From Escherichia phage vB_EcoM_SYGD1: a stretch of DNA of 64,000 nucleotides. The stretch lies in the sequence record MW883059. One strand, 5' to 3'. This document shows positions 1-64,000 of the stretch, piece after piece. How positions within the stretch are numbered: the first letter of the stretch is position 1; each line of letters begins with the position of its first letter. A model generated the notes under the pieces. That model saw only the letters and a program-made list of their open reading frames with translations. It was not told the DNA's origin and made no database searches. A program made the position numbers and the translations under genes.

Positions 1-312
1 TAACTTAGAAAGCCATTCATCAAAATCTTTTCTTGATAATTCTTCTTTTTCGTTAATTTGTGGGTCAATCCAGGCTTTATAGCCAAAGTTATCACAGAAC
101 TTTTTAATTTGCCCGACTAAGCCGAACGGAAGAAGGCGATTATAATCTAAAAGACGGATTCGTCCATCCCAGTGACCATATTTGTATTTCGGATTAAAAC
201 GATACCCATCAGCTTCAAAGCTAAAGAAATCACGGAGTTCATGAAATGTACTTTCTTCACAATCAATTCTCACGTGACTAAAATCATAAAAATGTACTTT
301 AATGTCAGTCAT
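1..312 (-). CDS. uvsW: UvsW helicase, N-terminal 104 codons only (gene runs off the left edge)
   Basis: Minus-strand ATG at 312..310; translation MTDIKVHFYDFSHVRIDCEESTFHELRDFFSFEADGYRFNP... matches the T4 UvsW N-terminus as I recall it; not in ORF track because no stop lies inside the window. Confidence 0.7.
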   Translation of the reverse strand, partial: MTDIKVHFYDFSHVRIDCEESTFHELRDFFSFEADGYRFNPKYKYGHWDGRIRLLDYNRLLPFGLVGQIKKFCDNFGYKAWIDPQINEKEELSRKDFDEWLSKL

Positions 313-341
313 GTCTAAATACCATGTAATAAATATATCTA

Positions 342-349
342 TATTTATA
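342..349 (-). promoter_or_regulatory. T4-type late promoter TATAAATA upstream of uvsW
   Basis: plus-strand tatttata = minus-strand TATAAATA about 30 bp upstream of the uvsW ATG. Confidence 0.5.
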
Positions 350-362
350 CTGAGGAAATATT

Positions 363-1043
363 ATGATAGATAAAGATTATATTGCAGAGCTGAAGGCTCT
401 TGATGATAATAAAGAAGCTAAAGCTAAATTAGCTGAATACGCTGAACAGTTTGGTATAAAGGTCAAAAAGAATAAATCTTTTGATAATATCGTTGCTGAT
501 ATTGAAGAAGCCCTCCAGAAGCTCGCTAGTGAACCTATGCCAGAGACTGATGGGTTATCTATTAAAGACTTAATTGATGCTGCTGATGCCGCAGAGGGAT
601 TAAAATATGACGATGAAGAAGTCAATCCAGAGGCAGCACTTCTGATTGATTCTCCGGTTAAATCTGACATTAAAATTGAAGTAGTAGAAAAGGATAAAAT
701 TCCTGAAAATACCGATGTTTTGATTGAAGATACTCCTTTTGTTGAAGAAAAATTCGAACAAGCTGTAGCTGAGATTATTGAATCTGAAAAGCCGTCTGTA
801 TTTACTCTTCCGGAAAACTTTAGTCCGAATCTTCAGCTGATTGGAAAAAATCCAGGATTCTGTACTGTTCCTTGGTGGATTTATCAATGGATTGCTGAAA
901 CTCCGGATTGGAAATCTCACCCAACTAGTTTTGAACACGCGTCGGCACACCAAACTTTATTTAGCTTAATTTACTACATTAACCGTGACGGATCAGTTCT
1001 AATTCGTGAAACACGTAATTCTTCTTTCGTAACATTAAAATAA
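363..1043 (+). CDS. inh: Inh, inhibitor of prohead protease gp21
   Basis: ORF track 226 aa; position after hoc and length as in T4; RBS gagg upstream. Confidence 0.8.
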   Translation: MIDKDYIAELKALDDNKEAKAKLAEYAEQFGIKVKKNKSFDNIVADIEEALQKLASEPMPETDGLSIKDLIDAADAAEGLKYDDEEVNPEAALLIDSPVKSDIKIEVVEKDKIPENTDVLIEDTPFVEEKFEQAVAEIIESEKPSVFTLPENFSPNLQLIGKNPGFCTVPWWIYQWIAETPDWKSHPTSFEHASAHQTLFSLIYYINRDGSVLIRETRNSSFVTLK

Positions 1044-1052
1044 GGATAACTT

Positions 1053-2183
1053 ATGGCTTTTACAGTTGATATAACTCCTAAAACACCTACTGGAGTTATC
1101 GATCAGACTCAGCAGTTTACTGCTACACCCAGTGGTCAAACTGGAGGTGGAACTATTACCTATGCTTGGACTGTAGACGATGTTCCACAAGATGGAACTG
1201 AAGCAACTTTTAGTTATGTACTAAAAGGACCTGCCGGTCAAAAGACTATTAAAGTAGTTGCAACAAACACAGTTCCAGAAGCTGAGGCTGAAACAGCAGA
1301 AGCTTCTACAACTATCACAGTTCAAAATAAGACACAGATAACTACCTTGGCAGTAACTCCCGATAGTCCTTCAGCTGGAGTAATTGGAACCCCAGTTCAA
1401 TTTACTGCCGCCTTAGCTTCTCAACCACCAGGCGCATCTGCTACGTATCAGTGGCATGTAAATGGTTCTCCTGTGAGCGAAGCAACTAGCGCTACATTCA
1501 ATTACACTCCTACTACAAGCGGAGTTAAAAAAATTAAATGTGTAGCTCAAGTAACCGCGACAGATTATGATGCAAAGGAAGTTACTTCTAATGAAGTATC
1601 ATTGACGGTTAATAAGAAGACAATGAATCCACAGATTGCATTGACTCCTCCTTCTATTAACGTTCAGCAAGATGCTTCGGCTACATTTACTGCTAATGTT
1701 ACTGGCGCACCTGACGCAGCACAAATTACTTACTCGTGGAAGAAAGATTCTTCTCCTGTAGAAGGGTCAACTAACGTATATACTGTCGATACCTCATCTG
1801 TTGGAAGTCAAACTATTGAAGTTACTGCTGTCGTTACTGCAACTGATTACGATAGCAAAACTATTACAGCAGAAGGTCAAGTTCAGGTAACTGATAAAGT
1901 TGCTCCAGAACCAGAAGGTGAACTACCTTATGTTCATCCTCTTCCACATCGTACTTCAGCTTATATCTGGTGCGGTTGGTGGGTTATGGATGAAATCCAA
2001 AAAATGACCGAAGAAGGTAAAGATTGGAAAACTGAAGATCCAGACAGTAAATACTACCTGCATCGTTACACTCTTCAGAAGATGATGAAAGACTATCCAG
2101 AAGTTGATGTTCAAGAATCACGCAATGGATACATCATTCATAAAACTGCTTTAGAAACTGGTATCATCTATACCTATCCATAA
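1053..2183 (+). CDS. hoc: Hoc, highly immunogenic outer capsid protein (Ig-like repeats)
   Basis: ORF track 376 aa; repeated Ig-like modules (TYxW...ATF.Y motifs) and C-terminal capsid-binding region recognisable as T4 Hoc. Confidence 0.9.
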   Translation: MAFTVDITPKTPTGVIDQTQQFTATPSGQTGGGTITYAWTVDDVPQDGTEATFSYVLKGPAGQKTIKVVATNTVPEAEAETAEASTTITVQNKTQITTLAVTPDSPSAGVIGTPVQFTAALASQPPGASATYQWHVNGSPVSEATSATFNYTPTTSGVKKIKCVAQVTATDYDAKEVTSNEVSLTVNKKTMNPQIALTPPSINVQQDASATFTANVTGAPDAAQITYSWKKDSSPVEGSTNVYTVDTSSVGSQTIEVTAVVTATDYDSKTITAEGQVQVTDKVAPEPEGELPYVHPLPHRTSAYIWCGWWVMDEIQKMTEEGKDWKTEDPDSKYYLHRYTLQKMMKDYPEVDVQESRNGYIIHKTALETGIIYTYP

Positions 2184-2187
2184 TCAT

Positions 2188-2215
2188 AAGGGGCTTCGGC
2201 CCCTTTCTTCATTTT
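2188..2215 (+). terminator. Intrinsic terminator after hoc
   Basis: hairpin GGGGC-TTCG-GCCCC followed by tttcttcatttt. Confidence 0.6.
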
Positions 2216-2272
2216 GAAAGCACACAAAACACAATCAGAAAATGATGTATATAATGGCACCAACTCGATAAC

Positions 2273-2488
2273 ATGAGATTGATTATGAGAACTGAGGTTG
2301 TGGTGTTTACTCTTCATGAGTCTGGAAAGTCATTCATTGAAATTGCTCGTGAATTAAACTTACAGGCAAAAGAAGTGGCTGTACTATGGGCTCGAGCTAT
2401 GACTGCTAAAAATAAATTTGAAACTCGAGAAAAAGTCGTCTATAGAAAAAGACATATCAATAAAAAGGTGAAAAATGGAACAGTATGA
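2273..2488 (+). CDS. small hypothetical protein (T4 24.3 position)
   Basis: ORF track 71 aa; synteny between hoc and rnlB. Confidence 0.45.
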   Translation: MRLIMRTEVVVFTLHESGKSFIEIARELNLQAKEVAVLWARAMTAKNKFETREKVVYRKRHINKKVKNGTV

Positions 2489-2753
2489 TCTTTATGAAAA
2501 TGAATCTTTTGCTAATCAATTGCGCGAAAAAGCACTTAAAAGTAAACAGTTTAAGCTAGAGTGTTTTATTAAAGATTTTTCGGAACTTGCTAATAAAGCA
2601 GCTGAACAAGGTAAAACACATTTTAGTTATTATTGTATTGCTCGTGATAAATTGATTACTGAAGAAATTGGTGATTGGCTGAGAAAAGAAGGATTCAGCT
2701 TTAAAGTCAATAGTGATCAGCGTGATGGTGATTGGTTAGAAATTACATTTTGA
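2475..2753 (+). CDS. small hypothetical protein (T4 24.2 position)
   Basis: ORF track 92 aa; synteny. Confidence 0.5.
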   Translation: MEQYDLYENESFANQLREKALKSKQFKLECFIKDFSELANKAAEQGKTHFSYYCIARDKLITEEIGDWLRKEGFSFKVNSDQRDGDWLEITF

Positions 2754-2762
2754 GGATTAATT

Positions 2763-3767
2763 ATGTTTAAAAAGTATAGCAGTCTTGAAAATCATTACAA
2801 CTCTAAATTTATTGAAAAACTTTATAGCTTGGGATTGACTGGTGGGGAGTGGGTAGCTCGTGAAAAGATTCACGGCACAAATTTCTCATTGATTATTGAG
2901 CGTGATAAAGTAACTTGCGCTAAACGTACTGGACCGATTCTTCCTGCTGAAGATTTCTTTGGGTATGAAATTATTCTAAAGAATTACGAAGATTCTATTA
3001 AAGCAGTACAAGATATTATGGAAACCTCAGCGGTTGTATCTTATCAAGTCTTTGGCGAATTCGCTGGACCTGGCATTCAGAAGAATGTCGATTATGGCGA
3101 TAAAGATTTTTATGTATTTGACATTATTGTTACTACAGAAAGTGGTGATGTGACTTATGTCGATGATTATATGATGGAATCATTTTGTAATACATTTAAA
3201 TTTAAAATGGCTCCACTTTTAGGTCGCGGTAAATTTGAAGAGCTTATTAAATTGCCAAATGATTTAGATTCTGTCGTCCAAGATTATAATTTTACAGTAG
3301 ACCATGCTGGATTAGTTGACGCTAACAAATGTGTTTGGAAAGCTGAAGCCAAAGGCGAAGTATTTACCGCTGAAGGATATGTATTGAAACCTTGTTATCC
3401 TTCTTGGCTTCATAATGGAAATCGTGTAGCCATCAAATGCAAGAATTCCAAATTTAGTGAAAAGAAAAAGTCTGATAAGCCTATTAAAGCTAAAGTTGAA
3501 CTATCAGAAGCTGATAACAAATTGGTGGGAATTTTAGCTTGCTATGTTACACTGAACCGAGTAAATAACGTTATTTCTAAAATTGGTGAAATTGGTCCGA
3601 AGGATTTTGGAAAGGTGATGGGACTAACTGTTCAAGATATTTTGGAAGAAACTTCTCGTGAAGGTATTACTCTAACTCAAGCAGATAATCCTTCTTTGGT
3701 TAAAAAGGAATTAGTTAAAATGGTACAAGATGTACTTCGTCCGGCTTGGAATGAATTGGTAAGTTAA
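2763..3767 (+). CDS. rnlB: RNA ligase 2
   Basis: ORF track 334 aa; lysine nucleotidyltransferase motif I in EKIHGTNFS; same length and position as T4 Rnl2 (gp24.1). Confidence 0.85.
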
Positions 3768-3769
3768 AT

Positions 3770-3800
3770 AAAAAGGGACCGAAAGGTCCCTTTGTTTTAT
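3770..3800. terminator. Bidirectional intrinsic terminator between convergent rnlB and gene 24
   Basis: hairpin AAAGGGACC-GAAA-GGTCCCTTT flanked by A-run on one side and T-run on the other. Confidence 0.65.
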
Positions 3801-5080
3801 TCATCAACGATAATTTTTGGTAGCTTAACACCTAATAAAACAGACAAATCTGAACGACCCGCCATTTTATCCATGTCTCCACCATCAATTATTCTTGCTT
3901 CTTTTTCATCTTTTGCTACAGTGTAAGGATTTGCTGATAAAGCATATCTAACTAATAAACCGATAGATGGCTGCAAACTTTCTGGGTCAACTACAACTTT
4001 AAATGCACCTACATGTTCAGGGTCATCTAAGTCAAGACCTTCTGTATACGGAGCATAGAAAATTGATCCAACAATTTCTTTTTCACCGATATTTTCTACT
4101 ACACCAACGATTACATAATCTAATGGGCTGTTAGTATCGCAATAAAGCGGTAAACCATTAGCTAAGAACCCATAGGCATTTTGTGAAAGATATTTATCAT
4201 CTTCTGGTTTATGTTTTAACCAACCTGATGCAGCAAGAATCGCAGCAGCACGAGCTGAAGCAACACAGAACGTTGCTGTATAAGTTGATTCTTTTTGGAT
4301 ATGCGAAACCATTTCACATACCATTCGGTATAATGAACGACCAGCTTCAGGTGCAGATGCATAACTCAAATCAATGAATCCGGTATCAGTAATTCCTGTA
4401 ACTTTATAGCGTTTTGATACTGTAATCAAAGATTGCAGAATATCTTTATTGATTTCATCTGCCATTTCAGTTGCAAGCAAATCTTCCAAGAAATTAGGAG
4501 CATCGAATCCATTTGCTTCTAAATCTTGTGCTAATTCAACTGTGATACCAGTTTTAAGTTTACGAGATTTAACTGCGGTTTGCCATTTATTAATCTGGAA
4601 TCTAGCATCAGCAATTTCGCTATCAGAGCTTTCAAATTTGCTTGTTGATGCTGCATCAGAAAATAGACGAACCTTTAAAAGAACAATTGCAATCTGAAGA
4701 GCTAATTCTAAATCGCTTTCTTCAATGGTAGCAAATGGTGTATCTTCTAATACTTTATAAACGATATTATTATATTTGAATAAATCGCCTTTATTGAGAG
4801 TTAATTTAGACTCTTCTGTTAATTCAGTGATTTGTTCTCGGTCTACATATCCAGCTTCACCAGCGTAAGTAGCACCAGTTTTAAATGTAAATTCGTTATC
4901 TGGATTAAGGTATTTGATACCATAAAAAGCAGCAACAGGTTGATTAGTTCTTTGCGTTGCTACAATGTCAGAATATATTAATTTAGTGGTAGCGCGAGTC
5001 AAAGCAACGAGATTTGGGCGACCGATTGAGTTGCTATTCGTTGTGGTTGATTCGCGCAGAAGTTCGTTGATTTTAGCCAT
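3797..5080 (-). CDS. 24: gp24 head vertex protein
   Basis: ORF track 427 aa; N-terminus MAKINELLRESTTTNSN and length as T4 gp24; gp23 paralog. Confidence 0.9.
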   Translation of the reverse strand: MAKINELLRESTTTNSNSIGRPNLVALTRATTKLIYSDIVATQRTNQPVAAFYGIKYLNPDNEFTFKTGATYAGEAGYVDREQITELTEESKLTLNKGDLFKYNNIVYKVLEDTPFATIEESDLELALQIAIVLLKVRLFSDAASTSKFESSDSEIADARFQINKWQTAVKSRKLKTGITVELAQDLEANGFDAPNFLEDLLATEMADEINKDILQSLITVSKRYKVTGITDTGFIDLSYASAPEAGRSLYRMVCEMVSHIQKESTYTATFCVASARAAAILAASGWLKHKPEDDKYLSQNAYGFLANGLPLYCDTNSPLDYVIVGVVENIGEKEIVGSIFYAPYTEGLDLDDPEHVGAFKVVVDPESLQPSIGLLVRYALSANPYTVAKDEKEARIIDGGDMDKMAGRSDLSVLLGVKLPKIIVDE

Positions 5081-5107
5081 TGCGCTTTCCTTTTGGTTTA
5101 TATGATT

Positions 5108-5115
5108 TATTTATA
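5108..5115 (-). promoter_or_regulatory. Late promoter TATAAATA for gene 24
   Basis: plus-strand tatttata 28 bp upstream of gene 24 ATG. Confidence 0.55.
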
Positions 5116-5120
5116 CCATA

Positions 5121-5149
5121 AAAACAACTAAAGGGACCCGAAGGTCCCT
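5121..5149 (-). terminator. Intrinsic terminator after gene 23
   Basis: hairpin AGGGACC-TTCG-GGTCCCT followed on the minus strand by ttagttgtttt. Confidence 0.6.
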
Positions 5150-5163
5150 TAAATCGTCAAAGA

Positions 5164-6729
5164 TTAGATACCTTTAACATATACACGGCGGAAGTAAGCG
5201 TTTTTACCAAGGCTATTCAGAATAGAAGGCATACCGCTTTGAATGCGAGAAGCCGGAGCCTGAGCAGCGGATTCTGCAAATGGGTTGATACCGATACCGT
5301 AACGAGTTTTGAATCCCATTACTGGTTGGAAGTTCTTCGGATCGGAACCACGCAGCGGAGTCAGAGCTACATATGGAGCATAGTAAATACCAGCATCCAT
5401 TTCGTTCGGACCTTTATAACCTACGGTGAAATAATCCTGTTTAGCATACTGGTCGATATATACACGGTATTTACCACCCAGAACACCAGCAAATACTGAC
5501 TTGGTAGTATCAGTGTTAAAGCCAGTAGCCAGACCTTGTGCAGCATAAGAAATGCCGGTATCAACTGAAGCCAGAACGTTAACTACGTTACGGGAAGCGA
5601 TAATGAAGTTACCTTCACCACGACCGGTCTGACGAGCAATTTCAACTGCTTCTTTGTCAATCTGGAACAACAGAGCTTTAAAGGATTCACCTGCCCAGCG
5701 AGCACCACGAATATCGATTGGGTCCTGGAAGTCAAATACACCAGCTTTAGAACCCGGAGTCAGGGTCATACCAGATTTACCAACCTGAGCGGAGTAGTTA
5801 ATCCAATCAACAACTTCGCGGTTGATTTCCAGCATAATTTCGGTAGCCAGAATACCAGACAGTTCAGCATCAGCATCCATACCGTGAACAGCGCGAAGGT
5901 CTTGTGCTAATTCAATAGAGTAAGCAGCTTTCAGCTGACGAGATTTAGCTTCGATAACTTGCTTATCGATACGGAAGCCCATTTCATTCCATGGGTTATC
6001 GGTAGAACCGTTAAAACCTTCCTGAAGTTCAGCGATAGAAGTAGCCATACCTTCAGCGATTTCTACCAATACGCCAGCTTCCATTTGTTTCTTAATTTCA
6101 GCATCTAATTTAGCTGCGTCAGATGCGCCTGAATCAATTTGTTTAACTTCTGTAGCTTGCAGATATACTGTACCAGTTTCCTGGAAGAAGTGAGTGTAAA
6201 TAGTTCCGACTTCAAGAGTATCACTTGCTTTCAAAGCAGCGAATTTCTTAGCAGCACCCTGACCAGAGAACATTGCATCTGGACCATACATTGGGTGGAA
6301 TGCTTCTTTAGCACCGGCAGCGATTGGGTCTTTACCATATACTGCGCGCAGTGCGAATACCTGGCCAGTCGGGCTGTTCATTGGCTGAACACCACAAATA
6401 TCGAAAGCAATCAGGTTAGGAATAGCACGACGTACCATACCCATAACAGCTGGGCCAATCTGAGTTACTGCTCCAGAAGTCTGACCTGCAGCGATGTTGG
6501 TAGCATTGTAACCGTGGTCACCACCGATTTCAGCTTCTGTTAAGAAAGAACCGAATGCCTGAGCAATTTTTTCGTCTTTATATTCCGGAGCTGTCTGGAA
6601 ATCTTTTTCCTGGTTTTCAAAGATTTTAGCGATAATCGCTTGTTTGCTATTAGCAATTTCCGGTAAACCTTCACCTTCCAGTAATGGCTTCCATTTGTTC
6701 AAAAGTTCAGCTTTAGTTTTGATAGTCAT
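5164..6729 (-). CDS. 23: gp23 major capsid protein
   Basis: ORF track 521 aa; N-terminus MTIKTKAELLNKWKPLLEGEG and length as T4 gp23. Confidence 0.95.
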   Translation of the reverse strand: MTIKTKAELLNKWKPLLEGEGLPEIANSKQAIIAKIFENQEKDFQTAPEYKDEKIAQAFGSFLTEAEIGGDHGYNATNIAAGQTSGAVTQIGPAVMGMVRRAIPNLIAFDICGVQPMNSPTGQVFALRAVYGKDPIAAGAKEAFHPMYGPDAMFSGQGAAKKFAALKASDTLEVGTIYTHFFQETGTVYLQATEVKQIDSGASDAAKLDAEIKKQMEAGVLVEIAEGMATSIAELQEGFNGSTDNPWNEMGFRIDKQVIEAKSRQLKAAYSIELAQDLRAVHGMDADAELSGILATEIMLEINREVVDWINYSAQVGKSGMTLTPGSKAGVFDFQDPIDIRGARWAGESFKALLFQIDKEAVEIARQTGRGEGNFIIASRNVVNVLASVDTGISYAAQGLATGFNTDTTKSVFAGVLGGKYRVYIDQYAKQDYFTVGYKGPNEMDAGIYYAPYVALTPLRGSDPKNFQPVMGFKTRYGIGINPFAESAAQAPASRIQSGMPSILNSLGKNAYFRRVYVKGI

Positions 6730-6747
6730 TTGTGTTAACCTTTAAAA

Positions 6748-7557
6748 TTAGAAACGAGATGCGACTTTCGCATATACACTTACAATATCTTCTGCACCTT
6801 GTGCAGATTTATCTTCTACAGCTTCAGTGACGAAATTCAGTCCGGCTGCTTCAGTATCAGGAGTATTTATACTCTCAGTAATAGTGCTTTCATCTTTATT
6901 AGATTTCTTCACCATTTCTACGATTGCACTCAATTTACTTGAGAATGCATCTGAATAATCCATACCTTCGACCAGAGCAGAGACTTTTTCTTTTTGAGAC
7001 TCAGTCAGATCTTTAGTACTTTCGCTCAATGCCACTTCACGCTGCACATAATTGATATATGCGTCACGCTTATTGAGTTCTTCGAACAGACGAGCTGATT
7101 CTTCTTTATGTTCTTGCAGTTCTTCTTCCATTTCAGCTACAACATCAACTGATTCTTCTGGAACAACAACGTTGTGTTCAACGAAGAGCTCTTTCAATCC
7201 ACCAAGCATGGATTCAAACAATTCGGCTTTGATACCTTTATCTACTGCTAATTTATTTTCAGCGAGCCATTCTTTCGCAAGATGGTCGATGAATTTAGAA
7301 GCTTGCTCAGCGATTTTCTTCTCAGCTTTTTCTTCGGCTTCTTCTTTATTTTTTTCTACTTCTTCTTCTGCTTTTTCAGCAATTTTAGCGATATGAGATT
7401 CAGCTAATTTAACGGCGTGCTGCTTGACGGTAGCTTCGAATACAGTGCCGAAAGTTTCTTTTGCTTCCGGAGAAATATTAACTGATTCGAAAATACTATC
7501 AAGAGCAACGGAAGCATCAATTTTTTGCGCTTCAGCAATCAGTTGTTCTTTAAGCAT
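6748..7557 (-). CDS. 22: gp22 prohead core scaffold protein
   Basis: ORF track 269 aa; acidic coiled-coil scaffold, synteny. Confidence 0.85.
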   Translation of the reverse strand: MLKEQLIAEAQKIDASVALDSIFESVNISPEAKETFGTVFEATVKQHAVKLAESHIAKIAEKAEEEVEKNKEEAEEKAEKKIAEQASKFIDHLAKEWLAENKLAVDKGIKAELFESMLGGLKELFVEHNVVVPEESVDVVAEMEEELQEHKEESARLFEELNKRDAYINYVQREVALSESTKDLTESQKEKVSALVEGMDYSDAFSSKLSAIVEMVKKSNKDESTITESINTPDTEAAGLNFVTEAVEDKSAQGAEDIVSVYAKVASRF

Positions 7558-7585
7558 TTTGTAGTCCTGTTGTTTAGATAATAAT

Positions 7586-7593
7586 ATTTATAA
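7586..7593 (-). promoter_or_regulatory. Late promoter TATAAATA for gene 22
   Basis: plus-strand tatttata 29 bp upstream of gene 22 ATG, overlapping the 3' end of gene 21. Confidence 0.55.
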
Positions 7594-8226
7594 CGCTTTT
7601 TTCATGGCCTCTGCGAGAGCCATATAGGCGTCATCGGCACTTGTATCGGCTTCCGCCGTCTGTGATTCGGTAATTTCCTTAGGAGTTACCCATGCATCTG
7701 GAGCACTTGGACCCCATACTGCATCAACACCTACAGTTAATTTGAATCCTTCGTTTACGATACGATAACCTTTATTTGTGTCAGTCAATGAACCTAATCC
7801 ACGAGAAGAAACTCCTGGAATCCATCCGGCACGAATATTAGCTGCTAATTTATCTCCAGGACCGTGGTCACCTTCAATAACACGAGCTCGTCCGTATACG
7901 TCATTTCCTTTCCACCACATATCTTCTATAATGATAGCGGCTTGCATCGGGTCAACATTAGCGCGTGGAGGATGATTTAATTCTCCGAGAGCTTGTTTAG
8001 TTAAAACTTGCTCATTAATATAGTCTTTTACCGCTTTTTCTAATATGCGTTTTGGATAAAGACGTTTATTTCTATTGACGACTTCTGCTTGCATGAATAT
8101 TCCTTCGATGTATAAACCAGGTTTTAAACCTAAGTCTTTTCCATCGTGGGATTCGAGCATTGGCACACCATCAATAATTTCGCCAGGTTGACCCCAAGTT
8201 TCAATTAGTAATTGGGGTTCATTCAT
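7588..8226 (-). CDS. 21: gp21 prohead protease
   Basis: ORF track 212 aa; synteny and length as T4 gp21. Confidence 0.85.
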   Translation of the reverse strand: MNEPQLLIETWGQPGEIIDGVPMLESHDGKDLGLKPGLYIEGIFMQAEVVNRNKRLYPKRILEKAVKDYINEQVLTKQALGELNHPPRANVDPMQAAIIIEDMWWKGNDVYGRARVIEGDHGPGDKLAANIRAGWIPGVSSRGLGSLTDTNKGYRIVNEGFKLTVGVDAVWGPSAPDAWVTPKEITESQTAEADTSADDAYMALAEAMKKAL

Positions 8227-8651
8227 TAGCTTAATCCTAATGCTTTACGGCGTTTAAGAGCTTTTTTACGCTTACGCTGAGCACGAGATTGACCTGCTGG
8301 ATTGGCAATCTTCGTTTTGGTAGCTTTGCGAGCAATTTGTCTACGTTTTGCTTTAGACAGCCCAGTGGTTTGAAATGCATTACGTTCGCGTGTTTTGCGA
8401 TCTTTAGTACGTGTAATTTCACCACGAGCTGAAACGTGCTTAACAATGAATTCATTTAACGGCATGTTTTCATTAATAGAAGCTAATGCAACTGCTAAAT
8501 CAGTTTCATCATCAAGCATATTCTCGACAATTGTATTTATATCGTCTTTATTTAAAGCAGAAGACAATTCGTCAAAGCGACCCTGTGCTTCAGGAATAAG
8601 TGCTTCGACATTCTCGAGAACTAATTCATGAGTTTCAGGGATCAGAAGCAT
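8226..8651 (-). CDS. 68: gp68 prohead core protein
   Basis: ORF track 141 aa; basic C-terminus; synteny. Confidence 0.75.
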
Positions 8652-8892
8652 TATTCATCATCCTCGTCTTCGTCATCTTCGTCAGAGTCTTTGTCTTTTT
8701 TGTCGTCTTTATCATCACCGTCTTCGTCATCATCCTCGTCTTTAGGTTCTTCACCTTCGATTAAGAAATTACGAGCGATAGCGATTTTTTCTTCTTTAAT
8801 TAAATCAATCGTTCTTGCAGCCATGGCTTCAGCAAATAATTTACGAGCGGCTACGAGGTCGTTTGATTTAATAGCTTCAATTAAACCTTCCA

Positions 8893-8893
<1 letters not shown>
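8651..8893 (-). CDS. 67: gp67 prohead core protein
   Basis: ORF track 80 aa; poly-acidic C-terminal tail; synteny. Confidence 0.75.
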
Positions 8894-10518
<1,625 letters not shown>

Positions 10519-10550
10519 TTAAGCAGGATGGGGATTTCTCCCCATTCATT

Positions 10551-11042
10551 TTATTCCCAATAATCGAGAGCGAGAGTTACTTCAAATGTTTGGATTTCAT
10601 TGTTTGAATCCCAATCTAACTGAAGTTCACCCACGTTAGTAGGCCACAGGCCTTTAATTTCGACTTCTTTTGTTACAGTTTTAGCGTCACGAGCATATTG
10701 GCGTACAATAGCGCTCTTTTTATACTCTGCTGGTTTTCCACCAGTAATTTCGTTTCCTTGCCCAGCAGCAATGCTTTGCCAGTCAACAAACTTCTGGCGT
10801 GCATCATGCGCCTCATCATTCATTACTGTAATAGTCCAGTCATCGAATGTACGATCGCCTGCTACGTTAATTTTACGGTTCATAAATCCGACTGGAATTT
10901 TTTCTACAATACCAGCTGGTAAAGCAGTGGCTTTACATTGAAACGTAAAATTTTGTCCAAGATAAGAAATTTCTACTTGGAATAAGTTAGGTCGAGCAAA
11001 ATCACCAGATTCAAACGCTCGTGTTACATCATCTACAAACAT
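10551..11042 (-). CDS. 19: gp19 tail tube protein
   Basis: ORF track 163 aa; synteny and length as T4 gp19. Confidence 0.9.
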   Translation of the reverse strand: MFVDDVTRAFESGDFARPNLFQVEISYLGQNFTFQCKATALPAGIVEKIPVGFMNRKINVAGDRTFDDWTITVMNDEAHDARQKFVDWQSIAAGQGNEITGGKPAEYKKSAIVRQYARDAKTVTKEVEIKGLWPTNVGELQLDWDSNNEIQTFEVTLALDYWE

Positions 11043-11056
11043 ATTAGCCTCTGTAG

Positions 11057-11064
11057 TATTTATA
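11057..11064 (-). promoter_or_regulatory. Late promoter TATAAATA for gene 19
   Basis: plus-strand tatttata 15 bp upstream of gene 19 ATG; GAGG SD between. Confidence 0.5.
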
Positions 11065-11115
11065 TCCCTATGTTTAACCTAGGGCATATAGAATTAAAGA
11101 ATTAAGGATATAGTG

Positions 11116-11123
11116 TATTTATA
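11116..11123 (-). promoter_or_regulatory. Second late promoter-like TATAAATA between the HNH gene and gene 19
   Basis: plus-strand tatttata immediately after hairpin GGCCTG-CCGAAA-CAGGCC. Confidence 0.4.
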
Positions 11124-11149
11124 TGGCCTGCCGAAACAGGCCTTTAGAA

Positions 11150-11707
11150 TCATTCTAGTAAATCCCAAAGATCTACGCTATTTCTTTTTGACTTTTCTCG
11201 GTTAGATTCCCAAGTGATTATTTCTAAATTTTTTACGCTTGCTATAATTTCCGGCGGAATTAAATTATCAAATCCATATTTGATAGATACTTTATGATCG
11301 AGTTGGTAAGCACCTTCTACACCGCACACTCCTATTTTATCAGCATTCGGCCATTTTGACCAAATTTTTCTTATTTTAGCTGACTTAGTTATAGAATGAA
11401 CTCTACTAGCATATAATGCAAACTCTTTTCTTTTACCAGTCCATCGAGGATGTTTATCGCCTCTTTGCCATGGTCTGCTTATTCCGGATTGAACTTCCGA
11501 ATTTTTAATAGCAACTTGTTTAATGCTGCATTTTCTACACGCATGTGTGGGTGTTCTATTTAAAAGCTGAATGCTTCTACTAAATTTAATACCGCACAAA
11601 TCACATTTAGCGTCAACTATTTTATTACTATTCTTTGGCATTAATTCTATTGGAACAGATACTGTATCATGATATGATACTTCATATCCTAGAATTGCCG
11701 ACCACAT
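11150..11707 (-). CDS. HNH-family homing endonuclease (free-standing, inserted between genes 18 and 19)
   Basis: ORF track 11150..11794 begins with TTG and reads through a hairpin; first ATG is at 11707. Cys pairs (CDLCG, CRKCS) then HNH-like DHKVS...N...NLEIITWESNREK. Confidence 0.55.
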   Translation of the reverse strand: MWSAILGYEVSYHDTVSVPIELMPKNSNKIVDAKCDLCGIKFSRSIQLLNRTPTHACRKCSIKQVAIKNSEVQSGISRPWQRGDKHPRWTGKRKEFALYASRVHSITKSAKIRKIWSKWPNADKIGVCGVEGAYQLDHKVSIKYGFDNLIPPEIIASVKNLEIITWESNREKSKRNSVDLWDLLE

Positions 11708-11770
11708 TTTTGAATGATTTCTTGGTTTTATTGTAACAAACTTAGAAATAATCACTTGTTTCCTCGAGAA

Positions 11771-11788
11771 TAGGGGCCGAAGCCCCAC
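11771..11788 (-). terminator. Hairpin (terminator-like) directly after gene 18
   Basis: GGGGC-CGAA-GCCCC; minus-strand downstream tract tattctc is only weakly U-rich. Confidence 0.4.
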
Positions 11789-11794
11789 AATCAA

Positions 11795-13774
11795 TTAACC
11801 TGCAAGACCAGTTAACTCATCGAAATCTGCACCAGTAGCAGTTGCGACGAAATTAAGTTGGATATAATTTATACTACGAGCCGGTTGGATGTAGAATGTT
11901 GCAACAAACTCATTTCTATCAATTACTGACGGAGTGTTATTTGTTGTATCGCAAACTACACGATATTCATAAATTCCACCGAGAGCTTTAATTCCCTGTA
12001 AGTATTGGGCAGTTTCTGTGCGGAATGATGAACGAGTAAACGCGTTGTTTAATTCGAACAAACGATATTTTGAACTACGTCCGATATTCGTTTTCAACAT
12101 ATTAAACAGACGACGAACGTTAATACGATCAAATGGAGAAGGAACAGAAGTAGCTGTTTTATCACCATACAATACGTAACCATCACCACCTGTACCAGTT
12201 ACTGGGTTGATAGCTTCTTGATATAAACGGTCGCGCTGAGCTTGGCGAGTTTCAATAGCAAGTTTAATAACGTTAAGAATCTGGCCGCGATTATAACCAG
12301 CTGGAGACATCCAAGTCTGAGAAACGTTATCGGTTCTTGCACATAAACCGGCAATATCAGCTGCTAATGGAACCCAGCGATTGACATCATTATATTTGTC
12401 ATACTGATATTTGTAGTTACCATCAATTGCTGCGTAGGTTGAACTGATATTAAAGTTATTATCAGTGTATGAACCTGTTGCGGTTCTCCAATTGACTAAG
12501 TTATCAACAGCGCGAGTTACAGGAATTCCAACTACAGTTTCGCGCGGTGGTGAGCACAATACTAAGCAATCCTGGCGAGCATCCCCAATTGAAACGACGT
12601 GTTTTTGGACAGTAGATGCTGTTTCTAAAGATTCGCCGGCACAAGAACCCGCAATAAACAACTGAACGTCAACAGATTCGCGGTCAGCAAAGAAGTCCCA
12701 AGCTTCCATCAAATCTCCTGCTGTTACTTCAGCATTTGATGATAATCCACCAGACAGAGTTAAAATTCCAGAGAATCCTTCTGGCCAATTTTGTGCAGTT
12801 GCAAAAATATATTCTGAACCGCCTTTTGCGAAAAAGTCATCAATATAGATGTTACTGTCATAAATGTCTTTTTCACCATGCTTTGTTGAAAGAACAATAC
12901 TTTGAACAATAGCATCATTACGGCGAACTATAATAGCGTATTGTGAATCAGTTTGTGGTCCATATCCAAACACTGCCTTAGCAGTAGATGCGCGTGTTCC
13001 GCCACCTGGATAAATTGGGAGTAATGCAGAAGCACCTTTTGCGTAGTCAGCTTTAGATACGATTTCAATTTCGATTTTATCGCCCAACTCGCCTGGATAA
13101 AGAGCTACTACTCCTGGAATTCCATATTTTTCGAGATTTGCTTGAAATTCAACCGCTGTCATAGCAGCTTCGGCATTTTCAATCTCAGCTAATAAAATAC
13201 CGGAATCAGTAATGATTTTTCCAAGAGTTATTACTGCAGCTAAACCAGATGAAGACGAAGAAATTTCCGCGGTCCAATTAGAACCTAACGCTGGATACTC
13301 ACCGACTTCTTTCGCTTTAGCGATAATTTTTGCAGTAGGAATATTAATTTTCTTAATTTTTCCATCAGCATCTACTTCGGTAATTTTACCTTCCGTTTCA
13401 ATGTCTTCTGAAACATACTTAACTGTGATTTTATCTCCAACCGCGTAGTTACTACCTGGGGTAGAAATAGTGTATTCAATATTACCAGCAATCGGAGATG
13501 AGTTTTTAGCGGTATCTCTATCGACAGCACGCACAACTCGCAAATCATTTCCGTATTGTAAGAAATTCATTGCAGACATAAAATAGTCAGCAGTTTCAGC
13601 TGTAGGTTGACCAAAAGTATTAACTAAATCTACTTCATTTGTAACCTGTTTGATCTGAAAAGCAGGACCCCACTGGAATTTACCGGCCAAAGCTGCTGTA
13701 CCAGTAGAGTTATTAACCACGGTGCTTTGAACCGTAGTTTCTTTGAGCTCAATGCCCGGAGATAATAAAGTCAT
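11795..13774 (-). CDS. 18: gp18 contractile tail sheath protein
   Basis: ORF track 659 aa; length and N-terminus MTLLSPGIELKETT as T4 gp18. Confidence 0.9.
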   Translation of the reverse strand: MTLLSPGIELKETTVQSTVVNNSTGTAALAGKFQWGPAFQIKQVTNEVDLVNTFGQPTAETADYFMSAMNFLQYGNDLRVVRAVDRDTAKNSSPIAGNIEYTISTPGSNYAVGDKITVKYVSEDIETEGKITEVDADGKIKKINIPTAKIIAKAKEVGEYPALGSNWTAEISSSSSGLAAVITLGKIITDSGILLAEIENAEAAMTAVEFQANLEKYGIPGVVALYPGELGDKIEIEIVSKADYAKGASALLPIYPGGGTRASTAKAVFGYGPQTDSQYAIIVRRNDAIVQSIVLSTKHGEKDIYDSNIYIDDFFAKGGSEYIFATAQNWPEGFSGILTLSGGLSSNAEVTAGDLMEAWDFFADRESVDVQLFIAGSCAGESLETASTVQKHVVSIGDARQDCLVLCSPPRETVVGIPVTRAVDNLVNWRTATGSYTDNNFNISSTYAAIDGNYKYQYDKYNDVNRWVPLAADIAGLCARTDNVSQTWMSPAGYNRGQILNVIKLAIETRQAQRDRLYQEAINPVTGTGGDGYVLYGDKTATSVPSPFDRINVRRLFNMLKTNIGRSSKYRLFELNNAFTRSSFRTETAQYLQGIKALGGIYEYRVVCDTTNNTPSVIDRNEFVATFYIQPARSINYIQLNFVATATGADFDELTGLAG

Positions 13775-13802
13775 TTTTAATCCTCTTTAATATGCTTTAA
13801 TA

Positions 13803-16943
<3,141 letters not shown>

Positions 16944-16984
16944 GATTTCTCCTAATCTGGGCTTTAATTAGTTTATAATATTTA

Positions 16985-18686
<1,702 letters not shown>

Positions 18687-18698
18687 TTAAAATCCTTT

Positions 18699-18714
18699 GG
18701 GGCCTTGCGGCCCC
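18699..18714 (-). other. GC hairpin between fibritin and gene 13
   Basis: GGGGCC-TTGC-GGCCCC; not followed by a clear U-tract, so terminator function is uncertain. Confidence 0.35.
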
Positions 18715-18717
18715 ATG

Positions 18718-20175
18718 TTATGCTGGTGATAAAAAGGTAGAAAGTAGTACCCATTCGCCGTCTTTACGAACGTAAGCTTGGCCATCTTTTGGAGCTTCAG
18801 GGATATAACCTGCTTCTTGTAGAGCTTGAACATCCCCCTGTAATGAAGATACATTACTTTTAATACTACGCATTTCTTGATTAATAGAAGAAATGTTAGT
18901 TTCATTAGCTTTTATTGAATTAGTTAATCCGCGCTCTTCTACTGTTGAACCATTTGGATTTGTGCCGCTTACTAGTTTATTTAGTGCAACAACTTGGCCT
19001 TTAATTCCAGTAGTGTTATTACCAATTTCAACTTGTAAGTTTTGAACATCATTGTTCAGTCTATTAACTGAAGTTTCAACAGTTGAAACCCTATTTAAAA
19101 GAGACCCAGGAGGAGAAGGCTGACCTCCACTAGAATCAGTTCCAACGATTTGGTTTAGCCATGAAACGTTTGCTCGTAGTCCAGATGAAGTGTTTTCACC
19201 AACAATTCCATTTAAAAACTCAATTGATGTGGTATTATCTTTAATTTGACCTTTAATACTAGAAGGAATATCATCTGAGCCAATTGACGTTTCAATGACA
19301 GTCAATCGTTGTTTAATACCTCCGCTTTTATTTAGTTCATCATTTAAAGCTGAAATTTCTTGTGTATTAGTGTTAACATCTGTGATTATTGAAGTATTTC
19401 CTGGATATCCAATAGAAGTTTTGATAGATTTAATTTCGGAACTAAGATTAATCTGCGATTGATCTAAATTATGAACACGTGAATATATGCTTTCACTGAA
19501 TGAAGATGGTCTTTGTCCAAGTTCTTGTCTAAGATTTCCGACTTCAATTGTCAGTGAACCTACATCAGATTCAATAAATTTTTCTTCCAAATCACTTAGA
19601 CGTATTCCTTGGGAAGTTATAGCATCTGTATTATTAATGATGCGGTGCTTCATACCCGTGCTGCTATTTCCTACAACAGGAAGACCATTAATGTCTTGCC
19701 CAGCATATTGTCCTAATTCCCTTTTAATCCATAACAAATCATTTCTAATCGTTCTATAAACTGAATTTGCTTGCGAATTAAATGGACCAATATCAGAAAG
19801 AATATTATCAACCGTAGTATTTGTACCATTTAATATATCAGTATGTTCATTCGTGAGTGTCTTTAAATTTGATATATCATTTTTATTAACACTGATCTGT
19901 GATAGCGCTTCTATATCTCCTGATACATCTAAAATGCCTTGAATGGTTTTAATATCTTCCTGAGATGTTTCAATGGCAGTTTTAAGAATTCCTACATTTT
20001 CGTCGAGAACCTCGACATTTTTAAACACAGAAACAGTTGGTCTATTCATTGACCCATCGTTTCCATACTTAGTACTAGCTCCTAATATTTCTTCACCATT
20101 TTTAATCCATGAAATACGTTCCTGACCTTCGCCAGGAACGCTATCAACAAAAGGTAACTCTTTTAATTCAATCAT
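18718..20175 (-). CDS. wac: fibritin (whisker antigen control) with C-terminal foldon
   Basis: ORF track 485 aa; C-terminal [27 protein letters not shown] is the fibritin foldon. Confidence 0.9.
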
Positions 20176-20184
20176 TTGTAATCC

Positions 20185-21741
20185 TTAGTAATGAATTTTA
20201 ATAATATAGTTTAATGATATATTCCATGGTCTAGTTTCATATCCGATAAGTCCTTCACGGTTTAACGTGCCAAACGAGTCACGAGCACCACCCATTTCAA
20301 ATCCGTCGTTAGTAAAGAACAAATGGTTGTCCCAGTCGGCGCTTTTACCATTGCCTAAATATCCATTGCCATTAGATGCGCCAAACGGTGCATAACCTCT
20401 GTTATTTCCATTTTCCCCCCAGGCACCAGCATGTTTATGGTATGACATTTGTTGTGCCTGAACACCGCCAACATGCATTCCGTCACATCCTACACCAAGT
20501 CTATCCTTCCCGTAGCCATCTTGTCCTCGTTGATTTAAAATATGACTGCCGGTACCAGCTCCTCTAACAAAAAGACCTCGCATATCAGGAATACCAGGAT
20601 TATTCCAATCACCGCCAAATCTTGTTCCAACCACATTTCGATAGTCCGGAAATTGGTCTCCAGAAATGGTCCCACCATGACATAAAACCCAACCTGGAGG
20701 AGCGCTATCACCTGCGAACATTTGAATTGTTCCAACAGGAACACGTTCAGATGCATATCTCTCTGTTGCAACTGGCTGGTCACCGTTTTTCCACATTCCG
20801 CCGCGCGACCAAATTCCGTTTGCTGTAAGATGGTCTAAATTTAAAGAACCATTAATAGTTTGTCCACCACGAGTATTAATTACATCTGCGTTCCATGCTA
20901 ATGCACCAGAGCTATCACCTTCAGGGGCAATACCGGCTTGCGTCGTTAATTTTACCACCCCACGCATAGAACCAGTAGCTCCTCGACCATTTAGTGTTTC
21001 ACCTGTTACTGCAACATCTCCTAAATTACTGTTAATTTCCGATTGTGTCCCTAAACGTATAACACCCTTATATTCTTGTGTTGCAACAGAATTCATAAAG
21101 GTATACGGAGAAATTGCATATCCTTCGCGGAGAGTTCCTTGACGAATTTGTGCAACAGTAGATAATTGAACTACTCCTCTCACCGATTCTGTTGCAGTGT
21201 CTTCTGAAGGAGCTATTTGCGAAATTAATTTTATTGCAAGTTTTTGGGTTTTTAGCGGAGTCATCGCAGTAGTATCATCAACTCCAGCCAAAGCTGCAGG
21301 TGTAGATGATATTTTAATAACCCCGTTTGATGACTCAGACGAATATCTATTTTTGAACACATCGTCAGTGTGGTATTTCAGTTTTTGTGGTGTTATTGAT
21401 GAATTATTATCTGAGCCTTTTAATGTTTCTTCATTTGTTGAATAACGCGTTAAACCATATTTAGTTTCAGTAGCATTTGGATACAATAATCTTGTTGCTA
21501 ATGTAGCTGGTGTAACGATTTTAGAATTATTAGTTCCATCTAAAACCTCTTGCTCTGACGCAATCATTGCTATTCCTTTAACTTCCATAGTTGCGTCAGG
21601 AATACCATTTACGCCGATATTACTTATTTTTGATAATGCAGACTGTACTGTCGTAACAGTGCCAGGAAAATTCGATCCAGTAGGATCGAATTTAACATAT
21701 TTTGATTCATTTGATACGTGCTGATATGTATTGTTACTCAT
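20185..21741 (-). CDS. 12: gp12 short tail fibre
   Basis: ORF track 518 aa; synteny; T4 gp12-like repeats. Confidence 0.85.
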
Positions 21742-22397
21742 GCTACTCTCTCAAAATAATAAAATACTGTAGGTTGTGTGTGACTATCTAGCGTAACAGT
21801 TTGCGCACCTAATAATTGCCAAGTTCCATACCCAGGTTTAGAAGGAGAAATTATTTCCTGTTTGAAAGTAATTCCTTTATCAGAGTATTGTTCTAAGATA
21901 TGTTCTTGGTTATCTAAATACTTAACTTGTATTTTATTTCCTATGGTAGGATGGTCTTCAAATGAATCAATTGCAATAAATTTTACAACCATTTCCTGTA
22001 GAGCTATTCTAACGGCACTAGTAAATTCAATTGAAGTCATTCCATTAGTAGCTTTAACTGGAATGCCAAACATGTTAACAATAACTGGGTCACCCGGTTT
22101 AGCTGAAGTATCAGTAACAGTTCCGTCAAATGACCAATAGTCTGTTTGCTGCACGCCAGTAGGAGATACGCCGCTTATATTAACTAATACAGCTCCAACT
22201 TGTTGCTCTGCCATATTTCTAACATCATTGATAGCAGATTCTACATTTGGGTCATAAAAACCTTTTGCTATTTGTGAAATTGTTACAGCGCCTACTGGCT
22301 GATTATTCATAACCGAAATATCATTTTTCTTAGTTCTAAAACCAAGAAAATCTGCTAAGCGGGAAATAACTCCCGCTTTATTATTAAGTAAACTCAT
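21738..22397 (-). CDS. 11: gp11 baseplate wedge / short tail fibre connector
   Basis: ORF track starts with TTG at 22415; trimmed to the ATG giving [10 protein letters not shown] (219 aa as T4 gp11); TAATG overlap with gene 10 stop. Confidence 0.85.
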
Positions 22398-24202
22398 TAT
22401 GCAATCCTTATCCAACGGTATACAGTAATAGACGGTTGAATATTACTAATATTAGCAGGAGGAGTATGTGAAGAGTTTGTTGTTGCGTAATCTTCACGAT
22501 ATTTTGTATATATAGGACCAGTTTCATCTGGGTCATATTGGCAACCTCCAATAATAACCGATCCATTTTCGTCTTCAATTAAAACTCTTTCGTCGGTTTT
22601 AGTTGCAGGAAGATTTGCGTTTTCAAGCGTTACTGATGTTGTTCCAACTGTTCCACCGGCAGTATGTGAAGGATTTCCGCTAGAATCTAAATCATTGTTG
22701 TTTAAAGCAAAGTTTGGATCTGTAACATCATCATTCCATCCTACTAAAACTTGTCCTTTACCAAATAATTTCCACGAACCAAACCCCATATAAGTCACCG
22801 GATTATTTGGGTTTATAGCATTTTCATAAATTGAACCTACGGGATAAATGCTATCGAAAATAGATGATATTGAATTATACGTTCTAGTATAAGAATCAAC
22901 TTTTTCAACATTTGGCCAACCGATTTTATCAAAATCTGTTAAGGCTACATCCCCAGTAACTTCAGTAGATGATCCTTTACTAACATAACGGTCATCAGTT
23001 AATTCAATAATGTCATCTTTTTCTAAAAGAGTTCCTAAATCATTATTAAACCATGTTATAACGATTATATCACCTGATTCAAATTTTCTATCAAATAAAA
23101 GACTGACAGGTTTTCCATCTTCATATTCTATAGAATAATCTGTGTTAGATTCTTTCCATTCACCACCAAGAGATATACATCCTGCTTGCGTATCTGAGTT
23201 AGCACCTTCACACAAAAACAGAGGATATCCTGCTGTTCCAGCCTGTTGTTGTAAAATTCCATTAAAACGAACTTCAAGAGAATTAGGATTAATAGGTTCT
23301 CCAGGAATTAATCCAAATGCAGAGAATGGAATTGATTTCATTGTTGATAAATCAGTAACGTAAATACTTCCTTCTAAAGAAGTTTTTGACGTTAATTTTG
23401 AATCTAATACTTTTATTTGGCGTCTTGTATATGAACTTCTCCATTGTGATATACCATCCATAAATGTTTCAATTTGAACAGTGTCACCAATATTACAAGG
23501 CTGTCTTAACCTAATATTAAATCCATCAAGAGGAATCAATTCTCCTTCATTTTCCCCAGGAGAGCCAAAGTCACTGTTTTCACTAAATACATCGCCGTAA
23601 TATAATTCATTACCACGGTGTTTTACTCGGATGTTATTAACATTATAGCTAGTTCCGCGGAAAACATCTAAAAAGTCTGTTTGTCCTTGAACTTCGACTA
23701 AAAATTCTTTACGTGCTACATTACTAATATCTGAACTAATAATTTTGTCAATTTGTTTGTTTTTGACATATTCCCAACGTCCTGGAGCACAATAAACGAG
23801 CTCTAAATCACTAAATTGAATATTAATTTCAACTGACGATGACGACCCTTTAATTGTATCCCCAGAAGCAGCTACTAAAGTAACTGGATTAATGTTCCAT
23901 GTTGCAAATACATCCCTAGCTCTAATTACTTTATTATAATCATTAACAGTTCCTTTAGGAAGTTGTAAAGTTACTCTTCCAGAAGAGGTATTAATAGCGT
24001 ATGATTTTCCCCACTTAGCTTTTAATGTTTGACCGGATGAAGCATTATAAGTTTTCCAGGCACCGGCTGAATATGGAACATCTCCATCGCCAAGTTCATA
24101 ATAAAGTTCATCAAAGTTTTCATTTATTTTTATACCACCTTTACGCAGGTAGTCACCGGTACCATCATCAACAACATTACCGATATTAATATTTTGTTTC
24201 AT
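22397..24202 (-). CDS. 10: gp10 baseplate wedge protein
   Basis: ORF track 601 aa; synteny. Confidence 0.85.
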
Positions 24203-25068
24203 TATTGAGCCACCCCGATTTTCTGCGTAGCGATAACTTTAACTGCTGCTCTCATACCGACAGTTGAAGAACTTATAGTCGCCGTTACATAATTTTCTTT
24301 AATACTAAATGCAATATTAGCGATTTCGTCTTCTTCGGTTTCATTCCCAACCCGCATGACAGCATATTCAGAAGAAATGACCGTTGAATTAACAGTATCT
24401 ACAAGAATATTTATTTCTGCCGTTTTAATTTTTCTTCCATCTACCGATTGACACGTAACTAGTAATTTAGCCATATTGTATTCAGTACGATGAAATAATG
24501 GAATGTCAACTGATCCGGATGTAGAAATATTCCATGTACCTTCAGCCGGTGATTCCTTTTGGCCAAACATACTTTCAATAGAATAATTCCAAACTGACGT
24601 AGAATTATCAGATGAAATACAACGTAAAGTAACTTTACTATATGGGCTAGTTACTACCAAATTACCTGAAACACCTTTAATTGAATCAATCGCTTGAATC
24701 GTTAAAGGATTGGTAACTGATATAGATCCATTTGAGTTAATAAATTCAACGCAATCACCAAGTTCGCCTCTTTCAATGATAACTTTAACACCTACAGCAG
24801 AGGTATCAATATCGTGTCTAGTACCAACTTTCACCGGAGTTGCGTACTCTGTGATAGAATGCTTTTGATAATATCCAGTAGCATGGATAATTTGGCCGTC
24901 AGCACCAGTACCATTTGCTACTGCCATTTTACGCTGATCGCCAAACGCGTTATAAATTGCATTAAAATCACTATTAATTTTATTACCACCGTCGAATAAG
25001 ATATCACCAGTAGAAGCGTTACCAATTTCGCCGGTATCAATCAATTTCTTTGGTTCTTGAATGAACAT
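24202..25068 (-). CDS. 9: gp9 baseplate wedge, long tail fibre socket
   Basis: ORF track 288 aa; synteny. Confidence 0.85.
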   Translation of the reverse strand: MFIQEPKKLIDTGEIGNASTGDILFDGGNKINSDFNAIYNAFGDQRKMAVANGTGADGQIIHATGYYQKHSITEYATPVKVGTRHDIDTSAVGVKVIIERGELGDCVEFINSNGSISVTNPLTIQAIDSIKGVSGNLVVTSPYSKVTLRCISSDNSTSVWNYSIESMFGQKESPAEGTWNISTSGSVDIPLFHRTEYNMAKLLVTCQSVDGRKIKTAEINILVDTVNSTVISSEYAVMRVGNETEEDEIANIAFSIKENYVTATISSSTVGMRAAVKVIATQKIGVAQ

Positions 25069-25092
25069 AGCGGTTTCCTTATGAGTTTATAG

Positions 25093-25100
25093 TATTTATA
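25093..25100 (-). promoter_or_regulatory. Late promoter TATAAATA for gene 9
   Basis: plus-strand tatttata 25 bp upstream of gene 9 ATG. Confidence 0.55.
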
Positions 25101-25128
25101 AAGAAAAAGGGAGCCCATGGGCTCCCTT
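25101..25128 (-). terminator. Intrinsic terminator after gene 8
   Basis: hairpin AGGGAGCCC-ATG-GGGCTCCCT followed on the minus strand by ttttcttt. Confidence 0.6.
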
Positions 25129-25131
25129 AAT

Positions 25132-26136
25132 TTAAAATGTAAACAGAATATTGATTTCTTCTGTCTGATCCATTGCCATGATAATAGGTGGCCTATTTTC
25201 CATATAAATCATTTCGCCCGAATGCCTCATTAAATCTTCTGGATCATAATAATCCTTTTCAGCTTTAACATTTGGGTCATTTGGATGAGCTTTAGCTTCA
25301 AGAGGATTTGTGATTATTGATATTTGTCTAAATCCTTTATTTCCTGGCAATGCAGCATCAGGAAAGTAAACTGAATCTAAATATGCTTTAAAACGGATAG
25401 TATTTGCCTTAACCCGGTAAATTAATCCAAAATCATCTTGTTGCCAAGTGAGATTATCTTCATACCCCCATCTAGTTGGATCTTCTTTTAATTCCTCAGG
25501 CCAAGGAACTACGATATATTCATTTGTGCATCTATTTATAGATACATCGGGCGGAATCTCAAAAAGATATTCCCAAACATATCCGTCTCCAGGTTCGATT
25601 GTTCCTTCCACATCTCCTCGACCTTCAGGAGGAGTCATTGACCTAACAGAAGGAGTCCATTTTCCGCCTAATTTGAGGCATTCATCCTTATTAGTTAAAG
25701 ATGCTATTGAACACATTCCGGTATCAGGAACATCTAAACAACGATATACTAACCAGCCTGCGCCTGATTCAGTAGCGTTGTAAGGAGCTGAGTTACACAC
25801 TACAATATCGTTAATTCTAAATGTGTATGGATCCGGATATCTAGTATCTCCCCAATCTCTGCGAGGAATAACAGCGTCAAGCATTGATGGAAGAACTTTT
25901 ACTGTTCCCATCATATGCGTCCACATGTCAGTTACGCCTAATACAGAATCGGTTGGATAAGGTGGGGCAAAGCCCACCTCATTTTCATTTGATGACCACG
26001 GTTCTGATCTTCCAAATGTGATAAAGATAGTGTTTTTATCCGGACCACTCCCAATTGAATTATAAAAATTCAACATTTTTTCTGTTCTAAATTTTGAAGT
26101 AACTATCGCACGATAGATAACACTTGAATCATTCAT
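25132..26136 (-). CDS. 8: gp8 baseplate wedge protein
   Basis: ORF track 334 aa; synteny. Confidence 0.85.
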   Translation of the reverse strand: MNDSSVIYRAIVTSKFRTEKMLNFYNSIGSGPDKNTIFITFGRSEPWSSNENEVGFAPPYPTDSVLGVTDMWTHMMGTVKVLPSMLDAVIPRRDWGDTRYPDPYTFRINDIVVCNSAPYNATESGAGWLVYRCLDVPDTGMCSIASLTNKDECLKLGGKWTPSVRSMTPPEGRGDVEGTIEPGDGYVWEYLFEIPPDVSINRCTNEYIVVPWPEELKEDPTRWGYEDNLTWQQDDFGLIYRVKANTIRFKAYLDSVYFPDAALPGNKGFRQISIITNPLEAKAHPNDPNVKAEKDYYDPEDLMRHSGEMIYMENRPPIIMAMDQTEEINILFTF

Positions 26137-29100
26137 CTATTTTAACCTGTGTTGGATTTTCAGGGTCTCTTGGATTTCCTATATTATCTTTTAGACGTTT
26201 ATTAACTAAATCCCTAAACTGTGCAAATGTTGTTCCAGATGCGTCAAATAGAGGACTCATTAACTTGCGTCGTTCAGAAGGCAATTGACCTTGAAATATT
26301 GAATTATTATTTTCAGCATTATAGTCATCAGGAAGAGGATATTCTACACCAGCCATTGGGCCAGGTTCATAAATTGCTTCGCCTGTTACTGAGTCATGCT
26401 CAATTTCACCGGTTGGAGTTAATTTAGCTACTCTATCAGCATATTCAGTAGGCAATCCAGAATCCCATTTATAGTTTTTGTATTTATTAATTATAGTCTC
26501 TGTATGTTTAAGAGTTAAACCAACATTAATAAACATTGTTAAAAGGGTAATTGCTATAAATCCAAATCCTACTGGATGAACAAAACGAATAACGTCAGAT
26601 TTCCAGCGGGAAGAAGGTAAATTGGATTTAATTTTCATTACATAATATGATCTACTTCTATTAATATAGTCTATATTATTTTGAAGCAAATCCTTTCCTT
26701 TAACCCCGCGAATAATTTCGCCTTCGAAACTAGGGAGTCTTTCTGCTTTAACTTCTTGACCGGCAATTAATCTTCCCAAAAGATTATGAATAGTTACGGT
26801 CCATTGCAATTTGCCATTGGAATAGCTTCTTTCTATATAAGTAACATTACATCTTCCTGTAGCAGTATAAATCGTTTGTCCTACTAAATCTTCAGTCAAA
26901 GAATCAGATTGAACGATTATATCATATTCAGTACCAGCCCCAGATTCAATTTCAATTTCAACTTCTTCATTATAAAGAACTTTAAAAAGAAATTTGTATG
27001 ATGCTTCAATTCCTTTAGTAGAATAAAAATCATAGCTACGTGATTCAAAAAATCTTGCAACAGCATCACGTTTGTCAGCATTTAAATAAATGTTTCTTTT
27101 ATATATCTCTGACCACAAATATTCCCACGCATGCTCTTCTCGCGGATATTGGTTACGAATTAAATTTCGTAAATTATTATACTGAGTTCCATATCCATCA
27201 GAAAGATACTGAATATATGCTTCGCAGAATGCCTCAAAATTAGAATCCTGTAGCAAATAAGAATCAGGCATCATTGTGCCAATCAATGGTCTTAAATCAG
27301 GATCAGCTAATCCATGCTCTTCTTCCGGGGACCAAGGAGTTTCACGCTCTTGGTTTTGTAAAAATGCTTTTAAAAATATTCCAGTTGGCTTCCAAATTAT
27401 TTCAACCGTGTCTCTCACTCGATAGTTAAAATCATAGTAAGAAATTATTTCACCAGAAGATTTATAAAAAAGCATCCCAGACGCGTATTTTTTAAATCCC
27501 GTGAATTTAACATTTGGCATTACTATCGTACAATCACCATCATCCCAATATTCATGAACTAATCTATCTGGCGATGTTTCCGGAATATTTTCTATAACTT
27601 TAGTGTATTTTAAATCAGCATAAACTACTACAGCTCTATCAGAGTTGTTTATCCAACAGCGTGTGTTAGATTTTTTAGACCAGTTAAAGAATGGTTCTGC
27701 ATAGTATTTCATCGGCTGAGGTGTAAAAGTTTCCCAATCAGATTTTTCATCTGCTATAAATGCCATCATATGATAATGCTTATCAGCTAGCCATTCACGA
27801 GGAAATTCATATTTAACAGCACCGATTAACTGATATTTCGCTGCAGTTTCAGGGTCATTAACAATGTTATCACTTAAAAATTTAAAATTACTCGAAGACA
27901 GAGAAACTAATTTACCATCAGTTGACATATTCGCATATCCAGGTTGAATACGTCTTCTTTCTTCTTCAGTGTTGCCAAAAACTCTTTTCCATGTTTTTTC
28001 GTCATGATTTAAAACATATATTCCTTTATCGGCAGAATCAATTATTTTTGATGTTCTAGGATTAGCATTTAATGTTTCAACTTCACCAATAATAAGAGCA
28101 AAAACTTTATCACCGACAGAATCCATTTTATAGCATACTGCTTTAGGATTTCCAGTTATAGTCATCGTATCAGGTTCAAATAGCCTTTCCGAATATGTTG
28201 GAGATAATGGGTCAGAATCTATAGGTGCATTACTCGTTTTTATGTATCTAACTTTGTCTCTGGCGACAACGTAAATGTAATCATCGGTGCAAGTAATAGC
28301 TTCTGCAATGCGGTATACATTAGCTGGCAAAGTCGCGTAAGTGGCAAAAATTTCTACATCAAATCCTAGATGTAATTGGTCGCCAAGTTTAGCAAATGTT
28401 ATATCCTGCGAACTAAATCTGACATCATCAGCTGACCATCTAACATCAGTAGATTTGCGGCCATAGAAAATCTTGTCGTATCCTAGAACGTATGTTGTGT
28501 TTGCAGATTGGTAATATACTGTCTTAGATAAAGGATATCCTACGCGGTCATTGAAGAGTTTTACAGCTTTCCAAGTTTGTCCTTTATCATTAGATACTTT
28601 AACTACAGGTTGATAACGCTCAAAAAGATATAGAATCCCTTCTGATTCCATCAAATAAACTCGGTTAATATCCTTACATACTTGCTGAATAGAACCTTGT
28701 ATTTCATGATACTCATTTTCACCAATAATAAAATTACTTATTGATGAAACATCAACATATGATGGGCTGAATTGAAACGATTCGTTCATCAATGCAGCCA
28801 TTATAGTGTCATTGTTAAAATTGACATAGTCAGAATTATTAAGAGTAAATTTTTCCTGAATGAATTTATTAGCTAATTGCATTTCAATCATGTTTTGAAA
28901 TATATAAGCGTTTGTAGCAAAAGTTTCAAACTCTTCAGTATAAATCCAATCAGACTGCTCAAAATCCTGCGCAGCTGTAGCTACTCTAATAATGTACGAT
29001 GTCAATGGATTAGCGTTATCAAAAAAGAAGCTGTTATTTGCAGTATATCCTAAGTTAATCCATCTGTATTGATTACTCGGGAGATTTTCCCCCGAGTTTG

Positions 29101-29227
29101 TTTTTGTCTCAGCGATTTCTACAAAATAGTAGAAATTAGCACCAACGTCATCCCAGCGTACTTGCACCTGATTTGCGGATAACTTGGAAATTCTGAGACT
29201 AGTGACTGAAGGTGCTTTTACTGTCAT
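26129..29227 (-). CDS. 7: gp7 baseplate wedge protein
   Basis: ORF track 1032 aa, identical length to T4 gp7. Confidence 0.85.
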   Translation of the reverse strand: MTVKAPSVTSLRISKLSANQVQVRWDDVGANFYYFVEIAETKTNSGENLPSNQYRWINLGYTANNSFFFDNANPLTSYIIRVATAAQDFEQSDWIYTEEFETFATNAYIFQNMIEMQLANKFIQEKFTLNNSDYVNFNNDTIMAALMNESFQFSPSYVDVSSISNFIIGENEYHEIQGSIQQVCKDINRVYLMESEGILYLFERYQPVVKVSNDKGQTWKAVKLFNDRVGYPLSKTVYYQSANTTYVLGYDKIFYGRKSTDVRWSADDVRFSSQDITFAKLGDQLHLGFDVEIFATYATLPANVYRIAEAITCTDDYIYVVARDKVRYIKTSNAPIDSDPLSPTYSERLFEPDTMTITGNPKAVCYKMDSVGDKVFALIIGEVETLNANPRTSKIIDSADKGIYVLNHDEKTWKRVFGNTEEERRRIQPGYANMSTDGKLVSLSSSNFKFLSDNIVNDPETAAKYQLIGAVKYEFPREWLADKHYHMMAFIADEKSDWETFTPQPMKYYAEPFFNWSKKSNTRCWINNSDRAVVVYADLKYTKVIENIPETSPDRLVHEYWDDGDCTIVMPNVKFTGFKKYASGMLFYKSSGEIISYYDFNYRVRDTVEIIWKPTGIFLKAFLQNQERETPWSPEEEHGLADPDLRPLIGTMMPDSYLLQDSNFEAFCEAYIQYLSDGYGTQYNNLRNLIRNQYPREEHAWEYLWSEIYKRNIYLNADKRDAVARFFESRSYDFYSTKGIEASYKFLFKVLYNEEVEIEIESGAGTEYDIIVQSDSLTEDLVGQTIYTATGRCNVTYIERSYSNGKLQWTVTIHNLLGRLIAGQEVKAERLPSFEGEIIRGVKGKDLLQNNIDYINRSRSYYVMKIKSNLPSSRWKSDVIRFVHPVGFGFIAITLLTMFINVGLTLKHTETIINKYKNYKWDSGLPTEYADRVAKLTPTGEIEHDSVTGEAIYEPGPMAGVEYPLPDDYNAENNNSIFQGQLPSERRKLMSPLFDASGTTFAQFRDLVNKRLKDNIGNPRDPENPTQVKIDE

Positions 29228-31206
29228 TGTGATATAGGCTCCAAATCGATAGTTAAGTATTGTGGACGTAAATCATTTTCAAATACAATCAGTGAACCAT
29301 CGCGTGTGAAAATAACATCGTCTATTGGATCAGAATATAGCTCAATAGTCTGAACCTCAAATTTATCGGATGTTAAATTAATTTTAGCGATATTCCAATA
29401 AATCACATCAGCTGGATAATTTATTTCACCGATAACATAGTATTTGTCGCGTCCATCAGAATTTGCTAATTTGTTAAAATCGTTGCCTGTATATGGCTGA
29501 ATGTTTTCATTTTCTGTAACATCGCCAGAAGCAAATGGACCAATAATAACTTTACCAATTCCTTTAGAATCTCGGTCTGTTGATACTATGCGAACGTCAT
29601 ATAATACATCTTCTTCTAAACCAGTATCAGGATTTACAACCTTTCGTCCAGAATTAAATGAAAACGTATTAGATTCCATAGAACGATCTTTTATTTGATT
29701 ATTGTATTTAATACCTGCTTCAGGCGTTTTATAGAAGTTTTGTACTTCACGAACAATTTGAATTGTCGCTGATGAGCCAATGATAGAATGATCTGCATCA
29801 TCTACATATGTCAACATCTTAGATTTAGCGAAAGATGAATTAAAAATTTCTACATCTTCGGTATAATAACGATCAATTTTATCAATTATTTGACCTTCAA
29901 GCCACTGTTCGGATTCTTGCAGCTTATTTAAAGCATATGTGACTTTTAAATTAGTCTTAATAAAAAGATAATTAGGAGAAATAATTGATGGCGTAATAGG
30001 AGCTAAATTATAGTCTTTGAGATAATTTTTAATATCTTCACGCTGTACAGTAGTTAAATACAGACCTGATTTAGGTTTAGCAGCAATAAATGCATAACCA
30101 GGTTTAGTAGAATCAGTGAAAGTCTGAACTGCTTGAATAATAGAACCAAATCTCTCTGAAACGAATGTATCATAGTCAGTCGCAGTTACGCAGCGTTGCT
30201 GGGTTTCGCGTTTAATAGTACCCAATTCGCGGATACGCTCAATATCTTCTGGATCACCGCCGCCATCTGCCCCAACAAAATCTGGGTCATCGTTTGGATT
30301 TTCATTAATATTGATGACAGTTATATTTGTTAATGTATCTGCGTATGAAAATCCGACTGCTCCGTTCGCGTCAGCACCATTAGTACTGATGTACTCAATA
30401 ACAATCGTAGAGTTCTGAGTAGGTTTAAGACCTCCGATATAATTAGCGGTCAAAGCTCCTTCAGAAGCATTAACAGAAATTTCACCTTCACCAAAATAGA
30501 ATTCAGTATTTCCATCAATAGTTTCACGCATGTAGTAAATTGTCGATGTAGAACCAGCATGAACCATTGACTTTCTTGTCCAGTTAATCCATTCTGCTCC
30601 ATCAACGTATAATTTAACCTGGTTTCTATCAATATTTTTATCATAAATGATAATAGGTGTTAATTTATCATAAATGATTTCAGTTCTTACTATACGTCCC
30701 TGGGCCAATTTTAAACGCGGAAAATATTGGTTATTTTTATCACGAATAGCAATAACGTCTTCGGTAGAAACGAAGTTATATGGATTAACAGAAGTATCTT
30801 TTGCATATGCTAAAAAGCGAGTTCCGCGAGGAATAGTAATGTAATTCCTATTCAATGCGTCGGTGCATGTTAACATAATTTCGGTCTGCGCAGCGGATTT
30901 TGAAGTAGGTAAATATCCGTTATCTTGTGCAGCTTGAACAACTGAACTTCGTAAGTTAGCAGTACGCATAAAGCTTTCATACACAGCAGCATTACCAAAC
31001 TGTTGAATGTACAATGTATTATAAGCTAAAAGGTCACACAGAACGTTTAATCTTGAGCCTTCAAAATCATAATCCAAAAATTCATTTTGGCCATTAAGCC
31101 GTTCAATGAGGTTTTGTTTTATTTCAGCAAACGTACCCCCGACGAATATCTCGGGAATAGCATTTGCTGTTCTTGTTAATTGATAATTTACAGGGGTATT
31201 TGCCAT
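29224..31206 (-). CDS. 6: gp6 baseplate wedge protein
   Basis: ORF track 660 aa, identical length to T4 gp6. Confidence 0.85.
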   Translation of the reverse strand: MANTPVNYQLTRTANAIPEIFVGGTFAEIKQNLIERLNGQNEFLDYDFEGSRLNVLCDLLAYNTLYIQQFGNAAVYESFMRTANLRSSVVQAAQDNGYLPTSKSAAQTEIMLTCTDALNRNYITIPRGTRFLAYAKDTSVNPYNFVSTEDVIAIRDKNNQYFPRLKLAQGRIVRTEIIYDKLTPIIIYDKNIDRNQVKLYVDGAEWINWTRKSMVHAGSTSTIYYMRETIDGNTEFYFGEGEISVNASEGALTANYIGGLKPTQNSTIVIEYISTNGADANGAVGFSYADTLTNITVININENPNDDPDFVGADGGGDPEDIERIRELGTIKRETQQRCVTATDYDTFVSERFGSIIQAVQTFTDSTKPGYAFIAAKPKSGLYLTTVQREDIKNYLKDYNLAPITPSIISPNYLFIKTNLKVTYALNKLQESEQWLEGQIIDKIDRYYTEDVEIFNSSFAKSKMLTYVDDADHSIIGSSATIQIVREVQNFYKTPEAGIKYNNQIKDRSMESNTFSFNSGRKVVNPDTGLEEDVLYDVRIVSTDRDSKGIGKVIIGPFASGDVTENENIQPYTGNDFNKLANSDGRDKYYVIGEINYPADVIYWNIAKINLTSDKFEVQTIELYSDPIDDVIFTRDGSLIVFENDLRPQYLTIDLEPISQ

Positions 31207-31214
31207 TTTAAATC

Positions 31215-31508
31215 CTATTTAATGAATACTTTAGATGATGCCTGAGCCACAGTATCACCGCATGATATTGGATCAGCCATTTGAACAGCTTTCTTTCCAG
31301 TGACATATACCTTAGAAGTTCTGGGTTGTGTCACTCCGCCATGTGTTTCATATGGCTTTTTAATTTCTGTATGTTCTGTAATTGGATCACCTGCTACGAG
31401 AACAGCAATTCCTCCAGTGAATACTTTACTTTGTGTAGCATTCACAACTGTTGGAGGCCATGCTTCATGACCAGCAGTAACACATTTATCATAACTTAAT
31501 CCTGACAT
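31215..31508 (-). CDS. 5.4: gp5.4 PAAR-repeat spike tip protein
   Basis: ORF track 97 aa; position immediately upstream of gene 6, length as T4 gp5.4. Confidence 0.75.
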
Positions 31509-32045
31509 CTATGACCTCTCATACACATAGCTTCTTAATTTATTAGCCCAACGACTCCAATTTCCAACTATAGTTTTAGTATAATTTTTAACGAGAGTTT
31601 TTCTTACTGGAGCAGGAGGATCTGTCGGTTCAGTAGTATCAGAAGATGACCTAGAATTACTGCCAGAACCTCCAGATTCACTTTGTTCTTGGTAGTCATA
31701 TATTAATGTTACTTCGTAAGTGAATGTCTTCTGGAGGTTTTGAGGAGCTTTCCATAAATACAACTGAGTATCAGAATCAGTAGGAAGTTCTTCCCATGAA
31801 GCAGCAGTTTTAAATTCATCGCCTAAACGATATTTCAACGCGTCATTTCCAAATCCAAACACAGATTCATATGTTCCGTATAAGCGATTTTCTTCTACTA
31901 AAACCCCAGGAGTTTCTTCGTAACTAGTTATATTTATAGATACTAACGTTTCACCTGTTTCTAATTGAGCGGTAAAGGTGACGTCGATAGAAGAACCTTC
32001 CATGGATTCTCCTAAATCAGCGCTCATTGGAAGTATATTAGCCAA
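31509..32045 (-). CDS. hypothetical protein between gene 5 and 5.4
   Basis: ORF track 178 aa; Ser/Thr/Pro-rich C-terminal region. Confidence 0.5.
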
Positions 32046-32904
32046 TTGTTGAATTCTCTAATGATGTAAATTTATAATCACATTTTTTCAAAGCTTTTAA
32101 AATTGCGTTATAACTTACATCCGGAAGGTCATGTTCAATTGCTTTTTCTCTAAACCATTTGTATTTCTGCGGATGCGGTTTTCCCAAATCCTCCCAAAGT
32201 TTTTTGACTTTTTCTATACTAATCCAAGGTTCAACTGATCTTAGTTTTTTATTTCTAGCATCTAATCTCGATTTTCTTATCAAAGGATCATTCCATGATT
32301 GTTTCGTTCCTTCTATTTTTCCTGGATGATTGATTAATTTATTTCTGTATTCATCGGATTTCCATAAAGATTTAACAGTATTAGAAATACGAATTTTTAA
32401 TGTTGGGTCATTTTCAAAAGCAGTTTTCATCGCATTACTCATTTTCTTTCGATATTCTGGTGATGCGCATCTTTCTTTGTTTATTTTAGATATTTTCTCT
32501 GAAAATTCTTTAGTTGACGTTGATTTAGCTAATGCCTTCAATTGAGCTTTCCTATATTCAGGATTAGACCACATTCTCTTCAAATCTTCGGATGAAAAAC
32601 CATCACCGCCGGATTTTATATTGGTACATAGAATGTCAGATGATTTATATTTCGAAATCCAATACCTTTCTCTTAAATTAAGAATTTCATAAGTAGAAAC
32701 AAATTCAATTATTTCAAAATCTATTTTATAACCAGGTTTATTGCGTATCTTTTTAATATAATCACCGGAACCTATATACTTGTCATTTTCTAAATCAAAA
32801 TATCTAGATTCATGTTTACCAATATAAACACGTACTAATCCTTTCGGATTAGTAACGGTTGTTTTATATATGTATCTAAATTGAACAGTGTTAGATTTTT
32901 TCAT
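32038..32904 (-). CDS. GIY-YIG homing endonuclease (Seg-like)
   Basis: ORF track 288 aa; N-terminal YIYKTT ... VRVYIGKH GIY-YIG motifs; repeated WSNPEYRK / ASPEYRK / KSDEYRN modules typical of Seg/I-TevI DNA-binding regions. Confidence 0.7.
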   Translation of the reverse strand: MKKSNTVQFRYIYKTTVTNPKGLVRVYIGKHESRYFDLENDKYIGSGDYIKKIRNKPGYKIDFEIIEFVSTYEILNLRERYWISKYKSSDILCTNIKSGGDGFSSEDLKRMWSNPEYRKAQLKALAKSTSTKEFSEKISKINKERCASPEYRKKMSNAMKTAFENDPTLKIRISNTVKSLWKSDEYRNKLINHPGKIEGTKQSWNDPLIRKSRLDARNKKLRSVEPWISIEKVKKLWEDLGKPHPQKYKWFREKAIEHDLPDVSYNAILKALKKCDYKFTSLENSTIG

Positions 32905-32922
32905 AATTCACCTCTGAATTAT

Positions 32923-34653
32923 TTATAAACCTACGTCTATACGGCTACCATCAATTGTGTATTGACCAGATGAAATAGAACTCATAGATGCCATTTTTTC
33001 TGTCCAATCACCACCAACGTCCCAATCAACTGTCCCAGCAACTTTCCAAGAAAGATTTCCATTTACTGTATTAGTTTGATTTCCTTCAACTAAAGTAGTA
33101 GCATCCCCTTTAACTGTAATGTCAGCATTACCTTCAACTACAATAGTAACATTACCTTTGACTAGGATAGTTCCATTACCTTCAACCGTCTTAGTTTCAT
33201 CGCCACGCACAAATATCGTATTGCTTCCATCTATTTGGTGAAGACGATTATCCATGTTGTAATAAATTTCTGATCCACCGACGTTAGTCTTTTTATCACC
33301 GGCTACCAAAAAATTACCGTCAGCATTTGTTATATCATACAAATTATCAACAGTTTTTCTTGTTCTTCTTCCTGACGGTGATACTTCCTCATACGTTCCA
33401 GTCGGATGAACTAATCTGTATCGTTCTTGCCCAGGGGTATCATCAAATTCCTGAATATGACCGCTTTCAGTTTCCATTGTGTGAACATACGGATATTCAC
33501 CTTTATATGAAGAAACAGGTTCTTTGAATAAAATTCTCGAATCATTCGGAATAGGAGGGTCAGCCGGGTCAGAAGACTTTGCTACAGTAGCAGCCATTGC
33601 AGACAAAGACCTAGCTGGCGTTTTCACTTCAATACCGTATGATTCCAAATTGCCTGTAAGAATAATCATGGTAACACGGGATGCACGGCCTTTTGTTTGT
33701 TGATACCACAATGAATCACGACCGGCTTTATATGCTTTTTCCCAATCTCCGGCTAACATAGCAGTTAACATTGTGTTAAATTTAGCTACACCGCCAACAC
33801 CCATCTGAAATGCCATATTTTCTAATGCCATTTGACGAGAACGATTAACTGCTTTCCAAACTGGGCCAACTTTAGAATGTGATTTAATGTCACGTTGCAT
33901 ATCAGCTAAATCACGTTCAAATAAAGTTACCGCTTCTTCCATTGTAATAGAACCTGGATTTCCGGTAATTTCACGACCAACTTGTTTTGATAAAACTTTA
34001 TTAATTTGGGCCATATCACGAACTGGCTGCTTCATGATAAGATGACCAATACCAATTGTCGGATATCCTTCTGTATCCCAATAAACTTTTAGTCTTAATC
34101 CTTCATCACGGCGAAGCATTTCAGCCATTGACATATTTGGATTATCATCAGTTGGAATTTCTGATAATGGTCTATCATCAGGATTTATCGCAGTGTCTAG
34201 ATTGCTATCTTGGATAATATTAGAAGACGAATCATATCCTACTTCTCCGCCTTGGTTTAATACGTTAGTATCATTTCCTAGACGTCTAGGATACTGCCCA
34301 GTTGGGTCAGAAAATCCTTCAAGTCTATTAGGTTTTTCGCGAACTATCCCACCATACGTGCCAAGGACAATTCCGTTAGTTTTCCATTTGTCTAAAAAAT
34401 GACCATAAACTCTAGTTCCTTCTACTGGTCCTGTAACAGAACCTCCAATTCCAGACATTGCTGCAGAAGTTATAGGTTGAATAACTGACATCCATGGCAA
34501 TTTATCGGTTGGAATACCCATTACATCGCCTTGCGCTCTTTGGGGCGGATGCAGACCAACCACACGAACACGAACGCGACCTAATTTTAATGGGTCCATT
34601 CTATCTTCAACAACACCAACAAACCAGTTGAGGTTATTACTTATCATTTCCAT
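32923..34653 (-). CDS. 5: gp5 baseplate hub with tail lysozyme domain
   Basis: ORF track 576 aa; lysozyme motif DEGLRLKVYWDTEGYPTIGIGHL shared with gene e; C-terminal VxGxxx beta-helix repeats. Confidence 0.9.
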   Translation of the reverse strand: MEMISNNLNWFVGVVEDRMDPLKLGRVRVRVVGLHPPQRAQGDVMGIPTDKLPWMSVIQPITSAAMSGIGGSVTGPVEGTRVYGHFLDKWKTNGIVLGTYGGIVREKPNRLEGFSDPTGQYPRRLGNDTNVLNQGGEVGYDSSSNIIQDSNLDTAINPDDRPLSEIPTDDNPNMSMAEMLRRDEGLRLKVYWDTEGYPTIGIGHLIMKQPVRDMAQINKVLSKQVGREITGNPGSITMEEAVTLFERDLADMQRDIKSHSKVGPVWKAVNRSRQMALENMAFQMGVGGVAKFNTMLTAMLAGDWEKAYKAGRDSLWYQQTKGRASRVTMIILTGNLESYGIEVKTPARSLSAMAATVAKSSDPADPPIPNDSRILFKEPVSSYKGEYPYVHTMETESGHIQEFDDTPGQERYRLVHPTGTYEEVSPSGRRTRKTVDNLYDITNADGNFLVAGDKKTNVGGSEIYYNMDNRLHQIDGSNTIFVRGDETKTVEGNGTILVKGNVTIVVEGNADITVKGDATTLVEGNQTNTVNGNLSWKVAGTVDWDVGGDWTEKMASMSSISSGQYTIDGSRIDVGL

Positions 34654-35227
34654 AAGATTTCTCCATTATACGTATAAGGTCGTTCATAAATGAATTGATG
34701 TCTGATTTTGCTATTATTTTTATTTGACGAAGTTTTTCATTTTCAAGAACAGCAGCTTCATACGTATCAACAGCAGCAAGTGCTCCTTCATATTGAGGAT
34801 ATTTTCTAGCTTTATCGCCTTTGTCATACCAAACATATGGATTATCATCGTATGATATTAAATTATAAAATTTTTCACCATTCTCATTCACATGATATAC
34901 TATTTGATCTCCACCTACGTTTTTGTATTTTTGTATAGATGCTTGATAAGCAGCTTCTTGCGAAGTAATCCATCCATAATACGGATCATAATTATCATTA
35001 CACATCAATAAAACCCAATACAACTGCGGATTTCCATATATAGCATTTGCTAACTCTTCTGGACGTGGTGAACCTTTAATATAATAAGTACGTAAGCGGT
35101 ATCCCGCAAGAGCGCGTTTAAAATAGTCTTTATAGTTTCTAAAAATATCTGTCATAGGAATAGTCGGCGCGTTTTTATTCACCGTTTTGGCCGCATATTC
35201 AATCGGATCAAAAAATGTAAAGAGCAT
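34637..35227 (-). CDS. 53: gp53 baseplate wedge protein
   Basis: ORF track 196 aa, length and position as T4 gp53. Confidence 0.8.
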   Translation of the reverse strand: MLFTFFDPIEYAAKTVNKNAPTIPMTDIFRNYKDYFKRALAGYRLRTYYIKGSPRPEELANAIYGNPQLYWVLLMCNDNYDPYYGWITSQEAAYQASIQKYKNVGGDQIVYHVNENGEKFYNLISYDDNPYVWYDKGDKARKYPQYEGALAAVDTYEAAVLENEKLRQIKIIAKSDINSFMNDLIRIMEKSYGNDK

Positions 35228-35240
35228 GGGCCCTCCTGTT

Positions 35241-35248
35241 TATAAATA
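35241..35248 (+). promoter_or_regulatory. Late promoter TATAAATA for gene 4
   Basis: tataaata 27 bp upstream of gene 4 ATG. Confidence 0.55.
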
Positions 35249-35255
35249 TATTATC

Positions 35256-35263
35256 TATTTATA
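35256..35263 (-). promoter_or_regulatory. Late promoter TATAAATA for gene 53 (divergent)
   Basis: plus-strand tatttata 29 bp upstream of gene 53 ATG. Confidence 0.55.
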
Positions 35264-35274
35264 AGGAGAATCCA

Positions 35275-35727
35275 ATGTCATATTCTGGAAAATGGGTTCC
35301 TAAAAATATATCAAAGTATAGAGGTGACCCTAAAAAAATTACGTATAGATCAAATTGGGAAAAATTCTTTTTTGAATGGTTAGATAAAAATCCAGAAATT
35401 ATTGCATGGGGTAGTGAAACAGCAGTAATTCCTTATTTTTGTAATGCAGAAGGGAAAAAACGTAGATACTTCATGGATATTTGGATGAAAGATTCTTCTG
35501 GACAAGAATTTTTTATTGAAATAAAGCCTAAAAAAGAAACACAACCACCAGTTAAACCAGCACATCTAACAACTGCAGCGAAGAAAAGATTTATGAATGA
35601 AATTTATACATATTCCGTTAATACTGATAAATGGAAAGCAGCTCAAGCTTTAGCTGAAAAGCGCGGAATAAAATTTAGAATTTTAACAGAAGATGGATTA
35701 CGAGCTCTTGGCTTTAAGGGGGCATAA
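35275..35727 (+). CDS. 4: gp4 head completion protein
   Basis: ORF track 150 aa; N-terminus [21 protein letters not shown] and length as T4 gp4. Confidence 0.85.
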
Positions 35728-36551
35728 TGGCTATTTTTCAAATAATTAATGAAAGCACTCCCCAAGTTCCAAAGGTTAAGCAATCATTAAACGAAAAGAA
35801 ATGGATTCAGATAGGTCTTGAATACAAAAAGGCCAAAGCAAAAGGAATGACAGGAAAGCAATTTGCTGAAGAAAGAGGAATCAAATACTCTACGTTTACT
35901 TCGGCAATGTCAAAATATGCTTCAGGAATTAAAACAGCCGAAAAGATTCAAAAGCTTGAATCAAAACCAATGAATAAACTCAATAAGCAAGAAAGACAAC
36001 TGCTTATGATAAATTCATTCAGGCAAACATTACGTGATAAAATTCGTAATGAAGGTGCAGCAATTAATAATAAAACCAGAAAGTGGTTTGCTGAAACTAT
36101 TAAGCAAGTAAAAGGACATAAAGTTGTTCGCCCGCAGCCGGGACGAATATATGCTTTTGCTTATGATGCTAAACACAAGGAAACTCTTCCTTATTGGGAT
36201 AAATTTCCTTTGATAATTTATCTTGGTTTAGGTAAACACAATTTAATGTACGGATTGAACTTGCACTATATTCCACCTAAAGCTCGTCAACAGTTTCTAG
36301 AAGAGCTTTTAAAGCAATATTCAAATACACCTACTATTACTAGTAAAACGAAATTAAAAATTGATTGGAGTCAAGTGAAAGGATTTAGGGGTGCAGACCA
36401 AATGATTAAGGCATATATACCTGGTAATATTATGGGTAGCCTAGTTGAAATCGCCCCGAAAGACTGGGCGAACGTTGTGTTAATGCCACTTCAGCAGTTC
36501 GTTTCAAAAGGAAAACGTTTCTCTGCAAACAAAGTCTGGTCAAATATCTAA
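35727..36551 (+). CDS. 2: gp2 DNA end protector protein
   Basis: ORF track 274 aa, same length as T4 gp2; synteny. Confidence 0.8.
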
Positions 36552-36657
36552 TTCTATTATCTTCCATTCTTTTCTATTGTTTGTTCTAATTGGAATTGAA
36601 TGGAAGGGACTTAGACCCATTATACCACCAACATTTATAAAGCATTATGAGGAATAT

Positions 36658-37188
36658 ATGTCACAAGCTCTGCAACAAATTTTTAACCAAGCAAATACAA
36701 CTAACTTTGTAGTATCAATACCGCATAGTAATACTACATCTGCTTTTACTTTAAATGCTCAGTCAGTTCCTATTCCAGGAATTAGAATACCTGTTACTGA
36801 TACCGTGACTGGGCCGTTTGGACTAGGCCGAGCACAGCGTCCAGGAGTTACATTTGAGTACGATCCACTCATCGTGAGATTTATAGTTGATGAAGAGCTT
36901 AAGTCGTGGATAGGAATGTATGAATGGATGCTAGGAACTAGTAACTATCTTACAGGCGAAAATACTGCCCAAAAAACAGGTCCTGAATACATTACGCTTT
37001 ACATTTTAGATAATAGTAAAACTGAAATCGTGATGTCAATAAATTTTTATAAGCCTTGGGTTTCTGACCTATCTGAAGTAGAATTTAGCTACACTGAAGA
37101 TTCAGACCCAGCTTTAGTATGTACAGCAACGATTCCTTATACGTATTTTCAAGTAGAAAAAGATGGCAAAATTATAGCAGAAGTTTAA
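36658..37188 (+). CDS. 3: gp3 tail completion / sheath stabiliser
   Basis: ORF track 36577..37188; trimmed to ATG at 36658 (MSQALQQIFNQ, 176 aa as T4 gp3) with RBS gaggaa. Confidence 0.8.
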   Translation: MSQALQQIFNQANTTNFVVSIPHSNTTSAFTLNAQSVPIPGIRIPVTDTVTGPFGLGRAQRPGVTFEYDPLIVRFIVDEELKSWIGMYEWMLGTSNYLTGENTAQKTGPEYITLYILDNSKTEIVMSINFYKPWVSDLSEVEFSYTEDSDPALVCTATIPYTYFQVEKDGKIIAEV

Positions 37189-37212
37189 TGCTTCAGTTTC
37201 ATGTGTTATAAT
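37186..37212 (+). promoter_or_regulatory. MotA-dependent middle promoter for gene 1
   Basis: MotA box taaTGCTTcA at 37186..37195, 11 bp spacer, then TATAAT at 37207..37212. Confidence 0.5.
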
Positions 37213-37237
37213 CTTAACTAAATTTGAGGAGAAACAT

Positions 37238-37962
37238 ATGAAACTAATCTTTTTAAGTGGTGTAAAGCGCAGTGGAAAAGATACTACTGCGGATTTTATC
37301 ATGAATAATTATTCTGCAGTTAAATATCAACTTGCTGGTCCTATTAAAGATGCATTAGCTTATGCGTGGGGCGTGTTTGCTGCAAACACTGACTATCCTT
37401 GCTTAACTCGCAAAGAGTTTGAAGGAATTGACTATGATCGTGAGACTAATTTAAATCTGACTAAATCAGAAGTAATCACGATTATGGAACAAGCATTTTG
37501 TTATCTTAACGGTAAAAGCCCAATTAGGGGTGTGTGTGTTTTTGAGGACGAAGGACAAGAATCAGTTGATTCCGTAGCATGTAACAAGATTATTGACGTT
37601 ATAAATAATATTGAAGATCAATGGTCAGTCCGTCGTCTGATGCAAGCCCTAGGTACGGATTTGATTGTTAATAACTTCGACCGCATGTATTGGGTAAAAT
37701 TATTTGCTTTAGATTATCTTGATAAATTTAACTCAGGTTATGATTATTATATCGTTCCTGATACTCGTCAAGATCATGAAATGGATGCGGCTAGGGCGAT
37801 GGGTGCTACAGTAATTTATGTAGTTCGTCCTGGTCAAAAATCCAATGATACTCATATTACAGAAGCTGGATTGCCAATTCGTGATGGCGATTTAGTAATT
37901 ACAAACGATGGTTCTCTTGAAGAACTTTTTTCTAAAATTAAAAATACACTAAAGGTACTATA

Positions 37963-37963
<1 letters not shown>
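37238..37963 (+). CDS. 1: gp1 deoxynucleoside monophosphate kinase
   Basis: ORF track 241 aa; P-loop GVKRSGKDT; length as T4 gp1. Confidence 0.85.
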
Positions 37964-38648
<685 letters not shown>

Positions 38649-38660
38649 TTTCACAAAGTT

Positions 38661-38690
38661 GTTTACACGGGGTTTTAGTTGTGATACTAT
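38661..38690 (+). promoter_or_regulatory. T4-type early promoter cassette
   Basis: GTTTAC at 38661, extended -10 tgtgatactat; preceded by AT-rich UP-like tcacaaagtt. Confidence 0.6.
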
Positions 38691-38726
38691 TACCCTATCA
38701 AAACAAATGAGTGATTGGAGAATAAA

Positions 38727-38999
38727 ATGAAAACATTTAAAGAATTTATCAATGAAGCTACTTTTAACGAAAAAGTAAAAATTAGCAAAGCTGTCAAGAC
38801 TTTGATTGCTGACATCAATTACCTATATGATATTGATTTAACTGACTATGTAACAGTTGGTAACAAACGTAACTATTTCGTGTTTGACATCTCTGAACTT
38901 GACCAGAATCAAATTAACAACATTGAGCGTTTTGCTAATGATAGGGGTCTTCGACACGAGCCTGGTGGCTATAAAAAATACGCAATTTATTTAAAATGA
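38727..38999 (+). CDS. internal-protein-like protein with capsid-targeting-like N-terminus
   Basis: ORF track 38715 (TTG); ATG at 38727 after SD ggag; N-terminus MKTFKEFINEA fits the internal-protein targeting peptide consensus. Confidence 0.55.
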   Translation: MKTFKEFINEATFNEKVKISKAVKTLIADINYLYDIDLTDYVTVGNKRNYFVFDISELDQNQINNIERFANDRGLRHEPGGYKKYAIYLK

Positions 39000-39029
39000 G
39001 TTTACTTTTAGATAGGGTAGTGATACTAT
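39000..39029 (+). promoter_or_regulatory. T4-type early promoter cassette
   Basis: GTTTAC at 39000, -10 region tgatactat inside stem AGATA...TATCT. Confidence 0.6.
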
Positions 39030-39059
39030 TATCTCATCAAAATTAATTAGGAAAATAAA

Positions 39060-39371
39060 ATGAAAACATTTAAAGAATTTATCAATGAAGCGGCTGCTGC
39101 ACCAAAGACATTCGTTATTAATACTCAAGCGAGTCTTGATGATGAGTACGCGGAGGCAATTCTGAAGTCACTTGCTAAGAACGGCGTTGAAGTAATTGCT
39201 TCGGACTTTAAGAAAGGGGCTTCCGAGATGTTTATTTCTATAACTAAAGGATCTAAAGCTAAGATTAAATCATCATTCGGAGTTGCTCGTACCGATCAAA
39301 TCGACAATCATGACTTTAAACAAACTGGTGCTAAACGGCAGAATACGATTGCATCACGCGGAATAAAATAG
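39060..39371 (+). CDS. internal-protein-like protein with capsid-targeting-like N-terminus
   Basis: ORF track 103 aa; N-terminus MKTFKEFINEA identical at nucleotide level to the preceding gene for 33 nt. Confidence 0.55.
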   Translation: MKTFKEFINEAAAAPKTFVINTQASLDDEYAEAILKSLAKNGVEVIASDFKKGASEMFISITKGSKAKIKSSFGVARTDQIDNHDFKQTGAKRQNTIASRGIK

Positions 39372-39382
39372 TTTATAAAACC

Positions 39383-39412
39383 GTTTACTTTTAGATGGGG
39401 TAGTGATACTAT
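39383..39412 (+). promoter_or_regulatory. T4-type early promoter cassette
   Basis: GTTTAC at 39383, -10 gtgatactat inside stem GGGTA...TACCC. Confidence 0.6.
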
Positions 39413-39440
39413 TACCCTATCAACTACTGAGGAGAATAAA

Positions 39441-39626
39441 ATGAAACGTTGTGAATTAATTCGAAATGTTGCTATTGCAATTTCTGCTTCCGCTTTTAGT
39501 TTTTCAATGTTTGTTGGATTTATATGCGGATTATTAACTACAGCAGAAAATGTGTTTTCACTTGTAGTAGCATTTTTAATTGGTTTAATCGCTATCGTTA
39601 TGGATAAAATTTCTAAAGGTGAATAG
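39441..39626 (+). CDS. small two-helix membrane protein
   Basis: ORF track 61 aa; two hydrophobic segments; SD gaggag. Confidence 0.5.
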   Translation: MKRCELIRNVAIAISASAFSFSMFVGFICGLLTTAENVFSLVVAFLIGLIAIVMDKISKGE

Positions 39627-39627
39627 A

Positions 39628-40008
39628 ATGTACAAAGTGTATGCGGATTATCAGGCTAATCCATCTGAAAAGCCAGGTTGTCAAATTGGATGGGCTCATG
39701 ATACTTTGCTTGAAGCAGTAGATGCTGCTCAAAAATTGGGGTATAAATATGTAGAGATTGTTCAACCGTCAGGAAAAGTTATTACTCTTGAAGAGTTCAA
39801 TAACATTAAACCAAACTTTTTACTTTTTGCAGGTGATAATTATTATCCTCGTGGTGGATATGCTGATTTAATCGCGAAAGCCGCTACTGAAGATGAACTT
39901 CGTGACATTATCAAAGAAAATGAAAACAAACCAGATTATGGTTCTAATCGCTTTGATTGGTGGCAAATCGTAAATGCCAATACGCATACTATTGTTGATG
40001 AAGGCTGA
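39628..40008 (+). CDS. hypothetical protein
   Basis: ORF track 39619 (GTG); ATG at 39628 after SD aaaggtga. Confidence 0.5.
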   Translation: MYKVYADYQANPSEKPGCQIGWAHDTLLEAVDAAQKLGYKYVEIVQPSGKVITLEEFNNIKPNFLLFAGDNYYPRGGYADLIAKAATEDELRDIIKENENKPDYGSNRFDWWQIVNANTHTIVDEG

Positions 40009-40010
40009 TA

Positions 40011-40301
40011 ATGATTCTTTATGCGAAAGTATCATCCATTGAAAATGGATATAAATATGATCAAGACGCGGCTAAAGCCTTGATTGACGATTATGGCATT
40101 TTAACATGTTTTGAAGTTGAAAAGGTTTACATTGACCGTTCATCTTCTCAAGTTAAATTAGTGAAGGAAGACCGTAAATTTAATACAGTAAATTTTGATT
40201 TCTTTATTGAAACAGAAAAAGGTCCTCTTGAATATGATATTTTCAAGAATCCTTTGGGTCTTGAATGTATTAAATATACTTACATTAATGCAGCGTGGTG
40301 A
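40011..40301 (+). CDS. hypothetical protein
   Basis: ORF track 96 aa; ATG start. Confidence 0.5.
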   Translation: MILYAKVSSIENGYKYDQDAAKALIDDYGILTCFEVEKVYIDRSSSQVKLVKEDRKFNTVNFDFFIETEKGPLEYDIFKNPLGLECIKYTYINAAW

Positions 40302-40303
40302 AA

Positions 40304-40819
40304 ATGAATATTTGTTTAGGTACTACAATTCCGCAGGGCTACGTAATTGATGTCACTACCTGGGAAAATGATGGTGACAACTATAAAACCAAAACATTGT
40401 TTGGCGTAGAAGAGCATGAAATCTTACAATTCCAATATCTTTTAAAGAAGTTTAAAAGCAGACATTCTAGTACTAAAGCTGAACGTTATTGTGGTAATGG
40501 CTTGTTCAGCGAGCAATCGCTTTTTATTTATGAATACTTGGTTGAAGGACTGTTCTCAGAACAACTTTATCCAGAATTCATTAAAAAGGTCTTTGACATA
40601 GAAATTGACCTTGGTAATAAATCTGAAGAAGATGAAGAACGTGTATTTGACTTATTCTTTGTGAATGGTAATAAAGTGCTTGAAGGACTTATTAATATTT
40701 TAGGTAATGCTTCTGAGTATTATGATTATGATTTTTTGCGTGTAGTTGAGAGTGTTAAATACTCTTATATAGAAGAAGAAATTGTTTTGCCGACCGTTAA
40801 AATGTTTAATTTGCTTTAA
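40304..40819 (+). CDS. hypothetical protein
   Basis: ORF track 40295 (GTG); ATG at 40304. Confidence 0.5.
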   Translation: MNICLGTTIPQGYVIDVTTWENDGDNYKTKTLFGVEEHEILQFQYLLKKFKSRHSSTKAERYCGNGLFSEQSLFIYEYLVEGLFSEQLYPEFIKKVFDIEIDLGNKSEEDEERVFDLFFVNGNKVLEGLINILGNASEYYDYDFLRVVESVKYSYIEEEIVLPTVKMFNLL

Positions 40820-40905
40820 GAATTATTTGTTATTATTAACTCATATCGCACTGATTAATACCCTCTATCATCAAGGGTTCTTGTTTGAGAGCCTTTGTTA
40901 ATAAT

Positions 40906-40978
40906 TGGGAATTAGCCAAGTTGGTAAGGCATAGCACTTTGACTGCTAGATGCAAAGGTTCGAGTCCTTTATTCCCAG
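40906..40978 (+). tRNA. tRNA-Gln (anticodon UUG)
   Basis: hand-folded cloverleaf: acceptor tgggaat/attccca, anticodon loop ctTTGac, T-arm aaagg-ttcgagt-ccttt; no encoded CCA. Confidence 0.8.
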
Positions 40979-40979
40979 C

Positions 40980-41066
40980 GCGAGAATGGTCAAATTGGTA
41001 AAGGCACAGCACTTAAAATGCTGCGGAATGATTTCCTTGTGGGTTCGAGTCCCACTTCTCGTACCA
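40980..41066 (+). tRNA. tRNA-Leu (anticodon UAA), long variable arm, CCA encoded
   Basis: acceptor gcgagaa/ttctcgt, anticodon loop ctTAAaa, T-arm gtggg-ttcgagt-cccac, 3' acca. Confidence 0.8.
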
Positions 41067-41072
41067 AAGTTT

Positions 41073-41144
<72 letters not shown>

Positions 41145-41156
41145 AAATTTAATTTA

Positions 41157-41230
41157 CTCCGTGTAGCTCAGTTTGGTAGAGCGTCTGCTTTGGGAGCAGA
41201 ATGTCACAGGTTCAAATCCTGCCGCGGAGA
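41157..41230 (+). tRNA. tRNA-Pro (anticodon UGG)
   Basis: acceptor ctccgtg/cgcggag, anticodon loop ttTGGga. Confidence 0.75.
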
Positions 41231-41232
41231 CT

Positions 41233-41319
41233 GGAGGCGTGGCAGAGTGGTTTAATGCACCGGTCTTGAAAACCGGCAGTCGCTCCGGTGACTCATAGGT
41301 TCAAATCCTATCGCCTCCG
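41233..41319 (+). tRNA. tRNA-Ser (anticodon UGA), long variable arm
   Basis: acceptor ggaggcg/cgcctcc, anticodon loop ctTGAaa, T-arm atagg-ttcaaat-cctat. Confidence 0.8.
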
Positions 41320-41326
41320 TAATTTC

Positions 41327-41399
41327 GCTGATTTAGCTCAGTAGGTAGAGCACCTCACTTGTAATGAGGATGTCGGCGGTTCGATTCCGTCAATCAGCA
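41327..41399 (+). tRNA. tRNA-Thr (anticodon UGU)
   Basis: acceptor gctgatt/aatcagc, anticodon loop ctTGTaa. Confidence 0.8.
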
Positions 41400-41405
41400 T
41401 ATCAA

Positions 41406-41477
41406 GGCCCTGTAGCTGGAAGGTTCAAGCAAGCGACTCATAATCGCCAGATGGTGGTTCAATTCCACCCAGGGCCA
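41406..41477 (+). tRNA. tRNA with CAU anticodon (T4 tRNA-Ile homolog; Met by anticodon alone)
   Basis: acceptor ggccctg/cagggcc, anticodon loop ctCATaa, T-arm ggtgg-ttcaatt-ccacc. Confidence 0.7.
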
Positions 41478-41518
41478 TATTTTGGGAACATAAATACTCT
41501 TAGAAATAGGAGATATTT

Positions 41519-42184
41519 ATGTTCCATTACACTTATAAAATAACAAATAAAATTAATAATAAAATCTATATAGGCGCTCATTCTACCGAAAATTTAGATG
41601 ATGGATATATGGGTTCTGGTAAATTATTAAAAAGAGCCCAAGACAAGTATGGTATAGAAAATTTCTCTAAAGAAATATTAGAGTTCTTTGACGATAAAAC
41701 CTCTATGTTTGAGTCAGAAAAGAATATTGTGACTGAAGAGTTTTTAAAGCGCCCTGATGTTTATAATTTGAAATTAGGTGGTGAAGGTGGTTGGGACCAT
41801 TTAAACACTAAAGAATATTTGGATAAAAAGAAAGAAGCTTCCTTAAAAGGGGCTGCTGCTTTTAAAACCAGATTTGAGAACGACCCAGACCTTAAAGAAA
41901 AATATCGTAAAATGGGTTCAGAAAGGTTTAAACAGCTTTGGGATAATCCTAAGTATAGAGAGAAATTTTTAAATATTAAATCTTTATTGGGTAAGACCCA
42001 TACTCCTGAAACTATTAATAAAATGAAAGAATCTCACGCCAGAAATAAACACCAACAGGGCGAAAAGAATTCCCAATTTGGTATGATGTGGATTCATTCA
42101 TTAGATGAAAAAGTTTCTAAACGTATTAAGAAAACTGACCCAATTCCAGAAGGATGGTTTAAAGGTCGAAAAATGAAATTTTAA
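41519..42184 (+). CDS. segB: GIY-YIG homing endonuclease embedded in the tRNA cluster (SegB-like)
   Basis: ORF track 221 aa; TYKITN ... KIYIGAH GIY-YIG motifs; position between tRNA subclusters as T4 segB. Confidence 0.75.
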   Translation: MFHYTYKITNKINNKIYIGAHSTENLDDGYMGSGKLLKRAQDKYGIENFSKEILEFFDDKTSMFESEKNIVTEEFLKRPDVYNLKLGGEGGWDHLNTKEYLDKKKEASLKGAAAFKTRFENDPDLKEKYRKMGSERFKQLWDNPKYREKFLNIKSLLGKTHTPETINKMKESHARNKHQQGEKNSQFGMMWIHSLDEKVSKRIKKTDPIPEGWFKGRKMKF

Positions 42185-42187
42185 TTA

Positions 42188-42264
<77 letters not shown>

Positions 42265-42582
42265 GACAAGAAACCGGGTCGCTACCGGTAAGTCGTCGGA
42301 CTGATGTTCCCTGGGTAAGGAATTGCGTTAATAAATCTTTATGATTTGTTGATGCCCTCTTACACCACAGCAGAAACGGCGCACCGAATTATCGATTCGA
42401 GGAAATATCTTTGCCGTAAGCCGAGTAGCGTTTTTGACGGAACGTTCGGATATGGTCGAGATATGGCCTTTTAAAAATATTAAGTAGCGTCAACTGCTTA
42501 ATAACCGGGTTCGAATCCCGGCGTTTCGTACAAACACTTGCCTTAGCAGGTGGAACCCCGACAAGGTTGCCGCAAGGCTTTA
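42265..42582 (+). ncRNA. structured non-coding region, probable small stable RNAs (T4 species 1/2 analog)
   Basis: no ORF; GC-richer than surroundings; hairpins (accgg-gtcgct-accggt) and a tRNA-like T-arm ccggg-ttcgaat-cccgg; same position as T4 rnaC/rnaD. Confidence 0.35.
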
Positions 42583-42610
42583 GCCCCGACCGAAAGGTTG
42601 GGGCTTTTTG
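42583..42610 (+). terminator. Intrinsic terminator
   Basis: GCCCCGACC-GAAA-GGTTGGGGC followed by ttttt. Confidence 0.7.
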
Positions 42611-42611
42611 G

Positions 42612-42619
42612 TATAAATA
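42612..42619 (+). promoter_or_regulatory. Late promoter TATAAATA
   Basis: tataaata directly after the terminator, 40 bp upstream of the 42659 ATG. Confidence 0.5.
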
Positions 42620-42658
42620 TAGTAGTATATTAAATCACGAATTAAAACAGGAAATAAG

Positions 42659-43117
42659 ATGAAATCATATGCTCAATTTTTAAATGAAGCATCCGCTTCA
42701 GATGTTCGCGCTGTAGCAACTGCTGCTATTAAAGCTGGTAAATATTCTTATAAAGATGCTTCTGACGAATCTCGGTACAAGTTCTACGACGATATGAGAG
42801 CTGAAGGCTTTGTGGGTAACTATGTTACCACCGCCTGGAAAAGCCTGGTTGCTACTGGTGCGGCTTTCGAAAAACCTTCTGGTAAACCTGCTCCTAAGGC
42901 TGACCCTAAAGCAGCACAAGAAAAAAATATTGCTAAAGGAATTATTTCTAGGTATGAAGCAATTCTTAAAGAACTTTTGGTAATTAAGACCGAAGGCCAG
43001 AAACTTGCGCGAGCTCATAGTTTCAAAGATAACCCACATGCTCATGACCTAGAGTATGTTGAAGATCTCCAAAAAATCATCAAAGACCGCATTTGGTCTG
43101 CTAAACAAATTAAATAA
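42659..43117 (+). CDS. internal-protein-like protein with capsid-targeting-like N-terminus
   Basis: ORF track 152 aa; N-terminus MKSYAQFLNEA; SD aggaaataag. Confidence 0.5.
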   Translation: MKSYAQFLNEASASDVRAVATAAIKAGKYSYKDASDESRYKFYDDMRAEGFVGNYVTTAWKSLVATGAAFEKPSGKPAPKADPKAAQEKNIAKGIISRYEAILKELLVIKTEGQKLARAHSFKDNPHAHDLEYVEDLQKIIKDRIWSAKQIK

Positions 43118-43125
43118 CATTCTTA

Positions 43126-43152
43126 GCCCCAGCCGAAAGGTTGGGGCTTTTG
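43126..43152 (+). terminator. Intrinsic terminator (near-copy of the one at 42583)
   Basis: GCCCCAGCC-GAAA-GGTTGGGGC followed by tttt. Confidence 0.7.
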
Positions 43153-43285
43153 GTATCTAGGCCTTTCTGGACCTCTCTAGGCATCATTTAGTTTATACCC
43201 TTTATAATATATTATCCTATCCTTTAATTGCCCATCCCTGCCCTAGAATTCCCTAAAACTTTTTAAAAATTTTTTTCACAAAACG

Positions 43286-43315
43286 GTTTACATCCCCGTT
43301 CTTCCATGGTACTAT
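43286..43315 (+). promoter_or_regulatory. T4-type early promoter cassette
   Basis: UP-like tttttcacaaaac, GTTTAC at 43286, -10 tggtactatac. Confidence 0.6.
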
Positions 43316-43359
43316 ACAACTATCAACTACTGATACAGAAAAACAACTTGGAGAATGAA

Positions 43360-43623
43360 ATGGATAATTACGGCGAACTGTTCAACTTCTTTATGAAATG
43401 CGTTTCAGAAGATTTCGGTCGTACAGTGAATGATATTAAAGTTATCGGTCCTGATCATCCGATGTTTGAAACTTACGCAGTAATGGGTAATGAAGATGGT
43501 CAGTGGTATACTGTAAAGGTTGTGATTAACATGTTCACTGCTGAAGGTTATGTTAAACTGTCTTCTAAAGTTTACCATGATAATGATGAAATTGCAGAAG
43601 AATATTTCAATAATATGAAATAA
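43360..43623 (+). CDS. hypothetical protein
   Basis: ORF track 43306 would begin upstream of the promoter -10; ATG at 43360 follows SD ggag. Confidence 0.45.
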   Translation: MDNYGELFNFFMKCVSEDFGRTVNDIKVIGPDHPMFETYAVMGNEDGQWYTVKVVINMFTAEGYVKLSSKVYHDNDEIAEEYFNNMK

Positions 43624-43691
43624 ATGTGTACAAACGCCAAGGACGGTGTTATTATAGATTTATCAAAACAATCACAGAAGCGGAGAAATAA

Positions 43692-43868
43692 ATGACTACT
43701 TTAACTATTTGGTTTGACGAAAATGAAGAAACATACTGTGTGAACATTGATGAAAGTCCAATGCCTGACTTTGAATCTTCAGATAAGAAGTCGGTTATAT
43801 CTTGGGCTGAAGGTTATAAAGCAGCAAAAGGCGACGTTAAAATAGTTTATAAACTCTTTGGAGTATAA
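43692..43868 (+). CDS. small hypothetical protein (58 aa)
   Basis: not in ORF track (below 60 aa); ATG with SD cggag 7 nt upstream; hand translation MTTLTIWFDENEETYCVNIDESPMPDF... Confidence 0.35.
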   Translation: MTTLTIWFDENEETYCVNIDESPMPDFESSDKKSVISWAEGYKAAKGDVKIVYKLFGV

Positions 43869-43911
43869 TACTCCCACGGATTTTAAATCTTAATCAACCT
43901 AAGGAAATACT

Positions 43912-44505
43912 ATGAACACACTGAAGAAAATTGTTGAGTTTATTCGCACTAAACTTGGTTCTGCTATGGCTAAAAATCTATCTGTTGAAGAACAGTATAC
44001 TGCTGCAGCAGCAAAACTACTTGATAAAATTAAAGATCTAAAAACTGCTTCTGTTAAATCTATTAATGAAGAAAAACGTATTCGTGAACTTATTGTCGAA
44101 AAGAATCGACAAGCTGAATCAAAAGAGCGTGAAATTCGCAAACTTCTTTCCGAAGGTCAAGATGTAACAATGCACGCTAAACTCGGTTTGCTATATCGTC
44201 GAACAGCTGAGCAGTTGACTACTAAAGCTGATGGTTATGCTGAAATGCGAATTGAAATCGCCAAGAAAGTAGTTGAGTTAGATGATGCTCGCCAAGAACT
44301 TGCAGTTAAATTGGAATATATCCGTGAAACTCGTGCGGCAAATGCCCTTGGAATTAGTACTGCCGATGATGTAGTTGAAATTGCAGCACTGACTAAGGTT
44401 GATATTGAAGATACCCTTGCTCGAGTTGAAACTTTTAACGGCAATATTTCTGGGGTTGAAACTACCTCTGCCGATGTCCAGGAATATATTAATTCTCTGA
44501 AATAA
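43912..44505 (+). CDS. coiled-coil protein
   Basis: ORF track 197 aa; long heptad-like helical stretches. Confidence 0.5.
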
Positions 44506-44508
44506 TGA

Positions 44509-44533
44509 TAAGGGGCTTCGGCCCCTATTACTT
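44509..44533 (+). terminator. Hairpin, weak terminator
   Basis: AGGGGC-TTCG-GCCCCT followed by attactt. Confidence 0.4.
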
Positions 44534-44546
44534 GGAGTAAATAGGA

Positions 44547-45155
44547 ATGAAAATGCAAAGTGATTTCAATTCAATGTTTGAAGAGTTCCAAAGACAGGTT
44601 GATGTTCCAGACCAATTACTAAATGCTCTTAAACGTATGGCAGAAGGACGTAATTACTATTGGGGGTCTTCATATGAAACTGATGAAAGTCTTTCTGGAA
44701 GATTTTCTAGAGGTAAAAAGTCTTTAATACGTCCTGGAATACTCATTAAAAGTATTGAATCAATTCATTCATTGACGTGTGATTTTGATGTTGAATTTAC
44801 TGATTTCATTTCTCCTGAATGGACGGTTTGTTATTTAAATGACGATTATGATTATCTTGGCGTTTATAGTTTAAGTGACGCATGGTTTAAACGTAATTTA
44901 CAAAAGTCAAATTTGTTCTATATTGATACTACGGTAAAATTTCAGGGAAAGAAATATTTCTTTACTCTTATAGTTGATTCTGAAACAAAGCATGAAAATA
45001 AACGTATTCTTAGTAAAAAGAATATCTTAACTATTGTTGATGATCTTTTTGATAAATTCGTGGAAAATCCTAATTTTGAAAGCGATTTATTATTAGAAAA
45101 ATTTGTTAAGGAATGTAGAGAATATGTCAAAGCCATCACTATACCTTCCAAGTAA
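44547..45155 (+). CDS. hypothetical protein
   Basis: ORF track 202 aa. Confidence 0.5.
   Translation: MKMQSDFNSMFEEFQRQVDVPDQLLNALKRMAEGRNYYWGSSYETDESLSGRFSRGKKSLIRPGILIKSIESIHSLTCDFDVEFTDFISPEWTVCYLNDDYDYLGVYSLSDAWFKRNLQKSNLFYIDTTVKFQGKKYFFTLIVDSETKHENKRILSKKNILTIVDDLFDKFVENPNFESDLLLEKFVKECREYVKAITIPSK
45099..45114 (+). repeat. 16-bp direct repeat aaatttgttaaggaat, copy 1
   Basis: exact copy also at 45478..45493. Confidence 0.6.
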
Positions 45156-45519
45156 ACCTGTGAAGTATGAACCAAAGCGTCAGCTAATTTCTACTGATGT
45201 ATTAATAGGTCCTGTTATACTCATATCATTTGTAATTCTATTGATTATTGGAGGTGTTTTAGATGTTATGACTGATATTGATTCTGGCGAAATACTTGTG
45301 TTAATGCTAATTCTTCCATTAATAGTTCCACTTTTATTAGTACCTGTAAATTGGGTAGGATACTGGTATCAAGGAAGACATTATCGTAAACGCGTACGCG
45401 AATGGAAAGCTCAGTGTAAAAAGATTAAAAAGGAACACCAGCTTAAACTTGATATGCATGAATTTGACGAAATTATGAAATTTGTTAAGGAATCACGATG
45501 CAAAAGCCAAACTAAATAA
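45124..45519 (+). CDS. two-helix membrane protein
   Basis: ORF track 45103 (TTG inside the repeat); first ATG at 45124; two hydrophobic helices. Confidence 0.45.
   Translation: MSKPSLYLPSKPVKYEPKRQLISTDVLIGPVILISFVILLIIGGVLDVMTDIDSGEILVLMLILPLIVPLLLVPVNWVGYWYQGRHYRKRVREWKAQCKKIKKEHQLKLDMHEFDEIMKFVKESRCKSQTK
45478..45493 (+). repeat. 16-bp direct repeat aaatttgttaaggaat, copy 2
   Basis: exact copy of 45099..45114. Confidence 0.6.
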
Positions 45520-45859
45520 AGTCAAATATTCGCTTCCTGAGTCATTTTTAATTTTTGCTGTGGCGTTGGCTGCAGCTCTTGCGGGTAGTCTTTTTGGATT
45601 GTTAATTGACTGTCTTATTTTAAACATCGACGGCACAGTAAATATAATAGAAGTTTGGAGTGAACTTCGCTATACTAAAATTATTTCATTATTTTCATTC
45701 TTTTGTATCATTCTATATTTTCATTATGATAATTTTAAAATAAATTGGCAAAGAAAAAAGGATTACAAAATACAATTAAAAGAATATAATAGCTACATGT
45801 CTTATATTGAAAATGAATCAATGAAAGAGTTTGTGATTGATTGCAGGAAATTAAAATGA
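45482..45859 (+). CDS. two-helix membrane protein, no ATG start available
   Basis: ORF track 125 aa beginning with TTG inside the repeat; no in-frame ATG until the C-terminus; hydrophobic helices present. Confidence 0.35.
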   Translation: MLRNHDAKAKLNKVKYSLPESFLIFAVALAAALAGSLFGLLIDCLILNIDGTVNIIEVWSELRYTKIISLFSFFCIILYFHYDNFKINWQRKKDYKIQLKEYNSYMSYIENESMKEFVIDCRKLK

Positions 45860-46296
45860 AAACATTATCAGCTGGTATTATCTTTATGACAGAAGATAAA
45901 GATTTATTTATGGGACGAGTTACTGGTTCTCGTAAGCCTGGAATGATGGCACATCGCTGGGATATTCCAAAGGGGCGTGTAGAAAATTCTGATTTAAGCG
46001 CATTAGATGCAGCACGAAGAGAATGCTTAGAAGAGACCGGTTTTAGCAATTATAATCCAGACCTTCTAGAAGACCTAGGTGTATTTAAATATTCTAGTAA
46101 TAAAGACTTACAGTTATTTTATTATACGATTCCAGTAGAGCATGAGATGTTTAGAAATTGCCACTGCGAGTCTTATTTTGAAAATAAAGATGGCGTTATG
46201 ATTCCAGAGATGGATGCTTTTGCTCTTATTCCTCGTACTCAGTGGCAATATGTGATGGGTCCTTCACTTTACCGAATAATGAACAGCCTCTTTTAA
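45841..46296 (+). CDS. nudE: Nudix hydrolase
   Basis: ORF track 151 aa; Nudix box GRVENSDLSALDAARRECLEETGF; position upstream of e as T4 nudE. Confidence 0.8.
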   Translation: MQEIKMKTLSAGIIFMTEDKDLFMGRVTGSRKPGMMAHRWDIPKGRVENSDLSALDAARRECLEETGFSNYNPDLLEDLGVFKYSSNKDLQLFYYTIPVEHEMFRNCHCESYFENKDGVMIPEMDAFALIPRTQWQYVMGPSLYRIMNSLF

Positions 46297-46827
<531 letters not shown>

Positions 46828-46831
46828 AGTT

Positions 46832-46862
46832 GTTTACTTTCTCCAAGTAACTGTGATAGTAT
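46832..46862 (+). promoter_or_regulatory. T4-type early promoter cassette
   Basis: GTTTAC at 46832, -10 tgtgatagtat. Confidence 0.55.
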
Positions 46863-46887
46863 ATTCACAGTTACTTGGAGGGATAAA

Positions 46888-47304
46888 ATGACTCGTATTA
46901 ATTTGACTTTAGTATCTGAACTTGCTGATCAACATTTAATCGCAGAATACCGTGAACTGCCGCGTGTTTTTGGTATAGTTCGTAAACATGTTGCAAATGG
47001 TAAGCGGGTTAAAGATTTTAAAATATCTTCCGAGTTTATTTTAGGTTCTGGTCATGTCACGTTCTTTTACGATAAGTTAGAATTTTTGCGAAAGCGTCAA
47101 TCAGACATTATAACGGAATGCTTAAAACGCGGATTCAGTATAAAAGATACTGAAGTTCCTGACATCAGTGATATTCCAGTAGAATGGAAAAATGATTATA
47201 ATCCATGCAAATCAGCTATTAGGTTGAGTCAACAACGACTCGATGAAAAAATTTTAATGAAGCCACACTGGTACAAGTATTACGGCAAAAATATTTACAT
47301 TTAA
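46888..47304 (+). CDS. denV: endonuclease V, pyrimidine dimer DNA glycosylase
   Basis: ORF track 138 aa; [17 protein letters not shown]...WYKYYGK recognisable as T4 DenV. Confidence 0.9.
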
Positions 47305-47401
47305 ATAACATGGGAATAACCTGGACCTCATGATTCTATGAGGGATTCCCGCCAACCTGTAATAAGGTCGAGCCCAAGTGCGGTAATGGGTAAATACAGA
47401 A

Positions 47402-47989
47402 ATGGACAATTCATGCGCCACGGAATGGCCCAAATTTAGAGATAACAAAATGAGAACATTTTTAACTGGTCCTTATCTATCCCTGATGAATGCTTTTACA
47501 CACCATTCTGATGCTAGAGTAGAAGAAATTTGTAAAAACGAATATATCCTGCCATTTGAAGACTTACTTAAGCAGTATTGCACACTTCGACTAGATGGTG
47601 GACGTCAATCCGGTAAATCAATTGCAGTAACTAATTTTGCCGCTAATTGGTTGTATGACGGTGGAACAGTTATTGTTCTTTCTAATACTTCAGCTTATGC
47701 TAAAATTTCTGCAGATAACATCAAAAAGGAATTTTCGCGTTATTCTAATGATGATATACGTTTTCGTTTATTTACTGATTCTGTGCGTAGTTTTATTGGT
47801 AATAAAGGAAGCAAGTTCAGAGGTTTATCTCTTTCGCGAATTTTATATATAATTGATGAGCCTGTCAAATCTCCTGATATGGATAAGATTTATGATGCTC
47901 ATATTGACACTGTACAGTACTGCTGCAATAGTAAATGTTGCATTGGTGGTATTACTCGTCCTCAATTTTTTGTGATTGGAATGCAATGA
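47402..47989 (+). CDS. small P-loop NTPase-like protein
   Basis: ORF track 195 aa; Walker A-like GGRQSGKS and Walker B-like ILYIIDE. Confidence 0.5.
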   Translation: MDNSCATEWPKFRDNKMRTFLTGPYLSLMNAFTHHSDARVEEICKNEYILPFEDLLKQYCTLRLDGGRQSGKSIAVTNFAANWLYDGGTVIVLSNTSAYAKISADNIKKEFSRYSNDDIRFRLFTDSVRSFIGNKGSKFRGLSLSRILYIIDEPVKSPDMDKIYDAHIDTVQYCCNSKCCIGGITRPQFFVIGMQ

Positions 47990-48315
47990 TGACAGACACG
48001 CAACTTTTCGAATATCTTTATTTTTCGCCAAAAACTATTAAAAATAAATTGGTGAATCATTTTGAAATTTTGGCAAATAACAACGTCTTGAGCGAATTTT
48101 ATCCTAAGCAATACAAATTACAAAAAGGCGTATTCAAAGGATGCAGAGTTTTGTGCACTGCTCCTAATGCAAGATTAATGAATAAAATTCCATATTTTAC
48201 CATGGAATTTATTGATGGGCCTTTTAAAGGACTAATTACCCAAAGTTTAATGGCATATGATTCTGAGCCATTTTTAATTAAAGAGCAATCTTGGATAAAT
48301 TTATTTTCTAATTGA
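47986..48315 (+). CDS. hypothetical protein
   Basis: ORF track 47935; ATG at 47986 overlapping the preceding stop (ATGATGA). Confidence 0.45.
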
Positions 48316-48323
48316 GAGGTTAT

Positions 48324-48686
48324 ATGAAAGCATATCAAATTCTTGAAGGCACGCATAAAGGTACTATTTATTTTGAAGACGGTATTCAAGCACGAATTAT
48401 TGTCTCTAAAACCTTTAAAGAGGACTCTTTTGTAGACCCAGAAATTTTCTATGGTTTGCATGCCCGTGAAATTGAAATTGAAACACAACCTACAGTTAAA
48501 ATTGAAGGTGGTCAACACCTGAACGTTAACGTTCTGCGTCGTGAAACTCTGGAAGATGCAGTTAAGCATCCGGAAAAATATCCGCAGCTGACCATCCGTG
48601 TATCCGGTTATGCAGTTCGCTTTAACTCTCTGACTCCGGAACAGCAGCGCGACGTTATCGCTCGTACCTTTACCGAGAGTCTGTAA
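48324..48686 (+). CDS. autonomous glycyl radical cofactor GrcA/YfiD-like protein
   Basis: ORF track 48312; ATG at 48324 after SD gagagg; C-terminal glycyl-radical signature [25 protein letters not shown]. Confidence 0.75.
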
Positions 48687-48907
48687 TGGCAAAGATAATT
48701 ATTGAAGGTTCTAAAGATGTGCTAAATGCTTTCGCCGAGTGGTTTAGTAATTCAGGCGAACAGCAATTTAATGAAGCGTGGAACATGGGTGATATTAGTG
48801 GAATTTATCCTACGACAGAAATTTCTGTTCAGGGATATGGCATTCATGAACCTATTCGTTTAGTTGAATATGATTTATGTACTGGTGAGGAAGTAGAATA
48901 TGATTGA
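48686..48907 (+). CDS. hypothetical protein
   Basis: ORF track 73 aa; TAATG coupling. Confidence 0.45.
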   Translation: MAKIIIEGSKDVLNAFAEWFSNSGEQQFNEAWNMGDISGIYPTTEISVQGYGIHEPIRLVEYDLCTGEEVEYD

Positions 48908-49166
48908 AGATATTAAGGGTTATAAGCCGCACACTGAAGAGAAAATCGGTAAAGTGAATGCTATCAAAGACGCTGAAGTTCGTTTAGGACTTATCTTTGA
49001 TGCTTTATATGATGAATTCTGGGAAGCACTAGATAATTGTGAAGATTGTGAATTCGCGAAGAATTATGCCGAAAGCCTCGATCAGTTAACTATTGCTAAA
49101 ACGAAACTCAAAGAAGCCAGTATGTGGGCTTGTCGTGCAGTGTTCCAACCAGAGGAAAAATACTAA
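48900..49166 (+). CDS. hypothetical protein (T4 vs.4 position; candidate Acb2)
   Basis: ORF track 88 aa; fourth gene upstream of regB counting as in T4. Confidence 0.45.
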
Positions 49167-49444
49167 TGGCTCAATTAAGCGCAGGGTTTGGTTATGAGTA
49201 TTATACTGCCCCTCGTCGTGTATCTGTTGCTCCTAAGAAAATTCAAAGTCTTGATGACTTCCAGGAAGTAGTCCGTAACGCTTTCCAGGATTATGCACGT
49301 TATCTTAAAGAAGATTCGCAGGACTGTCTCGAAGAAGATGAAATTGCTTACTATACGCAGCGTCTTGAACAGCTCAAAAATCTACATGAGGTTCGTGCAG
49401 AAGTTTCAAAGTCTATGAATAAATTGATTAGATTTAAAGAATAA
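49166..49444 (+). CDS. hypothetical protein (T4 vs.3 position)
   Basis: ORF track 49124; ATG at 49166 overlapping previous stop. Confidence 0.45.
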
Positions 49445-49446
49445 CT

Positions 49447-49476
49447 GTTTACTTTTCCTCTTGACTGTGGTATAAT
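49447..49476 (+). promoter_or_regulatory. T4-type early promoter for regB
   Basis: GTTTAC at 49447, 18 bp spacer, TGgTATAAT at 49468..49476. Confidence 0.65.
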
Positions 49477-49503
49477 TTTTCTATCAGTTAAGAGGAGAAC
49501 AAC

Positions 49504-49965
49504 ATGACTATCAATACAGAAGTTTTTATCCGTCGAAATAAGCTTCGTCGTCACTTTGAGTCAGAGTTTCGTCAAATTAACAATGAGATTCGTGAGGCAT
49601 CAAAAGCAGCAGGGGTCTCATCGTTTCATCTAAAATATTCTCAGCATCTCCTTGATCGTGCAATTCAACGGGAGATTGATGAGACATATGTTTTTGAATT
49701 ATTCCACAAAATAAAAGACCATGTTTTAGAAGTTAATGAATTCCTGAGTATGCCTCCGCGTCCTGACATTGACGAGGATTTTATTGATGGGGTTGAATAC
49801 CGTCCTGGACGTTTAGAAATCACAGATGGAAATCTTTGGCTTGGATTTACAGTTTGTAAACCTAATGAGAAGTTCAAAGACCCGTCACTTCAATGTAGGA
49901 TGGCAATTATTAACAGTCGTCGTTTACCAGGAAAGGCTTCTAAAGCAGTAATTAAAACTCAATGA
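49504..49965 (+). CDS. regB: RegB endoribonuclease
   Basis: ORF track 153 aa, same length as T4 RegB; position between denV and tk. Confidence 0.75.
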   Translation: MTINTEVFIRRNKLRRHFESEFRQINNEIREASKAAGVSSFHLKYSQHLLDRAIQREIDETYVFELFHKIKDHVLEVNEFLSMPPRPDIDEDFIDGVEYRPGRLEITDGNLWLGFTVCKPNEKFKDPSLQCRMAIINSRRLPGKASKAVIKTQ

Positions 49966-49972
49966 GGTAAGC

Positions 49973-50518
49973 ATGAGAAAAGCACTACTCGCTGGTCTAT
50001 TGGCCATTTCAATGATGGCACATAGCTCCGAGCATACTTTCAGTAATGTCCAACTCGATAACATGCGTTACGCGTATCAATTCGGGGAACAATTTTCTAA
50101 GGATGGAAAATATAAAACACACAAAAATATCCATAAGAGCGGATTAGGTCATATAATGGCTGCTATTTTATGGCAAGAAAGCTCTGCCGGAGTTAATTTA
50201 AAATCTAAACCAAAGCATCATGCCTACGGAATGTTCCAAAACTATTTGCCAACTATGCGAGCAAGAGTTAAGGAACTTGGTTATAATATGACTGATGCTG
50301 AAATAAAAAGAATGTTGAATAAACGGTCCAATTCAGCTTCCTGGGCGTACATTGAACTTTCTTATTGGTTAAATATACATAAGGGCGATATAAGAAAGGC
50401 GATATCCTCTTATAATTCGGGATGGAATGTTAAAGCAGGTTCTAAATATGCTTCTGAAGTCCTAGAAAAGGCTAACTACCTTAAAAATAATAAACTTTTG
50501 GAAATAGTAAATGACTAA
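49973..50518 (+). CDS. secreted lytic transglycosylase-like protein (T4 vs.1 position)
   Basis: ORF track 181 aa; signal peptide MRKALLAGLLAISMMAHS; SLT motifs AAILWQESS and YGMFQ. Confidence 0.65.
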   Translation: MRKALLAGLLAISMMAHSSEHTFSNVQLDNMRYAYQFGEQFSKDGKYKTHKNIHKSGLGHIMAAILWQESSAGVNLKSKPKHHAYGMFQNYLPTMRARVKELGYNMTDAEIKRMLNKRSNSASWAYIELSYWLNIHKGDIRKAISSYNSGWNVKAGSKYASEVLEKANYLKNNKLLEIVND

Positions 50519-50852
50519 AATTTTGGTTTTATGTATAGGATTAATTTCATTTTCTGCGTTAGCAAATACATCATATACTGAAATTAGAGAGTATGTAAAC
50601 CGTACTGCCGCGGATTATTGCGGGAAAAATAAAGCATGCCAAGCTGAATTTGCGCAGAAATTAATATATGCATATAAAGACGGAGAAAGAGATAAATCAA
50701 GCAGATACAAGAACGATACTTTATTAAAACGATATGCTAAAAAGTGGAATACCTTAGAATGTTCAGTTGCGGAGGAGAAAGATAAAGCCGCTTGTCATTC
50801 AATGGTTGACCGTTTAGTAGATTCTTATAATCGAGGATTGAGTACTAAATGA
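50511..50852 (+). CDS. secreted Cys-containing hypothetical protein
   Basis: ORF track 113 aa; signal peptide MTKILVLCIGLISFSALA; four Cys. Confidence 0.45.
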   Translation: MTKILVLCIGLISFSALANTSYTEIREYVNRTAADYCGKNKACQAEFAQKLIYAYKDGERDKSSRYKNDTLLKRYAKKWNTLECSVAEEKDKAACHSMVDRLVDSYNRGLSTK

Positions 50853-51316
50853 TTGTAAAATATATCAAGGGCGATATTGTCGCCCTTTTCACTGAAGGTA
50901 AAAATATTGCGCATGGATGCAATTGTTTTCATACGATGAAAGCTGGAGTCGCAGGTCAATTAACCAAAGCTTTCCCTAAAATTTTGGAAGCTGATAAATT
51001 ACAGACTGAATGGGGTGATGTAACTAAACTCGGTTCTTACTCAGTCTATGAAAAATACTTTAGGACTCATAAAGCGTATTGCTTCAACCTTTATACTCAA
51101 TTTCAACCAGGGCCAAATTTTGAATATTCCGCTTTAATGAATTGTATGTTAGAATTAAATGAGTTTGGTGAAAATAAACTGATTAAACCTACAATCTATA
51201 TGCCTAGGATTGGTGCAGGCATAGGTAAAGGGAACTGGGATATTATTGAGGGGATTTTAGATACATATTCCTCTAAATTAGAAATTGTGATTGTTGATTG
51301 GGAACCATTATTATGA
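50849..51316 (+). CDS. macro-like domain protein (possible ADP-ribose binding/processing)
   Basis: ORF track 155 aa; GDI...AHGCNCFHTMKAGVAGQL and PRIGAGIGKGNW resemble the two macrodomain glycine-rich motifs. Confidence 0.5.
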   Translation: MIVKYIKGDIVALFTEGKNIAHGCNCFHTMKAGVAGQLTKAFPKILEADKLQTEWGDVTKLGSYSVYEKYFRTHKAYCFNLYTQFQPGPNFEYSALMNCMLELNEFGENKLIKPTIYMPRIGAGIGKGNWDIIEGILDTYSSKLEIVIVDWEPLL

Positions 51317-51525
51317 ATATACATTATCCACATCCATATGACCCAAAGAATAAGGCAGTAATTATTCGTCAATGGGAACGCATTTGCCGTACTAAATGTC
51401 CAATTAATAGTCCACATGATGTAGATAAAGACTACATTGGAACATTCGTTGAATATACCTTTATTGATAAGAAAGGTCGTAAACAGCATGTAGAAGAATA
51501 CTGCTTAAAGGTTACATGGTTATGA
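51313..51525 (+). CDS. small hypothetical protein
   Basis: ORF track 51298 (TTG); ATG at 51313 overlapping previous stop. Confidence 0.4.
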   Translation: MNIHYPHPYDPKNKAVIIRQWERICRTKCPINSPHDVDKDYIGTFVEYTFIDKKGRKQHVEEYCLKVTWL

Positions 51526-51728
51526 GCCAAACTAGTATTCTTAAAAATGCCCATTGTGAAAAGTGTAAATGGCCAGTTGTTTTTGCTTTATGCAACGATG
51601 AAATGGCTTGTGATTTCGATTATTGGTGCTATTGTTCTAATAAAGGATGCATCAATCATAAAGGTGAAGGATTTTATTCGGGATTTTATCCTTATCCAGA
51701 TTTCGTTAAAGAAGGTAAACCGAAATGA
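51516..51728 (+). CDS. small Cys-rich protein (probable zinc-binding)
   Basis: ORF track 70 aa; seven Cys including CEKC and CYC. Confidence 0.4.
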   Translation: MVMSQTSILKNAHCEKCKWPVVFALCNDEMACDFDYWCYCSNKGCINHKGEGFYSGFYPYPDFVKEGKPK

Positions 51729-51898
51729 ATAGTTCTGAGTTACAATATGAAGTGTCACGTGAACTTGATAATTTAATTGAACTCGCTGCTAATAAAGGTT
51801 TTGCCATTGGAATTGGCCAAAAAGATACTGATCATTTAACTATGGAAATATTTAAGCAAAAGCGAATTATTTTAAAACTTCTGGAAATTAATATATGA
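51725..51898 (+). CDS. small hypothetical protein (57 aa)
   Basis: not in ORF track; ATGA overlaps at both ends with neighbouring genes. Confidence 0.3.
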   Translation: MNSSELQYEVSRELDNLIELAANKGFAIGIGQKDTDHLTMEIFKQKRIILKLLEINI

Positions 51899-52080
51899 GC
51901 CTAAGCAAAGAACAAAAAGACAGACTCTTTTCTCTTATCCACGAAGTTATGGATAAAAATAGTGAATTGGAAAAAGTTTGTAATGAATGCGGTCCTTTTA
52001 GCGCAAACGAGTACGAAGAACTTTCTAAAGAATTCGATAATAAAGAACAAGAACTCATTGATTATATAAATTCCTTATGA
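51895..52080 (+). CDS. small helical protein, paralog family member
   Basis: ORF track 61 aa; N-terminal MSLSKEQKDRLFSLI, C-terminal LIDYINSL. Confidence 0.45.
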   Translation: MSLSKEQKDRLFSLIHEVMDKNSELEKVCNECGPFSANEYEELSKEFDNKEQELIDYINSL

Positions 52081-52265
52081 TTACTCGCGAACAAAAGAAC
52101 GAAATATTATTTTTAGTTGGTGAAATTATTAGTTTAGAAAAGGATTTGTCTTTTGAAATATCTTCTGAATATGGAGATGCCGAAACATATTACGAATTAG
52201 TAAAATCTATCGATAAAGCTGAAAATGATTTAAAAACATATTTAGAAAATTTAACTAAGGATTAA
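52077..52265 (+). CDS. small helical protein, paralog family member
   Basis: ORF track 62 aa; MITREQKNEILFLV ... LKTYLENL. Confidence 0.45.
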   Translation: MITREQKNEILFLVGEIISLEKDLSFEISSEYGDAETYYELVKSIDKAENDLKTYLENLTKD

Positions 52266-52266
52266 A

Positions 52267-52848
52267 ATGGCGAGTTTAATTTTTACTTATGCAGCAATGA
52301 ATGCTGGAAAATCTGCTTCTCTTTTGACTGCTGCACATAATTATAAAGAACGTGGAATGAGTGTATTAGTTCTTAAGCCTGCTATTGATACTCGCGATTC
52401 TGTCTGCGAAGTCGTTTCTCGCATTGGAATTAAGCAGGAAGCAAATATTATTACAGATGATATGGATATTTTCGAGTTCTATAAATGGGCTGAAGCACAA
52501 AAAGATATTCATTGCGTATTTGTAGATGAAGCCCAGTTTTTAAAAACTGAACAGGTGCATCAATTGAGCCGAATTGTTGATACATATAATGTTCCTGTTA
52601 TGGCTTATGGATTAAGGACTGATTTCGCTGGAAAATTGTTTGAAGGTTCTAAAGAACTTTTGGCGATTGCAGATAAACTTATTGAACTAAAGGCAGTTTG
52701 TCATTGTAGTAAAAAAGCTATTATGACAGCTCGATTAATGGAAGATGGAACACCCGTTAAAGAAGGTAATCAAATCTGTATTGGTGATGAAATTTATGTT
52801 TCTTTGTGTAGAAAACATTGGAATGAATTAACTAAAAAGCTTGGTTAG
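52267..52848 (+). CDS. tk: thymidine kinase
   Basis: ORF track 193 aa; P-loop AAMNAGKS, Walker B FVDEAQF, C-terminal Cys zinc ribbon. Confidence 0.9.
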   Translation: MASLIFTYAAMNAGKSASLLTAAHNYKERGMSVLVLKPAIDTRDSVCEVVSRIGIKQEANIITDDMDIFEFYKWAEAQKDIHCVFVDEAQFLKTEQVHQLSRIVDTYNVPVMAYGLRTDFAGKLFEGSKELLAIADKLIELKAVCHCSKKAIMTARLMEDGTPVKEGNQICIGDEIYVSLCRKHWNELTKKLG

Positions 52849-52890
52849 TGCAAAAGTTATAAATAGGTTTATCTAACTAAAGGGGTATAT

Positions 52891-53103
52891 ATGCTACAAT
52901 TAACTGAAAAGCAACTTCGCAATCTTACCGTTCTTCAATTAGATGAAATTCGTAGGGAAGTTGGAAATATCATTTCAGCTTTGCGTCGAGAAGTATCACT
53001 CAACCAATCTCCGGCAGACTATACTAGATTGCGAAATTTTGAAAAATACCTTGATAAAGTTAAGGCCGTGCATCGGCATAAAGTAAATACAGGGCAAAAA
53101 TGA
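52891..53103 (+). CDS. small hypothetical protein (T4 rI.1 position)
   Basis: ORF track 70 aa; SD aagggg. Confidence 0.45.
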
Positions 53104-53115
53104 TAGGAGGCCTTT

Positions 53116-53409
53116 ATGGCCTTAAAAGCAACGGCACTATTTGCCATGCTAGGATTGTCATTTGTTTTATCTCCATCGATTGAAGCGAATGTCGATCCTC
53201 ATTTTGATAAATTTATGGAATCTGGTATTAGGCACGTTTATATGCTTTTTGAAAATAAAAGCGTAGAATCGTCTGAACAATTCTATAGTTTTATGAGAAC
53301 GACCTATAAAAATGACCCGTGCTCTTCTGATTTTGAATGTATAGAACGAGGCGCGGAGATGGCACAATCATACGCTAGAATTATGAACATTAAATTGGAG
53401 ACTGAATGA
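53116..53409 (+). CDS. rI: lysis inhibition regulator rI (membrane-anchored)
   Basis: ORF track 97 aa, same length as T4 RI; N-terminal signal-anchor; position next to tk. Confidence 0.7.
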   Translation: MALKATALFAMLGLSFVLSPSIEANVDPHFDKFMESGIRHVYMLFENKSVESSEQFYSFMRTTYKNDPCSSDFECIERGAEMAQSYARIMNIKLETE

Positions 53410-53792
53410 AATTCAGCGACTTTTCACAAAGTGGAAAACCTTCAAAGGCAGATGAATACTTAGGTTTATTAATGGCTGCACAAGCTTATTTTCATTCTGC
53501 ACATTTTGAAACTAAAAGTTATGCTAGACACAAAGCATACGATTTTATTTTCTCCGAGTTGCCAGATTTGATTGATAAATTTGGTGAGCAATATTTGGGG
53601 TATTCTGGTAGAAAATACACACCTTCAATTCCAGATGCTAGTAAACTTCCTACCGACACAATTAAAATGATTGATCGCATACTAGACCAATCTAACAGCA
53701 TTTATAAAGAAATGCCTCCAGCCATTCAAAGCACGATAGATGATATTACTGGGATGTTTTACCAGAGTAAATATCTTCTTTCCCTCGAATAA
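53406..53792 (+). CDS. hypothetical protein (T4 rI.-1 position)
   Basis: ORF track 128 aa. Confidence 0.5.
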
Positions 53793-53796
53793 CATT

Positions 53797-53820
53797 AGTC
53801 TCCTTCGGGAGACTTTTTTC
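53797..53820 (+). terminator. Intrinsic terminator
   Basis: AGTCTCC-TTCG-GGAGACT followed by tttttt. Confidence 0.7.
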
Positions 53821-53829
53821 ATTTTACTG

Positions 53830-53859
53830 GTTTACTTTCCATTTGAGCTGTGATACTAT
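53830..53859 (+). promoter_or_regulatory. T4-type early promoter cassette
   Basis: GTTTAC at 53830, -10 tgtgatactat. Confidence 0.6.
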
Positions 53860-53887
53860 ACAACCATCGGATAAAGAGGAGAACATC

Positions 53888-54064
53888 ATGAAAATTGAAG
53901 CACTTAATCGATATGTCATCATTAATGGTGATTTTTTCGTCGACATGGATGAAGTCACTAGTGAAGAACTTGTAGAACTTCTTAAGGAACATTATGATAT
54001 GTGTGATGAAGTTGCAACTCACATGGCGTGTGCAATATTCTCTCTTTCATATGTGGTGGAATAA
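53888..54064 (+). CDS. small hypothetical protein (58 aa)
   Basis: ORF track 53843 would start inside the promoter; ATG at 53888 follows SD gaggag. Confidence 0.4.
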
Positions 54065-54267
54065 TGATTAGTATCGAACAAGCGGATAAAATTAAGGAAT
54101 TAGTAGCTTTAATTCGTAAAGCAGACGAGGAACTTAGTGACTTTGCTTGGTTTTCGTCAGGCATTGCAAATAAAGGTATTGAAGAATTTGAAGCTAAAGT
54201 TGATAATGCTGTAGAAGCTTTAGATATGTTTCTTGATGAAATTATCGATCATAATACGAGAGTTTAA
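54064..54267 (+). CDS. small helical protein, paralog family member
   Basis: ORF track 54028; ATG at 54064; [14 protein letters not shown] ... LDMFLDEII. Confidence 0.45.
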   Translation: MISIEQADKIKELVALIRKADEELSDFAWFSSGIANKGIEEFEAKVDNAVEALDMFLDEIIDHNTRV

Positions 54268-54269
54268 GT

Positions 54270-54464
54270 ATGCTGACACACGAACAGTTTGAAAAAATCA
54301 TTAAATTAGTACGTGATGTTGAAATAGATTCATATCAATTAGCAGTTGAGCATTGTGAAGGATATTCATACGACGGTATAGAAGCAGCTAAAAGAGATTT
54401 GGATAAATCCAAAGCTAAGTTAGTTCAATATCTTGAAATGATTAGGTGGAATAATGAAAACTGA
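54270..54464 (+). CDS. small helical protein, paralog family member
   Basis: ORF track 64 aa; MLTHEQFEKIIKLV ... LVQYLEMI. Confidence 0.45.
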   Translation: MLTHEQFEKIIKLVRDVEIDSYQLAVEHCEGYSYDGIEAAKRDLDKSKAKLVQYLEMIRWNNEN

Positions 54465-54627
54465 AAAGCAGATGTTTTTAATGAAGCTAATTGAAGAATA
54501 CGCTAATGCAGTTTCTGACTATGAGTATTCTTCTCGTGAAAGAGGTACAGCTTTCGCAAAGGAAGAAATGAAAATTATGGTTGATGCTCACACAAAGCTT
54601 CAGAATTTTATTGAAAACGTCATTTAA
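54454..54627 (+). CDS. small helical protein, paralog family member (57 aa)
   Basis: not in ORF track; ATG after SD ggtgga; MKTEKQMFLMKLIEEY ... LQNFIENVI. Confidence 0.35.
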   Translation: MKTEKQMFLMKLIEEYANAVSDYEYSSRERGTAFAKEEMKIMVDAHTKLQNFIENVI

Positions 54628-54629
54628 CA

Positions 54630-54659
54630 GTTTACAAGTTGGCAAGGTTATGGTATAGT
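54630..54659 (+). promoter_or_regulatory. T4-type early promoter cassette
   Basis: GTTTAC at 54630, -10 tggtatagt. Confidence 0.55.
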
Positions 54660-54687
54660 AATCTTGTCAACTGTCAAGGAGAAGAGA

Positions 54688-54792
54688 ATGAAAATTTTGT
54701 TTGTTGTGTATGTGATGATTCAATATAATTACCCAATGTTTACTTATAATCTGGTGAACAACATTATTGATATTATTCAAAGGAGCATGTAA
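54688..54792 (+). CDS. 34-codon hydrophobic small ORF
   Basis: not in ORF track; strong SD aaggag 7 nt upstream; stop overlaps next start (TAATG); MKILFVVYVMIQYNYPMFTYNLVNNIIDIIQRSM. Confidence 0.25.
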   Translation: MKILFVVYVMIQYNYPMFTYNLVNNIIDIIQRSM

Positions 54793-54977
54793 TGACAAGT
54801 GAGCAGGCTTTTAAATTAAGAGAATTAATTGAGATGTATAGTAAAGCTGTTCATACATCAACAGTTATTGATGAATCAGCTTTCTCCGGATATGCTAACA
54901 AGATTAAATACAAAACTCTTATGGAAGAAGCTAAAGTAAATCTTGATTCTTATATTGAAACTTTAATTGGTGAATAA
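54792..54977 (+). CDS. small helical protein, paralog family member
   Basis: ORF track 61 aa; MTSEQAFKLRELIEMY ... LDSYIETLI. Confidence 0.45.
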   Translation: MTSEQAFKLRELIEMYSKAVHTSTVIDESAFSGYANKIKYKTLMEEAKVNLDSYIETLIGE

Positions 54978-54978
54978 C

Positions 54979-55245
54979 ATGGGCTTTCCTAAATTAGAAG
55001 TAGGCGATTTAGTCTTAACAAAATTGTGGAATGATGCTCAATCAGTAGAAATCTGTCAATATCGTGGAGCAACAGGTAATTTGATGTACACGATTTATAA
55101 CCCAGAAATTTTGTTAGAGTGTCATTTGGAACGCTTTATAAAAGACACTGATAGTATGCCTTATAGTGTATCGATTGTGCGTAAATCTGACACAAAGGAA
55201 TACTCTAAAATTTTAGAAAAAATTCATGCCAATAAAAAGGATTAA
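54979..55245 (+). CDS. small hypothetical protein
   Basis: ORF track 54967 (TTG); ATG at 54979. Confidence 0.4.
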   Translation: MGFPKLEVGDLVLTKLWNDAQSVEICQYRGATGNLMYTIYNPEILLECHLERFIKDTDSMPYSVSIVRKSDTKEYSKILEKIHANKKD

Positions 55246-55246
55246 T

Positions 55247-55777
55247 ATGAAACGATTAGTATTAGAAGTTAGTTCACTTTTTGGTGAATTGGCTATAGAA
55301 AAAGTAAATAATATGTATCGTTTGACGCAAGAAGACGATATGCTATATTTTACGCCTAGCGAAATTATTCATTTAACCCAAATTGAAAAACCTTACACTG
55401 ATAAAATTGTAAGCATTAATGATGAGCATAAAATTCATTTTTATTCTTTATGCCCAGGATTTAATATTGAAAGCGAGTCAATATGCTTATCAATTAATAA
55501 TTGGGATAATTTTATAACTAAAATTAAATATTTTTATTATTCTAACGAAAGAAAACATGGTTTAAAATGGTTTAAAAATTGCAATGCTATTATTACTAAC
55601 GCTTGTAATCAAAATTATGAAACTGTTTTAAATGTATCAAAGTGTTACGAAGAAGGAGATGTCTTAACTATTCGTCAATCGGTAAATGATGTTAATGTTG
55701 TTGTATTAAACAAAGAAGAAGCTGTTTTATTAAAGACTTATCTTGATTCTGTCATTCCAACTATGATTTCAAAGTGA
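55247..55777 (+). CDS. hypothetical protein, tandem paralog A
   Basis: ORF track 55226; ATG at 55247 after SD aaagga; shares GFNIE and C-terminal YL..V.P.M with the next ORF. Confidence 0.45.
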   Translation: MKRLVLEVSSLFGELAIEKVNNMYRLTQEDDMLYFTPSEIIHLTQIEKPYTDKIVSINDEHKIHFYSLCPGFNIESESICLSINNWDNFITKIKYFYYSNERKHGLKWFKNCNAIITNACNQNYETVLNVSKCYEEGDVLTIRQSVNDVNVVVLNKEEAVLLKTYLDSVIPTMISK

Positions 55778-55783
55778 GGAAAT

Positions 55784-56305
55784 ATGTTTATTTCGAGTGA
55801 AAGTGGTTTAATTCGTGTTGAATTTAAAAATGACATCTTCCTTATTCAAGGAGATGATATTATTAAAATGAGTTATGACGAAATCAAGAAAATTTGCCAT
55901 GCTCTTGAAAGTCATGGAAAAGTGAACGCTGTTATTGATATTGGCGATTTATGGGTGACACTTTATGAAGTATCCGAAGGATTTAACATTGAAGATGAAA
56001 ATAACATCTTAGCTATTGATAAAAGAAGTGATTTGTTTGATGTATTAAAAGTTTATGAACATTCAAACGGTGGAAGAAAAGCTGTATTGATTTATCAAAA
56101 ACCGCATTCATGCGGAACTGCTTCAATCATTTCAAATATTGAAGATGAAACTGATACTTATATGTGTGTTTTAAAAGCTGGTGGTGACCGTCATCCGGAT
56201 TTTATTTCTATTCGTCAAAACAATGGAGAAATTTCATTATCAAAATCAGAAGCTGAAGCTATGATTAAGTATTTAACAACTGTTACACCTTCAATGAAAG
56301 GATAA
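55784..56305 (+). CDS. hypothetical protein, tandem paralog B
   Basis: ORF track 173 aa; SD gagga. Confidence 0.5.
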   Translation: MFISSESGLIRVEFKNDIFLIQGDDIIKMSYDEIKKICHALESHGKVNAVIDIGDLWVTLYEVSEGFNIEDENNILAIDKRSDLFDVLKVYEHSNGGRKAVLIYQKPHSCGTASIISNIEDETDTYMCVLKAGGDRHPDFISIRQNNGEISLSKSEAEAMIKYLTTVTPSMKG

Positions 56306-56307
56306 TT

Positions 56308-56769
56308 ATGATTATTAATGAAAGCTCTTGGCACTATAAATTATTCAAAATGTTTAATGATGAATGGAAACGACCTAAGACACTGTGCGCGTATTTTTGG
56401 TCTATTGTTATTCCTACATTTTTCGTTTCTTTTTTCGGATGTACTATACTCGCAGGTCTAACTATCATCTGCGCAGAAATCATGCAGAAATGGCTTATTT
56501 TTGGTAGTTTATGGACTCTTATTCCATCAGCATTTATACTTGCCATTTTGCTTGTTTTACTTATTATTGGTTCATTTGTTATTCCTGCACAACTGCATGA
56601 AAAATATAAAGATTATAAATGGAAAAAGGATTATACTTTACATGTAGAAAATATTGATAGGGCGTATAAAGGTTTACCTCCTATTAAACCCAAGAAATCT
56701 ATTATCGTCGAATTTTTAAAAGCTCGTAAAGCTAAAGTATGTCCTGTTATTGAATATAAGGCTGAATGA
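56308..56769 (+). CDS. integral membrane protein (3-4 predicted helices)
   Basis: ORF track 153 aa; long hydrophobic stretches. Confidence 0.5.
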   Translation: MIINESSWHYKLFKMFNDEWKRPKTLCAYFWSIVIPTFFVSFFGCTILAGLTIICAEIMQKWLIFGSLWTLIPSAFILAILLVLLIIGSFVIPAQLHEKYKDYKWKKDYTLHVENIDRAYKGLPPIKPKKSIIVEFLKARKAKVCPVIEYKAE

Positions 56770-57779
56770 TGAAAACAGTAATGAAAAGCTATTTTGGTAG
56801 TCATCTTTATGGAACTTCTACCCCAGAATCTGATGTAGATTTTAAAGAAATTTTTGTTCCTCCTGCTCGTGATATTCTTATCGGAAACGTCAAAGAGCAC
56901 ATGAGTAAAAACACCAACAACACATCATCTAAAAACACTAAAGATGATATTGACCACGAATTGTATAGTCTTAAGTATTTCTTTAAATTAGCAGCAGATG
57001 GTGAAACCGTAGCATTGGATATGCTTCACACTCCACCTGAACTAGTGGTTAAATCTGATTTGCCTGATGTGTGGAAGTTTATTCAAGACAACCGTTCTCG
57101 TTTTTATACGACTAACATGAAATCCTATTTAGGATATGTCCGTAAGCAAGCTTCTAAATACGGTGTCAAGGGTTCTCGTTTGGCTGCATTACGTGATGTA
57201 TTGAAAGTAGTTAATCAAATCCCTGAGCAATGGGTTGATTACCAAGAAGACGGTTCCATTAAGCAGCGTCGTACTAAAGTTGAAGATATTAAGCATCGTC
57301 TTCCAAAAAACGAATTCTGTGAATGGGTGTTCCATGATCATGAGAAAACAGGCCCACAAACGTTCTATACTGTATTGGGTCGTAAATATCAGACAACGCT
57401 TTCTCTTATTGAGCTTAAGCAGTCACTGAACAAATTAAATGCTGAATATGGTGAACGCGCTCGTAAGGCCGAAGCCAATGAAGGCATCGACTGGAAAGCT
57501 CTGAGCCATGCTTGTCGTGGTGGACTTCAACTATTGGAAATTTACAAAACTGGTGACTTGGTTTATCCACTTCAAGACGCTCCATTTATTCTCGACGTGA
57601 AGTTGGGTAAACATCCATTTAAAACAGTTCAAGAGTTTTTGGAAGATGTGGTCGATCAAGTAGAAGCAGCATCTACTGAAGCTTCTAAGAACGGTATGCA
57701 GCAAAAAGTAGACATGAGTTTCTGGGATGACTTCCTTGAGAAGGTGTATCTCGAAAACCATCGAAGTTATTATAAATGA
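56766..57779 (+). CDS. protein with N-terminal Pol-beta-type nucleotidyltransferase motif
   Basis: ORF track 337 aa; FGSHLYGTSTPESDVDF fits the minimal NTase signature G[SG]x9-13 DxD close to the N-terminus; large helical C-terminal region. Confidence 0.55.
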   Translation: MMKTVMKSYFGSHLYGTSTPESDVDFKEIFVPPARDILIGNVKEHMSKNTNNTSSKNTKDDIDHELYSLKYFFKLAADGETVALDMLHTPPELVVKSDLPDVWKFIQDNRSRFYTTNMKSYLGYVRKQASKYGVKGSRLAALRDVLKVVNQIPEQWVDYQEDGSIKQRRTKVEDIKHRLPKNEFCEWVFHDHEKTGPQTFYTVLGRKYQTTLSLIELKQSLNKLNAEYGERARKAEANEGIDWKALSHACRGGLQLLEIYKTGDLVYPLQDAPFILDVKLGKHPFKTVQEFLEDVVDQVEAASTEASKNGMQQKVDMSFWDDFLEKVYLENHRSYYK

Positions 57780-57780
57780 T

Positions 57781-57808
57781 AGGGAGCCTTCGGGCTCCTT
57801 TTTTTTAT
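57781..57808 (+). terminator. Intrinsic terminator
   Basis: AGGGAGCC-TTCG-GGCTCCT followed by ttttttttattt. Confidence 0.7.
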
Positions 57809-57830
57809 TTCAAAAATTTTTCACAAAGTT

Positions 57831-57860
57831 GTTTACTTCTATCATAAAGCATATTATAAT
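57831..57860 (+). promoter_or_regulatory. T4-type early promoter cassette
   Basis: UP-like caaaaatttttcacaaagtt, GTTTAC at 57831, 18 bp spacer, TATAAT at 57855. Confidence 0.65.
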
Positions 57861-57892
57861 ATATTTGTAGTTAATTAATCGTTCTTTAAAAA

Positions 57893-58393
57893 ATGAAGAG
57901 AAACACAATGCATATTTTAATGAAATGCCTTGGCAACAAAATTAATGATTTTAATCATAAGCGTGTTAATGATTACATTAAAGACACACTTGAGATTAAA
58001 GACGTACTTTTTAGAGGACTTACAATAGAGGAAGTACTATCTCATAAGTTTGAAGTTAATAGGAGAATCAAATTTAAAAGAATAACTTCCTTTAGTAGTG
58101 AATCTCATATAGCTGAAACATTTGCAGCAGAACGCTATATGACTAATGTTTTAATAGTGTTAAAAAATGCAAACGTTTTTGACTATTCAACTGCTATGAT
58201 TGAAATTTTAGAAAATTTAATCGCAATTGAAGAATCTGGCCAGATTGATGATGATAAGCTTAATAAGCTTTATGATAATCTTTCTATGGTGGATTATGAA
58301 AGAGAGTTTTTATTGCCAATTAATTCGGAGTTAACAGTTAAAAACATATATTTTGATAGCAAAAAGAGCATGCATATAATAGAAATGGAATAA
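57893..58393 (+). CDS. hypothetical protein
   Basis: ORF track 166 aa; bracketed by promoter and terminator copies. Confidence 0.5.
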   Translation: MKRNTMHILMKCLGNKINDFNHKRVNDYIKDTLEIKDVLFRGLTIEEVLSHKFEVNRRIKFKRITSFSSESHIAETFAAERYMTNVLIVLKNANVFDYSTAMIEILENLIAIEESGQIDDDKLNKLYDNLSMVDYEREFLLPINSELTVKNIYFDSKKSMHIIEME

Positions 58394-58401
58394 AAGCATA
58401 A

Positions 58402-58428
58402 AGGGGCCCTAGAGGTCCCCTTTTTTAT
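58402..58428 (+). terminator. Intrinsic terminator
   Basis: GGGGCCC-TAGA-GGTCCCC (one mismatch) followed by ttttttattt. Confidence 0.65.
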
Positions 58429-58450
58429 TTCAAAAATTTTTCACAAAGTG

Positions 58451-58480
58451 GTTTACAAGCATAAAGCTTTATGGTACTAT
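58451..58480 (+). promoter_or_regulatory. T4-type early promoter cassette
   Basis: UP-like caaaaatttttcacaaagtg, GTTTAC at 58451, -10 tggtactat. Confidence 0.6.
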
Positions 58481-58516
58481 ACAACTATCAAAACAAACAC
58501 TTAAACGGAAAACAAA

Positions 58517-58666
58517 ATGAAAATTACACCAATTGAAGTAAAAAAGTTGATTGATACAGAAGAAATTTCAGAGTGTTTTGAAAGTTTCTTAGAAGACGCA
58601 ACTGAAGATAACGCGGTTTATCTCGCCCAGAAAATTATCGAAACTTATTTGGAGAAGAATCAATGA
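58517..58666 (+). CDS. small helical protein (49 aa), possible paralog family member
   Basis: not in ORF track; weak SD; ends ...IIETYLEKNQ; ATGA overlap with next gene. Confidence 0.3.
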   Translation: MKITPIEVKKLIDTEEISECFESFLEDATEDNAVYLAQKIIETYLEKNQ

Positions 58667-58926
58667 CAGTTTACGTAGATGTTTTAATGAATCATGGATG
58701 GAAACTTCGCGGTCATCCAACTAAAAATTGTCATATGTTCACTGATGGAGATATTGAAGAGCTTCATAAAATGGCAGAAGCAATAGGAATGAAACGTTCT
58801 TGGTTTCAAGATAAACGCATTAAACATTATGACTTACACGCGCGCCGCCGCCAAAAAGCTGTAGAACTTGGAGCTGTAGAAGTATCTCGTCGCGAAGCAG
58901 TAAAAATTTGGCAAACATTAAAATAA
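58663..58926 (+). CDS. small conserved protein, DUF4031-like
   Basis: ORF track 87 aa; pattern MTVYVD...RG....CHMF.D...ELH..A..IG..R.WFQ....HYDL resembles the DUF4031 family as I recall it. Confidence 0.45.
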   Translation: MTVYVDVLMNHGWKLRGHPTKNCHMFTDGDIEELHKMAEAIGMKRSWFQDKRIKHYDLHARRRQKAVELGAVEVSRREAVKIWQTLK

Positions 58927-58929
58927 ATT

Positions 58930-58959
58930 GTTTACAGTAGGGTAGTAGTGTGATACTAT
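58930..58959 (+). promoter_or_regulatory. T4-type early promoter cassette
   Basis: GTTTAC at 58930, -10 tgtgatactat inside stem GGGTA...TACCC; same cassette as at the internal-protein-like locus. Confidence 0.6.
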
Positions 58960-58995
58960 TACCCTATCAAAACAAATGTGAAATTGGAGAATAAA

Positions 58996-59964
58996 ATGAA
59001 AACTGTAACTATCAATAAGGGTATCTACTTCGGTAAAGAAATCTCTGGAACTTTTGAGCTCTTAGGCGAATGGTTCCCAGATAATGCTCCGGTAGATGCA
59101 CAAGGAGATGGTAAAGTTTTTGTTGAAATTGACGGTAAGCGTCGCGGTGTTTGGGTTTACAAATCAGACATTTCATATGATGGTGTAAAAGTTGAAGAAG
59201 TTAAAGAATCGTATGAAGATATGAAAACCCGCATTAATAAAAGATTTAATGTTATGGGAATGATGACGAATGGTATTATTAACGGAAATATTCGTTCATT
59301 GATTATCTCTGGCGCAGCAGGTATTGGTAAAACGTATTCTTTAGATAAAGCTTTAAATAAAGCAAATGATATTGGATACATTGAATATAAAAGCATTAAT
59401 GGTAAAATCTCTGGTATTGGTCTTTATGAACAGCTTTGGAATAATCGTGAAGAGAATTCTGTCCTTTTGATTGATGATGTGGATGTTTTCTCTGATATGG
59501 ACATTCTTAATCTTCTAAAAGCCGCTCTGGACACCGGAGAGACCCGTAAAGTCTGCTGGAGCACTGCATCTTCTTACTTAGAAGAAAAAGGCATTGAGCG
59601 TGAGTTTGAATTTAAAGGAACGATTGTTTTTATCACAAACGTTGACATTGACCGCGAATTAGACCGTGGTACTAAACTTGCTCCACATTTACAAGCATTA
59701 GTGTCCCGCTCAGTTTATTTGGATTTGGGTGTTCACACTAATGAAGAAATTATGGTCAGGGTTGAAGATGTTATTCTTTCAACCGACATGATGCAAAAGC
59801 GCGGTCTTTCTGATGAAGAAACTTATAAAGCATTATCATGGATGAAAGTCAATGTTAATCGTTTACGCAATGTTTCACTGCGTACTGCACTTTATCTTGC
59901 TGACTTTATTATGACCGACAAAAATCATTGGGAAGAAATTGCTGAAACGGTATTATTAAAATGA
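58996..59964 (+). CDS. P-loop ATPase (AAA-like)
   Basis: ORF track 58978; ATG at 58996 after SD ggag; Walker A GAAGIGKT, Walker B VLLIDDVD. Confidence 0.6.
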   Translation: MKTVTINKGIYFGKEISGTFELLGEWFPDNAPVDAQGDGKVFVEIDGKRRGVWVYKSDISYDGVKVEEVKESYEDMKTRINKRFNVMGMMTNGIINGNIRSLIISGAAGIGKTYSLDKALNKANDIGYIEYKSINGKISGIGLYEQLWNNREENSVLLIDDVDVFSDMDILNLLKAALDTGETRKVCWSTASSYLEEKGIEREFEFKGTIVFITNVDIDRELDRGTKLAPHLQALVSRSVYLDLGVHTNEEIMVRVEDVILSTDMMQKRGLSDEETYKALSWMKVNVNRLRNVSLRTALYLADFIMTDKNHWEEIAETVLLK

Positions 59965-60680
59965 AAAAATATTTTACTATCTATAAAACTGAAATATTAA
60001 ATTTAAAGACAGGTATTAAGAAATACTATTATGGTCGACATATAACTAATAACATCAATGATTCGTATGTTGGTAGTGGAAATTATATAGAACGTGTAAA
60101 AGTGTCAAATGACCACATATTATCAAAAACGGTTTTAGAAGTTTTTGATAATTATGATAAAATGGTACAAGCTGAAATATTATATATCATGGCAGGTAAA
60201 TTGAAATATGGAAAAAACTGTGTTAACCTGTCATACGGGGGTGAAGGAGGAAAGGTTGCAGATGAAACTAGGATAAAATGCAAAAAGCATTCTATAAATT
60301 TATGGAAAAATCCTAATCATATACAGCATATGAAGAAAAAGATGAAAGAGGTTACATCCACGCCGGAAGCTAAATTAAACACTTCAATAAAAACTTCGCA
60401 ACGATATAAGGACCCAGTTTTTGTTAGAAAAGTTAGTAATATTATTAAAAAGAAACTAAGCAATCCTGTAGTAAAAGAAAAGCATATTAATGGAATTAAA
60501 GCTGCAAAGCGTTCTCATTTAACTATATGGCAGTATGAAGATGAATTATTCGAGCTTTGGAAAGAAACTAAATATGGATGGAGAAAATTTACAAAGGAAG
60601 CTATAAAACACGGATATCCAAATGAACCGTATCGTAGTATGGTATCAACTTTTCAGAAAAGACATTTAGAAGAATCCTAA
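59961..60680 (+). CDS. GIY-YIG homing endonuclease (Seg-like)
   Basis: ORF track 239 aa; FTIYKTE ... KKYYYGRH GIY-YIG motifs; C-terminal repeated basic modules. Confidence 0.7.
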   Translation: MKKYFTIYKTEILNLKTGIKKYYYGRHITNNINDSYVGSGNYIERVKVSNDHILSKTVLEVFDNYDKMVQAEILYIMAGKLKYGKNCVNLSYGGEGGKVADETRIKCKKHSINLWKNPNHIQHMKKKMKEVTSTPEAKLNTSIKTSQRYKDPVFVRKVSNIIKKKLSNPVVKEKHINGIKAAKRSHLTIWQYEDELFELWKETKYGWRKFTKEAIKHGYPNEPYRSMVSTFQKRHLEES

Positions 60681-60763
60681 GACAAAAAAGGCAGTTCAGA
60701 AATAGATTATATGGACTGCCATTAAAAAGATGACTAGAATTAAACTTGTAAATGGAGGTAATG

Positions 60764-61066
60764 ATGTTATACTCAAAGGCTCGTGAAATTTACGAAACTA
60801 AAATTAAAGAAGCAGTACTTCAATTCGCAACAACGATGCGATGGACAAATGATTGGGAGTATTCAAAAAATCATAAGAAGCCCCTGGTGACAAGAAAGGC
60901 TCATATGTTAGTGTTAATAGACCGTGAGCAGATTAAAGCCCGAGAAGCCCTCCAGAATCATAAAAAGGCTGCCTTTGAATGGTTTATGGATAACACTGCT
61001 CCTGAGACTAAGAAAGCAGTGAGCGCTTGGTTCAGTGGAAAAAATTGTGAAAGAAGTTTCTTTTAG
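60764..61066 (+). CDS. hypothetical protein
   Basis: ORF track 60752; ATG at 60764 best placed relative to SD ggagg. Confidence 0.4.
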   Translation: MLYSKAREIYETKIKEAVLQFATTMRWTNDWEYSKNHKKPLVTRKAHMLVLIDREQIKAREALQNHKKAAFEWFMDNTAPETKKAVSAWFSGKNCERSFF

Positions 61067-61068
61067 TG

Positions 61069-61098
61069 GTTTACAAGACTGTTCCTCTGTGGTACTAT
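61069..61098 (+). promoter_or_regulatory. T4-type early promoter cassette
   Basis: GTTTAC at 61069, -10 tggtactatac. Confidence 0.6.
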
Positions 61099-61126
61099 AC
61101 AACTATCAACTACGGAGGAACAGAAA

Positions 61127-61654
61127 ATGAACGCTAAAGATATTTTCAACCTGGTAAATTACAATGATGGTAAATTTAAATCTGAAGCACAAAGCAAGTT
61201 CTTTAATGACATCTCAATCGGAGGTGAAATCACTGTTGATGGAGGACAAATTTACAAATCGCGTTGGAATTGGATCGTTATTATTGATGAGATCGGTATT
61301 GTAGAAATTTACAAGAATACGAATAAAAATCGTACATTACATTGGTCTCGTGATACTAACGAACAGTACAAAAAGGATAAAGCATCTAAATTATCTCGTG
61401 TAACTCAAGAAGATATTGAGTTCATCAAGAAAGATATTTTAATGTATGATAACTTAATTGCTGAAGAGCAAGCTGTTATTGATAAATTTGACGAGATTAA
61501 AGCTTCTCGTGAAATTCCTGATTTTATGAAAGAATCAGTAAATGAACGATACACTCTCATTTCAGAGCGTATTGAAACTTACAAAAAGCAAAGAGCTGAA
61601 CGCCAAAATACTCTTCGGAAGTTTGAAGAACGGTTAAAGACGGTACTCGCATAA
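61127..61654 (+). CDS. hypothetical protein
   Basis: ORF track 175 aa; SD ggagg. Confidence 0.5.
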   Translation: MNAKDIFNLVNYNDGKFKSEAQSKFFNDISIGGEITVDGGQIYKSRWNWIVIIDEIGIVEIYKNTNKNRTLHWSRDTNEQYKKDKASKLSRVTQEDIEFIKKDILMYDNLIAEEQAVIDKFDEIKASREIPDFMKESVNERYTLISERIETYKKQRAERQNTLRKFEERLKTVLA

Positions 61655-61709
61655 CTGCTTTATACCAAGGATGGTATAATGGTTCTAAGCCCTTTTAATT
61701 GAGATTATT

Positions 61710-62117
61710 ATGAAACAGTTGATAATTAAAAGATTGAATTTATTGATATGTTGTTTATGTATAGTAATTGCATATGGTTATTATGCTATTAATGATTATA
61801 TGCATTATAAAGATTATGATGTTACTGTAGTTAATACCCTTACAGGAACTCAAGGAAAGGGGTCTAGTTTATCGTTTATTGCTGTATATGAACTAAATGA
61901 CGGTTATAGATTTAGTGAATATATTTCCCCGGAGATGTATTCTTCAATAGAAAAAGGTGATAATATTACTGTAAGTTTACGTCCTTTCGACGTAAAACAG
62001 ACACTGTTTGATAATATTGTTTGGTTCTTTGGAATGGTATTAGTTCAATCTGTGTGTGGTGCTTATATAGTCTGTTCCATCTTATTCTGTATATTTAGTA
62101 AAATTGAAATTGAGTGA
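61710..62117 (+). CDS. membrane protein with N- and C-terminal hydrophobic helices
   Basis: ORF track 135 aa. Confidence 0.5.
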   Translation: MKQLIIKRLNLLICCLCIVIAYGYYAINDYMHYKDYDVTVVNTLTGTQGKGSSLSFIAVYELNDGYRFSEYISPEMYSSIEKGDNITVSLRPFDVKQTLFDNIVWFFGMVLVQSVCGAYIVCSILFCIFSKIEIE

Positions 62118-62124
62118 GGAAAAT

Positions 62125-63015
62125 ATGTCAGTAGTAATTAATAATGTCAATGCAGTAATTAAATCTTTAGTTAATAAAAAAATGATGAATGAATGGACTG
62201 TATTTCGTCGTGGAGAGCCAGATAAATTTTTTCATAGATTTAACCCAACTTTGGATTTGAATGTTATCGACAGAGATGTTCATGCTGAAATTTTAGATAA
62301 GTTTAAAGTTGATATTGGATTTGGATTAGAAAAACATTTGCAGCGAACAACCGGGTCTGGAATGAGTTTATCTAATCGCATTATGAAAGCCCTTAATAAA
62401 ATTGGAGCGTTGTCTCGTATTAATGCAAGTGAAATTCTTCGTAATTACAATAAAGGATATGACCTTTATGGTCGACTGATGCCAAAATTATCATTCGATC
62501 AAATGATTGCGGATTTGTGGGAAAATCAACGCCGATTATTAGCATTGGGCGCTCGATTAGCTAAAGGTCTAGATAAACAAATGATTTTTAAGACCAATAA
62601 TACAGAAGACCTTAAATGCTTTAAATTTAGTATTCGTGGAGATGATTATTACATCAGAGCTCACTCTACAGATTATGTTAATATGGGGCATCATCTCTGT
62701 TTAGCTTTTGAAGTTTTAAAAGAAGCTGGAACATTAGAATATACGTCTGGTGCTAAATGCCCGATTGGTTCAAATTGCATTTTGATTTATCGCCCGAATG
62801 AATCCAGTTCAACTACATTGCCTACAAAACCTGTACCAGTTCGTAGTAACGAAAAACATTCTGAACAAATTGATTATTTTAATAAGCAGATTGAAGAGCT
62901 GAATATTTCTATTCAACAGTATGATGATGAAATTTTCAGACTATCTGGATTGAGTAGTAAAGCTAAATCTGAGCGTGAAAAGTTAATTAAAATCGTTGAT
63001 TTACTTAAATCTTAA
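62125..63015 (+). CDS. hypothetical protein with C-terminal coiled coil
   Basis: ORF track 62104 (TTG); ATG at 62125 after SD gagg. Confidence 0.5.
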   Translation: MSVVINNVNAVIKSLVNKKMMNEWTVFRRGEPDKFFHRFNPTLDLNVIDRDVHAEILDKFKVDIGFGLEKHLQRTTGSGMSLSNRIMKALNKIGALSRINASEILRNYNKGYDLYGRLMPKLSFDQMIADLWENQRRLLALGARLAKGLDKQMIFKTNNTEDLKCFKFSIRGDDYYIRAHSTDYVNMGHHLCLAFEVLKEAGTLEYTSGAKCPIGSNCILIYRPNESSSTTLPTKPVPVRSNEKHSEQIDYFNKQIEELNISIQQYDDEIFRLSGLSSKAKSEREKLIKIVDLLKS

Positions 63016-63023
63016 GGAATACC

Positions 63024-63953
63024 ATGAAAACTCGTAAACAATATATTGATTATTTTGACAGTCTTATTACTAAACACCGTAATTATCAAATCGGGCACAG
63101 AGCAGTAATCAATAATATTCTTCGTGATTTCCTTCAATATGTTGGCCAGGAAAATCATATCTGTAAAGATACACAGAACGCTTATTCTCATTCGTTAGGC
63201 AATTTGCTTCAATGGTTTAAACGTTCTCGTCTGTTATCTTCTACTGTAGCTAGTGATAACATTAAAAACTTTATGAAGCCGAGCTTCATTAAATCTGCGA
63301 CATCTATAACCGATTTGGTTGAATTTACTATTGTTAACGATGTTAAAAAGACCCATTTGGCTGATTGGTTATCTACCATTCCTGAAACTAAATTTGCTGA
63401 TAAATTTGCTTATCAATTCAATGACCAAGTGAATATGCTTTTTAAGCATGCTCGTAAACTATTTACCGCGGGCGATGACCGTACAAATACAGTTCATGTT
63501 AAGGATTGGGTTATTGCTGATGAAGTAACACACAAGCCGGGTGGTTCATCAGTATTAATTAATATCCAGGTTCCTTATTACTACTCACGTAATCTCGGCA
63601 CCATGACAGCTAGAGAAATTAATAAGCATAACAAAACTATTCGTTCGTTGTCTTATAAACTCTGCACGATGGTGGAGATGATGGACGTAGTGGAAATGTA
63701 TGATGAAACCGAAGATAATAGTTCAATGTTATACAGTTCACGTATTCTAATTAAACTGAAGAACCCTAATACATATAAGCCAGCTGTAAAAGAACCTAAA
63801 GCAGAAAAGGTTGATAACCTGAACGAAGAACGTGAATATCTCAATGCTCGTTTGATTGAAGTTGAAGCCCAGATTGCCGAACACACCAAATTGTTAAAAG
63901 CTCTTAATGCAAAAGCAAATGGTTTACGTAATGCTATTGAGGTATTGAAATGA
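63024..63953 (+). CDS. hypothetical protein with C-terminal coiled coil
   Basis: ORF track 309 aa; SD aagga. Confidence 0.5.
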   Translation: MKTRKQYIDYFDSLITKHRNYQIGHRAVINNILRDFLQYVGQENHICKDTQNAYSHSLGNLLQWFKRSRLLSSTVASDNIKNFMKPSFIKSATSITDLVEFTIVNDVKKTHLADWLSTIPETKFADKFAYQFNDQVNMLFKHARKLFTAGDDRTNTVHVKDWVIADEVTHKPGGSSVLINIQVPYYYSRNLGTMTAREINKHNKTIRSLSYKLCTMVEMMDVVEMYDETEDNSSMLYSSRILIKLKNPNTYKPAVKEPKAEKVDNLNEEREYLNARLIEVEAQIAEHTKLLKALNAKANGLRNAIEVLK

Positions 63954-64000
63954 AAAAGCGTCTATTAGAAGATATTGCAGCTTCAAGTAATTCCAGTCTA
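63951..64000 (+). CDS. start of a further gene, truncated by the window edge
   Basis: ATG at 63951 overlapping previous stop (ATGA); reads MKKRLLEDIAASSNSSL to the edge. Confidence 0.3.

Follow-up and report, generated by a model that had tools for sequence, protein, structure and literature searches.

Among the described counterparts of the genes reported here are those that encode the internal proteins (IPs) of phage T4. According to the Black memorial review, a leader made up of the first 10 residues of IPIII is enough to direct a protein to the head and can package foreign proteins, with residues 4 and 7 of the leader determining targeting, residues 8 and 10 determining processing, and the gp21 prohead protease cutting after L/I-X-E (PMC9026906). 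T4 IPII and IPIII both begin with MKTYQEFIAE followed by Ala (Y4, F7); the leader of T4 IPI is 19 residues long, begins with MKTFKEF (F4, F7) and ends with TITE, again followed by Ala. The processed forms IPI*, IPII* and IPIII* have isoelectric points of 9.0-9.65. Each of the three proteins, also designated Ip1, Ip2 and Ip3, inhibits a distinct GmrSD type IV restriction enzyme without cross-protection (PMC12373910). The known target of Ip1, an injected inhibitor, is the GmrSD enzyme of E. coli CT596, and those of Ip2 and Ip3 are the GmrSD enzymes of ECOR21 and of ECOR17.

The T4 genome carries exactly one gene, ipI, between 57B and trna.4, and the tandem genes ipII and ipIII reside at the e-denV locus. 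These two tandem genes have an identical 33-nt leader plus the Shine-Dalgarno sequence in common, and therefore the occurrence of tandem IP genes with a common 5ʹ module and unrelated cargos is a feature of T4 itself. As recounted in later papers, Repoila et al. (1994) described polymorphic IP loci in which a reusable leader is joined to diverse cargos, and more than 30 IP variants were known to Arbiol et al. in 2010 (PMC2839356). The latter authors relate that Repoila et al. saw promoter/stem-loop elements at two highly variable IP loci that are similar to the PeSL (promoter-early stem-loop) elements of phages RB49 and phi1 (PMC2839356). These IP-associated elements are built around T4 early promoters and carry weaker, AT-rich stems, and Arbiol et al. 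consider them to be analogues, and not homologues, of PeSL (PMC2839356).

Two tandem genes at the ipI locus

We analysed a stretch of 64,000 nucleotides from Escherichia phage vB_EcoM_SYGD1 (MW883059), which is called the window in the following sections. Its sequence is that of a Tequatrovirus, with matches to 820 phage records, the best of which is phage HMD-9 at 98.5% identity. The gene at 38193..38648 (plus strand) encodes an Acb1 anti-CBASS phosphodiesterase (Pfam PF23474, E = 2.6e-60) at the position of T4 57B, and bounds the ipI-type locus on its left side. The right flank is formed by a trna.4-like gene at 39441..39626 (plus strand), which encodes a 61-aa predicted membrane protein without a targeting leader (phrog_1692, 6e-35) and is located where trna.4 resides in T4. 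Genes resembling trna.3 and trna.2 follow, and then a cluster of eight tRNA genes. An earlier note on this DNA had equated this locus with that of ipI in T4, between 57B and the tRNA cluster, and the T4 gene order 57B-ipI-trna.4 bears out this placement. The two genes described below thus occupy one of the two polymorphic IP loci.

Between these flanks are two open reading frames (ORFs) on the plus strand, at 38727..38999 (90 aa) and 39060..39371 (103 aa), whose products both start with MKTFKEFINEA. As the earlier note had claimed, these tandem genes are identical over their first 33 nt, or 11 codons. The exact DNA identity between their 5ʹ ends extends to 38 nt (38721-38758 and 39054-39091), and this sequence has two matches in the window compared with none in 100 dinucleotide-preserving shuffles. 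A somewhat longer block, present on the plus strand at 38717..38758 and again at 39050..39091 (repeat family D1), comprises the Shine-Dalgarno sequence, a spacer and codons 1-11. Its two copies agree at 41 of 42 nt, and the sole mismatch resides in the Shine-Dalgarno sequence, which is GGAG for the first gene and GGAA for the second. Past codon 11, only 3-7 of every 15 nt are identical, as expected by chance in AT-rich DNA. When profiles of the two protein families were compared with hhalign, the alignment was likewise limited to 13 leader columns, in agreement with the claim that the sequences diverge wholly after codon 11.

Database comparisons make it almost certain that the two genes are ip9 and ip7. 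The product of the first ORF is assigned to phrog_7673, annotated as ‘internal head protein’ (1.6e-53); its cargo exhibits 90% identity to RB15 Ip9 (UniProt Q38376), and the protein is ~77% identical to the products of genes annotated as ip9 in phages VR5, VR20 and VR25. The product of the second ORF is assigned to phrog_2667, which carries the same annotation (8.3e-42), is 99% identical to RB32 Ip7, and also matches proteins designated Ip7 from several phages. The GenBank record for RB32 (DQ904452), which dates from 2006, has the gene order 57B-Ip5-Ip9-Ip7-tRNA.4. Its entry for Ip9 reads ‘similar to RB15 and K3 Ip9, flanked by 43 bp direct repeat, along with Ip7’, and the entry for Ip7 refers to Ip9 in the corresponding way. 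The window therefore resembles RB15, K3 and RB32 in its Ip9 and Ip7 families, its locus, the order of Ip9 then Ip7, and the direct repeat of ~43 bp. It differs from RB32, which has an additional Ip5 gene upstream, and the window Ip7 contains an additional Ala beyond the cleavage site relative to the proteins of this set.

The earlier note had considered the two cargos to be unrecognised, and hence candidates for novel effectors. This proposal was wrong, because both are named variants that PHROGs lists as internal head proteins and whose 43-bp repeat was annotated in RB32. A search for already characterised variants, which the note had named as a way to overturn its proposal, thus succeeded with respect to identity (Ip9 and Ip7), but not with respect to function. 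The arrangement, a discovery of 1994, has since entered GenBank and PHROGs as an annotation and was taken up again in experiments in 2025, and so it is real but ordinary. A search of the literature by name for Ip7 as an internal protein returned no relevant paper, as the other matches were unrelated inositol-phosphate papers.

The leaders of Ip9 (codons 1-10, 38727-38756) and Ip7 (codons 1-10, 39060-39089) agree with the published rules for capsid targeting, in that both carry F4, F7, I8 and E10 followed by Ala. The suggestion in the earlier note that this peptide fits the T4 capsid targeting sequence is well founded, given the comparable starts of T4 IPI, IPII and IPIII and the gp21-type ending of I-x-E before Ala. 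Residues I8-N9-E10, followed by A11, constitute the only [LIV]-x-E-[AGST] site in each of the two proteins, and this is the predicted gp21 site. Cleavage at this position would produce a mature Ip9 of 80 aa (from 38757, ATFNEK...; 9.4 kDa, pI 8.2) and a mature Ip7 of 93 aa (from 39090, AAAAPK...; 9.9 kDa, pI 9.65), which are small and basic like the mature T4 proteins.

The two genes resemble T4 ipI in their locus between 57B and trna.4, in the first seven residues (MKTFKEF) of their products, in the type of promoter/hairpin cassette found upstream, and in encoding a small basic mature protein. However, their leaders are 10 residues long, rather than the 19 of IPI, and the IPI cargo, which has no sequence relationship to theirs, is assigned to another PHROG family. 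Ip9 and Ip7 resemble T4 IPII and IPIII in having a 10-residue leader that ends with x-E before Ala, and in being encoded by tandem genes with identical leaders and unrelated cargos, but they differ from them in leader sequence and in locus.

Promoter and hairpin cassettes and their probable exchange

Each of the two genes, as well as the trna.4-like gene that follows, is preceded by a plus-strand cassette in which a T4-early-type promoter overlaps a predicted hairpin. Cassette 1 (38661..38701), a member of repeat family D2, carries GTTTAC at 38661-38666, the extended -10 element TGATACTAT at 38682-38690, and a hairpin at ~38669-38695. A promoter scan reads this region as TTTACA, a 17-nt spacer, and TACTAT with TG, and the predicted fold has a free energy of -13.3 kcal/mol (z = -2.2). 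Cassette 2 (39000..39040), which serves as the reference copy of family D2, carries GTTTAC at 39000-39005, TGATACTAT at 39021-39029, and a weak hairpin at 39011-39038 (-7.3 kcal/mol, z = -0.7). Cassette 3 (39383..39423), with a promoter and a strong hairpin at 39394-39421 (-16.1 kcal/mol, z = -3.7), closes the ip7 unit and would drive the next gene.

The earlier note had described the promoters of the two genes as identical and their promoter/stem-loop cassettes as nearly so, which is an overstatement. Cassettes 1 and 2 exhibit 68% identity, with the -35-like GTTTAC and a 12-nt extended -10 block (GTGATACTATTA) in common, and their stem sequences differ. Cassette 3 is 90% identical to cassette 2, and it precedes the trna.4-like gene that lacks a leader. 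The hairpins are predicted to overlap the -10 region and have AT-rich or mixed stems, and a terminator scan of positions 38100-40100 found no intrinsic terminators. As with the PeSL elements of RB49 and phi1, a conserved promoter and stem-loop flank small accessory genes, and the elements could act as homology patches for modular shuffling (PMC2839356). Unlike PeSL, the window elements have the T4-early form GTTTAC...TGATACTAT with a hairpin of variable strength, and the sigma-70-like early promoter with a GGGG...CCCC terminator stem-loop that characterizes the PeSL type was not found among them. In T4, the 5ʹ half of the region upstream of ipI is nearly identical to cassette 1, whereas the 3ʹ half matches cassette 2. 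Judged by these alignments, the T4 ipI upstream region is a mosaic of the two window cassettes.

Comparison of the locus across T4-like genomes for cassette swapping, a check that the earlier note had proposed, revealed that its content differs from phage to phage. Between 57B and trna.4, T4 carries ipI; RB32 carries Ip5, Ip9 and Ip7; the window and HMD-9 carry Ip9 and Ip7; UFV-AREG1 carries ipI, Ip9, Ip7 and a 74-aa IP; and VR5 carries ip8 and ip9. In VR5, the ip7 family is found instead at the second locus, in the order e-ip3-ip7-denV. The leader also varies within a single cargo family, which indicates that the junction between leader and cargo is a recombination boundary. For example, the Ip9 leader is MKTFKEFINE in the window, MKTYQEFINE in UFV-AREG1, MKTYQEFISE in RB15, and MKTYQEFIAE in other family members. 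In addition, the identity of the two leaders in the window includes synonymous sites, and this points to recent recombination or gene conversion, rather than to selection at the protein level alone. The ip9 and ip7 leaders of UFV-AREG1, unlike those of the window, differ from each other at several positions.

These comparisons bear on the possibility that the common block has no role beyond that of a linker for recombination and a site of translation initiation, and that the proteins act early in the cytoplasm and are not packaged. The early-type promoter upstream would suit such proteins, as would the leaderless homologues of the Ip9 domain that start small-gene operons in siphoviruses, and the identity of the block at synonymous sites speaks for recombination rather than for selection on the protein alone. 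However, the leader variants found across genomes (FK versus YQ; INE, ISE, IAE or IVE) differ in both DNA and protein and yet in every case keep the experimentally established determinants (residues 4, 7, 8 and 10) together with the Glu-Ala junction. When this constancy is considered together with the sufficiency of the first 10 residues of IPIII to package foreign proteins (PMC9026906), an exclusively cytoplasmic role becomes highly improbable. By analogy with the T4 proteins, Ip9 and Ip7 are instead very probably packaged, processed and injected. An observation that runs against this reading is that only an early-type promoter is evident upstream of the two genes, yet prohead assembly is a late event. 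A search of the open-access literature found no proteomic report on Ip7 or Ip9.

Cargo domains and proposed function

Structure prediction and remote-homology searches of the cargos, which the earlier note had also recommended, yielded distinct topologies. The AF2 model of mature Ip9 is confident (pLDDT 89.5, pTM 0.77) and has the order alpha-beta-beta-alpha-beta-beta. The model of mature Ip7 is of moderate confidence (pLDDT 73), with a beta-alpha-beta-beta-alpha-beta core followed by a low-confidence basic tail, in which the motif G..RQNTI...G is kept even in homologues at 52% identity. Both models match generic folds only. Pfam scans of the two proteins gave nothing meaningful, and PDB sequence-profile searches with the Ip9 and Ip7 family alignments produced no match below E = 0.4. 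Similarity of either protein to the IPI*, Ip2 or Ip3 cargo was not found in sequence or in fold.

A recent tandem duplication, after which the coding parts diverged beyond recognition and the 5ʹ end was conserved, could in principle create two adjacent genes of the same orientation and similar size with an identical 5ʹ block. We give almost no weight to this origin, and the restriction of the profile-profile alignment to leader columns effectively refutes it. The predicted topologies also differ, and each cargo belongs to its own family with a separate distribution, as is evident from the placement of ip7 at a different locus in VR5 and from the fact that the Ip9 domain has homologues outside the T4-like phages whereas Ip7 has none. 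An exhaustive HMMER search for the Ip7 cargo among 1.84 billion representatives recovered only 3 clusters, indicative of a narrow family without distant relatives, and every named Ip7 match that we saw is from a T4-like phage of enterobacteria.

Beyond the T4-like phages, the Ip9 domain occurs as leaderless proteins of 63-80 aa in siphoviruses of ~43-58 kb, where the genes stand at the start of operons of small genes. Examples include Bas70, Seuratvirus KS_S4, and many metagenomic contigs. The domain also forms the C-terminal portion (residues 887-945) of a 964-aa Kuttervirus protein (phrog_7673, 2.9e-8). A Foldseek search of BFVD with the Ip9 model returned one real match, a 535-aa viral protein with an Ip9-like C-terminal domain (E = 4.7e-6), and the remaining matches were noise.

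Thus, the domain is encountered in three settings: without a leader in siphoviruses, behind the T4 leader and a linker of ~8 residues, and at the C-terminus of proteins of 535-964 aa from Kuttervirus-like phages. One speculative account, which we regard as unlikely, is that the Ip9 cargo is a mobile domain of ~72 residues that existed before it came to be injected, such that T4-like phages captured a cytoplasmic counter-defence module and added ten codons for pre-loaded delivery. If this account is true, the target would be a defence that hosts of multiple phage groups have in common, and it need not be GmrSD. This would fit the negative GmrSD assays described below. The leaderless siphovirus proteins, which count against the reading of Ip9 as a packaged protein, imply that the Ip9 domain can presumably work without packaging. 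This distribution also offers a concrete experimental handle, as the leaderless homologues are suited to plain plasmid expression.

Overall, we consider it quite probable that Ip9 and Ip7, as members of the polymorphic T-even IP set, operate in the following manner. In each gene unit, a promoter of the T4 early type, which overlaps a hairpin, is followed by a ribosome-binding site, the 10-residue capsid targeting sequence (MKTFKEFINE) and finally a small, basic cargo that is unrelated between the units. If experiments with T4 IPI, IPII and IPIII are a guide, the leader would dock the protein within the prohead scaffolding core, after which gp21 would cut behind I-N-E and the leader would be lost. 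The mature proteins of 9-10 kDa would then stay with the packaged DNA and be injected with it. If the cargos behave like Ip1, Ip2 and Ip3, each would bind one specific host nuclease and block it, thereby sparing the modified phage DNA from cleavage on entry. The promoter/hairpin and Shine-Dalgarno/leader blocks that flank every cargo would serve as homology patches. Recombination there would swap, add or delete cargos, both from one phage to another and from one IP locus to the other.

The individual components of this proposal differ in their strength. We lean towards Ip9 and Ip7 being specific counter-defence inhibitors, as are the T4 proteins, and the position of the anti-CBASS gene acb1 adjoining ip9 was counted in favour of this role. 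That their target is a GmrSD-family enzyme is somewhat doubtful, and is partly disfavoured for the variants tested. Silas et al. (2025) cloned ip4-10 and assayed them against a GmrSD panel without reproducible inhibition (PMC12373910), and an apparent signal between ip7 and CLS_011 failed on repeat (PMC12373910 Supplementary Fig. 9). The sequence strings of the window Ip7, Ip9 and the 152-aa protein described below were not found in the searched text of the supplements of that study. Unlike T4 Ip1, Ip2 and Ip3, for which targets are known, Ip9 and Ip7 are orphan effectors even after these assays against GmrSD variants. As a discovery the arrangement counts for little, since the polymorphic IP loci, the reusable leader, the direct repeat around Ip9 and Ip7 and the anti-restriction role of IPs had each been published or annotated, and the value that is left is practical.

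The lack of a GmrSD target for ip4-10 would also be expected if Ip9 and Ip7 were packaged for structural reasons, to condense or organise DNA or to aid core assembly, with no specific host target. Such a role was for a long time suggested for T4 IPII and IPIII. It would be compatible with the basic mature forms of Ip9 and Ip7, with the ~300 copies of T4 IPs per head and their binding to DNA at low salt (PMC9026906), and with the head-assembly aberrations of IPIII mutants (PMC9026906). However, a structural role leaves unexplained why the cargos adopt unrelated folds, why close relatives acquire or lose them so freely, and why the second IP locus of the window phage is empty. Moreover, all three T4 IPs were once called structural and now have specific nuclease targets. 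A purely structural role is thus distinctly improbable, and specific inhibition of a host defence is the function that we favour.

The second IP locus and a leader-bearing gene elsewhere

The e-denV locus, which accommodates ipII and ipIII in T4, contains no IP gene in the window phage. A spacer of 60 nt lies between gene e (46333..46827) and denV (46888..47304), and it is composed of one promoter/hairpin cassette like that found upstream of T4 ipIII (-29.7 kcal/mol, z = -7.6).

An additional ORF with a leader of this type was encountered at a third place. This ORF (42659..43117), which is located between a tRNA-Arg gene and e.8 and is preceded by a GC hairpin and a TATAAATA box, encodes a 152-aa protein that begins with MKSYAQFLNE followed by Ala, in agreement with all of the rules for capsid targeting sequences, and whose mature form has a pI of 9.4. 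The matching interval of T4 carries rnaC and rnaD and has no such gene. A search for virion proteomics on a Yersinia phage homologue of the protein yielded no usable data. The ORF is present in 511 phage records, and all 30 of the sampled rows list it as ‘hypothetical protein’ or give no annotation. This leader-bearing gene is therefore widely conserved and carries no IP label in public records. The unusual IP repertoire of the window phage, with only Ip9 and Ip7, an empty second locus and the leader-bearing 152-aa gene, could guide host-range experiments.

A third candidate locus for an internal protein

The two classical internal protein (IP) loci, 57B to trna.4 and e to denV, may not be the only places in the window that encode such proteins. 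A 152-aa ORF on the plus strand (42659..43117), with tRNA-Arg (42188-42264) on one side and the e.8 homologue on the other, begins with MKSYAQFLNE followed by A. This N-terminus conforms to the capsid-targeting rules, with the determinants Y4, F7, L8 and E10|A all present, and the predicted mature form has a pI of 9.4. It is preceded (~42583-42625) by a hairpin rich in GC and by a TATAAATA box that resembles a T4 late promoter. The ORF may encode an internal protein that has so far gone unrecognised, at a third locus; T4 carries no counterpart in the corresponding interval.

The ORF falls in phrog_2280 ('unknown function'). Homologues are present in 511 phage records; 30 rows were sampled, and each of them reads 'hypothetical protein' or carries no annotation. 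The leader motif is retained in distant homologues, as is observed for O157tp3 (MKSYAEFLTE) and Yersinia phage fHe-Yen9-01 (MLEYSEFLKE). The record for the RB32 homologue, RB32ORF133c, notes that it is 'flanked by 34 bp imperfect direct repeat'.

The neighbouring tRNA cluster is interrupted by a segB-like GIY-YIG homing endonuclease of 221 aa (41519..42184), which is inserted between tRNA-Met/Ile (41406-41477) and tRNA-Arg, the same place as in T4 and RB32. The former tRNA, with its CAU anticodon, is called 'Met' by ARAGORN, whereas it is tRNA-Ile in the T4 and RB32 records.

The empty e-denV locus and its cassette

In T4, ipIII and ipII occupy the e-denV locus, whereas vB_EcoM_SYGD1 carries no IP gene between e (46333..46827) and denV (46888..47304), and therefore lacks Ip2 and Ip3 homologues. 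The 60-nt spacer (46828..46887) consists of one promoter/hairpin cassette (GTTTAC...GTGATAGTAT) with a 19-bp stem (-29.7 kcal/mol, z = -7.6), and it closely resembles the cassette located 5' of T4 ipIII. A lone cassette is the expected remnant of a deletion via recombination between flanking cassettes. Judged by sequence, its promoter part is a general T4-early element rather than one specific to IP genes, because the strong early-promoter pattern, GTTTAC-N(12-17)-TGATACTAT, has two further exact matches outside the IP loci (53830..53859 and 58930..58959).

Cargo domains and neighbourhood of Ip9 and Ip7

The Ip9 cargo domain (38775-38996) has homologues outside T4-like phages at 36-49% identity. 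Leaderless examples are found in the sequence stretches from Bas70 (L003:2507-2725) and Seuratvirus KS_S4 (L005:2492-2716). Some of the homologues are free-standing proteins of 72-74 aa that lack the leader and are encoded close to the start of small-gene operons in siphoviruses; the siphovirus copies probably received their label 'internal head protein' through erroneous annotation transfer. The domain also forms the final ~75 residues of a 964-aa protein, Kuttervirus allotria gp082 (phrog_3867 plus phrog_7673; L006:3294-6188), whose N-terminus, MAIPSFLNFLEE, loosely resembles a targeting leader, and it is present in a 535-aa BFVD protein.

Disorder (pLDDT < 50) is predicted for the C-terminal tail of Ip7 (residues ~84-103; 39330..39368). 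Despite this prediction, the motif G..RQNTI...G is kept in Dhakavirus homologues at 52% identity, which suggests that the tail is not simply passive but carries a binding motif.

The gene immediately upstream of the IP cassettes encodes Acb1 (T4 57B; 38193..38648), an anti-CBASS cyclic-nucleotide phosphodiesterase, so that the IP locus has a further counter-defence gene as its neighbour. In many phage records the Acb1 gene is still listed as 'RNA ligase'.

Follow-up and report, generated by a model that had tools for sequence, protein, structure and literature searches.

The early promoters (Pe) of phage T4 were reportedly described by Liebig & Ruger in 1989 and Miller et al. in 2003, and the IP-locus elements of T-even phages are said to have been described by Repoila et al. 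in 1994. T4 early promoters have the layout 'UP/-35/TGn/-10' with 'additional regions of consensus' (Hinton 2010, PMC2988021). In PeSLs, which combine such a promoter with a stem-loop, the stem-loop may sit between the two hexamers or overlap the second of them, the -10 (Arbiol 2010, PMC2839356, where the IP-locus elements are treated as PeSL analogues), and PeSLs have been extended to T4/PST with the consensus TTTACW-N17-TAYWAT (Comeau 2014, PMC4122927). Hairpins that sequester the ribosome-binding site (RBS) and contain an internal promoter are known in T4 for e, soc, 49, I-TevI/II/III and segB (PMC2988022, PMC3014915).

The window analysed here, a 64-kb stretch of the genome of Escherichia phage vB_EcoM_SYGD1, belongs to a Tequatrovirus with ~95 % identity to RB32, RB14 and W143. 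Its twelve promoter repeats are ordinary early promoters of a T4-like coliphage, in the form of PeSL-type cassettes, and are of a kind already published. GTTTAC-N(16-19)-TAnnnT is present at all 12 of the positions listed in the first-pass annotation, always on the + strand, and the window contains 15 matches where 3.48 +/- 1.76 are expected (none of 100 shuffles gives as many). The surplus matches, at 35894+, 50570- and 63009-, are not set in the flanking consensus, and three is the number that chance would give. No additional copy was found when both strands of the 64 kb were scanned with a PWM built from the 12 sites. A degenerate 13th copy, GTGTAC-N18-TATTAT-agatTTATCAAAACAA, is found at 43626.

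For every site, T4 has a GTTTAC-type site at the collinear position 5' of the same gene, the counterparts being Pe-type sites before ipI, trna.4, e.8, e.7, ipIII/denV, regB, mobD.5, mobD.2, nrdC.10 and nrdC.8. Consensus, orientation and downstream genes are the same as for T4 Pe, and nothing essential differs. Relative to T4, the ipI locus and the 57.8-59.0 kb region have surplus promoter copies, and the ipII and ipIII promoters are missing. The downstream ORFs, initially described as novel, can each be assigned a T4 orthologue or placed in a PHROG family; among them are denV, regB and the genes of two internal head proteins. The identification as T4-type early promoters with stem-loops, the published PeSL concept, agrees with both the consensus and the T4 collinearity, and the PeSL reading as a whole is partly supported. 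As in PeSLs, early promoter and stem-loop occupy the gap that separates one stop codon from the SD/ATG that follows, the elements cluster in hyperplastic regions, and module exchange has breakpoints within them. However, the T4/PST stem-loops lie just upstream of the promoter (PMC4122927), whereas most strong stems found here are embedded in it and are A/T-rich and individually tailored rather than polyG/polyC. The PeSL paper examined is also silent on translation, whereas in this phage the SD often forms the 3' arm.

Comparison of the 12 copies revealed conservation beyond the hexamers. Positions -20 to -4, counted from the -35, form an A/T-rich tract; GTTTAC occurs in every copy (12/12); an extended -10 with its TG is seen in 11-12/12; and cTATCAA follows 5-11 nt past the -10 in 9-11/12. 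The median distance from -35 to ATG is 59 nt. Extended identities were also found, between 38656-38734 and 58925-59003 in cassettes 1 and 11 (84 % over 79 nt, including 26 nt identical), between 38717-38758 and 39050-39091 (98 %) and between 57783-57836 and 58403-58456 (85 %). The segments in common differ from pair to pair, and the spacers have a mean pairwise identity of 0.29, with a common spacer only in 39000/39383. Judged by their sequences, the twelve elements are best described as mosaics and not as one repeated cassette; the earlier picture of a single cassette in twelve copies gives way to consensus blocks with patchy recent exchange.

All cassettes are on the + strand. Cassette 1 (38616-38729; -35 38661-38666, -10 38685-38690, SD GGAG 38717, ATG 38727) is collinear with the T4 ipI promoter region and precedes an internal head protein gene (38727-38999, phrog_7673), with a weak stem, GGGGT/ACCCT, around the -10 (z -1.26). 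Cassette 2 (38955-39062; -35 39000, -10 39024-39029, ATG 39060) is a copy of the T4 ipI promoter and capsid-targeting leader, 90 % identical to T4 73939-73857, in front of a second internal head protein gene (39060-39371, phrog_2667), and its stem is degraded (z -0.33). In cassette 3 (39338-39443; -35 39383, -10 39407-39412, ATG 39441 of the trna.4 orthologue), the -10 sits in the loop of a stem-loop at 39394-39421 (-16.4 kcal/mol, z -2.65). As at the IP locus, cassettes 1-3 flank polymorphic internal-protein genes, and these genes have promoter, SD and the leader MKTFKEFINEA in common; unlike there, a CTS-like gene (42659) occupies a third locus in the window. This gene has duplicated terminators on either side and a late promoter before it.

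Cassette 4 (43241-43362; -35 43286, -10 43310-43315, ATG 43360 of the e.8 orthologue) shows weak pairing of spacer and SD (z -1.42). The degenerate 13th cassette (43581-43694; GTGTAC 43626, -10 TATTAT 43650-43655, leader TTATCAAAACAA, ATG 43692) serves a 58-aa ORF in place of T4 e.7, before which T4 has a Pe-type site at 70359. The 5' part of cassette 5 (46787-46890; -35 46832, -10 46857-46862, ATG 46888 of denV) comes from the T4 ipIII promoter, ipIII and ipII being absent here, and its stem has 19 pairs, 46838-46856 with 46865-46883 (-30.2 kcal/mol, z -7.1), with the SD GGAGG (46877-46881) inside the 3' arm. In cassette 6 (49402-49506; -35 49447, -10 49471-49476, ATG 49504 of regB), 49453-49470 pairs with 49481-49499 (-22.4 kcal/mol, z -4.9); the spacer holds the anti-SD and the 3' arm the SD. 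Cassette 7 (53797-53890; -35 53830, -10 53854-53859, ATG 53888 of mobD.5) has an intrinsic terminator upstream (53797-53814 and a T-run), and folding found no embedded stem-loop (z -0.28). Cassette 8 (54585-54690; -35 54630, -10 54654-54659, ATG 54688 of mobD.2) forms 15 pairs, 54637-54651 with 54658-54672 (-19.0 kcal/mol, z -4.2), leaving the SD free.

Cassette 9 (57781-57910; -35 57831, -10 57855-57860) also has a terminator upstream (57781-57800) and precedes a 166-aa ADP-ribosylase-like ORF (57893-58393) that is missing from T4. Cassette 10 (58403-58519; terminator 58403-58419, -35 58451, -10 58475-58480, ATG 58517), followed by ORFs of 49 and 87 aa, has the T4 nrdC.10 promoter as its counterpart (85.8 %). 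Cassette 11 (58885-58998; -35 58930, -10 58954-58959, ATG 58996 of nrdC.10) has a stem-loop at 58937-58967 around the start of the -10 (-19.6 kcal/mol, z -3.9), and homology to T4 nrdC.10 picks up again at 58984, within the stretch TTGGAGAATAAAATGAAAAC common to cassettes 1 and 11. Cassette 12 (61024-61129; -35 61069, -10 61093-61098, ATG 61127 of nrdC.8) pairs 61079-61093 with 61109-61123 (-25.5 kcal/mol, z -6.6), with the SD GGAGG in the 3' arm. GC-rich terminators with a T-run, seen upstream of 53830, 57831 and 58451, also occur at 42582 and 43125. The inverted repeats first noted at three sites are present (GGGTA...TACCC at 39383 and 58930, AGATA...TATCT at 39000), but the extent and strength of stem formation had been understated, as 46832, 49447, 54630 and 61069 have stronger stems of 12-19 bp.

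We consider it probable that these are sigma-70 early promoters (Pe) within PeSL-type composites whose spacer doubles as the 5' arm of a leader hairpin. They would be used by unmodified E. coli RNA polymerase right after infection. An A/T-rich UP tract is followed by the -35 GTTTAC, 17 bp of spacer and an extended -10 of the TGn type, and transcription would begin inside cTATCAA; the short leader that comes next carries a strong SD at a distance of 6 nt from the ATG. With +1 assumed 7 nt after the -10, the 5' arm would be promoter spacer and the 3' arm transcribed leader. Since local transcription would start past the 5' arm, only read-through RNA should fold the hairpin. Folding is strong at 6/12 sites (z -2.65 to -7.1), and the same RNA begun at +1 reaches only 0 to -2 kcal/mol. 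At 46832, 49447, 61069 and weakly 43286 the 3' arm is the SD, so read-through RNA would be translationally silent for that gene. The calculated cost of opening the RBS in read-through RNA and in RNA from +1 is 24.4 versus 2.8 kcal/mol at 46832 (denV), 19.8 versus 5.3 at 61069 (nrdC.8), 16.7 versus 4.1 at 49447 (regB) and 9.1 versus 3.4 at 43286 (e.8). On this modelling, genes with spacer-SD pairing should be translatable only from own-promoter RNA, and expression of denV, regB, nrdC.8 and, weakly, e.8 would be bound to their own early promoter. The logic is that of the T4 RBS hairpins, where long transcripts cover the SD and internal-promoter transcripts without the 5' arm are translated. However, the T4 cases involve late promoters ('all late genes', PMC2988022), whereas here the internal promoter is early, its spacer is the 5' arm, and many early genes share this layout.

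A different reading, possible though clearly less likely, is that the embedded stem-loops are terminators or attenuators that insulate the cassettes from upstream transcription, with SD pairing incidental. The SD is masked in only 4/13 window cassettes, and five other hairpins are clear of it. Expression of lacZ fell by as much behind an RB49 PeSL stem-loop as behind the rrnB T1 terminator (PMC2839356), and attenuation without SD masking may therefore be the main role; the lacZ drop could, however, also come from polarity after translational masking. The hairpins upstream of the promoters resemble intrinsic terminators, whereas no embedded stem is followed by a T-run, A-rich leaders following instead, and a terminator scan picks up upstream hairpins only. 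Among 138 non-redundant promoter-to-ATG segments from ~30 T4-like genomes, in clusters that are not phylogenetically independent, mean z is -0.48 where a terminator lies <=60 nt upstream (n=21) and -2.32 where none does (n=117; Mann-Whitney p = 1e-4, Fisher p = 7e-4). Embedded stem-loops and upstream intrinsic terminators are thus largely mutually exclusive, as expected if both block read-through. Against incidental pairing, in 60/138 promoters three or more of the four SD bases find their partner 5' of +1, and the covarying helix is the anti-SD/SD helix. In a covariance-model alignment of 62 distinct sequences, itself fitted to the structure, 91.2 % of cells are paired versus 80.1 % in shuffles, and two-sided changes occur in 81 cells versus 21.5 (0/500 shuffles reach either value), while controls with slid partners give 0.03-0.07 versus 0.233 observed.

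With masking as the preferred explanation, the untranslated cistron would favour Rho polarity, which could account for the 'attenuator' behaviour of PeSL stem-loops that have no U-tract. The hairpins of 39383, 54630 and 58930 stop at the putative start site and leave the SD free; they may serve in attenuation, as a barrier to processing or in stabilising 3' ends. The cassettes at 53830, 57831 and 58451, which have a canonical terminator just upstream, lack the hairpin.

That these are plain early promoters, with inverted repeats that are chance or consensus by-products and functionless, is unlikely. The unrelated spacers do mean that, strictly speaking, the sites are not a repeat family, and the stem is weak or absent at the remaining 6/12 window sites. 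Some of the excess in folding stability comes from the consensus elements themselves, because TGATA in the extended -10 is complementary to TATCA at the start site, and chimeras that join a 5' half to another promoter's 3' half still fold at -9.5 kcal/mol. However, native halves reach -14.1 kcal/mol (Wilcoxon p = 3e-15). The 138 segments have a mean z of -2.04 (z < -2 in 49 %) and a mean MFE of -14.1 kcal/mol, compared to -1.2 for RNA started at +1, whereas 150 promoter-less gene starts used as a control have a mean z of -0.23 (z < -2 in 10 %). Compensatory changes are found in 10/15 pairs overall and in 9/10 of the outer helix. The anti-SD/SD helix is kept in regB and denV orthologues whose sequences differ, denV arriving at SD masking by two different helix geometries, and stems are depleted where a terminator lies upstream.

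It is very unlikely that the repeats act in DNA, as a cruciform or palindrome for a phage or host protein such as an early shut-off factor or endonuclease VII, the latter making them recombination hot spots. How early promoters are shut off is an unsettled matter in the literature (PMC3014915, PMC2988021), the -10 is the centre of the repeats, and some breakpoints lie within cassettes. However, arm sequences vary between promoters, so that they have no operator in common, and the 3' arm is often the SD, an RNA signal. Two G-U pairs in the mobD.2 stem, at positions that are A-U in T4, and G-U pairs in regB keep the pairing in sense RNA only, and dependence on the lack of an upstream terminator is transcript-level logic. 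Comparing the stability of sense and antisense strands does not tell RNA from DNA, as controls have the same bias.

Similarity between cassettes would instead stem from an extended functional consensus, to which recombination or gene conversion between cassettes has occasionally added, and this combination suggests PeSL-type composites that are preferred crossover points for swaps of accessory modules. In a comparison with T4 and eight close relatives, 4-5 of ~17 indel or replacement events touch a cassette and ~12 are away from any, with homing-endonuclease genes involved in several of the latter. Both breakpoints fall within cassettes at three hot spots, the ipI locus, the ip/denV junction and 57.8-59.0 kb, each with several alleles among the relatives. 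With most events away from the cassettes, the proposal that these delimit the accessory ORFs is not supported. The first-pass annotation also had the cassettes donating the codons MKT to unrelated genes. MKTFKEFINEA is, however, the capsid-targeting leader of internal proteins (PMC9391042), T4 nrdC.10 already begins ATGAAAAC behind another promoter, and ATGAAA is a common start (14/51 genes here). Autonomous mobile elements, moving promoter, leader and first codons between genes by a dedicated recombinase, are the least credible source of the cassettes: PeSL-PeSL mini-circles were detected in RB49/phi1 (PMC2839356), in RB69-like genomes a single cassette recurs almost unchanged, even in its spacer, before denV, regB and nrdC.8, and 57.8-59.0 kb holds three cassettes to one in T4, but the cassettes have no terminal repeats, target duplications or associated recombinase, spacers within the genome are unrelated, the inserted module B is at the same locus in other genomes, most indels lie elsewhere, and the common first codons have the origins just given.

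No description of spacer/SD masking at early promoters was found in the literature examined, and Liebig & Ruger 1989, Miller 2003 and Repoila 1994 may contain one. Masking of the SD by the promoter spacer would extend the logic of T4 gene e and I-TevI from late to early promoters.

Many Tequatrovirus genomes, among them NIC06P2, W143, RB32, RB33 and RB14, match the flagged region with approximately 95 % identity over 83–90 % of its length. The + strand of the window corresponds to the minus strand of T4, and 35.6–64 kb of the window is collinear with T4 from 77.0 to 48.9 kb (gene 2 to nrdC.3), in the order gene 2, 57A/B, ipI, the tRNA cluster, e, denV, regB, tk, rI, mobD and nrdC.3. This block is a classical early 'hyperplastic' region of T4. 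The T4 genes ipIII and ipII, between e and denV, are missing here (46827–46888), as are nrdC.4 and nrdC.5 (63017–63035); T4 ipIII and nrdC.5 have been reported to counter host defences (PMC9391042).

The first-pass annotation listed twelve early-promoter cassettes, and all twelve (-35 starts at 38661, 39000, 39383, 43286, 46832, 49447, 53830, 54630, 57831, 58451, 58930 and 61069) match GTTTAC-N(16-19)-TAnnnT on the + strand. There are 15 matches to this pattern in the window against 3.48 expected, a number reached by no shuffle, and the three beyond the twelve resemble chance background. A generic sigma-70 scan was not enriched over shuffles (56 versus 45.7 and 69 versus 60.7), so only the T4-specific pattern is informative. 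GTTTAC and TAnnnT are present in 12 of 12 sites with a gap of 18–19 nt counted from GTTTAC and, as had been claimed, conservation continues past both hexamers. An A/T tract lies upstream of the -35 (A or T conserved in 8–12 of the 12 sites at positions -18 to -4), TG precedes the -10 in 11–12, and cTATCAA follows 5–11 nt after the -10 in 9–11. A position weight matrix trained on the twelve sites found no other copy scoring at least 18 bits in the 64 kb. However, a 13th, degenerate cassette that the first-pass annotation had missed was found by eye and by repeat search at 43626–43692 (GTGTAC-N18-TATTAT, leader TTATCAAAACAA), preceding a 58-aa ORF that stands in place of T4 e.7. All 13 cassettes have a stop codon on one side and a Shine–Dalgarno sequence (SD) and ATG 53–70 nt after the -35 on the other. 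A MotA-type middle-promoter-like site, CTGCTTTA-N12-TATAAT, was also seen at 61655–61680, before the nrdC.7 orthologue.

The matching T4 sites, at 73939, 73572, 70696, 70359, 66498, 65413, 62797, 58780, 57990, 55384 and 53943, are presumably the mapped T4 early promoters. GTTTAC-type sites are found in T4 at corresponding places before ipI, trna.4, e.8, e.7, e.6, ipIII and ipII, and further ones correspond before denV, regB, mobD.5, mobD.2, nrdC.10, nrdC.8 and nrdC.4. In consensus and in gene-by-gene position, the sites in the window and the T4 early promoters are alike. The latter, termed 'uber' UP/-35/TGn/-10 promoters, have further regions of consensus besides (Hinton 2010, PMC2988021). The promoter-early stem-loop (PeSL) cassette was defined in RB49 and phi1 as an early promoter plus a stem-loop, the stem-loop lying between the -35 and -10, overlapping either box, or upstream or downstream (Arbiol 2010, PMC2839356), and PeSL-like, more A/T-rich elements had been seen at T-even internal-protein loci by Repoila et al. 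(1994), as cited in the same paper. The PST/T4 PeSL consensus is TTTACW-N17-TAYWAT, with the stem-loops set just upstream of the promoter (Comeau 2014, PMC4122927). The cassettes in the window likewise combine an early promoter with a stable stem-loop within or beside it: six have embedded stems (z -2.65 to -7.1), three have upstream terminator stems, and three to four sites are weak only. As consensus, PeSL definition and internal-protein loci all agree, the PeSL-type reading of the first-pass annotation is essentially identical to the published one. Judged by their sequence, the cassettes are PeSL-type early promoters, and this is known biology of a well-sequenced phage group.

They are not, however, twelve copies of one cassette, as had been proposed, but mosaics with shared functional blocks, in which the extra segments differ from pair to pair. 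The 13-nt variable part of the spacer has a mean pairwise identity of 29 % and is shared only by 39000 and 39383 (92 %). The 30 nt upstream average 39 % (57831 and 58451 at 97 %) and the 30 nt downstream 43 % (38661 and 58930 at 90 %). The long identities between particular sites are real, namely 84 % over 79 nt for 38656–38734 and 58925–59003, 98 % for 38717–38758 and 39050–39091, and 85 % for 57783–57836 and 58403–58456. In seven RB69-like loci (L090–L094, L099 and L114), one near-identical cassette including the spacer and its sequence complementary to the SD (anti-SD), GTTTACATCTCCTGTAG...CTACAGGAGA, precedes denV, regB and nrdC.8, and T4 has it for denV (T4 65413). In the RB69-like genomes, whole cassettes have indeed been copied between genes.

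The genes behind the cassettes had been called novel, but most have T4 orthologues, and the non-T4 inserts all belong to PHROG or Pfam families. Two are internal head protein genes (38727–38999, phrog_7673; 39060–39371, phrog_2667), and the remaining cassettes precede orthologues of trna.4, e.8, denV, regB, mobD.5, mobD.2, nrdC.10 and nrdC.8. The entire arrangement at 57.8–59.0 kb was found in nine database phages with 92–98.6 % identity. It includes a 166-aa ORF (57893–58393) that is absent from T4, present in phage T2, and equipped with its own terminator and early-promoter cassette; this short ART-like protein shows a match to the C-terminal portion of the family of RNA polymerase ADP-ribosylases (phrog_832, E = 4e-24) and is annotated as an ADP-ribosylase in some database phages.

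Nor do the cassettes donate the first codons (MKT) to unrelated genes. MKTFKEFINEA is the capsid-targeting leader common to internal proteins, the function of which has been described (PMC9391042), and T4 nrdC.10, behind another promoter, already starts with ATGAAAACTG. Homology to T4 nrdC.10 restarts at 58984, inside the shared stretch TTGGAGAATAAAATGAAAAC, and this stretch is better read as crossover microhomology. Of 51 genes in the region, 14 begin with ATGAAA, and only three of the six genes that start with ATGAAAAC are behind cassettes. A capsid-targeting-like N-terminus, MKSYAQFLNEA, was also observed in a 152-aa ORF (42659–43117, phrog_2280) located between rnaC and e.8 and not at either of the two classical internal-protein loci. 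A late promoter, TATAAATA, precedes this ORF at approximately 42612, and a copy of the terminator TTAGCCCCGACCGAAAGGTTGGGGCTTTT stands on either side of it (42582–43148), the two copies being 93 % identical. In the relative L119, a second capsid-targeting-type gene (MKTYAEFLTEA) lies beyond the second terminator, and the locus looks like a terminator plus late-promoter analogue of the PeSL arrangement. An apparent inversion of this ORF in relatives was a tblastx artefact, as the loci are collinear by blastn.

The cassettes had also been proposed to delimit the accessory ORFs. Chained BLAST alignments of the window with T4 and eight close IMG/VR relatives revealed approximately 17 distinct insertion, deletion or replacement events in 38.6–64 kb, and three loci have both breakpoints within cassettes. 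At the ipI locus (38747–38762 to 39383–39403), two other internal-protein genes replace T4 ipI. At the e/denV junction (46816–46887), where the loss of ipIII and ipII falls, the denV promoter is a hybrid with its 5' part from the T4 ipIII promoter. At 57796/57850 to 58469/58984, three cassettes, where T4 has one, enclose two inserted modules, of which one relative is missing just the first; a different insert occurs in another relative. The e.7 replacement has one breakpoint in the 43626 cassette. By a rough estimate with breakpoints confined to gene boundaries, approximately 0.6 of 17 events would be expected to have both ends in cassettes, so that three represent a modest enrichment. However, approximately 12 of the 17 events are away from any cassette. 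These include segB, inserts beside tk.2 and tk.3, the deletions of e.2 and of nrdC.4/nrdC.5, a 239-aa homing endonuclease (phrog_314, 59961–60680) between nrdC.10 and nrdC.9, replacement of mobD by a y05I-like ORF (PF24449/PF24448) and a membrane protein (phrog_944) at 55784–56769, a 174-aa ORF (phrog_2290, 40295–40819) between trna.2 and the tRNA cluster, and several others. The cassettes appear to be hot spots but not general delimiters of accessory genes. Movement of the inserted modules to other genomic contexts was considered but gained no support from the loci searched: module B was always just downstream of nrdC.11, and module A did not occur among them. The e.2 deletion relative to T4 (45830–45866) has a junction overlap of 30 nt, and the nudE start, AGGAAATTAAAATGAAAACATT, is 95 % identical to the internal-protein leader region. 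Microhomology between SD/start-codon regions may drive deletions even where there is no promoter.

Each element was folded as RNA, beginning at the -35 and ending shortly after the ATG, and six sites have strong embedded stems: 39383 (MFE -16.4 kcal/mol, z -2.65), 46832 (-30.2 kcal/mol, z -7.1), 49447 (-22.4 kcal/mol, z -4.9), 54630 (-19.0 kcal/mol, z -4.2), 58930 (-19.6 kcal/mol, z -3.9) and 61069 (-25.5 kcal/mol, z -6.6). In all six, the -10 is in or beside the loop, the 5' arm falls within the promoter spacer and the 3' arm within the transcribed leader, and RNA begun at the predicted +1 is without structure (0 to -2 kcal/mol). In all cassettes TGATA (TGn and the start of the -10) is complementary to the TATCA of cTATCAA, for example at 39404–39421, forming an apical 5-bp helix. 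The conservation of cTATCAA may serve structure as well as initiation. The denV stem (46838–46883) contains a perfect 16-bp palindrome inside a 19-pair stem, whereas in the closest relatives, L109 and L013, it is mismatched (CTCCTAGAATTGTGA / TCACAATTACTTGGAG); the 5' arm here is altered at several positions to fit the 3' arm, a pattern suggestive of selection or of correction templated by the hairpin. No stem reached gathering score when 36000–64000 was searched with the curated Rfam covariance models, which recovered eight tRNAs only.

The embedded stems do not qualify as intrinsic terminators, which have a GC-rich stem followed by a U-run, as none is followed by a T-run. A terminator scan found only canonical terminators, at 42582, 43125, 53797, 57781 and 58403, and the cassettes with an upstream terminator (53830, 57831 and 58451) are among the six without a strong embedded stem.

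The SD itself forms the 3' arm at 46832, 49447 and 61069, and does so weakly at 43286; its partner is a CTCC-type anti-SD just after GTTTAC. This is the arrangement of the T4 hairpins that sequester a ribosome-binding site (RBS) and contain an internal promoter, and it is not found at the other nine cassettes. In RNA begun upstream (read-through RNA), opening the RBS costs 24.4 kcal/mol at 46832, 19.8 at 61069, 16.7 at 49447 and 9.1 at 43286, compared with 2.8, 5.3, 4.1 and 3.4 kcal/mol, respectively, in RNA from +1. Elsewhere, the two RNAs are less than 3 kcal/mol apart. As the 5' arm lies in the spacer, it is left out of the local transcript whatever the exact start.

Orthologues of regB and denV were collected from IMG/VR T4-like contigs, with protein identities from 99 % to approximately 54 %. 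The architecture upstream of both genes is kept while the stem sequences differ, as in the regB stems CUCUUGACUG/CAGUUAAGAG, CUCUAGUUG/CAACUAGAG and CUGUAAGU/ACUUACAG. For denV there are two geometries, with the 5' arm beside the -35 or overlapping the -10 and start region, and the SD is masked in both. A wider survey of approximately 30 genomes gave 229 distinct promoter-to-ATG segments, which formed 138 clusters at 85 % identity. Their mean z was -2.04 (49 % below -2, 35 % below -3; mean MFE -14.1 kcal/mol), compared with -0.23 (10 and 4 %; -8.7 kcal/mol) for 150 gene starts without a promoter, and the 138 RNAs begun at +1 averaged only -1.2 kcal/mol. At least six pairs straddle the -10 in 113 of the 138 clusters, and the SD pairs with a partner upstream of +1 in 60.

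Two tests addressed conservation of the pairing itself. Exchanging the 3' halves between clusters made folding less stable, with mean MFE rising to -9.5 kcal/mol from the native -14.1 (Wilcoxon p = 3e-15); in 57 of the 138 cases the native sequence was ahead of 38 or more of 40 chimeras. The apical TGATA/TATCA helix is present even in the chimeras. A covariance model built from eight gapless cassettes was used to search 1.01 Mb of loci, and 62 distinct sequences were aligned. Paired cells made up 91.2 % versus 80.1 % in shuffles, both sides had changed in 81 cells versus 21.5, and the covariation score was 0.233 versus 0.089, with none of 500 shuffles reaching the observed value in any of the three and slid-partner controls at 0.03–0.07. 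Nine of the ten pairs of the outer helix had a compensatory change; the apical helix is helix 2 of this alignment. As the alignment was fitted to the model, its pair counts lean towards structure, but the chimera test is alignment-free and has no such bias. These comparisons argue that the structure is conserved by compensatory change in relatives. MAFFT with RNAalifold on 12 regB-type promoters recovered only six pairs owing to loop-length register shifts, and was replaced by these two tests. Sense versus antisense stability, tried as a test of RNA versus DNA function, looked positive, but non-promoter controls were equally biased, and the comparison was discarded as evidence.

The exclusivity with terminators extends to the survey. 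Promoters with a terminator within 60 nt upstream had a mean z of -0.48 with 14 % below -2 (n=21), compared with -2.32 and 55 % (n=117) for those with none (Mann–Whitney p = 1e-4, Fisher p = 7e-4). As terminator-bearing promoters are weaker in stems, hairpin and terminator behave as alternatives, and this fits a role in handling transcripts from upstream.

Alongside the observed anatomy, excess stability, covariation, exclusivity with terminators and breakpoint positions, we propose the following mechanism. With the local start beyond the 5' arm, the hairpin would fold in read-through RNA only. Where the SD is the 3' arm, the masked gene would not be translated from read-through RNA, whether this came from an early, middle or late promoter upstream, and its expression would last only as long as its own early promoter is firing; translation of denV, regB, nrdC.8 and others would require RNA begun at their own promoters. 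The untranslated RNA would be exposed to Rho, and this could explain the 'attenuator' effect reported for a PeSL stem-loop with no need of an intrinsic terminator. As cleavage by RegB is blocked by RNA secondary structure (PMC3014915), a sequestered GGAG would also be shielded from RegB. Production of RegB 'must be tightly regulated' (PMC3014915), and the predicted masking of the regB SD fits this. For the SD-free hairpins at 39383, 54630 and 58930, attenuation, a processing barrier or 3'-end protection are possible roles. The anti-SD spacer would be a device of general use, maintained by evolution, that serves in place of an upstream terminator and couples translation to the promoter of origin, and it would help to explain why early proteins abruptly cease to be made once the early promoters are turned off.

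The same logic is known for T4 e, soc, 49, I-TevI/II/III and segB, where an RBS hairpin forms on long transcripts and an inner promoter yields translatable RNA. However, the promoters there are late and those in the window are early. The 2010 reviews give only late promoters for this device (PMC2988022, PMC3014915), and the genes under it 'are all late genes' (PMC2988022). In the 2010 PeSL paper (Arbiol 2010), a term search turned up neither translation nor ribosomes nor sequestration. Neither the 2010 reviews nor the PeSL papers describe a version with early promoters, and priority relative to Liebig & Ruger 1989, Repoila 1994 and Miller 2003 is uncertain. That many T-even early-promoter spacers double as an anti-SD arm, in a device both functional and so far undescribed, is a tentative proposal that we consider rather less probable than its alternative.

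As flagged, the cassettes are T4 early promoters and PeSLs re-discovered, and carry little weight alone. For annotation, they mark thirteen early transcription units in a region with anti-defence accessory genes. The comparative stem result merits a small follow-up, and the spacer/anti-SD design is the one aspect worth pursuing; if experiments confirm it, this design and its complementarity with upstream terminators would be a fresh version of a known regulatory principle. If true, it would supply a compact design rule for synthetic constructs, a promoter and translational insulator in approximately 60 nt, and a translational (polarity) account of the 'terminator' activity of PeSL stem-loops that have no U-tract. 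In the phage, regB, denV and other early genes would be hard-wired to the 2–3 minute life of their own promoters, with a bearing on the sharpness of the early shut-off.

Follow-up and report, generated by a model that had tools for sequence, protein, structure and literature searches.

What does the gene that lies between two nearly identical transcription terminators behind the stable-RNA genes of this phage encode, and how did it come to occupy this place? The DNA analysed here, a stretch of 64 kb that we call the window, is that of a T4-like phage of the genus Tequatrovirus, oriented such that its plus strand is the counterpart of the minus strand in the T4 reference. The top DNA matches to positions 42400-43350 were Shigella phage SP21535 (99.9%) and Escherichia phage LH2 (98.1%). 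In its left part, the region carries 57A, 57B, two small genes at the ipI locus, and homologs of tRNA.4 to tRNA.2. The tRNA region comprises eight tRNA genes, is interrupted by an ORF for a segB-like GIY-YIG protein, and continues with rnaD and rnaC. The tRNA/stable-RNA transcription unit ends with rnaC, which forms the left anchor of the site considered here. The right anchor is the sigma-70-type promoter of e.8, which lies outside the element. On the 3' side follow e.8, a short ORF replacing e.7, e.6 to e.2, nudE, e, and denV.

The internal proteins of T-even phages are non-essential. Repoila and coworkers are said to have described in 1994 that those bearing a propeptide are diverse and polymorphic among T-even phages, with variable loci in conserved surroundings. 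The ipI locus reportedly lies between 57B and tRNA.4, and the ipII/ipIII locus between e and denV. An earlier note on this DNA had identified an ORF at 42659-43117 starting with MKSYAQFLNEA, had placed this gene with a targeting signal beside the tRNA/stable-RNA region, and had called the e-denV interval empty. All three statements were borne out. The ORF is on the plus strand, starts with ATG, and encodes 152 amino acids; its site is the interval between rnaC and e.8; and gene e (46333-46827) is directly followed by denV (46888-47304). The features of the locus are listed in Table 1. We consider it likely that positions 42580-43156 constitute a self-contained late-gene cassette (hairpin, TATAAATA, gene, hairpin) in the rnaC-e.8 interval, the product of which would be packaged, trimmed by gp21, and injected, and that the cassette is exchanged by way of its repeats.

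Table 1. Features of the rnaC-e.8 interval and its flanks (positions refer to the window).
Feature	Position	Strand	Basis or remarks
rnaC (species 1 stable RNA)	42392..42530	+	Near-identical to annotated rnaC of T4 and RB27
Upstream direct-repeat copy	42580..42614	+	Stem-loop 42582-42605, U-tract 42606-42610, 3' end GGTAT
Late promoter motif TATAAATA (T4-type, gp55-dependent)	42612..42619	+	Read from sequence
Shine-Dalgarno AGGA	42649..42652	+	6 nt before ATG; read from sequence
Predicted capsid-targeting propeptide MKSYAQFLNE, codons 1-10	42659..42688	+	Comparison with IPII/IPIII
Cassette gene (gene A), 152 aa, ATG start, PHROG 2280	42659..43117	+	ORF and profile match
Downstream direct-repeat copy	43123..43156	+	Stem-loop 43125-43148; terminator of gene A
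Sigma-70-type early promoter of e.8, TTTACA-17-TACTAT	43287..43315	+	Conserved in T4 and RB27
e.8 homolog, 87 aa	43360..43623	+	Conserved right-hand neighbour

The upstream hairpin (AGCCCCGACCGAAAGGTTGGGGCTTTT, 42582-42608) and the downstream hairpin (AGCCCCAGCCGAAAGGTTGGGGCTTTT, 43125-43151) each consist of a 10-bp stem with a GAAA (GNRA) loop, followed by a U-tract. Their folding energies were -21.4 kcal/mol (z -3.8) and -20.6 kcal/mol (z -4.3), respectively, and both scored as intrinsic terminators. With up to three mismatches allowed, the hairpin pattern matched at just these two places in the 64 kb, compared to 0 matches in 100 shuffles. An Rfam search returned no family for rnaC or for either hairpin. 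The direct repeat runs past the stem to TTAGCCCCnnCCGAAAGGTTGGGGCTTTT(T)GGTAT and has a length of approximately 35 bp. The pair of near-identical flanking terminators proposed earlier was confirmed, with the correction that both begin one base before the positions originally given.

A late promoter had also been proposed immediately after the upstream terminator. The motif is present and abuts the upstream hairpin; it shares three bases with the 3' end of the upstream repeat and is located 39 nt before the ATG, and the transcript is predicted to start about 6-7 nt downstream of it. On the plus strand of the window, TATAAATA occurs 8 times versus 7.4 times expected, which means no enrichment. 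The distance of the motif from the preceding hairpin is, however, identical in 12 of the 14 occupied sites surveyed; the remaining two have the one-mismatch variant AATAAATA. The argument against a chance match is therefore one of positional conservation only. The succession of a hairpin and TATAAATA recurs at further late units of the window, namely at 25100, 11123/11064, and 5115 (minus strand). On the plus strand between the tRNA genes and ORF 42659-43117, we found no sigma-70-like promoter, and no such site adjoins either hairpin. The strong upstream terminator should stop transcripts coming from the tRNA/stable-RNA unit, and we infer that gene A is expressed exclusively late.

The interval from rnaC to e.8 was aligned for the window, T4, and RB27. 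In T4, a single hairpin is followed directly by TTTTTGGTATCTAAGCC, without a gene, whereas the window and RB27 show a hairpin, TTTTTGGTATAAATA, the gene, a second hairpin, and then TTTTGGTATCTAGGCC. The extra 543 bp of the window and RB27 are bounded by the repeat and represent the only change relative to T4. At the downstream junction, ...GGTATCTAGGCC continues exactly as the single copy of T4 does, and the T4 junction falls exactly inside the repeat, with no base extra or missing. Aligning the terminators and their flanks with related phages, the check proposed in the earlier note, hence revealed the cassette as present or absent precisely between the repeats.

A search of a phage collection with the 'empty' junction of T4 yielded 672 records, of which an evenly spaced sample of 60 was examined. 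The site was uninterrupted in six of these records (T4 twice, T2, PST, RB6, and phage 132) and carried an insert of approximately 550 bp in 22; the remainder had larger or different content. Thus, the empty state of the model phages T4 and T2 is that of a minority. We then surveyed the rnaC-e.8 interval in 15 genomes, plus further loci found through the hairpin, and observed zero, one, or two cassettes in T4-like phages. Gene A alone (152-157 aa) was present in the window, RB27, fPS-2, G8, and fD1. It is followed by a gene B (187 aa, MKTYAEFLTEA) in Nami and others, while RB14 contains gene B alone. Sites of the JS98 type carry a gene for a DUF7338 membrane protein and then a gene C (205 aa, MKTYNEFLNESVLNEA), each cassette being preceded by its own hairpin-TATAAATA unit. 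Two further configurations are gene A plus a DUF7338 protein, and a 141-aa ORF that has neither the leader nor a late promoter. Where A and B occur together, the last terminator is a different hairpin. The rnaC-e.8 interval is a polymorphic locus for genes with a capsid-targeting leader. The presence of gene A varies even among close relatives, being absent from T4, T2, PST, and RB6, with alternative genes at the site elsewhere.

The loop-proximal hairpin variants GA, AG, and TT are spread over different phages regardless of the upstream or downstream position, which suggests conversion between the copies. A compensatory variant of the stem (AGCCCC..GGGGCT versus AGGCCC..GGGCCT) suggests selection for the stem itself. 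The same hairpin sequence is also present in unrelated phage contigs; it is a generic strong terminator, and the existence of two copies could therefore be due in part to an efficient terminator having been adopted convergently. On this basis, the hairpins might be independent terminators, one serving the tRNA unit and the other the gene, with gain and loss of the gene through illegitimate recombination or through the longer flanks formed by rnaC and the e.8 promoter. These flanks are 94-100% identical and offer homology far longer than 35 bp, and the deviating last hairpin of the A+B sites points in the same direction. We nevertheless judge this explanation unlikely. It does not account for a T4 junction located exactly inside the repeat, for the separate hairpin-TATAAATA in front of each JS98-type cassette, or for hairpin variants that swap between the two positions, and experiments on RB49 and phi1 have demonstrated the same principle for promoter/stem-loop repeats (PMC2839356). 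As to the earlier suggestion that the terminators are recombination handles, two observations speak in its favour, namely the exactness of the present/absent junctions and the way in which hairpin variants are shuffled between positions, and it is from these that we infer the handle role itself. A transposon-like target-site duplication was considered separately and rejected: the neighbourhood encodes no transposase or integrase, and what looks like a duplication is a functional terminator, of which T4 has a single copy.

Turning to the product of the gene, we scanned the ORFs of the window with the pattern M-[KR]-x-[YF]-x-x-[FL]-[ILVM]-x-E. Only three matches were obtained, starting at 38727, 39060, and 42659, which agrees with the previous description of gene A as the third capsid-targeting-like gene. 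The ORFs at 38727 and 39060 belong to the ipI locus and to PHROGs named 'internal head protein'. The leaders of T4 read MKTYQEFIAE↓A for IPII and IPIII and MKTFKEF...ITE↓A for IPI, compared to MKSYAQFLNE↓A for gene A (the arrow indicates the cleavage site). The gene A leader equals that of IPII/IPIII at M1, K2, Y4, F7, [I/L]8, E10, and A11. Targeting by the leader of IPIII is determined by positions 4 and 7, and its processing by the prohead protease is determined by positions 8 and 10 (PMC9026906, which summarises Mullaney & Black 1996). All four key positions are kept in gene A (Y4, F7, L8, and E10), and the N-terminus indeed fits the targeting consensus of internal proteins, as had been claimed. 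Cleavage by gp21 is predicted after E10, within the motif L-N-E↓A. Propeptides of 10, 11, and 15 residues were found, the longest one having two L-N-E↓A motifs, and remote relatives likewise start with propeptide-like leaders (for example, MLKFNEFLAE, MKFKEFLIE, and MLEYSEFLKE). The predicted mature product comprises 142 residues with a mass of 15.7 kDa, a pI of 9.4, and 19 Lys; it is small, basic, and lysine-rich like IPI, IPII, and IPIII of T4, which have pI values of 8.9-9.5.

The ortholog g140 of the Yersinia phage fD1 (157 aa) is listed as particle-associated on the basis of LC-MS/MS, together with DenV, lysozyme, and NudE, among 113 flagged proteins (PMC8309999 Table S3). Since a list that includes these enzymes is unselective, the virion detection of g140 is weak evidence. 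The lack of selectivity leaves some room for the view that the propeptide-like N-terminus is a relic and that gene A encodes an ordinary late cytoplasmic protein, which is not packaged. We regard this as very improbable, because the leader has been kept in A, B, and C, which share about 25% identity elsewhere, as well as in the remote relatives, and because precisely the functionally critical positions have been retained. Moreover, we estimate the random chance of a match at about 2e-5 per ORF, as opposed to three in the window, two of which are known internal head proteins. Judged from its leader, the product of ORF 42659-43117 is very probably an internal head protein that is packaged and injected.

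The location of gene A between rnaC and e.8 differs from the classical internal-protein loci, 57B-tRNA.4 and e-denV. The internal-protein genes of T4 have been described at two distinct loci (PMC12373910). In fD1 and RB14, a gene of the Ip4 type is found beside denV or e. Taken together with the rnaC-e.8 site, T-even phages thus have at least three or four sites for internal proteins.

The product of gene A matched PHROG 2280 over its full length (residues 1-152, E = 2e-53), and full-length matches to the same family were obtained for gene B (E = 2.5e-53) and gene C (E = 1.4e-59). The family is labelled 'unknown function'. Outside the leader, the identity among A, B, and C is no more than about 25%, and BLASTP of the mature regions gave no alignment between A and B and an E-value of 3e-4 between A and C. 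The kinship of the three proteins is therefore deduced from the shared PHROG profile and from a shared architecture, consisting of a helical N-domain, a linker rich in Pro, Lys, and Ala, and C-terminal helices. By tblastn, matches were found in 511 phage records for gene A, 165 for gene B, and 144 for gene C, these sets overlapping. The matches to PHROG 2280 span Tequatrovirus, Mosigvirus, and relatives, and the hosts of the matching phages include Klebsiella, Enterobacter, Serratia, Yersinia, Kosakonia, Erwinia, and Cronobacter. All annotated features listed under the tblastn matches are named 'hypothetical protein', and the named members of database clusters that we inspected are all 'hypothetical' or 'uncharacterized'. 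In the curated record of RB14, the names Ip4 and Ip5 are given to other genes, and gene B appears as 'hypothetical, similar to RB69ORF148c and 149c'.

An exhaustive profile search against 1.84 billion representatives returned 11 proteins, all of them from T4-like relatives or chimeras, and none of the 11 provided a link to cellular proteins. No Pfam match was obtained for gene A. The AlphaFold model of its product is all-helical, with a mean pLDDT of 76 and values of 81-91 for the N-domain. The predicted helices comprise residues 4-25, 36-48, 54-66, 83-119, and 128-149, including a C-terminal helical hairpin. When the model was used for Foldseek searches, the PDB yielded nothing but chance helical matches (best E 0.8), and the BFVD yielded solely members of the family of gene A. 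With no match outside the family in Pfam or among solved and predicted structures, the anti-defence role proposed below is an argument from analogy only.

Comparison of gene A sequences revealed dN/dS ratios of 0.01-0.30. Thus, gene A is a real gene under purifying selection. Sliding identity between the window and RB27 was 96-100% in the flanks and the gene body and 60-84% in the segment covering the 5' leader and the propeptide, which has been exchanged independently of the gene body. Between the window and fPS-2, the flanks and the C-domain are 98-100% identical and the N-domain 64-86%. The corresponding dS values are 1.14 for the N-domain and 0.21 for the C-domain, while the pair formed by the window and Nami shows the reverse, with 0.04 and 0.74, respectively. 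In individual pairs, the two domains hence differ 5- to 17-fold in synonymous divergence, and this mosaic structure of the gene is a further sign of recombination. At least three divergent alleles of the N-domain were distinguished (dN 0.20-0.36, dN/dS 0.16-0.25), whereas the protein sequence of the C-domain hardly varies (dN/dS 0.01-0.09). Such a pattern is compatible with a protein in which a variable domain for recognition is linked to a conserved one.

The near-invariance of the C-domain is unlike that of a typical arms-race protein and might instead indicate that the product is packaged but has a structural function, that is, a basic, Lys-rich protein that neutralises or organises the packed DNA or aids its ejection. 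The high pI, the 19 Lys in 142 residues, and the composition of the linker would suit such a function, and lysines of internal proteins touch DNA phosphates in T4 heads (PMC3012670). T4, T2, PST, and RB6, however, do without the gene, so that there can be no general structural need for it. Furthermore, all three internal proteins of T4 now have anti-restriction targets (PMC12373910), and the N-domain alleles are exchanged between phages. A purely structural role therefore seems rather improbable to us, about as much so as independent terminators.

Under the explanation that we favour, a late cassette encoding an injected protein, the upstream hairpin would halt early and middle transcripts that arrive from the tRNA/stable-RNA unit, leaving gene A to be read only from its own late promoter. 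The propeptide MKSYAQFLNE would steer the 152-aa product into the scaffolding core of the prohead, where the prohead protease gp21 is expected to cut after Glu10 (L-x-E↓A). The basic mature protein of 15.7 kDa would then stay in the head together with the DNA and would be injected when the phage next infects a cell. The analogy with Ip1, Ip2, and Ip3 suggests that it would most likely serve to disarm a host defence at DNA entry. Finally, the repeats of about 35 bp may permit loss, gain, or replacement of the cassette by homologous recombination in mixed infections. Such repeat-mediated exchange would explain why zero, one, or two genes are found at this site in T4-like phages.

A more far-reaching picture, which we put forward only tentatively, would combine these elements. 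PHROG 2280 might represent a large family of injected effectors, overlooked because T4 and T2 lack it, in which the exchangeable N-domain sets the specificity for a defence other than the GmrSD variants addressed by Ip1-3. The units of hairpin and late promoter would then be a late-gene counterpart of the PeSLs of RB49 and phi1, moving effectors between co-infecting phages, possibly aided by co-conversion from the neighbouring SegB homing endonuclease.

Polymorphic internal proteins and the shuffling of regulatory cassettes (PMC2839356) are already known. What appears to be newly recognised is PHROG 2280 as an internal-protein family and rnaC-e.8 as an internal-protein locus. Only three T-even internal proteins have known targets (PMC12373910). 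PHROG 2280 is present in most T4-like coliphages and 'hypothetical' wherever we checked, and the family is a candidate for a new anti-defence activity and for explaining differences in host range between T4-like phages used in therapy. The filled and empty alleles, with their exact boundaries, offer a clean natural example of cassette exchange, presumably via short regulatory repeats. Moreover, the rnaC-e.8 interval evidently tolerates insertions and might be a practical spot for packaged cargo genes.

Gene A shares with IPI-IPIII of T4 and with Ip4-Ip13 of other T-even phages a propeptide of about 10 residues ending in L/I-x-E↓A. Like these, it is a small, basic, non-essential, variably present protein encoded by a single-gene unit with conserved flanks, and packaging, cleavage by gp21, and injection are expected by analogy. 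Unlike them, its mature region has no detectable similarity to the other propeptide proteins considered here. It also belongs to a different PHROG than the ipI-locus proteins, and its family differs from the classical ip genes in its location at rnaC-e.8, its multiple paralogs (PHROG 2280), and its two-domain architecture. Each of Ip1, Ip2, and Ip3 inhibits one distinct GmrSD type IV restriction enzyme (PMC12373910). Gene A likewise encodes a propeptide-bearing Tequatrovirus protein, of which each phage has several distinct ones in a set that differs from phage to phage, with injection being predicted in the present case. Searches with the predicted structure of its product revealed no similarity to IPI* or to any other protein outside its family.

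With respect to the genetic organisation, the cassette resembles the morons of lambdoid phages, each of which is a single accessory gene that brings its own promoter and terminator and lies between a pair of conserved genes. Lambdoid morons, however, lack conserved repeats at their flanks, and illegitimate recombination is the assumed mode of their movement, whereas the junctions of gene A carry repeats. [quoted passage not shown] 2010). The PeSLs measure about 100 bp and contain a strong early promoter of the sigma-70 type, as compared to a repeat of about 35 bp and a late promoter of the TATAAATA type for gene A. In both systems, a repeated intergenic unit with a stem-loop terminator flanks an accessory ORF, and the empty allele keeps exactly one copy of the unit.

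The rnaC-e.8 site is not exclusive to leader-bearing genes, since a gene encoding a DUF7338 protein (184 aa, PHROG 2143), a predicted membrane protein without a targeting leader, was also found there. This was the case in loci L010 and L012, which are of the JS98 type, and in loci L011 and L013. In the JS98-type phages, the DUF7338 gene has its own unit of a hairpin followed by the late-promoter motif TATAAATA. The terminator hairpin AGCCCCTTCCGAAAGGTTGGGGCTTTT was additionally observed in viral contigs lacking the rnaC context (L020, L021, L025, and L026), for instance upstream of a 457-460-aa ORF; a strong GNRA-loop terminator such as this one could have been adopted convergently or have spread horizontally.

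The ipI locus of the window carries two further leader-bearing genes (see table). Their products match PHROGs 7673 and 2667, which both carry the name 'internal head protein'. Upstream of each gene lies a copy of an early-promoter repeat, GTTTAC...GTGATACTATTAyCyCATCAA, and a third copy precedes the gene that follows them. Thus, the cassettes of the ipI locus are bracketed by promoter repeats, not by terminator repeats. The core of the same unit recurs in the e.8 promoter (43287-43335).

Coordinates of features at the ipI locus, around the cassette and near denV
Feature	Position	Details
ipI locus with paired leader-bearing genes	window 38655-39430	
Leader-bearing gene 1, ipI locus	window 38727-38999	90 aa; starts MKTFKEFINEA
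Leader-bearing gene 2, ipI locus	window 39060-39371	103 aa; starts MKTFKEFINEA
tRNA gene	window 41406-41477	ARAGORN call tRNA-Met (anticodon CAT)
segB-like GIY-YIG homing endonuclease ORF	window 41519-42184	within tRNA cluster
ORF at e.7 position	window 43692-43868	58 aa; PHROG 5461
Internal-protein genes near denV, fD1 and RB14	L015 2786-3259; L031 839-1312	

The segB-like ORF is located approximately 400 nt upstream of the cassette, and its place is taken by tRNA-Tyr and tRNA-Asn in RB27 and Nami. SegB-driven homing could carry the neighbouring cassette along by co-conversion. The 'Met' call for the tRNA gene at 41406-41477 is probably an annotation artefact, because the equivalent position is annotated as tRNA-Ile in T4 and RB14, the RB14 note giving the anticodon CAU.

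Two database proteins, P0011 and P0012, proved to be deletion chimeras. In one, a tRNA.3-like N-terminus runs into the final 30 residues of gene A; in the second, the gene A N-terminus is joined to the NudE C-terminus. They indicate big deletions, natural or laboratory-derived, that start or end inside gene A.

A second replacement polymorphism is the swap at the e.7 position, ~500 bp downstream of the cassette. From ~43630 (region 43630-43900), the identity of the window to RB27, fPS-2, and G8 drops to 30-40%. The 58-aa ORF occupies the slot that holds e.7 in T4 and RB27, and its equivalents are RB14ncORF134c and fD1 g138.

In the window, neither ipII nor ipIII was present between e and denV (46828-46887), and no gene was found between denV and vs.8 (47305-47450). 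The internal-protein genes of the e/denV neighbourhood are represented by Ip4 in RB14 and by g129 in fD1 (157 aa, MKTYQEFITEA), the latter flagged as 'head protein' and particle-associated.

Follow-up and report, generated by a model that had tools for sequence, protein, structure and literature searches.

Which gene is encoded at 45482-45859 on the + strand, where an open reading frame without an early ATG begins at a TTG inside the second copy of a 16-bp direct repeat, and what does the repeat stand for? In the window, i.e. the whole stretch of 64,000 nucleotides analyzed here, the initial annotation had placed the exact 16-mer AAATTTGTTAAGGAAT at 45099 and 45478, and these are indeed its just two occurrences, both on the + strand, even when two mismatches are allowed. 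Both copies encode KFVKE as described, the first (45099..45114) in the tail of a 202-aa open reading frame at 44547-45155 (ending in LLLEKFVKECREYVKAITIPSK) and the second (45478..45493) in the tail of the reading frame at 45124-45519 (ending in EIMKFVKESRCKSQTK). It also holds that the mechanically called frames open at TTG 45103 and TTG 45482, that the first membrane protein frame has an ATG at 45124 and that the second lacks an early one, its first in-frame ATG being codon 106 at 45797.

The window represents the early region of a Tequatrovirus (T4-like), with the genes in the order e.6, e.5, e.4, e.3, nudE, lysozyme e, denV; e.2 is absent from it. Gene e.5 (44547..45155, +) encodes a soluble 202-aa protein of the T4 Y06P family (phrog_2607, E = 5.7e-110) with no transmembrane segments in the hydropathy profile. 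It is named e.5 in the annotation of PP01, T4 and PST, and its Mosigvirus homolog carries Pfam PF26876 (Phage_T4_Y06P) on record. Its tail, ending in EKFVKECREYVKAITIPSK, shares 32 nt with the start of e.4. Gene e.4 (45124..45519, +) encodes a membrane protein of the T4 Y06O family (phrog_2604, E = 1.3e-69 over residues 1-129), which has 131 aa here vs 130 aa in relatives. PF26873 is found on all of 99 e.4 homolog clusters; the local copy of Pfam does not contain it. In the local Pfam scan, e.3 and e.5 remained without a match and e.4 obtained a single one below threshold (DUF2207_C), and a literature search for the function of e.3 or e.4 yielded only irrelevant matches. Downstream, nudE (e.1; 45856..46296, +) encodes a Nudix hydrolase (Pfam NUDIX, E = 9.6e-14) and is annotated as nudE in relatives. 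Successive genes overlap by 32, 22 and 4 nt in the window, the e.4/e.3 overlap being 19 nt in relatives. T4 itself has the same genes, order and overlaps, namely e.3 (NP_049739, Y06N), e.4 (NP_049740, Y06O, PF26873) and e.5 (Y06P, PF26876), and it likewise carries both 16-mers 379 nt apart. The window differs from T4 in that e.3 is short of one base after codon 4, which puts its ATG out of frame, and in that e.4 ends in SQTK instead of the SQN/S seen in T4 and relatives.

Judged by its sequence, the start-less open reading frame is T4 gene e.3 (Y06N, with 120 aa in relatives), whose frame is disrupted by the loss of one A. In T4, PP01, W143, slur07, T2 and PST, the annotated start of e.3 is an ATG that matches position 45498 of the window, and all of 11 aligned Tequatrovirus homologs begin with the same eight residues, MQKPKLNK; the PP01 protein starts with MQKPKLNKAKYS. 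In the alignment, AAA at 45508..45510, in codons 4-5 of e.3 and within the e.4/e.3 overlap, stands opposite AAAA in most relatives and AAAG in T4, and at position 45509 all seven relatives that were fetched differ from the window. Because of this one-base deletion, only a five-codon remnant, MQKPN followed by a stop (45498..45515, +), can be read from the ATG, where the T4 family has an intact frame, and the end of e.4 is changed from SQN to SQTK, which lengthens that protein from 130 to 131 aa. The body of e.3 (45482..45859, +) lies in the -1 frame relative to ATG 45498. When the base is restored, it matches phrog_2330 over residues 1-118 (E = 5.1e-59) and is 94% identical to PP01 e.3, and its placement between e.4 and e.2/nudE, with a start overlapping the end of e.4, is that found in T4, PP01, T2 and PST. 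The suggestion that the second frame might be a decaying duplicate is contradicted by the DNA of 45196-45860, which is, the missing base aside, 100% identical to that of phage PST with its intact e.3. Two membrane helices had been claimed for each protein; e.4 shows two clear segments by hydropathy (31-49 and 57-75), and e.3 has one strong segment and a second hydrophobic stretch, IISLFSFFCIILYF, which is shorter and stays below the 19-residue threshold.

The deletion appears to be private to the window. Its 81-nt junction occurs in identical form in none of 493 phage records, a collection that does not contain the source genome and in which the best record reaches 95.3% over 20 kb, and every listed match spans 82 nt. 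A search of viral, metagenome and genome contigs with the three-A pattern gave no match, vs four for the four-A control, and exact look-up of the altered e.4 protein found none on record. The initial annotation had stated that a single continuous gene in relatives, indicative of a frameshift or sequencing error, would speak against its reading; a frameshift is what the comparison brought to light, but relatives contain two genes here. We arrive at a course of events in which an A would have been lost from a short A-run 10 nt downstream of ATG 45498, ribosomes starting there would stop after MQKPN, and the body of e.3 would be left in a frame open as far back as TTG 45482.

That e.3 starts at this TTG, as had been proposed, is not borne out, because a normal ATG, the annotated start in relatives, is present at 45498 with the canonical AAGGAA of repeat copy 2 situated 5 nt upstream. 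In relatives, the TTG lies 16 nt upstream of the ATG of the gene and is therefore out of frame; it is in frame with the e.3 body here only because of the private deletion. A functional e.3 with a slightly altered N-terminus could nevertheless be imagined, made either from TTG 45482 or through a -1 slip after ATG 45498. The frame is open from the TTG through the whole, undamaged body of the gene, and a -1 slip of the P-site tRNA on CCA-AAC beside the TAA stop would restore MQKPN-LNKVKY. We nevertheless regard such expression as quite improbable. The 20 nt upstream of the TTG (atttgacgaaattatgaaat) contain no purine-rich Shine-Dalgarno sequence (no GGAG, AGGA or GAGG), and the strong AAGGAA-N5-ATG just downstream would draw initiating ribosomes into the wrong frame. 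The next possible in-frame start after the TTG is GTG 45560, inside the first transmembrane segment. There is no X-XXY-YYZ slippery heptamer in ATG CAA AAG CCA AAC TAA, and the arrangement is found in 0 of 493 relatives, whereas a programmed event would be conserved; the aligned e.3 homologs are read from the ATG without a shift. The e.3 of this genome is not a gene that starts at TTG.

Two explanations fit the state of e.3 in this genome: an accessory gene that the phage can spare was knocked out very recently, or the consensus is wrong by a single base. Comparison of sequences does not tell the two apart. The second explanation, according to which e.3 is truly intact and no biological event took place, strikes us as a serious contender that we would rate somewhat below even. 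The deletion is private to one sequence and sits in a homopolymer run, the gene shows no further change with respect to the intact e.3 of PST, and nearly 500 relatives have an intact e.3, a sign that it is normally maintained. On the other hand, a run of four is short for a homopolymer error, and the assembly is otherwise clean. The e.3 deletion is the sole uncompensated frameshift in a coding sequence relative to slur07 in about 38 kb and the only small indel private to the window within 43000-47800. We detected no signature of homopolymer errors elsewhere in the window, the other candidate indel at 56931 being a defect of slur07 and the allele at 43152 a polymorphism shared with other phages. 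Genes of the array are disrupted in other genomes as well: UFV05 is missing e.3 and carries an in-frame e.4::e.2 fusion, truncated e.3 genes are present in other genomes, and e.2 of T4 itself is broken, all of which would fit with e.3 being dispensable. For annotation, the open reading frame should be labeled as frameshifted e.3, or the base call re-checked, instead of being entered as a TTG-initiated gene, and the odd C-terminus of e.4 is to be read as a side effect of the e.3 deletion.

If e.3 starts at 45498, what does the 16-mer mark? It could be a meaningless chance match in AT-rich DNA, all the more as a window of such composition is expected to contain about 1.5 exact 16-mer direct repeats and much of the DNA identity is explained by the shared peptide together with codon bias (given the pentapeptide, identity over the 15 coding bases arises from codon bias alone with P ~0.09). 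The two copies lie close to each other, however, and Markov shuffles predict only 0.07 exact direct repeats of at least 16 nt within 1 kb per window, with 7 of 100 shuffles containing one or more; a caveat is that the window holds nine close repeat pairs of such kind. Both copies are equivalently placed, in the tail of a gene just before the next start, and their 379-nt spacing is identical in T4, PP01, W143, slur07, T2 and IMG/VR contigs, so that the pair is not a chance match. We therefore consider coincidence practically negligible as an explanation; the conservation data already contradict it.

The 16-mer is part of a tail motif, F-[VI]-x-[ED]-x-R, that directly precedes the start of the next gene and ends e.5, e.4, e.3 and, in relatives, e.2, in Tequatrovirus as well as in Mosigvirus. 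Against coincidence, two genera thus have the motif at the ends of three or four genes in a row, and the window contains it nowhere else: all six frames contain exactly three occurrences, at the C-termini of e.5, e.4 and e.3, vs 0.8 anywhere and 0.0 at C-termini in shuffles. At the DNA level, the AAGGAA of copy 1 is located 10 nt upstream of the e.4 ATG, a sub-optimal spacing, and copy 2 holds the UAAGGA Shine-Dalgarno sequence of e.3. At the third junction, TGCAGGAAATTAAAATGA (45842..45859, +) combines the e.3 tail ending in CRKLK with an AGGAA Shine-Dalgarno sequence and the nudE ATG at 45856. In Mosigvirus, the same tail motif is present at all three junctions and the two DNA copies are only about 10/16 identical. 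Copy 1 reads caatttattatggaat there (QFIME), so AAGGA is not conserved at this site and the following tgtagagaatATGtcaaagcca is, and the AAGGAA-N5-ATG arrangement of copy 2 is conserved (aaggaaataagATG). The exact identity of the 16-mers in Tequatrovirus may be due to codon bias acting on a shared peptide or to local gene conversion. Taken together, the elements would form a boundary module in which the C-terminal tail of one gene overlaps the ATG and ribosome-binding site of its successor, the 16-mer being the best-conserved piece of the module. Translational coupling would be allowed by the overlap of the genes and may operate across the junctions.

Recurrence of the module could be explained by e.4 and e.3 being old tandem paralogs. 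When the two membrane proteins are aligned, as the initial annotation had recommended, BLASTP gives no significant similarity (E = 0.17) and profile comparison with hhalign does (110 columns, E = 2.9e-5, probability 74%), a result that needed the Mosigvirus e.3 sequence, as profiles from Tequatrovirus only reach 6.5% probability and match at the N-terminus only, and that belongs to a type of score which can be inflated between hydrophobic proteins. The best non-self family for e.3 among 38,880 PHROGs is that of e.4, matched over the full length, and both proteins share an MxKPxL N-terminus, a hydrophobic hairpin, a basic stretch and the tail. We consider e.4 and e.3 as probable old tandem paralogs on this moderate evidence, and a tandem duplication would then be the likely origin of the module. 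We also considered e.2, which does not qualify as a paralog: when its two-TM half is compared with the two profiles, similarity to e.3 is limited to the final 13 residues and there is none to e.4. Apart from the tail, e.5 and e.2 are unrelated to e.4/e.3, and because they share only this piece, the tail may be convergent or a functional peptide and not a relic of duplication. In the form F-[VI]-x-[ED]-C-R it could be a shared functional peptide, e.g. a common docking motif.

The pattern had originally been taken for a duplicated insertion junction. In spirit, the duplicated junction survives, as the motif sits at every boundary, e.4 and e.3 are probable paralogs and e.2 shows a crossover; the insertion does not. 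Were e.4 an inserted or mobile cassette between e.5 and e.3, the 16-mers would represent a duplicated target or a recombination junction, and they do bracket e.4 precisely in a 379-nt unit. An analogous repeat brackets the polymorphic e.2 cassette, and the stretch 45072-45532, identical to phage Lv5cm, has its ends near the two junctions. Yet e.4, which is confined to Tequatrovirus and Mosigvirus, occurs wherever e.5 and e.3 do, Mosigvirus included: its interior is found in 551 phage records vs 502 for e.5 and 498 for e.3, and no viral contig contains an e.5-16mer-e.3 deletion junction. Being never absent, e.4 is not an insertion. In addition, the mosaic breakpoints of SP21535 and PST fall inside e.4, and the N-termini of e.4 and e.3 are included in their similarity, as would be expected if a complete gene unit had been duplicated. 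An inserted e.4 is thus very improbable. The junctions were also examined as preferred mosaic breakpoints, an idea we dropped because only the block shared with Lv5cm ends near them and the breaks of SP21535 and PST lie within e.4.

The case is different for e.2. Relatives with e.2 have this gene bracketed by a repeat, of which the window retains only one copy, junction 3. In all three phages without e.2, e.3 carries an e.2-type tail, while in all five phages with e.2, e.3 ends in CRKI[KR] and e.2 in CRKLK, such that e.2 status agrees with the tail allele of e.3 in 8/8 loci. Comparison of these loci shows e.2 to be a gene apparently gained or lost via crossover in the repeated junction. Repeated junctions could accordingly act as short homologies in unequal recombination, as seen for e.2 and only as a possibility for e.4.

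We are rather confident that the locus is best explained by a combination of a frameshifted e.3, a repeated boundary module, e.4/e.3 tandem paralogs and junctions serving as recombination homologies. This makes the finding largely ordinary: a known gene, e.3, is frameshifted, and neighboring genes have a conserved tail motif. The accessory array of T4 can be described as a series of small membrane-protein genes with a common tail-and-start junction that marks gain and loss of e.2. Going further, one might speculate that the module of tail, ribosome-binding site and ATG is the coding counterpart of PeSLs, a reusable linker for in-frame duplication, deletion or swapping of small membrane-protein cassettes with downstream translation coupled. 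One case each of a polymorphic cassette (e.2), a probable tandem duplication (e.4/e.3) and an e.4::e.2 fusion (UFV05) points in this direction, and we hold the proposal to be possible and still rather doubtful.

PeSL elements are a known repeat system (PMC2839356; PMC4122927), and as regulatory cassettes they are characterized by a sigma-70-type early promoter, a stable stem-loop, an intergenic site and flanking genes affected by indels or replacement (PMC2839356). The e junctions resemble them in being short repeats at the edges of small genes that are non-essential and belong to a plastic region, and in that each closes with a Shine-Dalgarno sequence and the codon from which the next gene starts; junction 3 also brackets a gene that some close relatives have and others lack. 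With regard to flanking genes, the e.2 junction is consistent with PeSLs at 8/8 loci, and e.4, bracketed by the 16-mer pair, is never absent. Unlike PeSLs, the junctions lie inside overlapping coding sequence, have neither a sigma-70 promoter nor a stem-loop and code for a protein tail that is conserved. Of the promoter-like sites in the region, 17 in total vs 12.6 +/- 3.9 in shuffles, none overlaps a 16-mer, and terminator-like hairpins are absent from 45099-45130 and 45478-45520, the nearest one residing at 44511-44526 between e.6 and e.5. An identification of the 16-mer junctions as PeSLs was therefore discarded, there being no promoter, no stem-loop and no intergenic location. PeSL-like elements are present elsewhere in the window, e.g. 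at 57801/58421. Beside the known PeSL elements, the e.2 junction provides a small case of short coding homologies shaping plastic T4-like regions.

Another close repeat pair in the window, 38 nt in length and encoding MKTFKEFINEA, is found at 38721/39054. We take it to be the N-terminal sequence that the internal-protein genes of T-even phages, arranged in tandem, have in common, presumably the capsid-targeting sequence. These genes are similar to the e junctions in that consecutive small genes carry a near-identical coding end and ribosome-binding site that appear as close direct repeats. In the internal-protein genes, the shared piece is N-terminal and serves head targeting, whereas it is the C-terminal tail at the e junctions. 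Finally, translationally coupled overlapping genes occur in phage operons, and just as in these, the downstream start and its Shine-Dalgarno sequence are embedded in the 3' end of the upstream gene; what sets the e region apart is that its upstream tails encode the same peptide motif.

A 1.85-kb query around the locus matched 513 phage records, nearly all of them Tequatrovirus at 90-98% identity, and the window stems from a T4-like phage. The closest match in the phage collection, which does not include the source genome, reaches 95.3% over 20 kb. Gene names taken from curated relatives give the order e.6 (43912-44505), e.5 (44547-45155), e.4 (45124-45519), e.3 (ending at 45859), e.2 where present, nudE (45856-46296) and the lysozyme gene e (46333-46827), with denV at 46888-47304, all on the plus strand. 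UniProt entries Y06N and Y06O (T4 e.3 and e.4, the latter in Pfam PF26873) represent the same genes. Both had been described as encoding two-helix membrane proteins in the initial annotation; a hydropathy scan bears this out for e.4, with two clear hydrophobic segments; in e.3 a single strong segment is accompanied by a shorter hydrophobic stretch below the scan threshold. Homologs of e.3 and e.4 are named 'sulfurtransferase', 'DNA primase' or 'host specificity protein' in several public records, labels without sequence support that are probably propagated misannotations. Within 1.3 kb (44547-45860) three different phages are the closest relative in turn, a case of fine-scale mosaicism: SP21535 is identical to the window over 44547-45299, Lv5cm over 45072-45532 and PST, apart from a deletion described below, over 45196-45860.

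The 16-mer AAATTTGTTAAGGAAT occurs exactly twice in the window, on the plus strand at 45099 and 45478. As originally noted, each copy codes for KFVKE close to the upstream gene's C-terminus and contains a TTG that opens a mechanical ORF. The expected number of exact 16-mer pairs within 1 kb is 0.07 per window, and both copies are kept 379 nt apart in T4, PP01, W143, slur07, T2 and IMG/VR contigs. Similarity reaches past the 16 bases into the downstream starts ATGtcaAAGCCA (MSKP..) and ATGcaaAAGCCA (MQKP..). Because codon bias alone, given the shared peptide, yields a probability of ~0.09 for identical DNA over the 15 coding bases, and because the two counterparts in Mosigvirus are only ~10/16 identical, the exact identity of the Tequatrovirus copies adds little beyond the shared peptide. 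The tails read ..EKFVKECREY.. in e.5, ..MKFVKESRCK.. in e.4, ..KEFVIDCRKLK* in e.3 and, where present, ..SFITECRKLK* in e.2. An e.5-e.4-e.3 array is also found in Mosigvirus (e.4 ~52% identical), with ..EQFIMECREY.., ..MEFVKEIRCK.. and ..ENFIKECRK* at junctions 1 to 3, in each case immediately ahead of the following ATG. A six-frame search of the 64-kb window with F-[VI]-x-[ED]-[CSI]-R gives three matches, each at one of the consecutive C-termini of e.5, e.4 and e.3, vs 0.8 anywhere and none at C-termini in shuffles; as it was derived from these same tails, the counts speak for specificity to the array and not for independent significance. The Shine-Dalgarno sequence lies on K-E codons (AAG-GAA) at the e.4/e.3 junction and on R-K codons (AGG-AAA) at the e.3/e.2 and e.2/nudE junctions; at e.5/e.4 it is badly spaced, and Mosigvirus has no AAGGA there. 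This variable position relative to the motif, poor at e.5/e.4, suggests that the tail peptide and not only the ribosome-binding site is under constraint. The repeat is genuine and conserved, a junction module in a small array of probably paralogous genes. In two Mosigvirus loci (L010, 2010-2804; phage ST0, 2531-3327), e.3 is followed by three small paralogous genes instead of nudE, ending in WVSSSA(L/M)C*, WVASSHTC* and WVSSSYSC*; in ST0 the second of these is apparently frameshifted, and e.3 is unannotated in the record.

BLASTP revealed no significant similarity between e.4 and e.3 (E = 0.17). Among 38,880 PHROGs, the best non-self match of e.3 is the e.4 family, co-linear over the full length with E = 0.018. 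A first profile-profile comparison of the two was weak; with divergent Mosigvirus e.3 added, the profiles align end to end over 110 columns (E = 2.9e-5, probability 74%), bringing the MxKPxL of the N-terminus, the two hydrophobic segments and the tail at the C-terminus into register. We consider it likely that e.4 and e.3 arose by tandem duplication. Nothing is shared between e.2 and e.4. Because e.2 has only the last 13 residues in common with e.3 (E = 4.6e-4) and e.5, a soluble protein, only the tail with other array members, the tail behaves as a separate module.

In T4, PP01, W143, slur07, T2 and PST, the annotated relatives that were examined, e.3 starts at an ATG matching window position 45498, 5 nt downstream of AAGGAA within the second 16-mer copy. 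The relatives' protein has 120-124 aa and begins with MQKPKLNK, eight residues invariant in all 11 aligned Tequatrovirus homologs. At this junction the window reads GCC-AAA-CTA vs GCCAAAACTA in PP01 and W143 and GCCAAAGCTA in T4, one base being missing at 45508-45510. As a consequence, ATG 45498 reads MQKPN*, the e.3 body is in a frame open back to TTG 45482, and the overlapping e.4 ends in ..SQTK* instead of ..SQN*. It was correctly noted initially that the second ORF (45482-45859) has its first in-frame ATG only at codon 106 (45797); the TTG initiation offered as one option does not hold, since the frame reaches TTG 45482 only through the deletion and relatives start e.3 at the ATG. In relatives the TTG lies 16 nt 5' of the in-frame ATG and is therefore out of frame, no Shine-Dalgarno sequence was found before TTG 45482, and the next candidate starts of the shifted frame, ATT 45551 and GTG 45560, both lie within the first TM helix. 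For these reasons TTG initiation is an artefact of the deletion and not a feature of the gene; behind the ATG-less membrane-protein gene is a single-base frameshift, or a miscall, in a known gene of T4.

An 81-nt junction query has no identical match among 493 phage records, every listed match spanning 82 nt, and at the deletion position the window is unlike all seven relatives compared. The pattern with three A residues (A3) had no match in viral, metagenome or genome contigs, the A4 control pattern gave four matches, and an exact look-up did not find the altered e.4 protein (..SQTK*) on record. Except for the missing base, window and PST are 100% identical between 45196 and at least 45860, which speaks against the decaying duplicate proposed as an alternative; e.3 is not decaying. 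That the deletion occurs only once, and in a homopolymer stretch of an otherwise pristine, widely conserved gene, is suggestive of a sequencing error, which is quite possible, and yet a real mutation seems to us somewhat more probable. In the comparison with slur07 (~38 kb aligned), the e.3 deletion is the only uncompensated frameshift that the window has inside a conserved CDS; at the other candidate, 56931, it is slur07 that is broken. Within 43000-47800 no other small indel is confined to the window; the allele at 43152 is common to other phages. Both checks speak against an error-prone assembly. A real mutation that is tolerated finds support in disrupted genes of this array elsewhere: e.3 is truncated in several genomes and removed entirely in UFV05 by an in-frame e.4(1-30)::e.2 fusion, and T4's own e.2 is disrupted by two compensating frameshifts.

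The product in vB_EcoM-UFV05 (OP572230, 1501-1821) is a 106-aa chimera of e.4 residues 1-30 and the two-TM C-terminal half of e.2, joined where the first TM helices have a short PVT..SFV stretch in common; the remainder of e.4, the whole of e.3 and the N-terminal half of e.2 are deleted. The annotated e.2 of T4 (102 aa; NC_000866, 67490-67960) is the N-terminal part of the relatives' 162-aa gene, its first TM segment out of frame through the two 1-base indels, which leave 161 nt unannotated ahead of nudE; the C-terminal ..FITECRKLK* can still be read in frame 0. The e.3 alleles of phage LH2 (P0140) and of a further homolog (P0141) diverge or are truncated past about residue 85-92, beside an A-rich agaaaaaagg, and are additional frameshifted variants from other genomes. 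A private 1-base homopolymer frameshift (A4 vs A5 in the window) is present in slur07 (NC_028780, 35410-36419, corresponding to ~56769-57600), resulting in two CDSs where the window has one intact ORF; private homopolymer frameshifts in accessory genes thus also occur in other deposited T4-like genomes.

In e.2-plus phages, e.2 takes up 489 nt flanked by TG(C/T)AGGAAAAT(C/T)A(A/G)ATGA and TGCAGGAAATTAAAATGA. All five e.2-plus loci combine CRKI[KR]* on e.3 with CRKLK* on e.2, and e.3 carries the e.2-type tail CRKLK* in all three e.2-minus loci (window, PP01, T2), a pattern that is the signature of a crossover in the ~9-nt shared core. The junctions act in recombination for e.2 and seem not to do so for e.4. 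The proposal that the e.4 flanks form an insertion junction is not supported, as the interior of e.4 is no rarer than its neighbors (551 records vs 502 for e.5 and 498 for e.3) and no e.5-16mer-e.3 junction was found in viral contigs. Ordinary mosaic breakpoints showed no consistent coincidence with the junctions.

Boundary repeats of other, recognised kinds occur in the window. A 38-nt exact direct repeat (38721-38758 and 39054-39091) spans the Shine-Dalgarno sequence, ATG and opening 10 codons (MKTFKEFINEA) of two small genes in tandem (38727-38999, 39060-39371) and resembles the N-terminal targeting sequence that T-even internal proteins have in common; in this part the window has ~620 nt more than slur07, one extra gene copy. 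Repeats at 38681/39403 (21 nt) and 39015/39398 (17 nt), GTGATACTATTACCCTATCAA and GGGTAGTGATACTATTA, each preceded by gtttac and located ahead of three small genes in a row, resemble early-promoter regions that have been repeated. Stem-loop halves repeated at 42590/43133 (CCGAAAGGTTGGGGCTTTT) and a hairpin between e.6 and e.5 (44511-44526, GGGGCTTCGGCCCC) resemble terminators at gene boundaries.

Among described mechanisms for gene-boundary repeats in the plastic regions of T4-type phages, the PeSL comes closest, an intergenic unit of sigma-70 promoter, stem-loop, Shine-Dalgarno sequence and start codon that brings about insertions, deletions and replacements (PMC2839356). At 57801-57829 and 58421-58449 an exact repeat of 29 nt, TTTTTTATTTCAAAAATTTTTCACAAAGT, directly follows GC-rich stem-loops and directly precedes (t/g)gtttac, a PeSL-like layout of putative terminator and early promoter. 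The junctions of the e array share with PeSLs only the Shine-Dalgarno sequence and start codon and, in the case of e.2, the link to an indel. Unlike PeSLs they are coding, and neither promoter nor hairpin was found at the 16-mer junctions, so we reject their classification as PeSLs. The junction module is mildly interesting for the build of T4 accessory regions and stays inside the known kinds of phage genome plasticity.

Follow-up and report, generated by a model that had tools for sequence, protein, structure and literature searches.

Probable repeated gene conversion from host grcA into the glycyl-radical domain of the vs.6 gene of T4-type phages

Two spare parts for pyruvate formate-lyase (PFL) have been validated experimentally, namely YfiD (GrcA) and the phage T4 protein Y06I, according to PMC8683613. 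As Wagner 2001 is summarised there, T4 Y06I is activated by PFL-AE and restores oxygen-cleaved PFL. The same paper describes residues 1–60 of YfiD/GrcA as disordered and as aiding binding and activation, and residues 61–127 as having the fold of PFL residues 693–759 and carrying the radical glycine. In the T4 literature consulted, the phage gene itself, vs.6, is noted only as a Gly_radical Pfam hit (Nolan 2006) or is absent (Petrov 2010). Recombination between host and phage genes has been described within psbA and psbD of cyanophages, where it was first noticed as patchy GC content (Zeidner 2005; Sullivan 2006, PMC1484495). Here, we examine the vs.6-type gene in a 64-kb stretch of phage DNA (the whole stretch analysed, referred to as the window). 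We consider it probable that this gene encodes a phage GrcA with a spare-part function and that it has undergone repeated host-to-phage gene conversion, restricted to its structured glycyl-radical domain.

Over 10 kb of the window, the best matches are Tequatrovirus genomes (96% identity), indicating a T4-type phage. The open reading frame (ORF) of interest starts with the ATG at 48324 and is located between vs.7 and vs.5, upstream of regB, which is the order found in T4 (vs.7 - vs.6 - vs.5 - ... - regB). It is flanked by small unrelated ORFs and possesses its own Shine-Dalgarno sequence and ATG. In this it conforms to the small stand-alone proteins (about 14 kDa) of the GrcA/YfiD family (IPR011140), as opposed to the C-terminal domains of larger glycyl radical enzymes. 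An earlier note on this DNA, made from the sequence alone, had proposed a comparison with the T4 ortholog; the product is identical to T4 Vs.6 (UniProt name Y06I) at 118 of 120 residues, and the two differences are T54P and R73H. Downstream of the stop codon, the E. coli sequence reads GGCTTAAGTA and the phage sequence TGGCAAAGAT, with nothing in common. The coordinates of the gene and its parts are listed in Table 1.

Table 1 Coordinates of the vs.6-type gene, its parts and its neighbours in the window.
Feature	Position	Strand	Basis or remark
vs.6 / Y06I-type gene, GrcA-like autonomous glycyl radical cofactor, 120 aa	48324..48686	+	T4 vs.6 position and length
Shine-Dalgarno GAGG, 5 nt 5' of ATG	48315..48318	+	Read from sequence ...TAATTGAGAGGTTATATGAAAG
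5' half of vs.6-type gene (178 nt)	48324..48501	+	47% nt identity to E. coli grcA, GC 0.34, GC3 0.20
Putative host-derived conversion patch, 172 nt, corresponding to E. coli grcA nt 200–371	48502..48673	+	Exact identity
GGT codon, Gly95, predicted radical-bearing glycine of RVSGY	48606..48608	+	Corresponds to GrcA Gly102, PflB Gly734
Right-junction tail ACC GAG AGT CTG TAA	48674..48686	+	3 synonymous phage-type differences vs E. coli ACT GAA AGC, then stop
Next ORF (vs.5 position), ATG overlapping vs.6 stop (TAATG)	48686..48907	+	End of any host-locus homology

The protein was compared with family profiles and with host GrcA. The Pfam Gly_radical profile (PF01228) matches residues 60–101 with 67.2 bits, against a cut-off of 22.2, and the last 60 residues (61–120), RVSGY included, are 100% identical to E. 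coli GrcA residues 68–127, which bears out the earlier note's description of a GrcA-like glycyl-radical gene. On the NCBIfam model TIGR04365, residues 20–120 align with profile positions 25–126 and score 154.6 bits; this does not reach the GrcA equivalog cut-off of 170, because the N-terminal half has diverged. That half is ~36% identical to its counterpart in E. coli GrcA, and 7 residues shorter. It is nevertheless homologous to GrcA when taken alone, as seen both with BLASTP (E 4e-6, 36% identity over 39 aa, in an alignment that matches the N-terminal 59 residues of the phage protein to GrcA residues 28–66) and with hhalign on N-terminal halves only (probability 98%, E 3e-13, residues 2–59 against 3–66). 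The hhalign profiles comprised 17 phage and 12 host N-terminal halves, aligned over their full length. Since the N-terminal halves align by themselves, the 5' half is an old, AT-adapted copy of grcA and not an unrelated phage sequence.

Other glycyl radical proteins were considered as relatives or sources of the domain. The C-terminal domains of PflB and TdcE share with it the fold and the RVSGY motif, and the phage segment is ~80% identical to pflB at the nucleotide level. A fragment of pflB or tdcE was nonetheless rejected as the source, since the identities are ~80% for pflB and ~77.5% for tdcE (the latter measured with the segment of phage KPV15), versus 98–100% for grcA; for pflB in particular, 80% compares with 99–100% to grcA. 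Nolan 2006 had suggested a role like that of the glycyl radical domain of NrdD (class III ribonucleotide reductase), which was likewise rejected by the NCBIfam matches: no NrdD model is found among the 12 families retrieved at E ≤ 1, of which the top ones are GrcA, GrcA2/3 and formate C-acetyltransferase.

Because 118 of its 120 residues are those of T4 Y06I, the window protein is predicted to serve, like Y06I, as a spare part for oxygen-damaged PFL. Oxygen would cleave the host enzyme at Gly734, whose equivalence to the radical glycine of the phage protein follows from PMC8683613, and the phage protein would dock into the cleaved enzyme. The host activase PflA would then place the radical on Gly95, and PFL activity would be regained. 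Under microaerobic conditions, restored PFL would allow the infected cell to continue its fermentative energy metabolism. Residues 61–120 are expected to comprise a beta-strand, the glycyl-radical loop with RVSGY, and a helix, and the phage-specific N-terminal half would correspond to the disordered part of GrcA that aids binding and activation.

At the nucleotide level, the 3' part of the gene is nearly indistinguishable from host grcA. Positions 48502–48686 agree with E. coli grcA at 182 of 185 sites in the best-matching genomes (up to 98.4%), and pairwise alignment reveals an unbroken exact run of 172 nt at 48502–48673; the three differences, all of them synonymous, fall in the final 13 nt of the ORF. 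Upstream of this patch, only 83 of 178 sites are identical. A match to grcA was obtained in 5,426 of 5,426 complete E. coli genomes, at 95–99% identity and at query positions 179–363 only. In relatives such as L004, L007 and EC.W14-2, the patch extends to 48676 (175 nt). Both junctions are intragenic, the last 10–13 nt of the ORF being phage-type, and the patch codes for GrcA residues 67/68–124, within the structured domain (61–127). What has been exchanged is precisely the portion that goes into the active site of PFL.

The patch also differs in composition from its surroundings. Its GC content is 0.49, versus 0.34 in the 5' half and 0.356 in the window, and lies at the 99.3rd percentile of 185-nt windows; GC3 rises from 0.203 in the 5' half to 0.443 in the patch, and is 0.241 for 55 long window ORFs. 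The six leucines of the patch are all encoded by CTG (7% in phage usage) and all three prolines by CCG (15% in phage usage), and not one of 10,000 re-encodings of the patch peptide with phage codon usage attained the observed GC3. The earlier note had described an AT-rich, phage-like 5' half followed at about 48515 by a switch to host-like GC content and codon usage. The AT-rich 5' half and the shift are both real, and the shift is significant against the phage background, but the breakpoint is at 48502, 13 nt upstream of the position proposed. That note had also made its reading depend on nucleotide-level identity to host grcA, for which the alignment is strongly positive. When the whole window was searched with megablast against the 5,426 E. 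coli genomes, the patch alone matched, together with a weak match of the same segment to pflB (80%). Other GC-rich peaks of the window were considered as host-derived patches and discarded; they correspond instead to the tRNA cluster, the major capsid gene and a tail-fibre gene, and have no E. coli match. A search for structured RNA in or near the gene gave no Rfam match at E ≤ 1 except a chance hit to a frameshift element.

Transfer in either direction could produce shared sequence, and host grcA was therefore inspected for a corresponding discontinuity. E. coli and K. pneumoniae grcA differ by 15.6% in the 5' part and by 12.6% in the patch region, and E. coli and Salmonella grcA by 15.6% and 16.6%, respectively; the GC content of E. 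coli grcA is 0.47 in the 5' part and 0.49 in the patch region. Among nine Escherichia and two K. pneumoniae alleles, no discontinuity between 5' and 3' parts was found, hence no sign of phage-to-host transfer. The divergent AH02 allele of E. coli has SNPs along the whole gene, of which phages have the 3' SNPs only. The patch is thus foreign in its phage context but native in that of the host, so that the transfer went from host to phage.

The two parts of the phage gene also differ in age. Between Tequatrovirus and Mosigvirus (the RB69 group, represented here by phage records at ~93% overall identity), 18–22 of 178 sites differ in the 5' half (10–12%), compared with 0–4 of 175 in the patch (0–2%; Fisher p from 1e-3 to 2e-6), and the flanking 3 kb are ~67% identical. 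In several members of both genera, the patch is identical to E. coli at 175 of 175 sites. The gene as a whole is an old grcA homologue, whereas its 3' patch, judged by these divergences, is young. The term chimeric, used in the earlier note, thus needs qualification: the 3' half is indeed host-like, but the 5' half is also an old grcA homologue, so that the term applies to age and not to origin. The note had further suggested that the radical domain was either recently captured from the host or kept identical to it. Both seem to be true together, through repeated re-capture from differing alleles and species.

A different donor species is apparent in Jiaodavirus (KPV15, 15882-3-3, Nispero and others), in which a T4-like 5' half is followed by a GC-rich 3' part (0.56 in KPV15). 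This 3' part is 96–98% identical to K. pneumoniae grcA, but only 86–89% to that of E. coli, and its exact runs reach up to 140 nt with the former (131 nt in 15882-3-3, 101 nt in Nispero, and 38–44 nt in Boboto and 311F), against 20–38 nt with the latter. The left junction lies at most 1–3 nt from that of the window, and the right junction 10–25 nt earlier. For Boboto and Nispero, which were isolated on K. aerogenes, this species could be a separate donor, but their patches are nearer to K. pneumoniae, and the numerous private changes of Boboto are not those of K. aerogenes.

The same division is seen across the GenBank phage collection. The E. coli patch matched 291 records at 99% identity or more, 351 at 95–99%, 2 at 90–95% and 107 at 80–90%, and among the matches listed, all of those in the 80–90% band are Klebsiella phages. 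With the K. pneumoniae patch as query, 106 records matched at 95–99%, again all Klebsiella phages among the matches listed. Patch identities in this collection are bimodal and follow host genus. Practically every Tequatrovirus or Mosigvirus record has the patch, as ~642 match at 95% or more, compared with ~648 full-length relatives at 90% or more. One record that had seemed to be a T5-like phage with an E. coli patch, H118 (116 kb), is an incomplete Tequatrovirus.

Variation within the patch was compared with variation among host alleles. Eight of the 10 Escherichia SNPs in nt 200–371 recur in phage genes, in a comparison of 9 Escherichia alleles with 16 phage genes that were drawn from ranked lists and not from full populations. 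The hypergeometric P for this sharing is 8e-7 if all third-position changes are counted, and 2e-5 and 5e-3 with smaller universes, although third-position transitions can recur by chance. Linked variants are shared as well: Shigella phage SP21535 carries the E. coli AH02 haplotype 213G-306A-345A-357T, and PD112 and EcNP1 carry three of these four SNPs. Phage L005 has 303A, in agreement with the 485 E. coli genomes (~9% of 5,426) that its patch matches at 99% or more. For the patch of L002, an exact donor is absent among the 5,426 E. coli genomes, the best having 2 mismatches, and some phage variants are thus new mutations or derive from unsampled donors. The haplotype at the right junction (sites 372/375/378/379/381) also varies between phages, with the E. 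coli state retained at 375 in T4 and at 378 in EC.W14-2 and L005; such variation is expected from separate tracts with different ends. In the few cases compared, no simple link was found between patch allele and isolation host, as EP32a, isolated on O157:H7, does not have the O157-type 213G.

A weaker third case was noticed in an oral-metagenome phage contig (L022), whose segment has 0 mismatches in 56 sites to Haemophilus grcA, compared with 6–13 of 56 in five sibling contigs. Upstream of this segment, 26 of 124 sites are mismatched to Haemophilus grcA (p 4e-5).

Full-length GrcA homologues with the two-part architecture are also found in CC31-like, RB43/RB16-like, KP15-like, T5-like (Demerecviridae) and jumbo phages. 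In contrast to the window, these have no recent patch: compared with 83 host grcA genes, their tails are 65–84% identical at the nucleotide level, with exact runs of at most 35 nt. The E. coli phages RB43/RB16 and the Klebsiella phage KP15 are among those without a recent patch (81–83%), and thus conversion is not universal. RB43/RB16-like phages do share the tail codons GAG AGT with the right junction of the window. As proteins, the RB43/RB16-like domain is identical to E. coli GrcA at 61 of 61 residues and the KP15-like domain to Klebsiella GrcA at 61 of 61, without identity of the DNA; the domains of E. coli and K. pneumoniae GrcA are themselves 2 residues apart. Host matching at the protein level was rejected as a general rule, since it fails for Karamvirus, whose members are Enterobacter phages that do not match Enterobacter GrcA. 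The RB43/RB16-like and KP15-like domains may therefore be taken as a hint of selection for a host-matched domain, but a weak one, given Karamvirus.

These data bear on several explanations other than repeated conversion. The patch might have been captured from the host only once, recently and in one T-even phage, and then have swept from phage to phage through Tequatrovirus and Mosigvirus, so that the host would be no recurrent donor. The left junction coincides in the two genera and the right junction very nearly does, the phylogeny of the patch is star-like with few differences, and T-even phages recombine readily in mixed infections. However, one donor cannot give rise to 8 of the 10 sampled Escherichia SNPs together with a linked 4-SNP haplotype, and the K. 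pneumoniae patch in Jiaodavirus makes at least two host-to-phage events certain. In addition, the Mosigvirus RB69 is reported (PMC6024577) to be unable to recombine with T4 or other RB phages. We consider a single capture unlikely; part of the patch could have spread from phage to phage rather than from host to phage. An ancient one-time capture, maintained by purifying selection on the protein, its codons or an RNA element, would fit the extreme conservation of the radical domain as a protein, including the 61 of 61 residues that RB43/RB16-like and KP15-like phages share with GrcA of the host genus. These same phages, though, show that selection at the protein level yields 81–83% nucleotide identity and ~50% third-position identity, not 99–100%. 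Moreover, at more than 20 sites the synonymous state is that of E. coli in coliphages and that of K. pneumoniae in phages of Klebsiella. Selection cannot bring this about, nor can it make synonymous sites track SNPs within a species, and this explanation is thus very improbable.

Two further explanations concern the reality of the exchange and its value. Some host DNA is present in phage DNA preparations and the identity is unusually perfect, as might be expected if host reads had entered phage assemblies, but more than 640 independent records, the T4 reference among them, have the same junctions, and both are within an intact ORF. Reverse transfer, from phage to the 3' half of E. coli grcA, is at odds with a host gene that is uniform in composition and divergence across Enterobacteriaceae and with a patch that is foreign to phage composition. 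To artefact and reverse transfer alike we attach practically no credence. Alternatively, recurrent conversion could be real and yet a neutral by-product, if any phage segment that resembles an abundant host sequence closely enough is homogenised and vs.6 happens to be the sole such segment. The protein-level gain would be small, since the E. coli and K. pneumoniae domains are 2 residues apart; Karamvirus, with its Enterobacter phages, does not match Enterobacter GrcA; and the window offers, besides the 80% match of this segment to pflB, no further stretch with enough similarity to E. coli DNA for the comparison to be made. Against this, the patch is found in essentially all Tequatrovirus and Mosigvirus records (~642 vs ~648), its composition has not decayed toward that of the phage, and the two further lineages that match their host genus as protein without DNA identity point to selection on the domain. 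A conversion without adaptive value is accordingly conceivable, but we would not assume it.

Repeated host-to-phage conversion remains the reading that we prefer, and we infer it from sequences and not from an observed recombination event. During infection, the phage gene would take part in homologous recombination with the host chromosome, of the non-reciprocal kind (gene conversion). In the genera of T4 and RB69, the 3' 172–175 nt have been overwritten by E. coli grcA, and in Jiaodavirus the equivalent segment has been overwritten by K. pneumoniae grcA. The left bound of the tract would lie at GTTGAAGGTGG, at the start of EGGQHLNV, where conservation first suffices for pairing, and the right bound at the end of the gene, past which phage and host have nothing in common. 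If a tract can start and end only where both genes are alike, junctions are expected at the start of the EGGQHLNV block and just before the stop codon. After a first event between sequences of ~80% identity, phage and host would be perfectly homologous over 175 nt, and later events would then probably be far more frequent, the patch being refreshed repeatedly from whichever host allele the phage meets. Such self-reinforcing conversion would result in star-like variation, sharing of host SNPs and fixed outer junctions. The machinery would presumably be the phage's own recombination system, and selection for a host-matched domain may have contributed, as opposed to mere opportunity. A point that counts against conversion is that cytosine-containing host DNA is broken down by T-even phages, and this should restrict how much donor DNA is available. 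In a more far-reaching version, the 3' segment of vs.6 would be a continuously refreshed copy of the grcA allele of the current host, with the radical domain selected to match the PflA/PflB pair; we offer this version tentatively, as a possibility that we rather doubt.

Repeated overwriting suggests that, in nature, recombination with the host chromosome still takes place in the strictly lytic T-even phages. From the sequences themselves one can name the donor gene, the donor species and some of the donor alleles, and locate both junctions. No lytic phage has been studied better than the one concerned, and host-to-phage homologous recombination thereby becomes testable in the laboratory with marked grcA alleles. 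The exchange is also relevant to the way in which a spare-part protein keeps its fit to the enzyme under repair. If conversion is frequent, the patch allele could mark the recent host lineage and allow hosts to be traced from phage sequence. Should continuous refreshing be true, a strictly lytic phage with hypermodified DNA would be evolving in concert with a host chromosomal gene.

The vs.6 gene had been known before, as had its biochemical function; the repeated, host-specific overwriting is new as far as we have found. Our literature search returned no earlier account of a mosaic or of repeated overwriting, although Wagner 2001 and the 2003 T4 genome review may note the identity; a nucleotide mosaic and its renewal are absent from Nolan 2006, Petrov 2010 and Andorfer 2021. 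The closest known proteins are T4 Vs.6/Y06I, which resembles the window protein in gene position and in 118 of 120 residues, and GrcA (YfiD), with its identical C-terminal 60 residues. As a pattern of exchange, the closest system is psbA/psbD of cyanophages, in which a host-derived metabolic gene of lytic T4-like phages likewise has patchy GC content and host-exchanged segments, with exchange limited by host range. The features of a psbA-type mosaic are present in vs.6, namely a host-like segment, abrupt intragenic breakpoints and multiple exchanges limited by host range. Unlike psbA/psbD, vs.6 has one exchanged segment, with both junctions intragenic, that coincides with one structural domain, and the evidence is a donor identity of 99–100% rather than a statistical signal, so that donor species and alleles can be named. 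The vs.6 patch recurs in phages of at least two host genera and is without sign of phage-to-host transfer, and its recipients, in contrast to those of psbA/psbD, are phages that carry hypermodified DNA (modified cytosines) and degrade the DNA of their host.

The GC-rich peaks of the window outside vs.6 fall within three of the features listed below: the tRNA genes, the major capsid ORF and the tail-fibre-like ORF. The peak at 41099-41491 is explained by the tRNA genes, and no E. coli DNA match was found for either the major capsid ORF or the tail-fibre-like ORF.

Features of the window lying outside vs.6
Feature	Coordinates	Strand	Remarks
Major capsid protein ORF	5164-6729	(-)	521 aa; contains GC-rich peak
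Tail-fibre-like ORF	20185-21741	(-)	518 aa; contains GC-rich peak
tRNA genes (n=8)	40906-42264		Gln, Leu, Gly, Pro, Ser, Thr, Met, Arg
denV	46888-47304
vs.8-like ORF	47402-47989

A 100-nt stretch (window 47324-47423; GC 0.44) placed between denV and the vs.8-like ORF is 100% identical in a Mosigvirus-like contig (L007), versus 47-89% for the adjoining 100-nt windows. An Rfam search of this stretch gave no match, and its predicted fold is not significant (z 0.1).

The two T4 vs.6 sequences, from the reference NC_000866 (L162:5058-5420) and from MT984581 (L185:43-405), are one base apart at gene nt 218, where the reference has A (His73) and MT984581 has G (Arg73), the latter being the host state. 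In the GenBank record of Klebsiella phage KPV15, vs.6 (L027:1501-1862) has only 362 nt, and the missing base shifts its reading frame after approximately codon 43; other Jiaodavirus vs.6 genes are intact at 363 nt. Two host records are listed as 'plasmid' in PLSDB. One (L163, CP125156.1) is a K. pneumoniae replicon of 5.37 Mb on which ung and grcA are arranged as in the chromosome. The other (L164, LR134122.1) carries K. aerogenes NCTC10006 grcA, in which one extra nucleotide within an A run truncates the annotated CDS.

Beyond the T4 family, full-length GrcA homologues occur widely, including in T5-like contigs (L043-L069) and jumbo phages of 345-357 kb (L026, L028 and L029). These loci carry no recent host patch, and their tails are 64-76% identical to host genes. 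An oral-metagenome phage contig from IMG/VR (L022) shares an exact 56-nt run (1825-1880) with grcA from Haemophilus MAGs (L140 and L145), compared with 26 mismatches in the 124 nt upstream. The same 56 nt carry 6-13 mismatches in its five sibling contigs. The run may represent a short tract of conversion by host DNA in a phage of Pasteurellaceae.

Host matching is also seen at the protein level, in the gene at positions 1501-1863 of the RB43/RB16-like and KP15-like loci (L013-L019). The radical domain is identical to that of E. coli GrcA (61/61 residues) in RB43/RB16-like L013-L015, differs from it by two residues in L016 and L017, and is identical to that of K. pneumoniae GrcA (61/61) in the KP15-like phages, yet nucleotide identity to host grcA is only 81-83% across these loci. 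In Karamvirus, which comprises Enterobacter phages, the domain does not match Enterobacter GrcA. The host-matched domains of the RB43/RB16-like and KP15-like phages could reflect either older conversions or selection for a match to the host.
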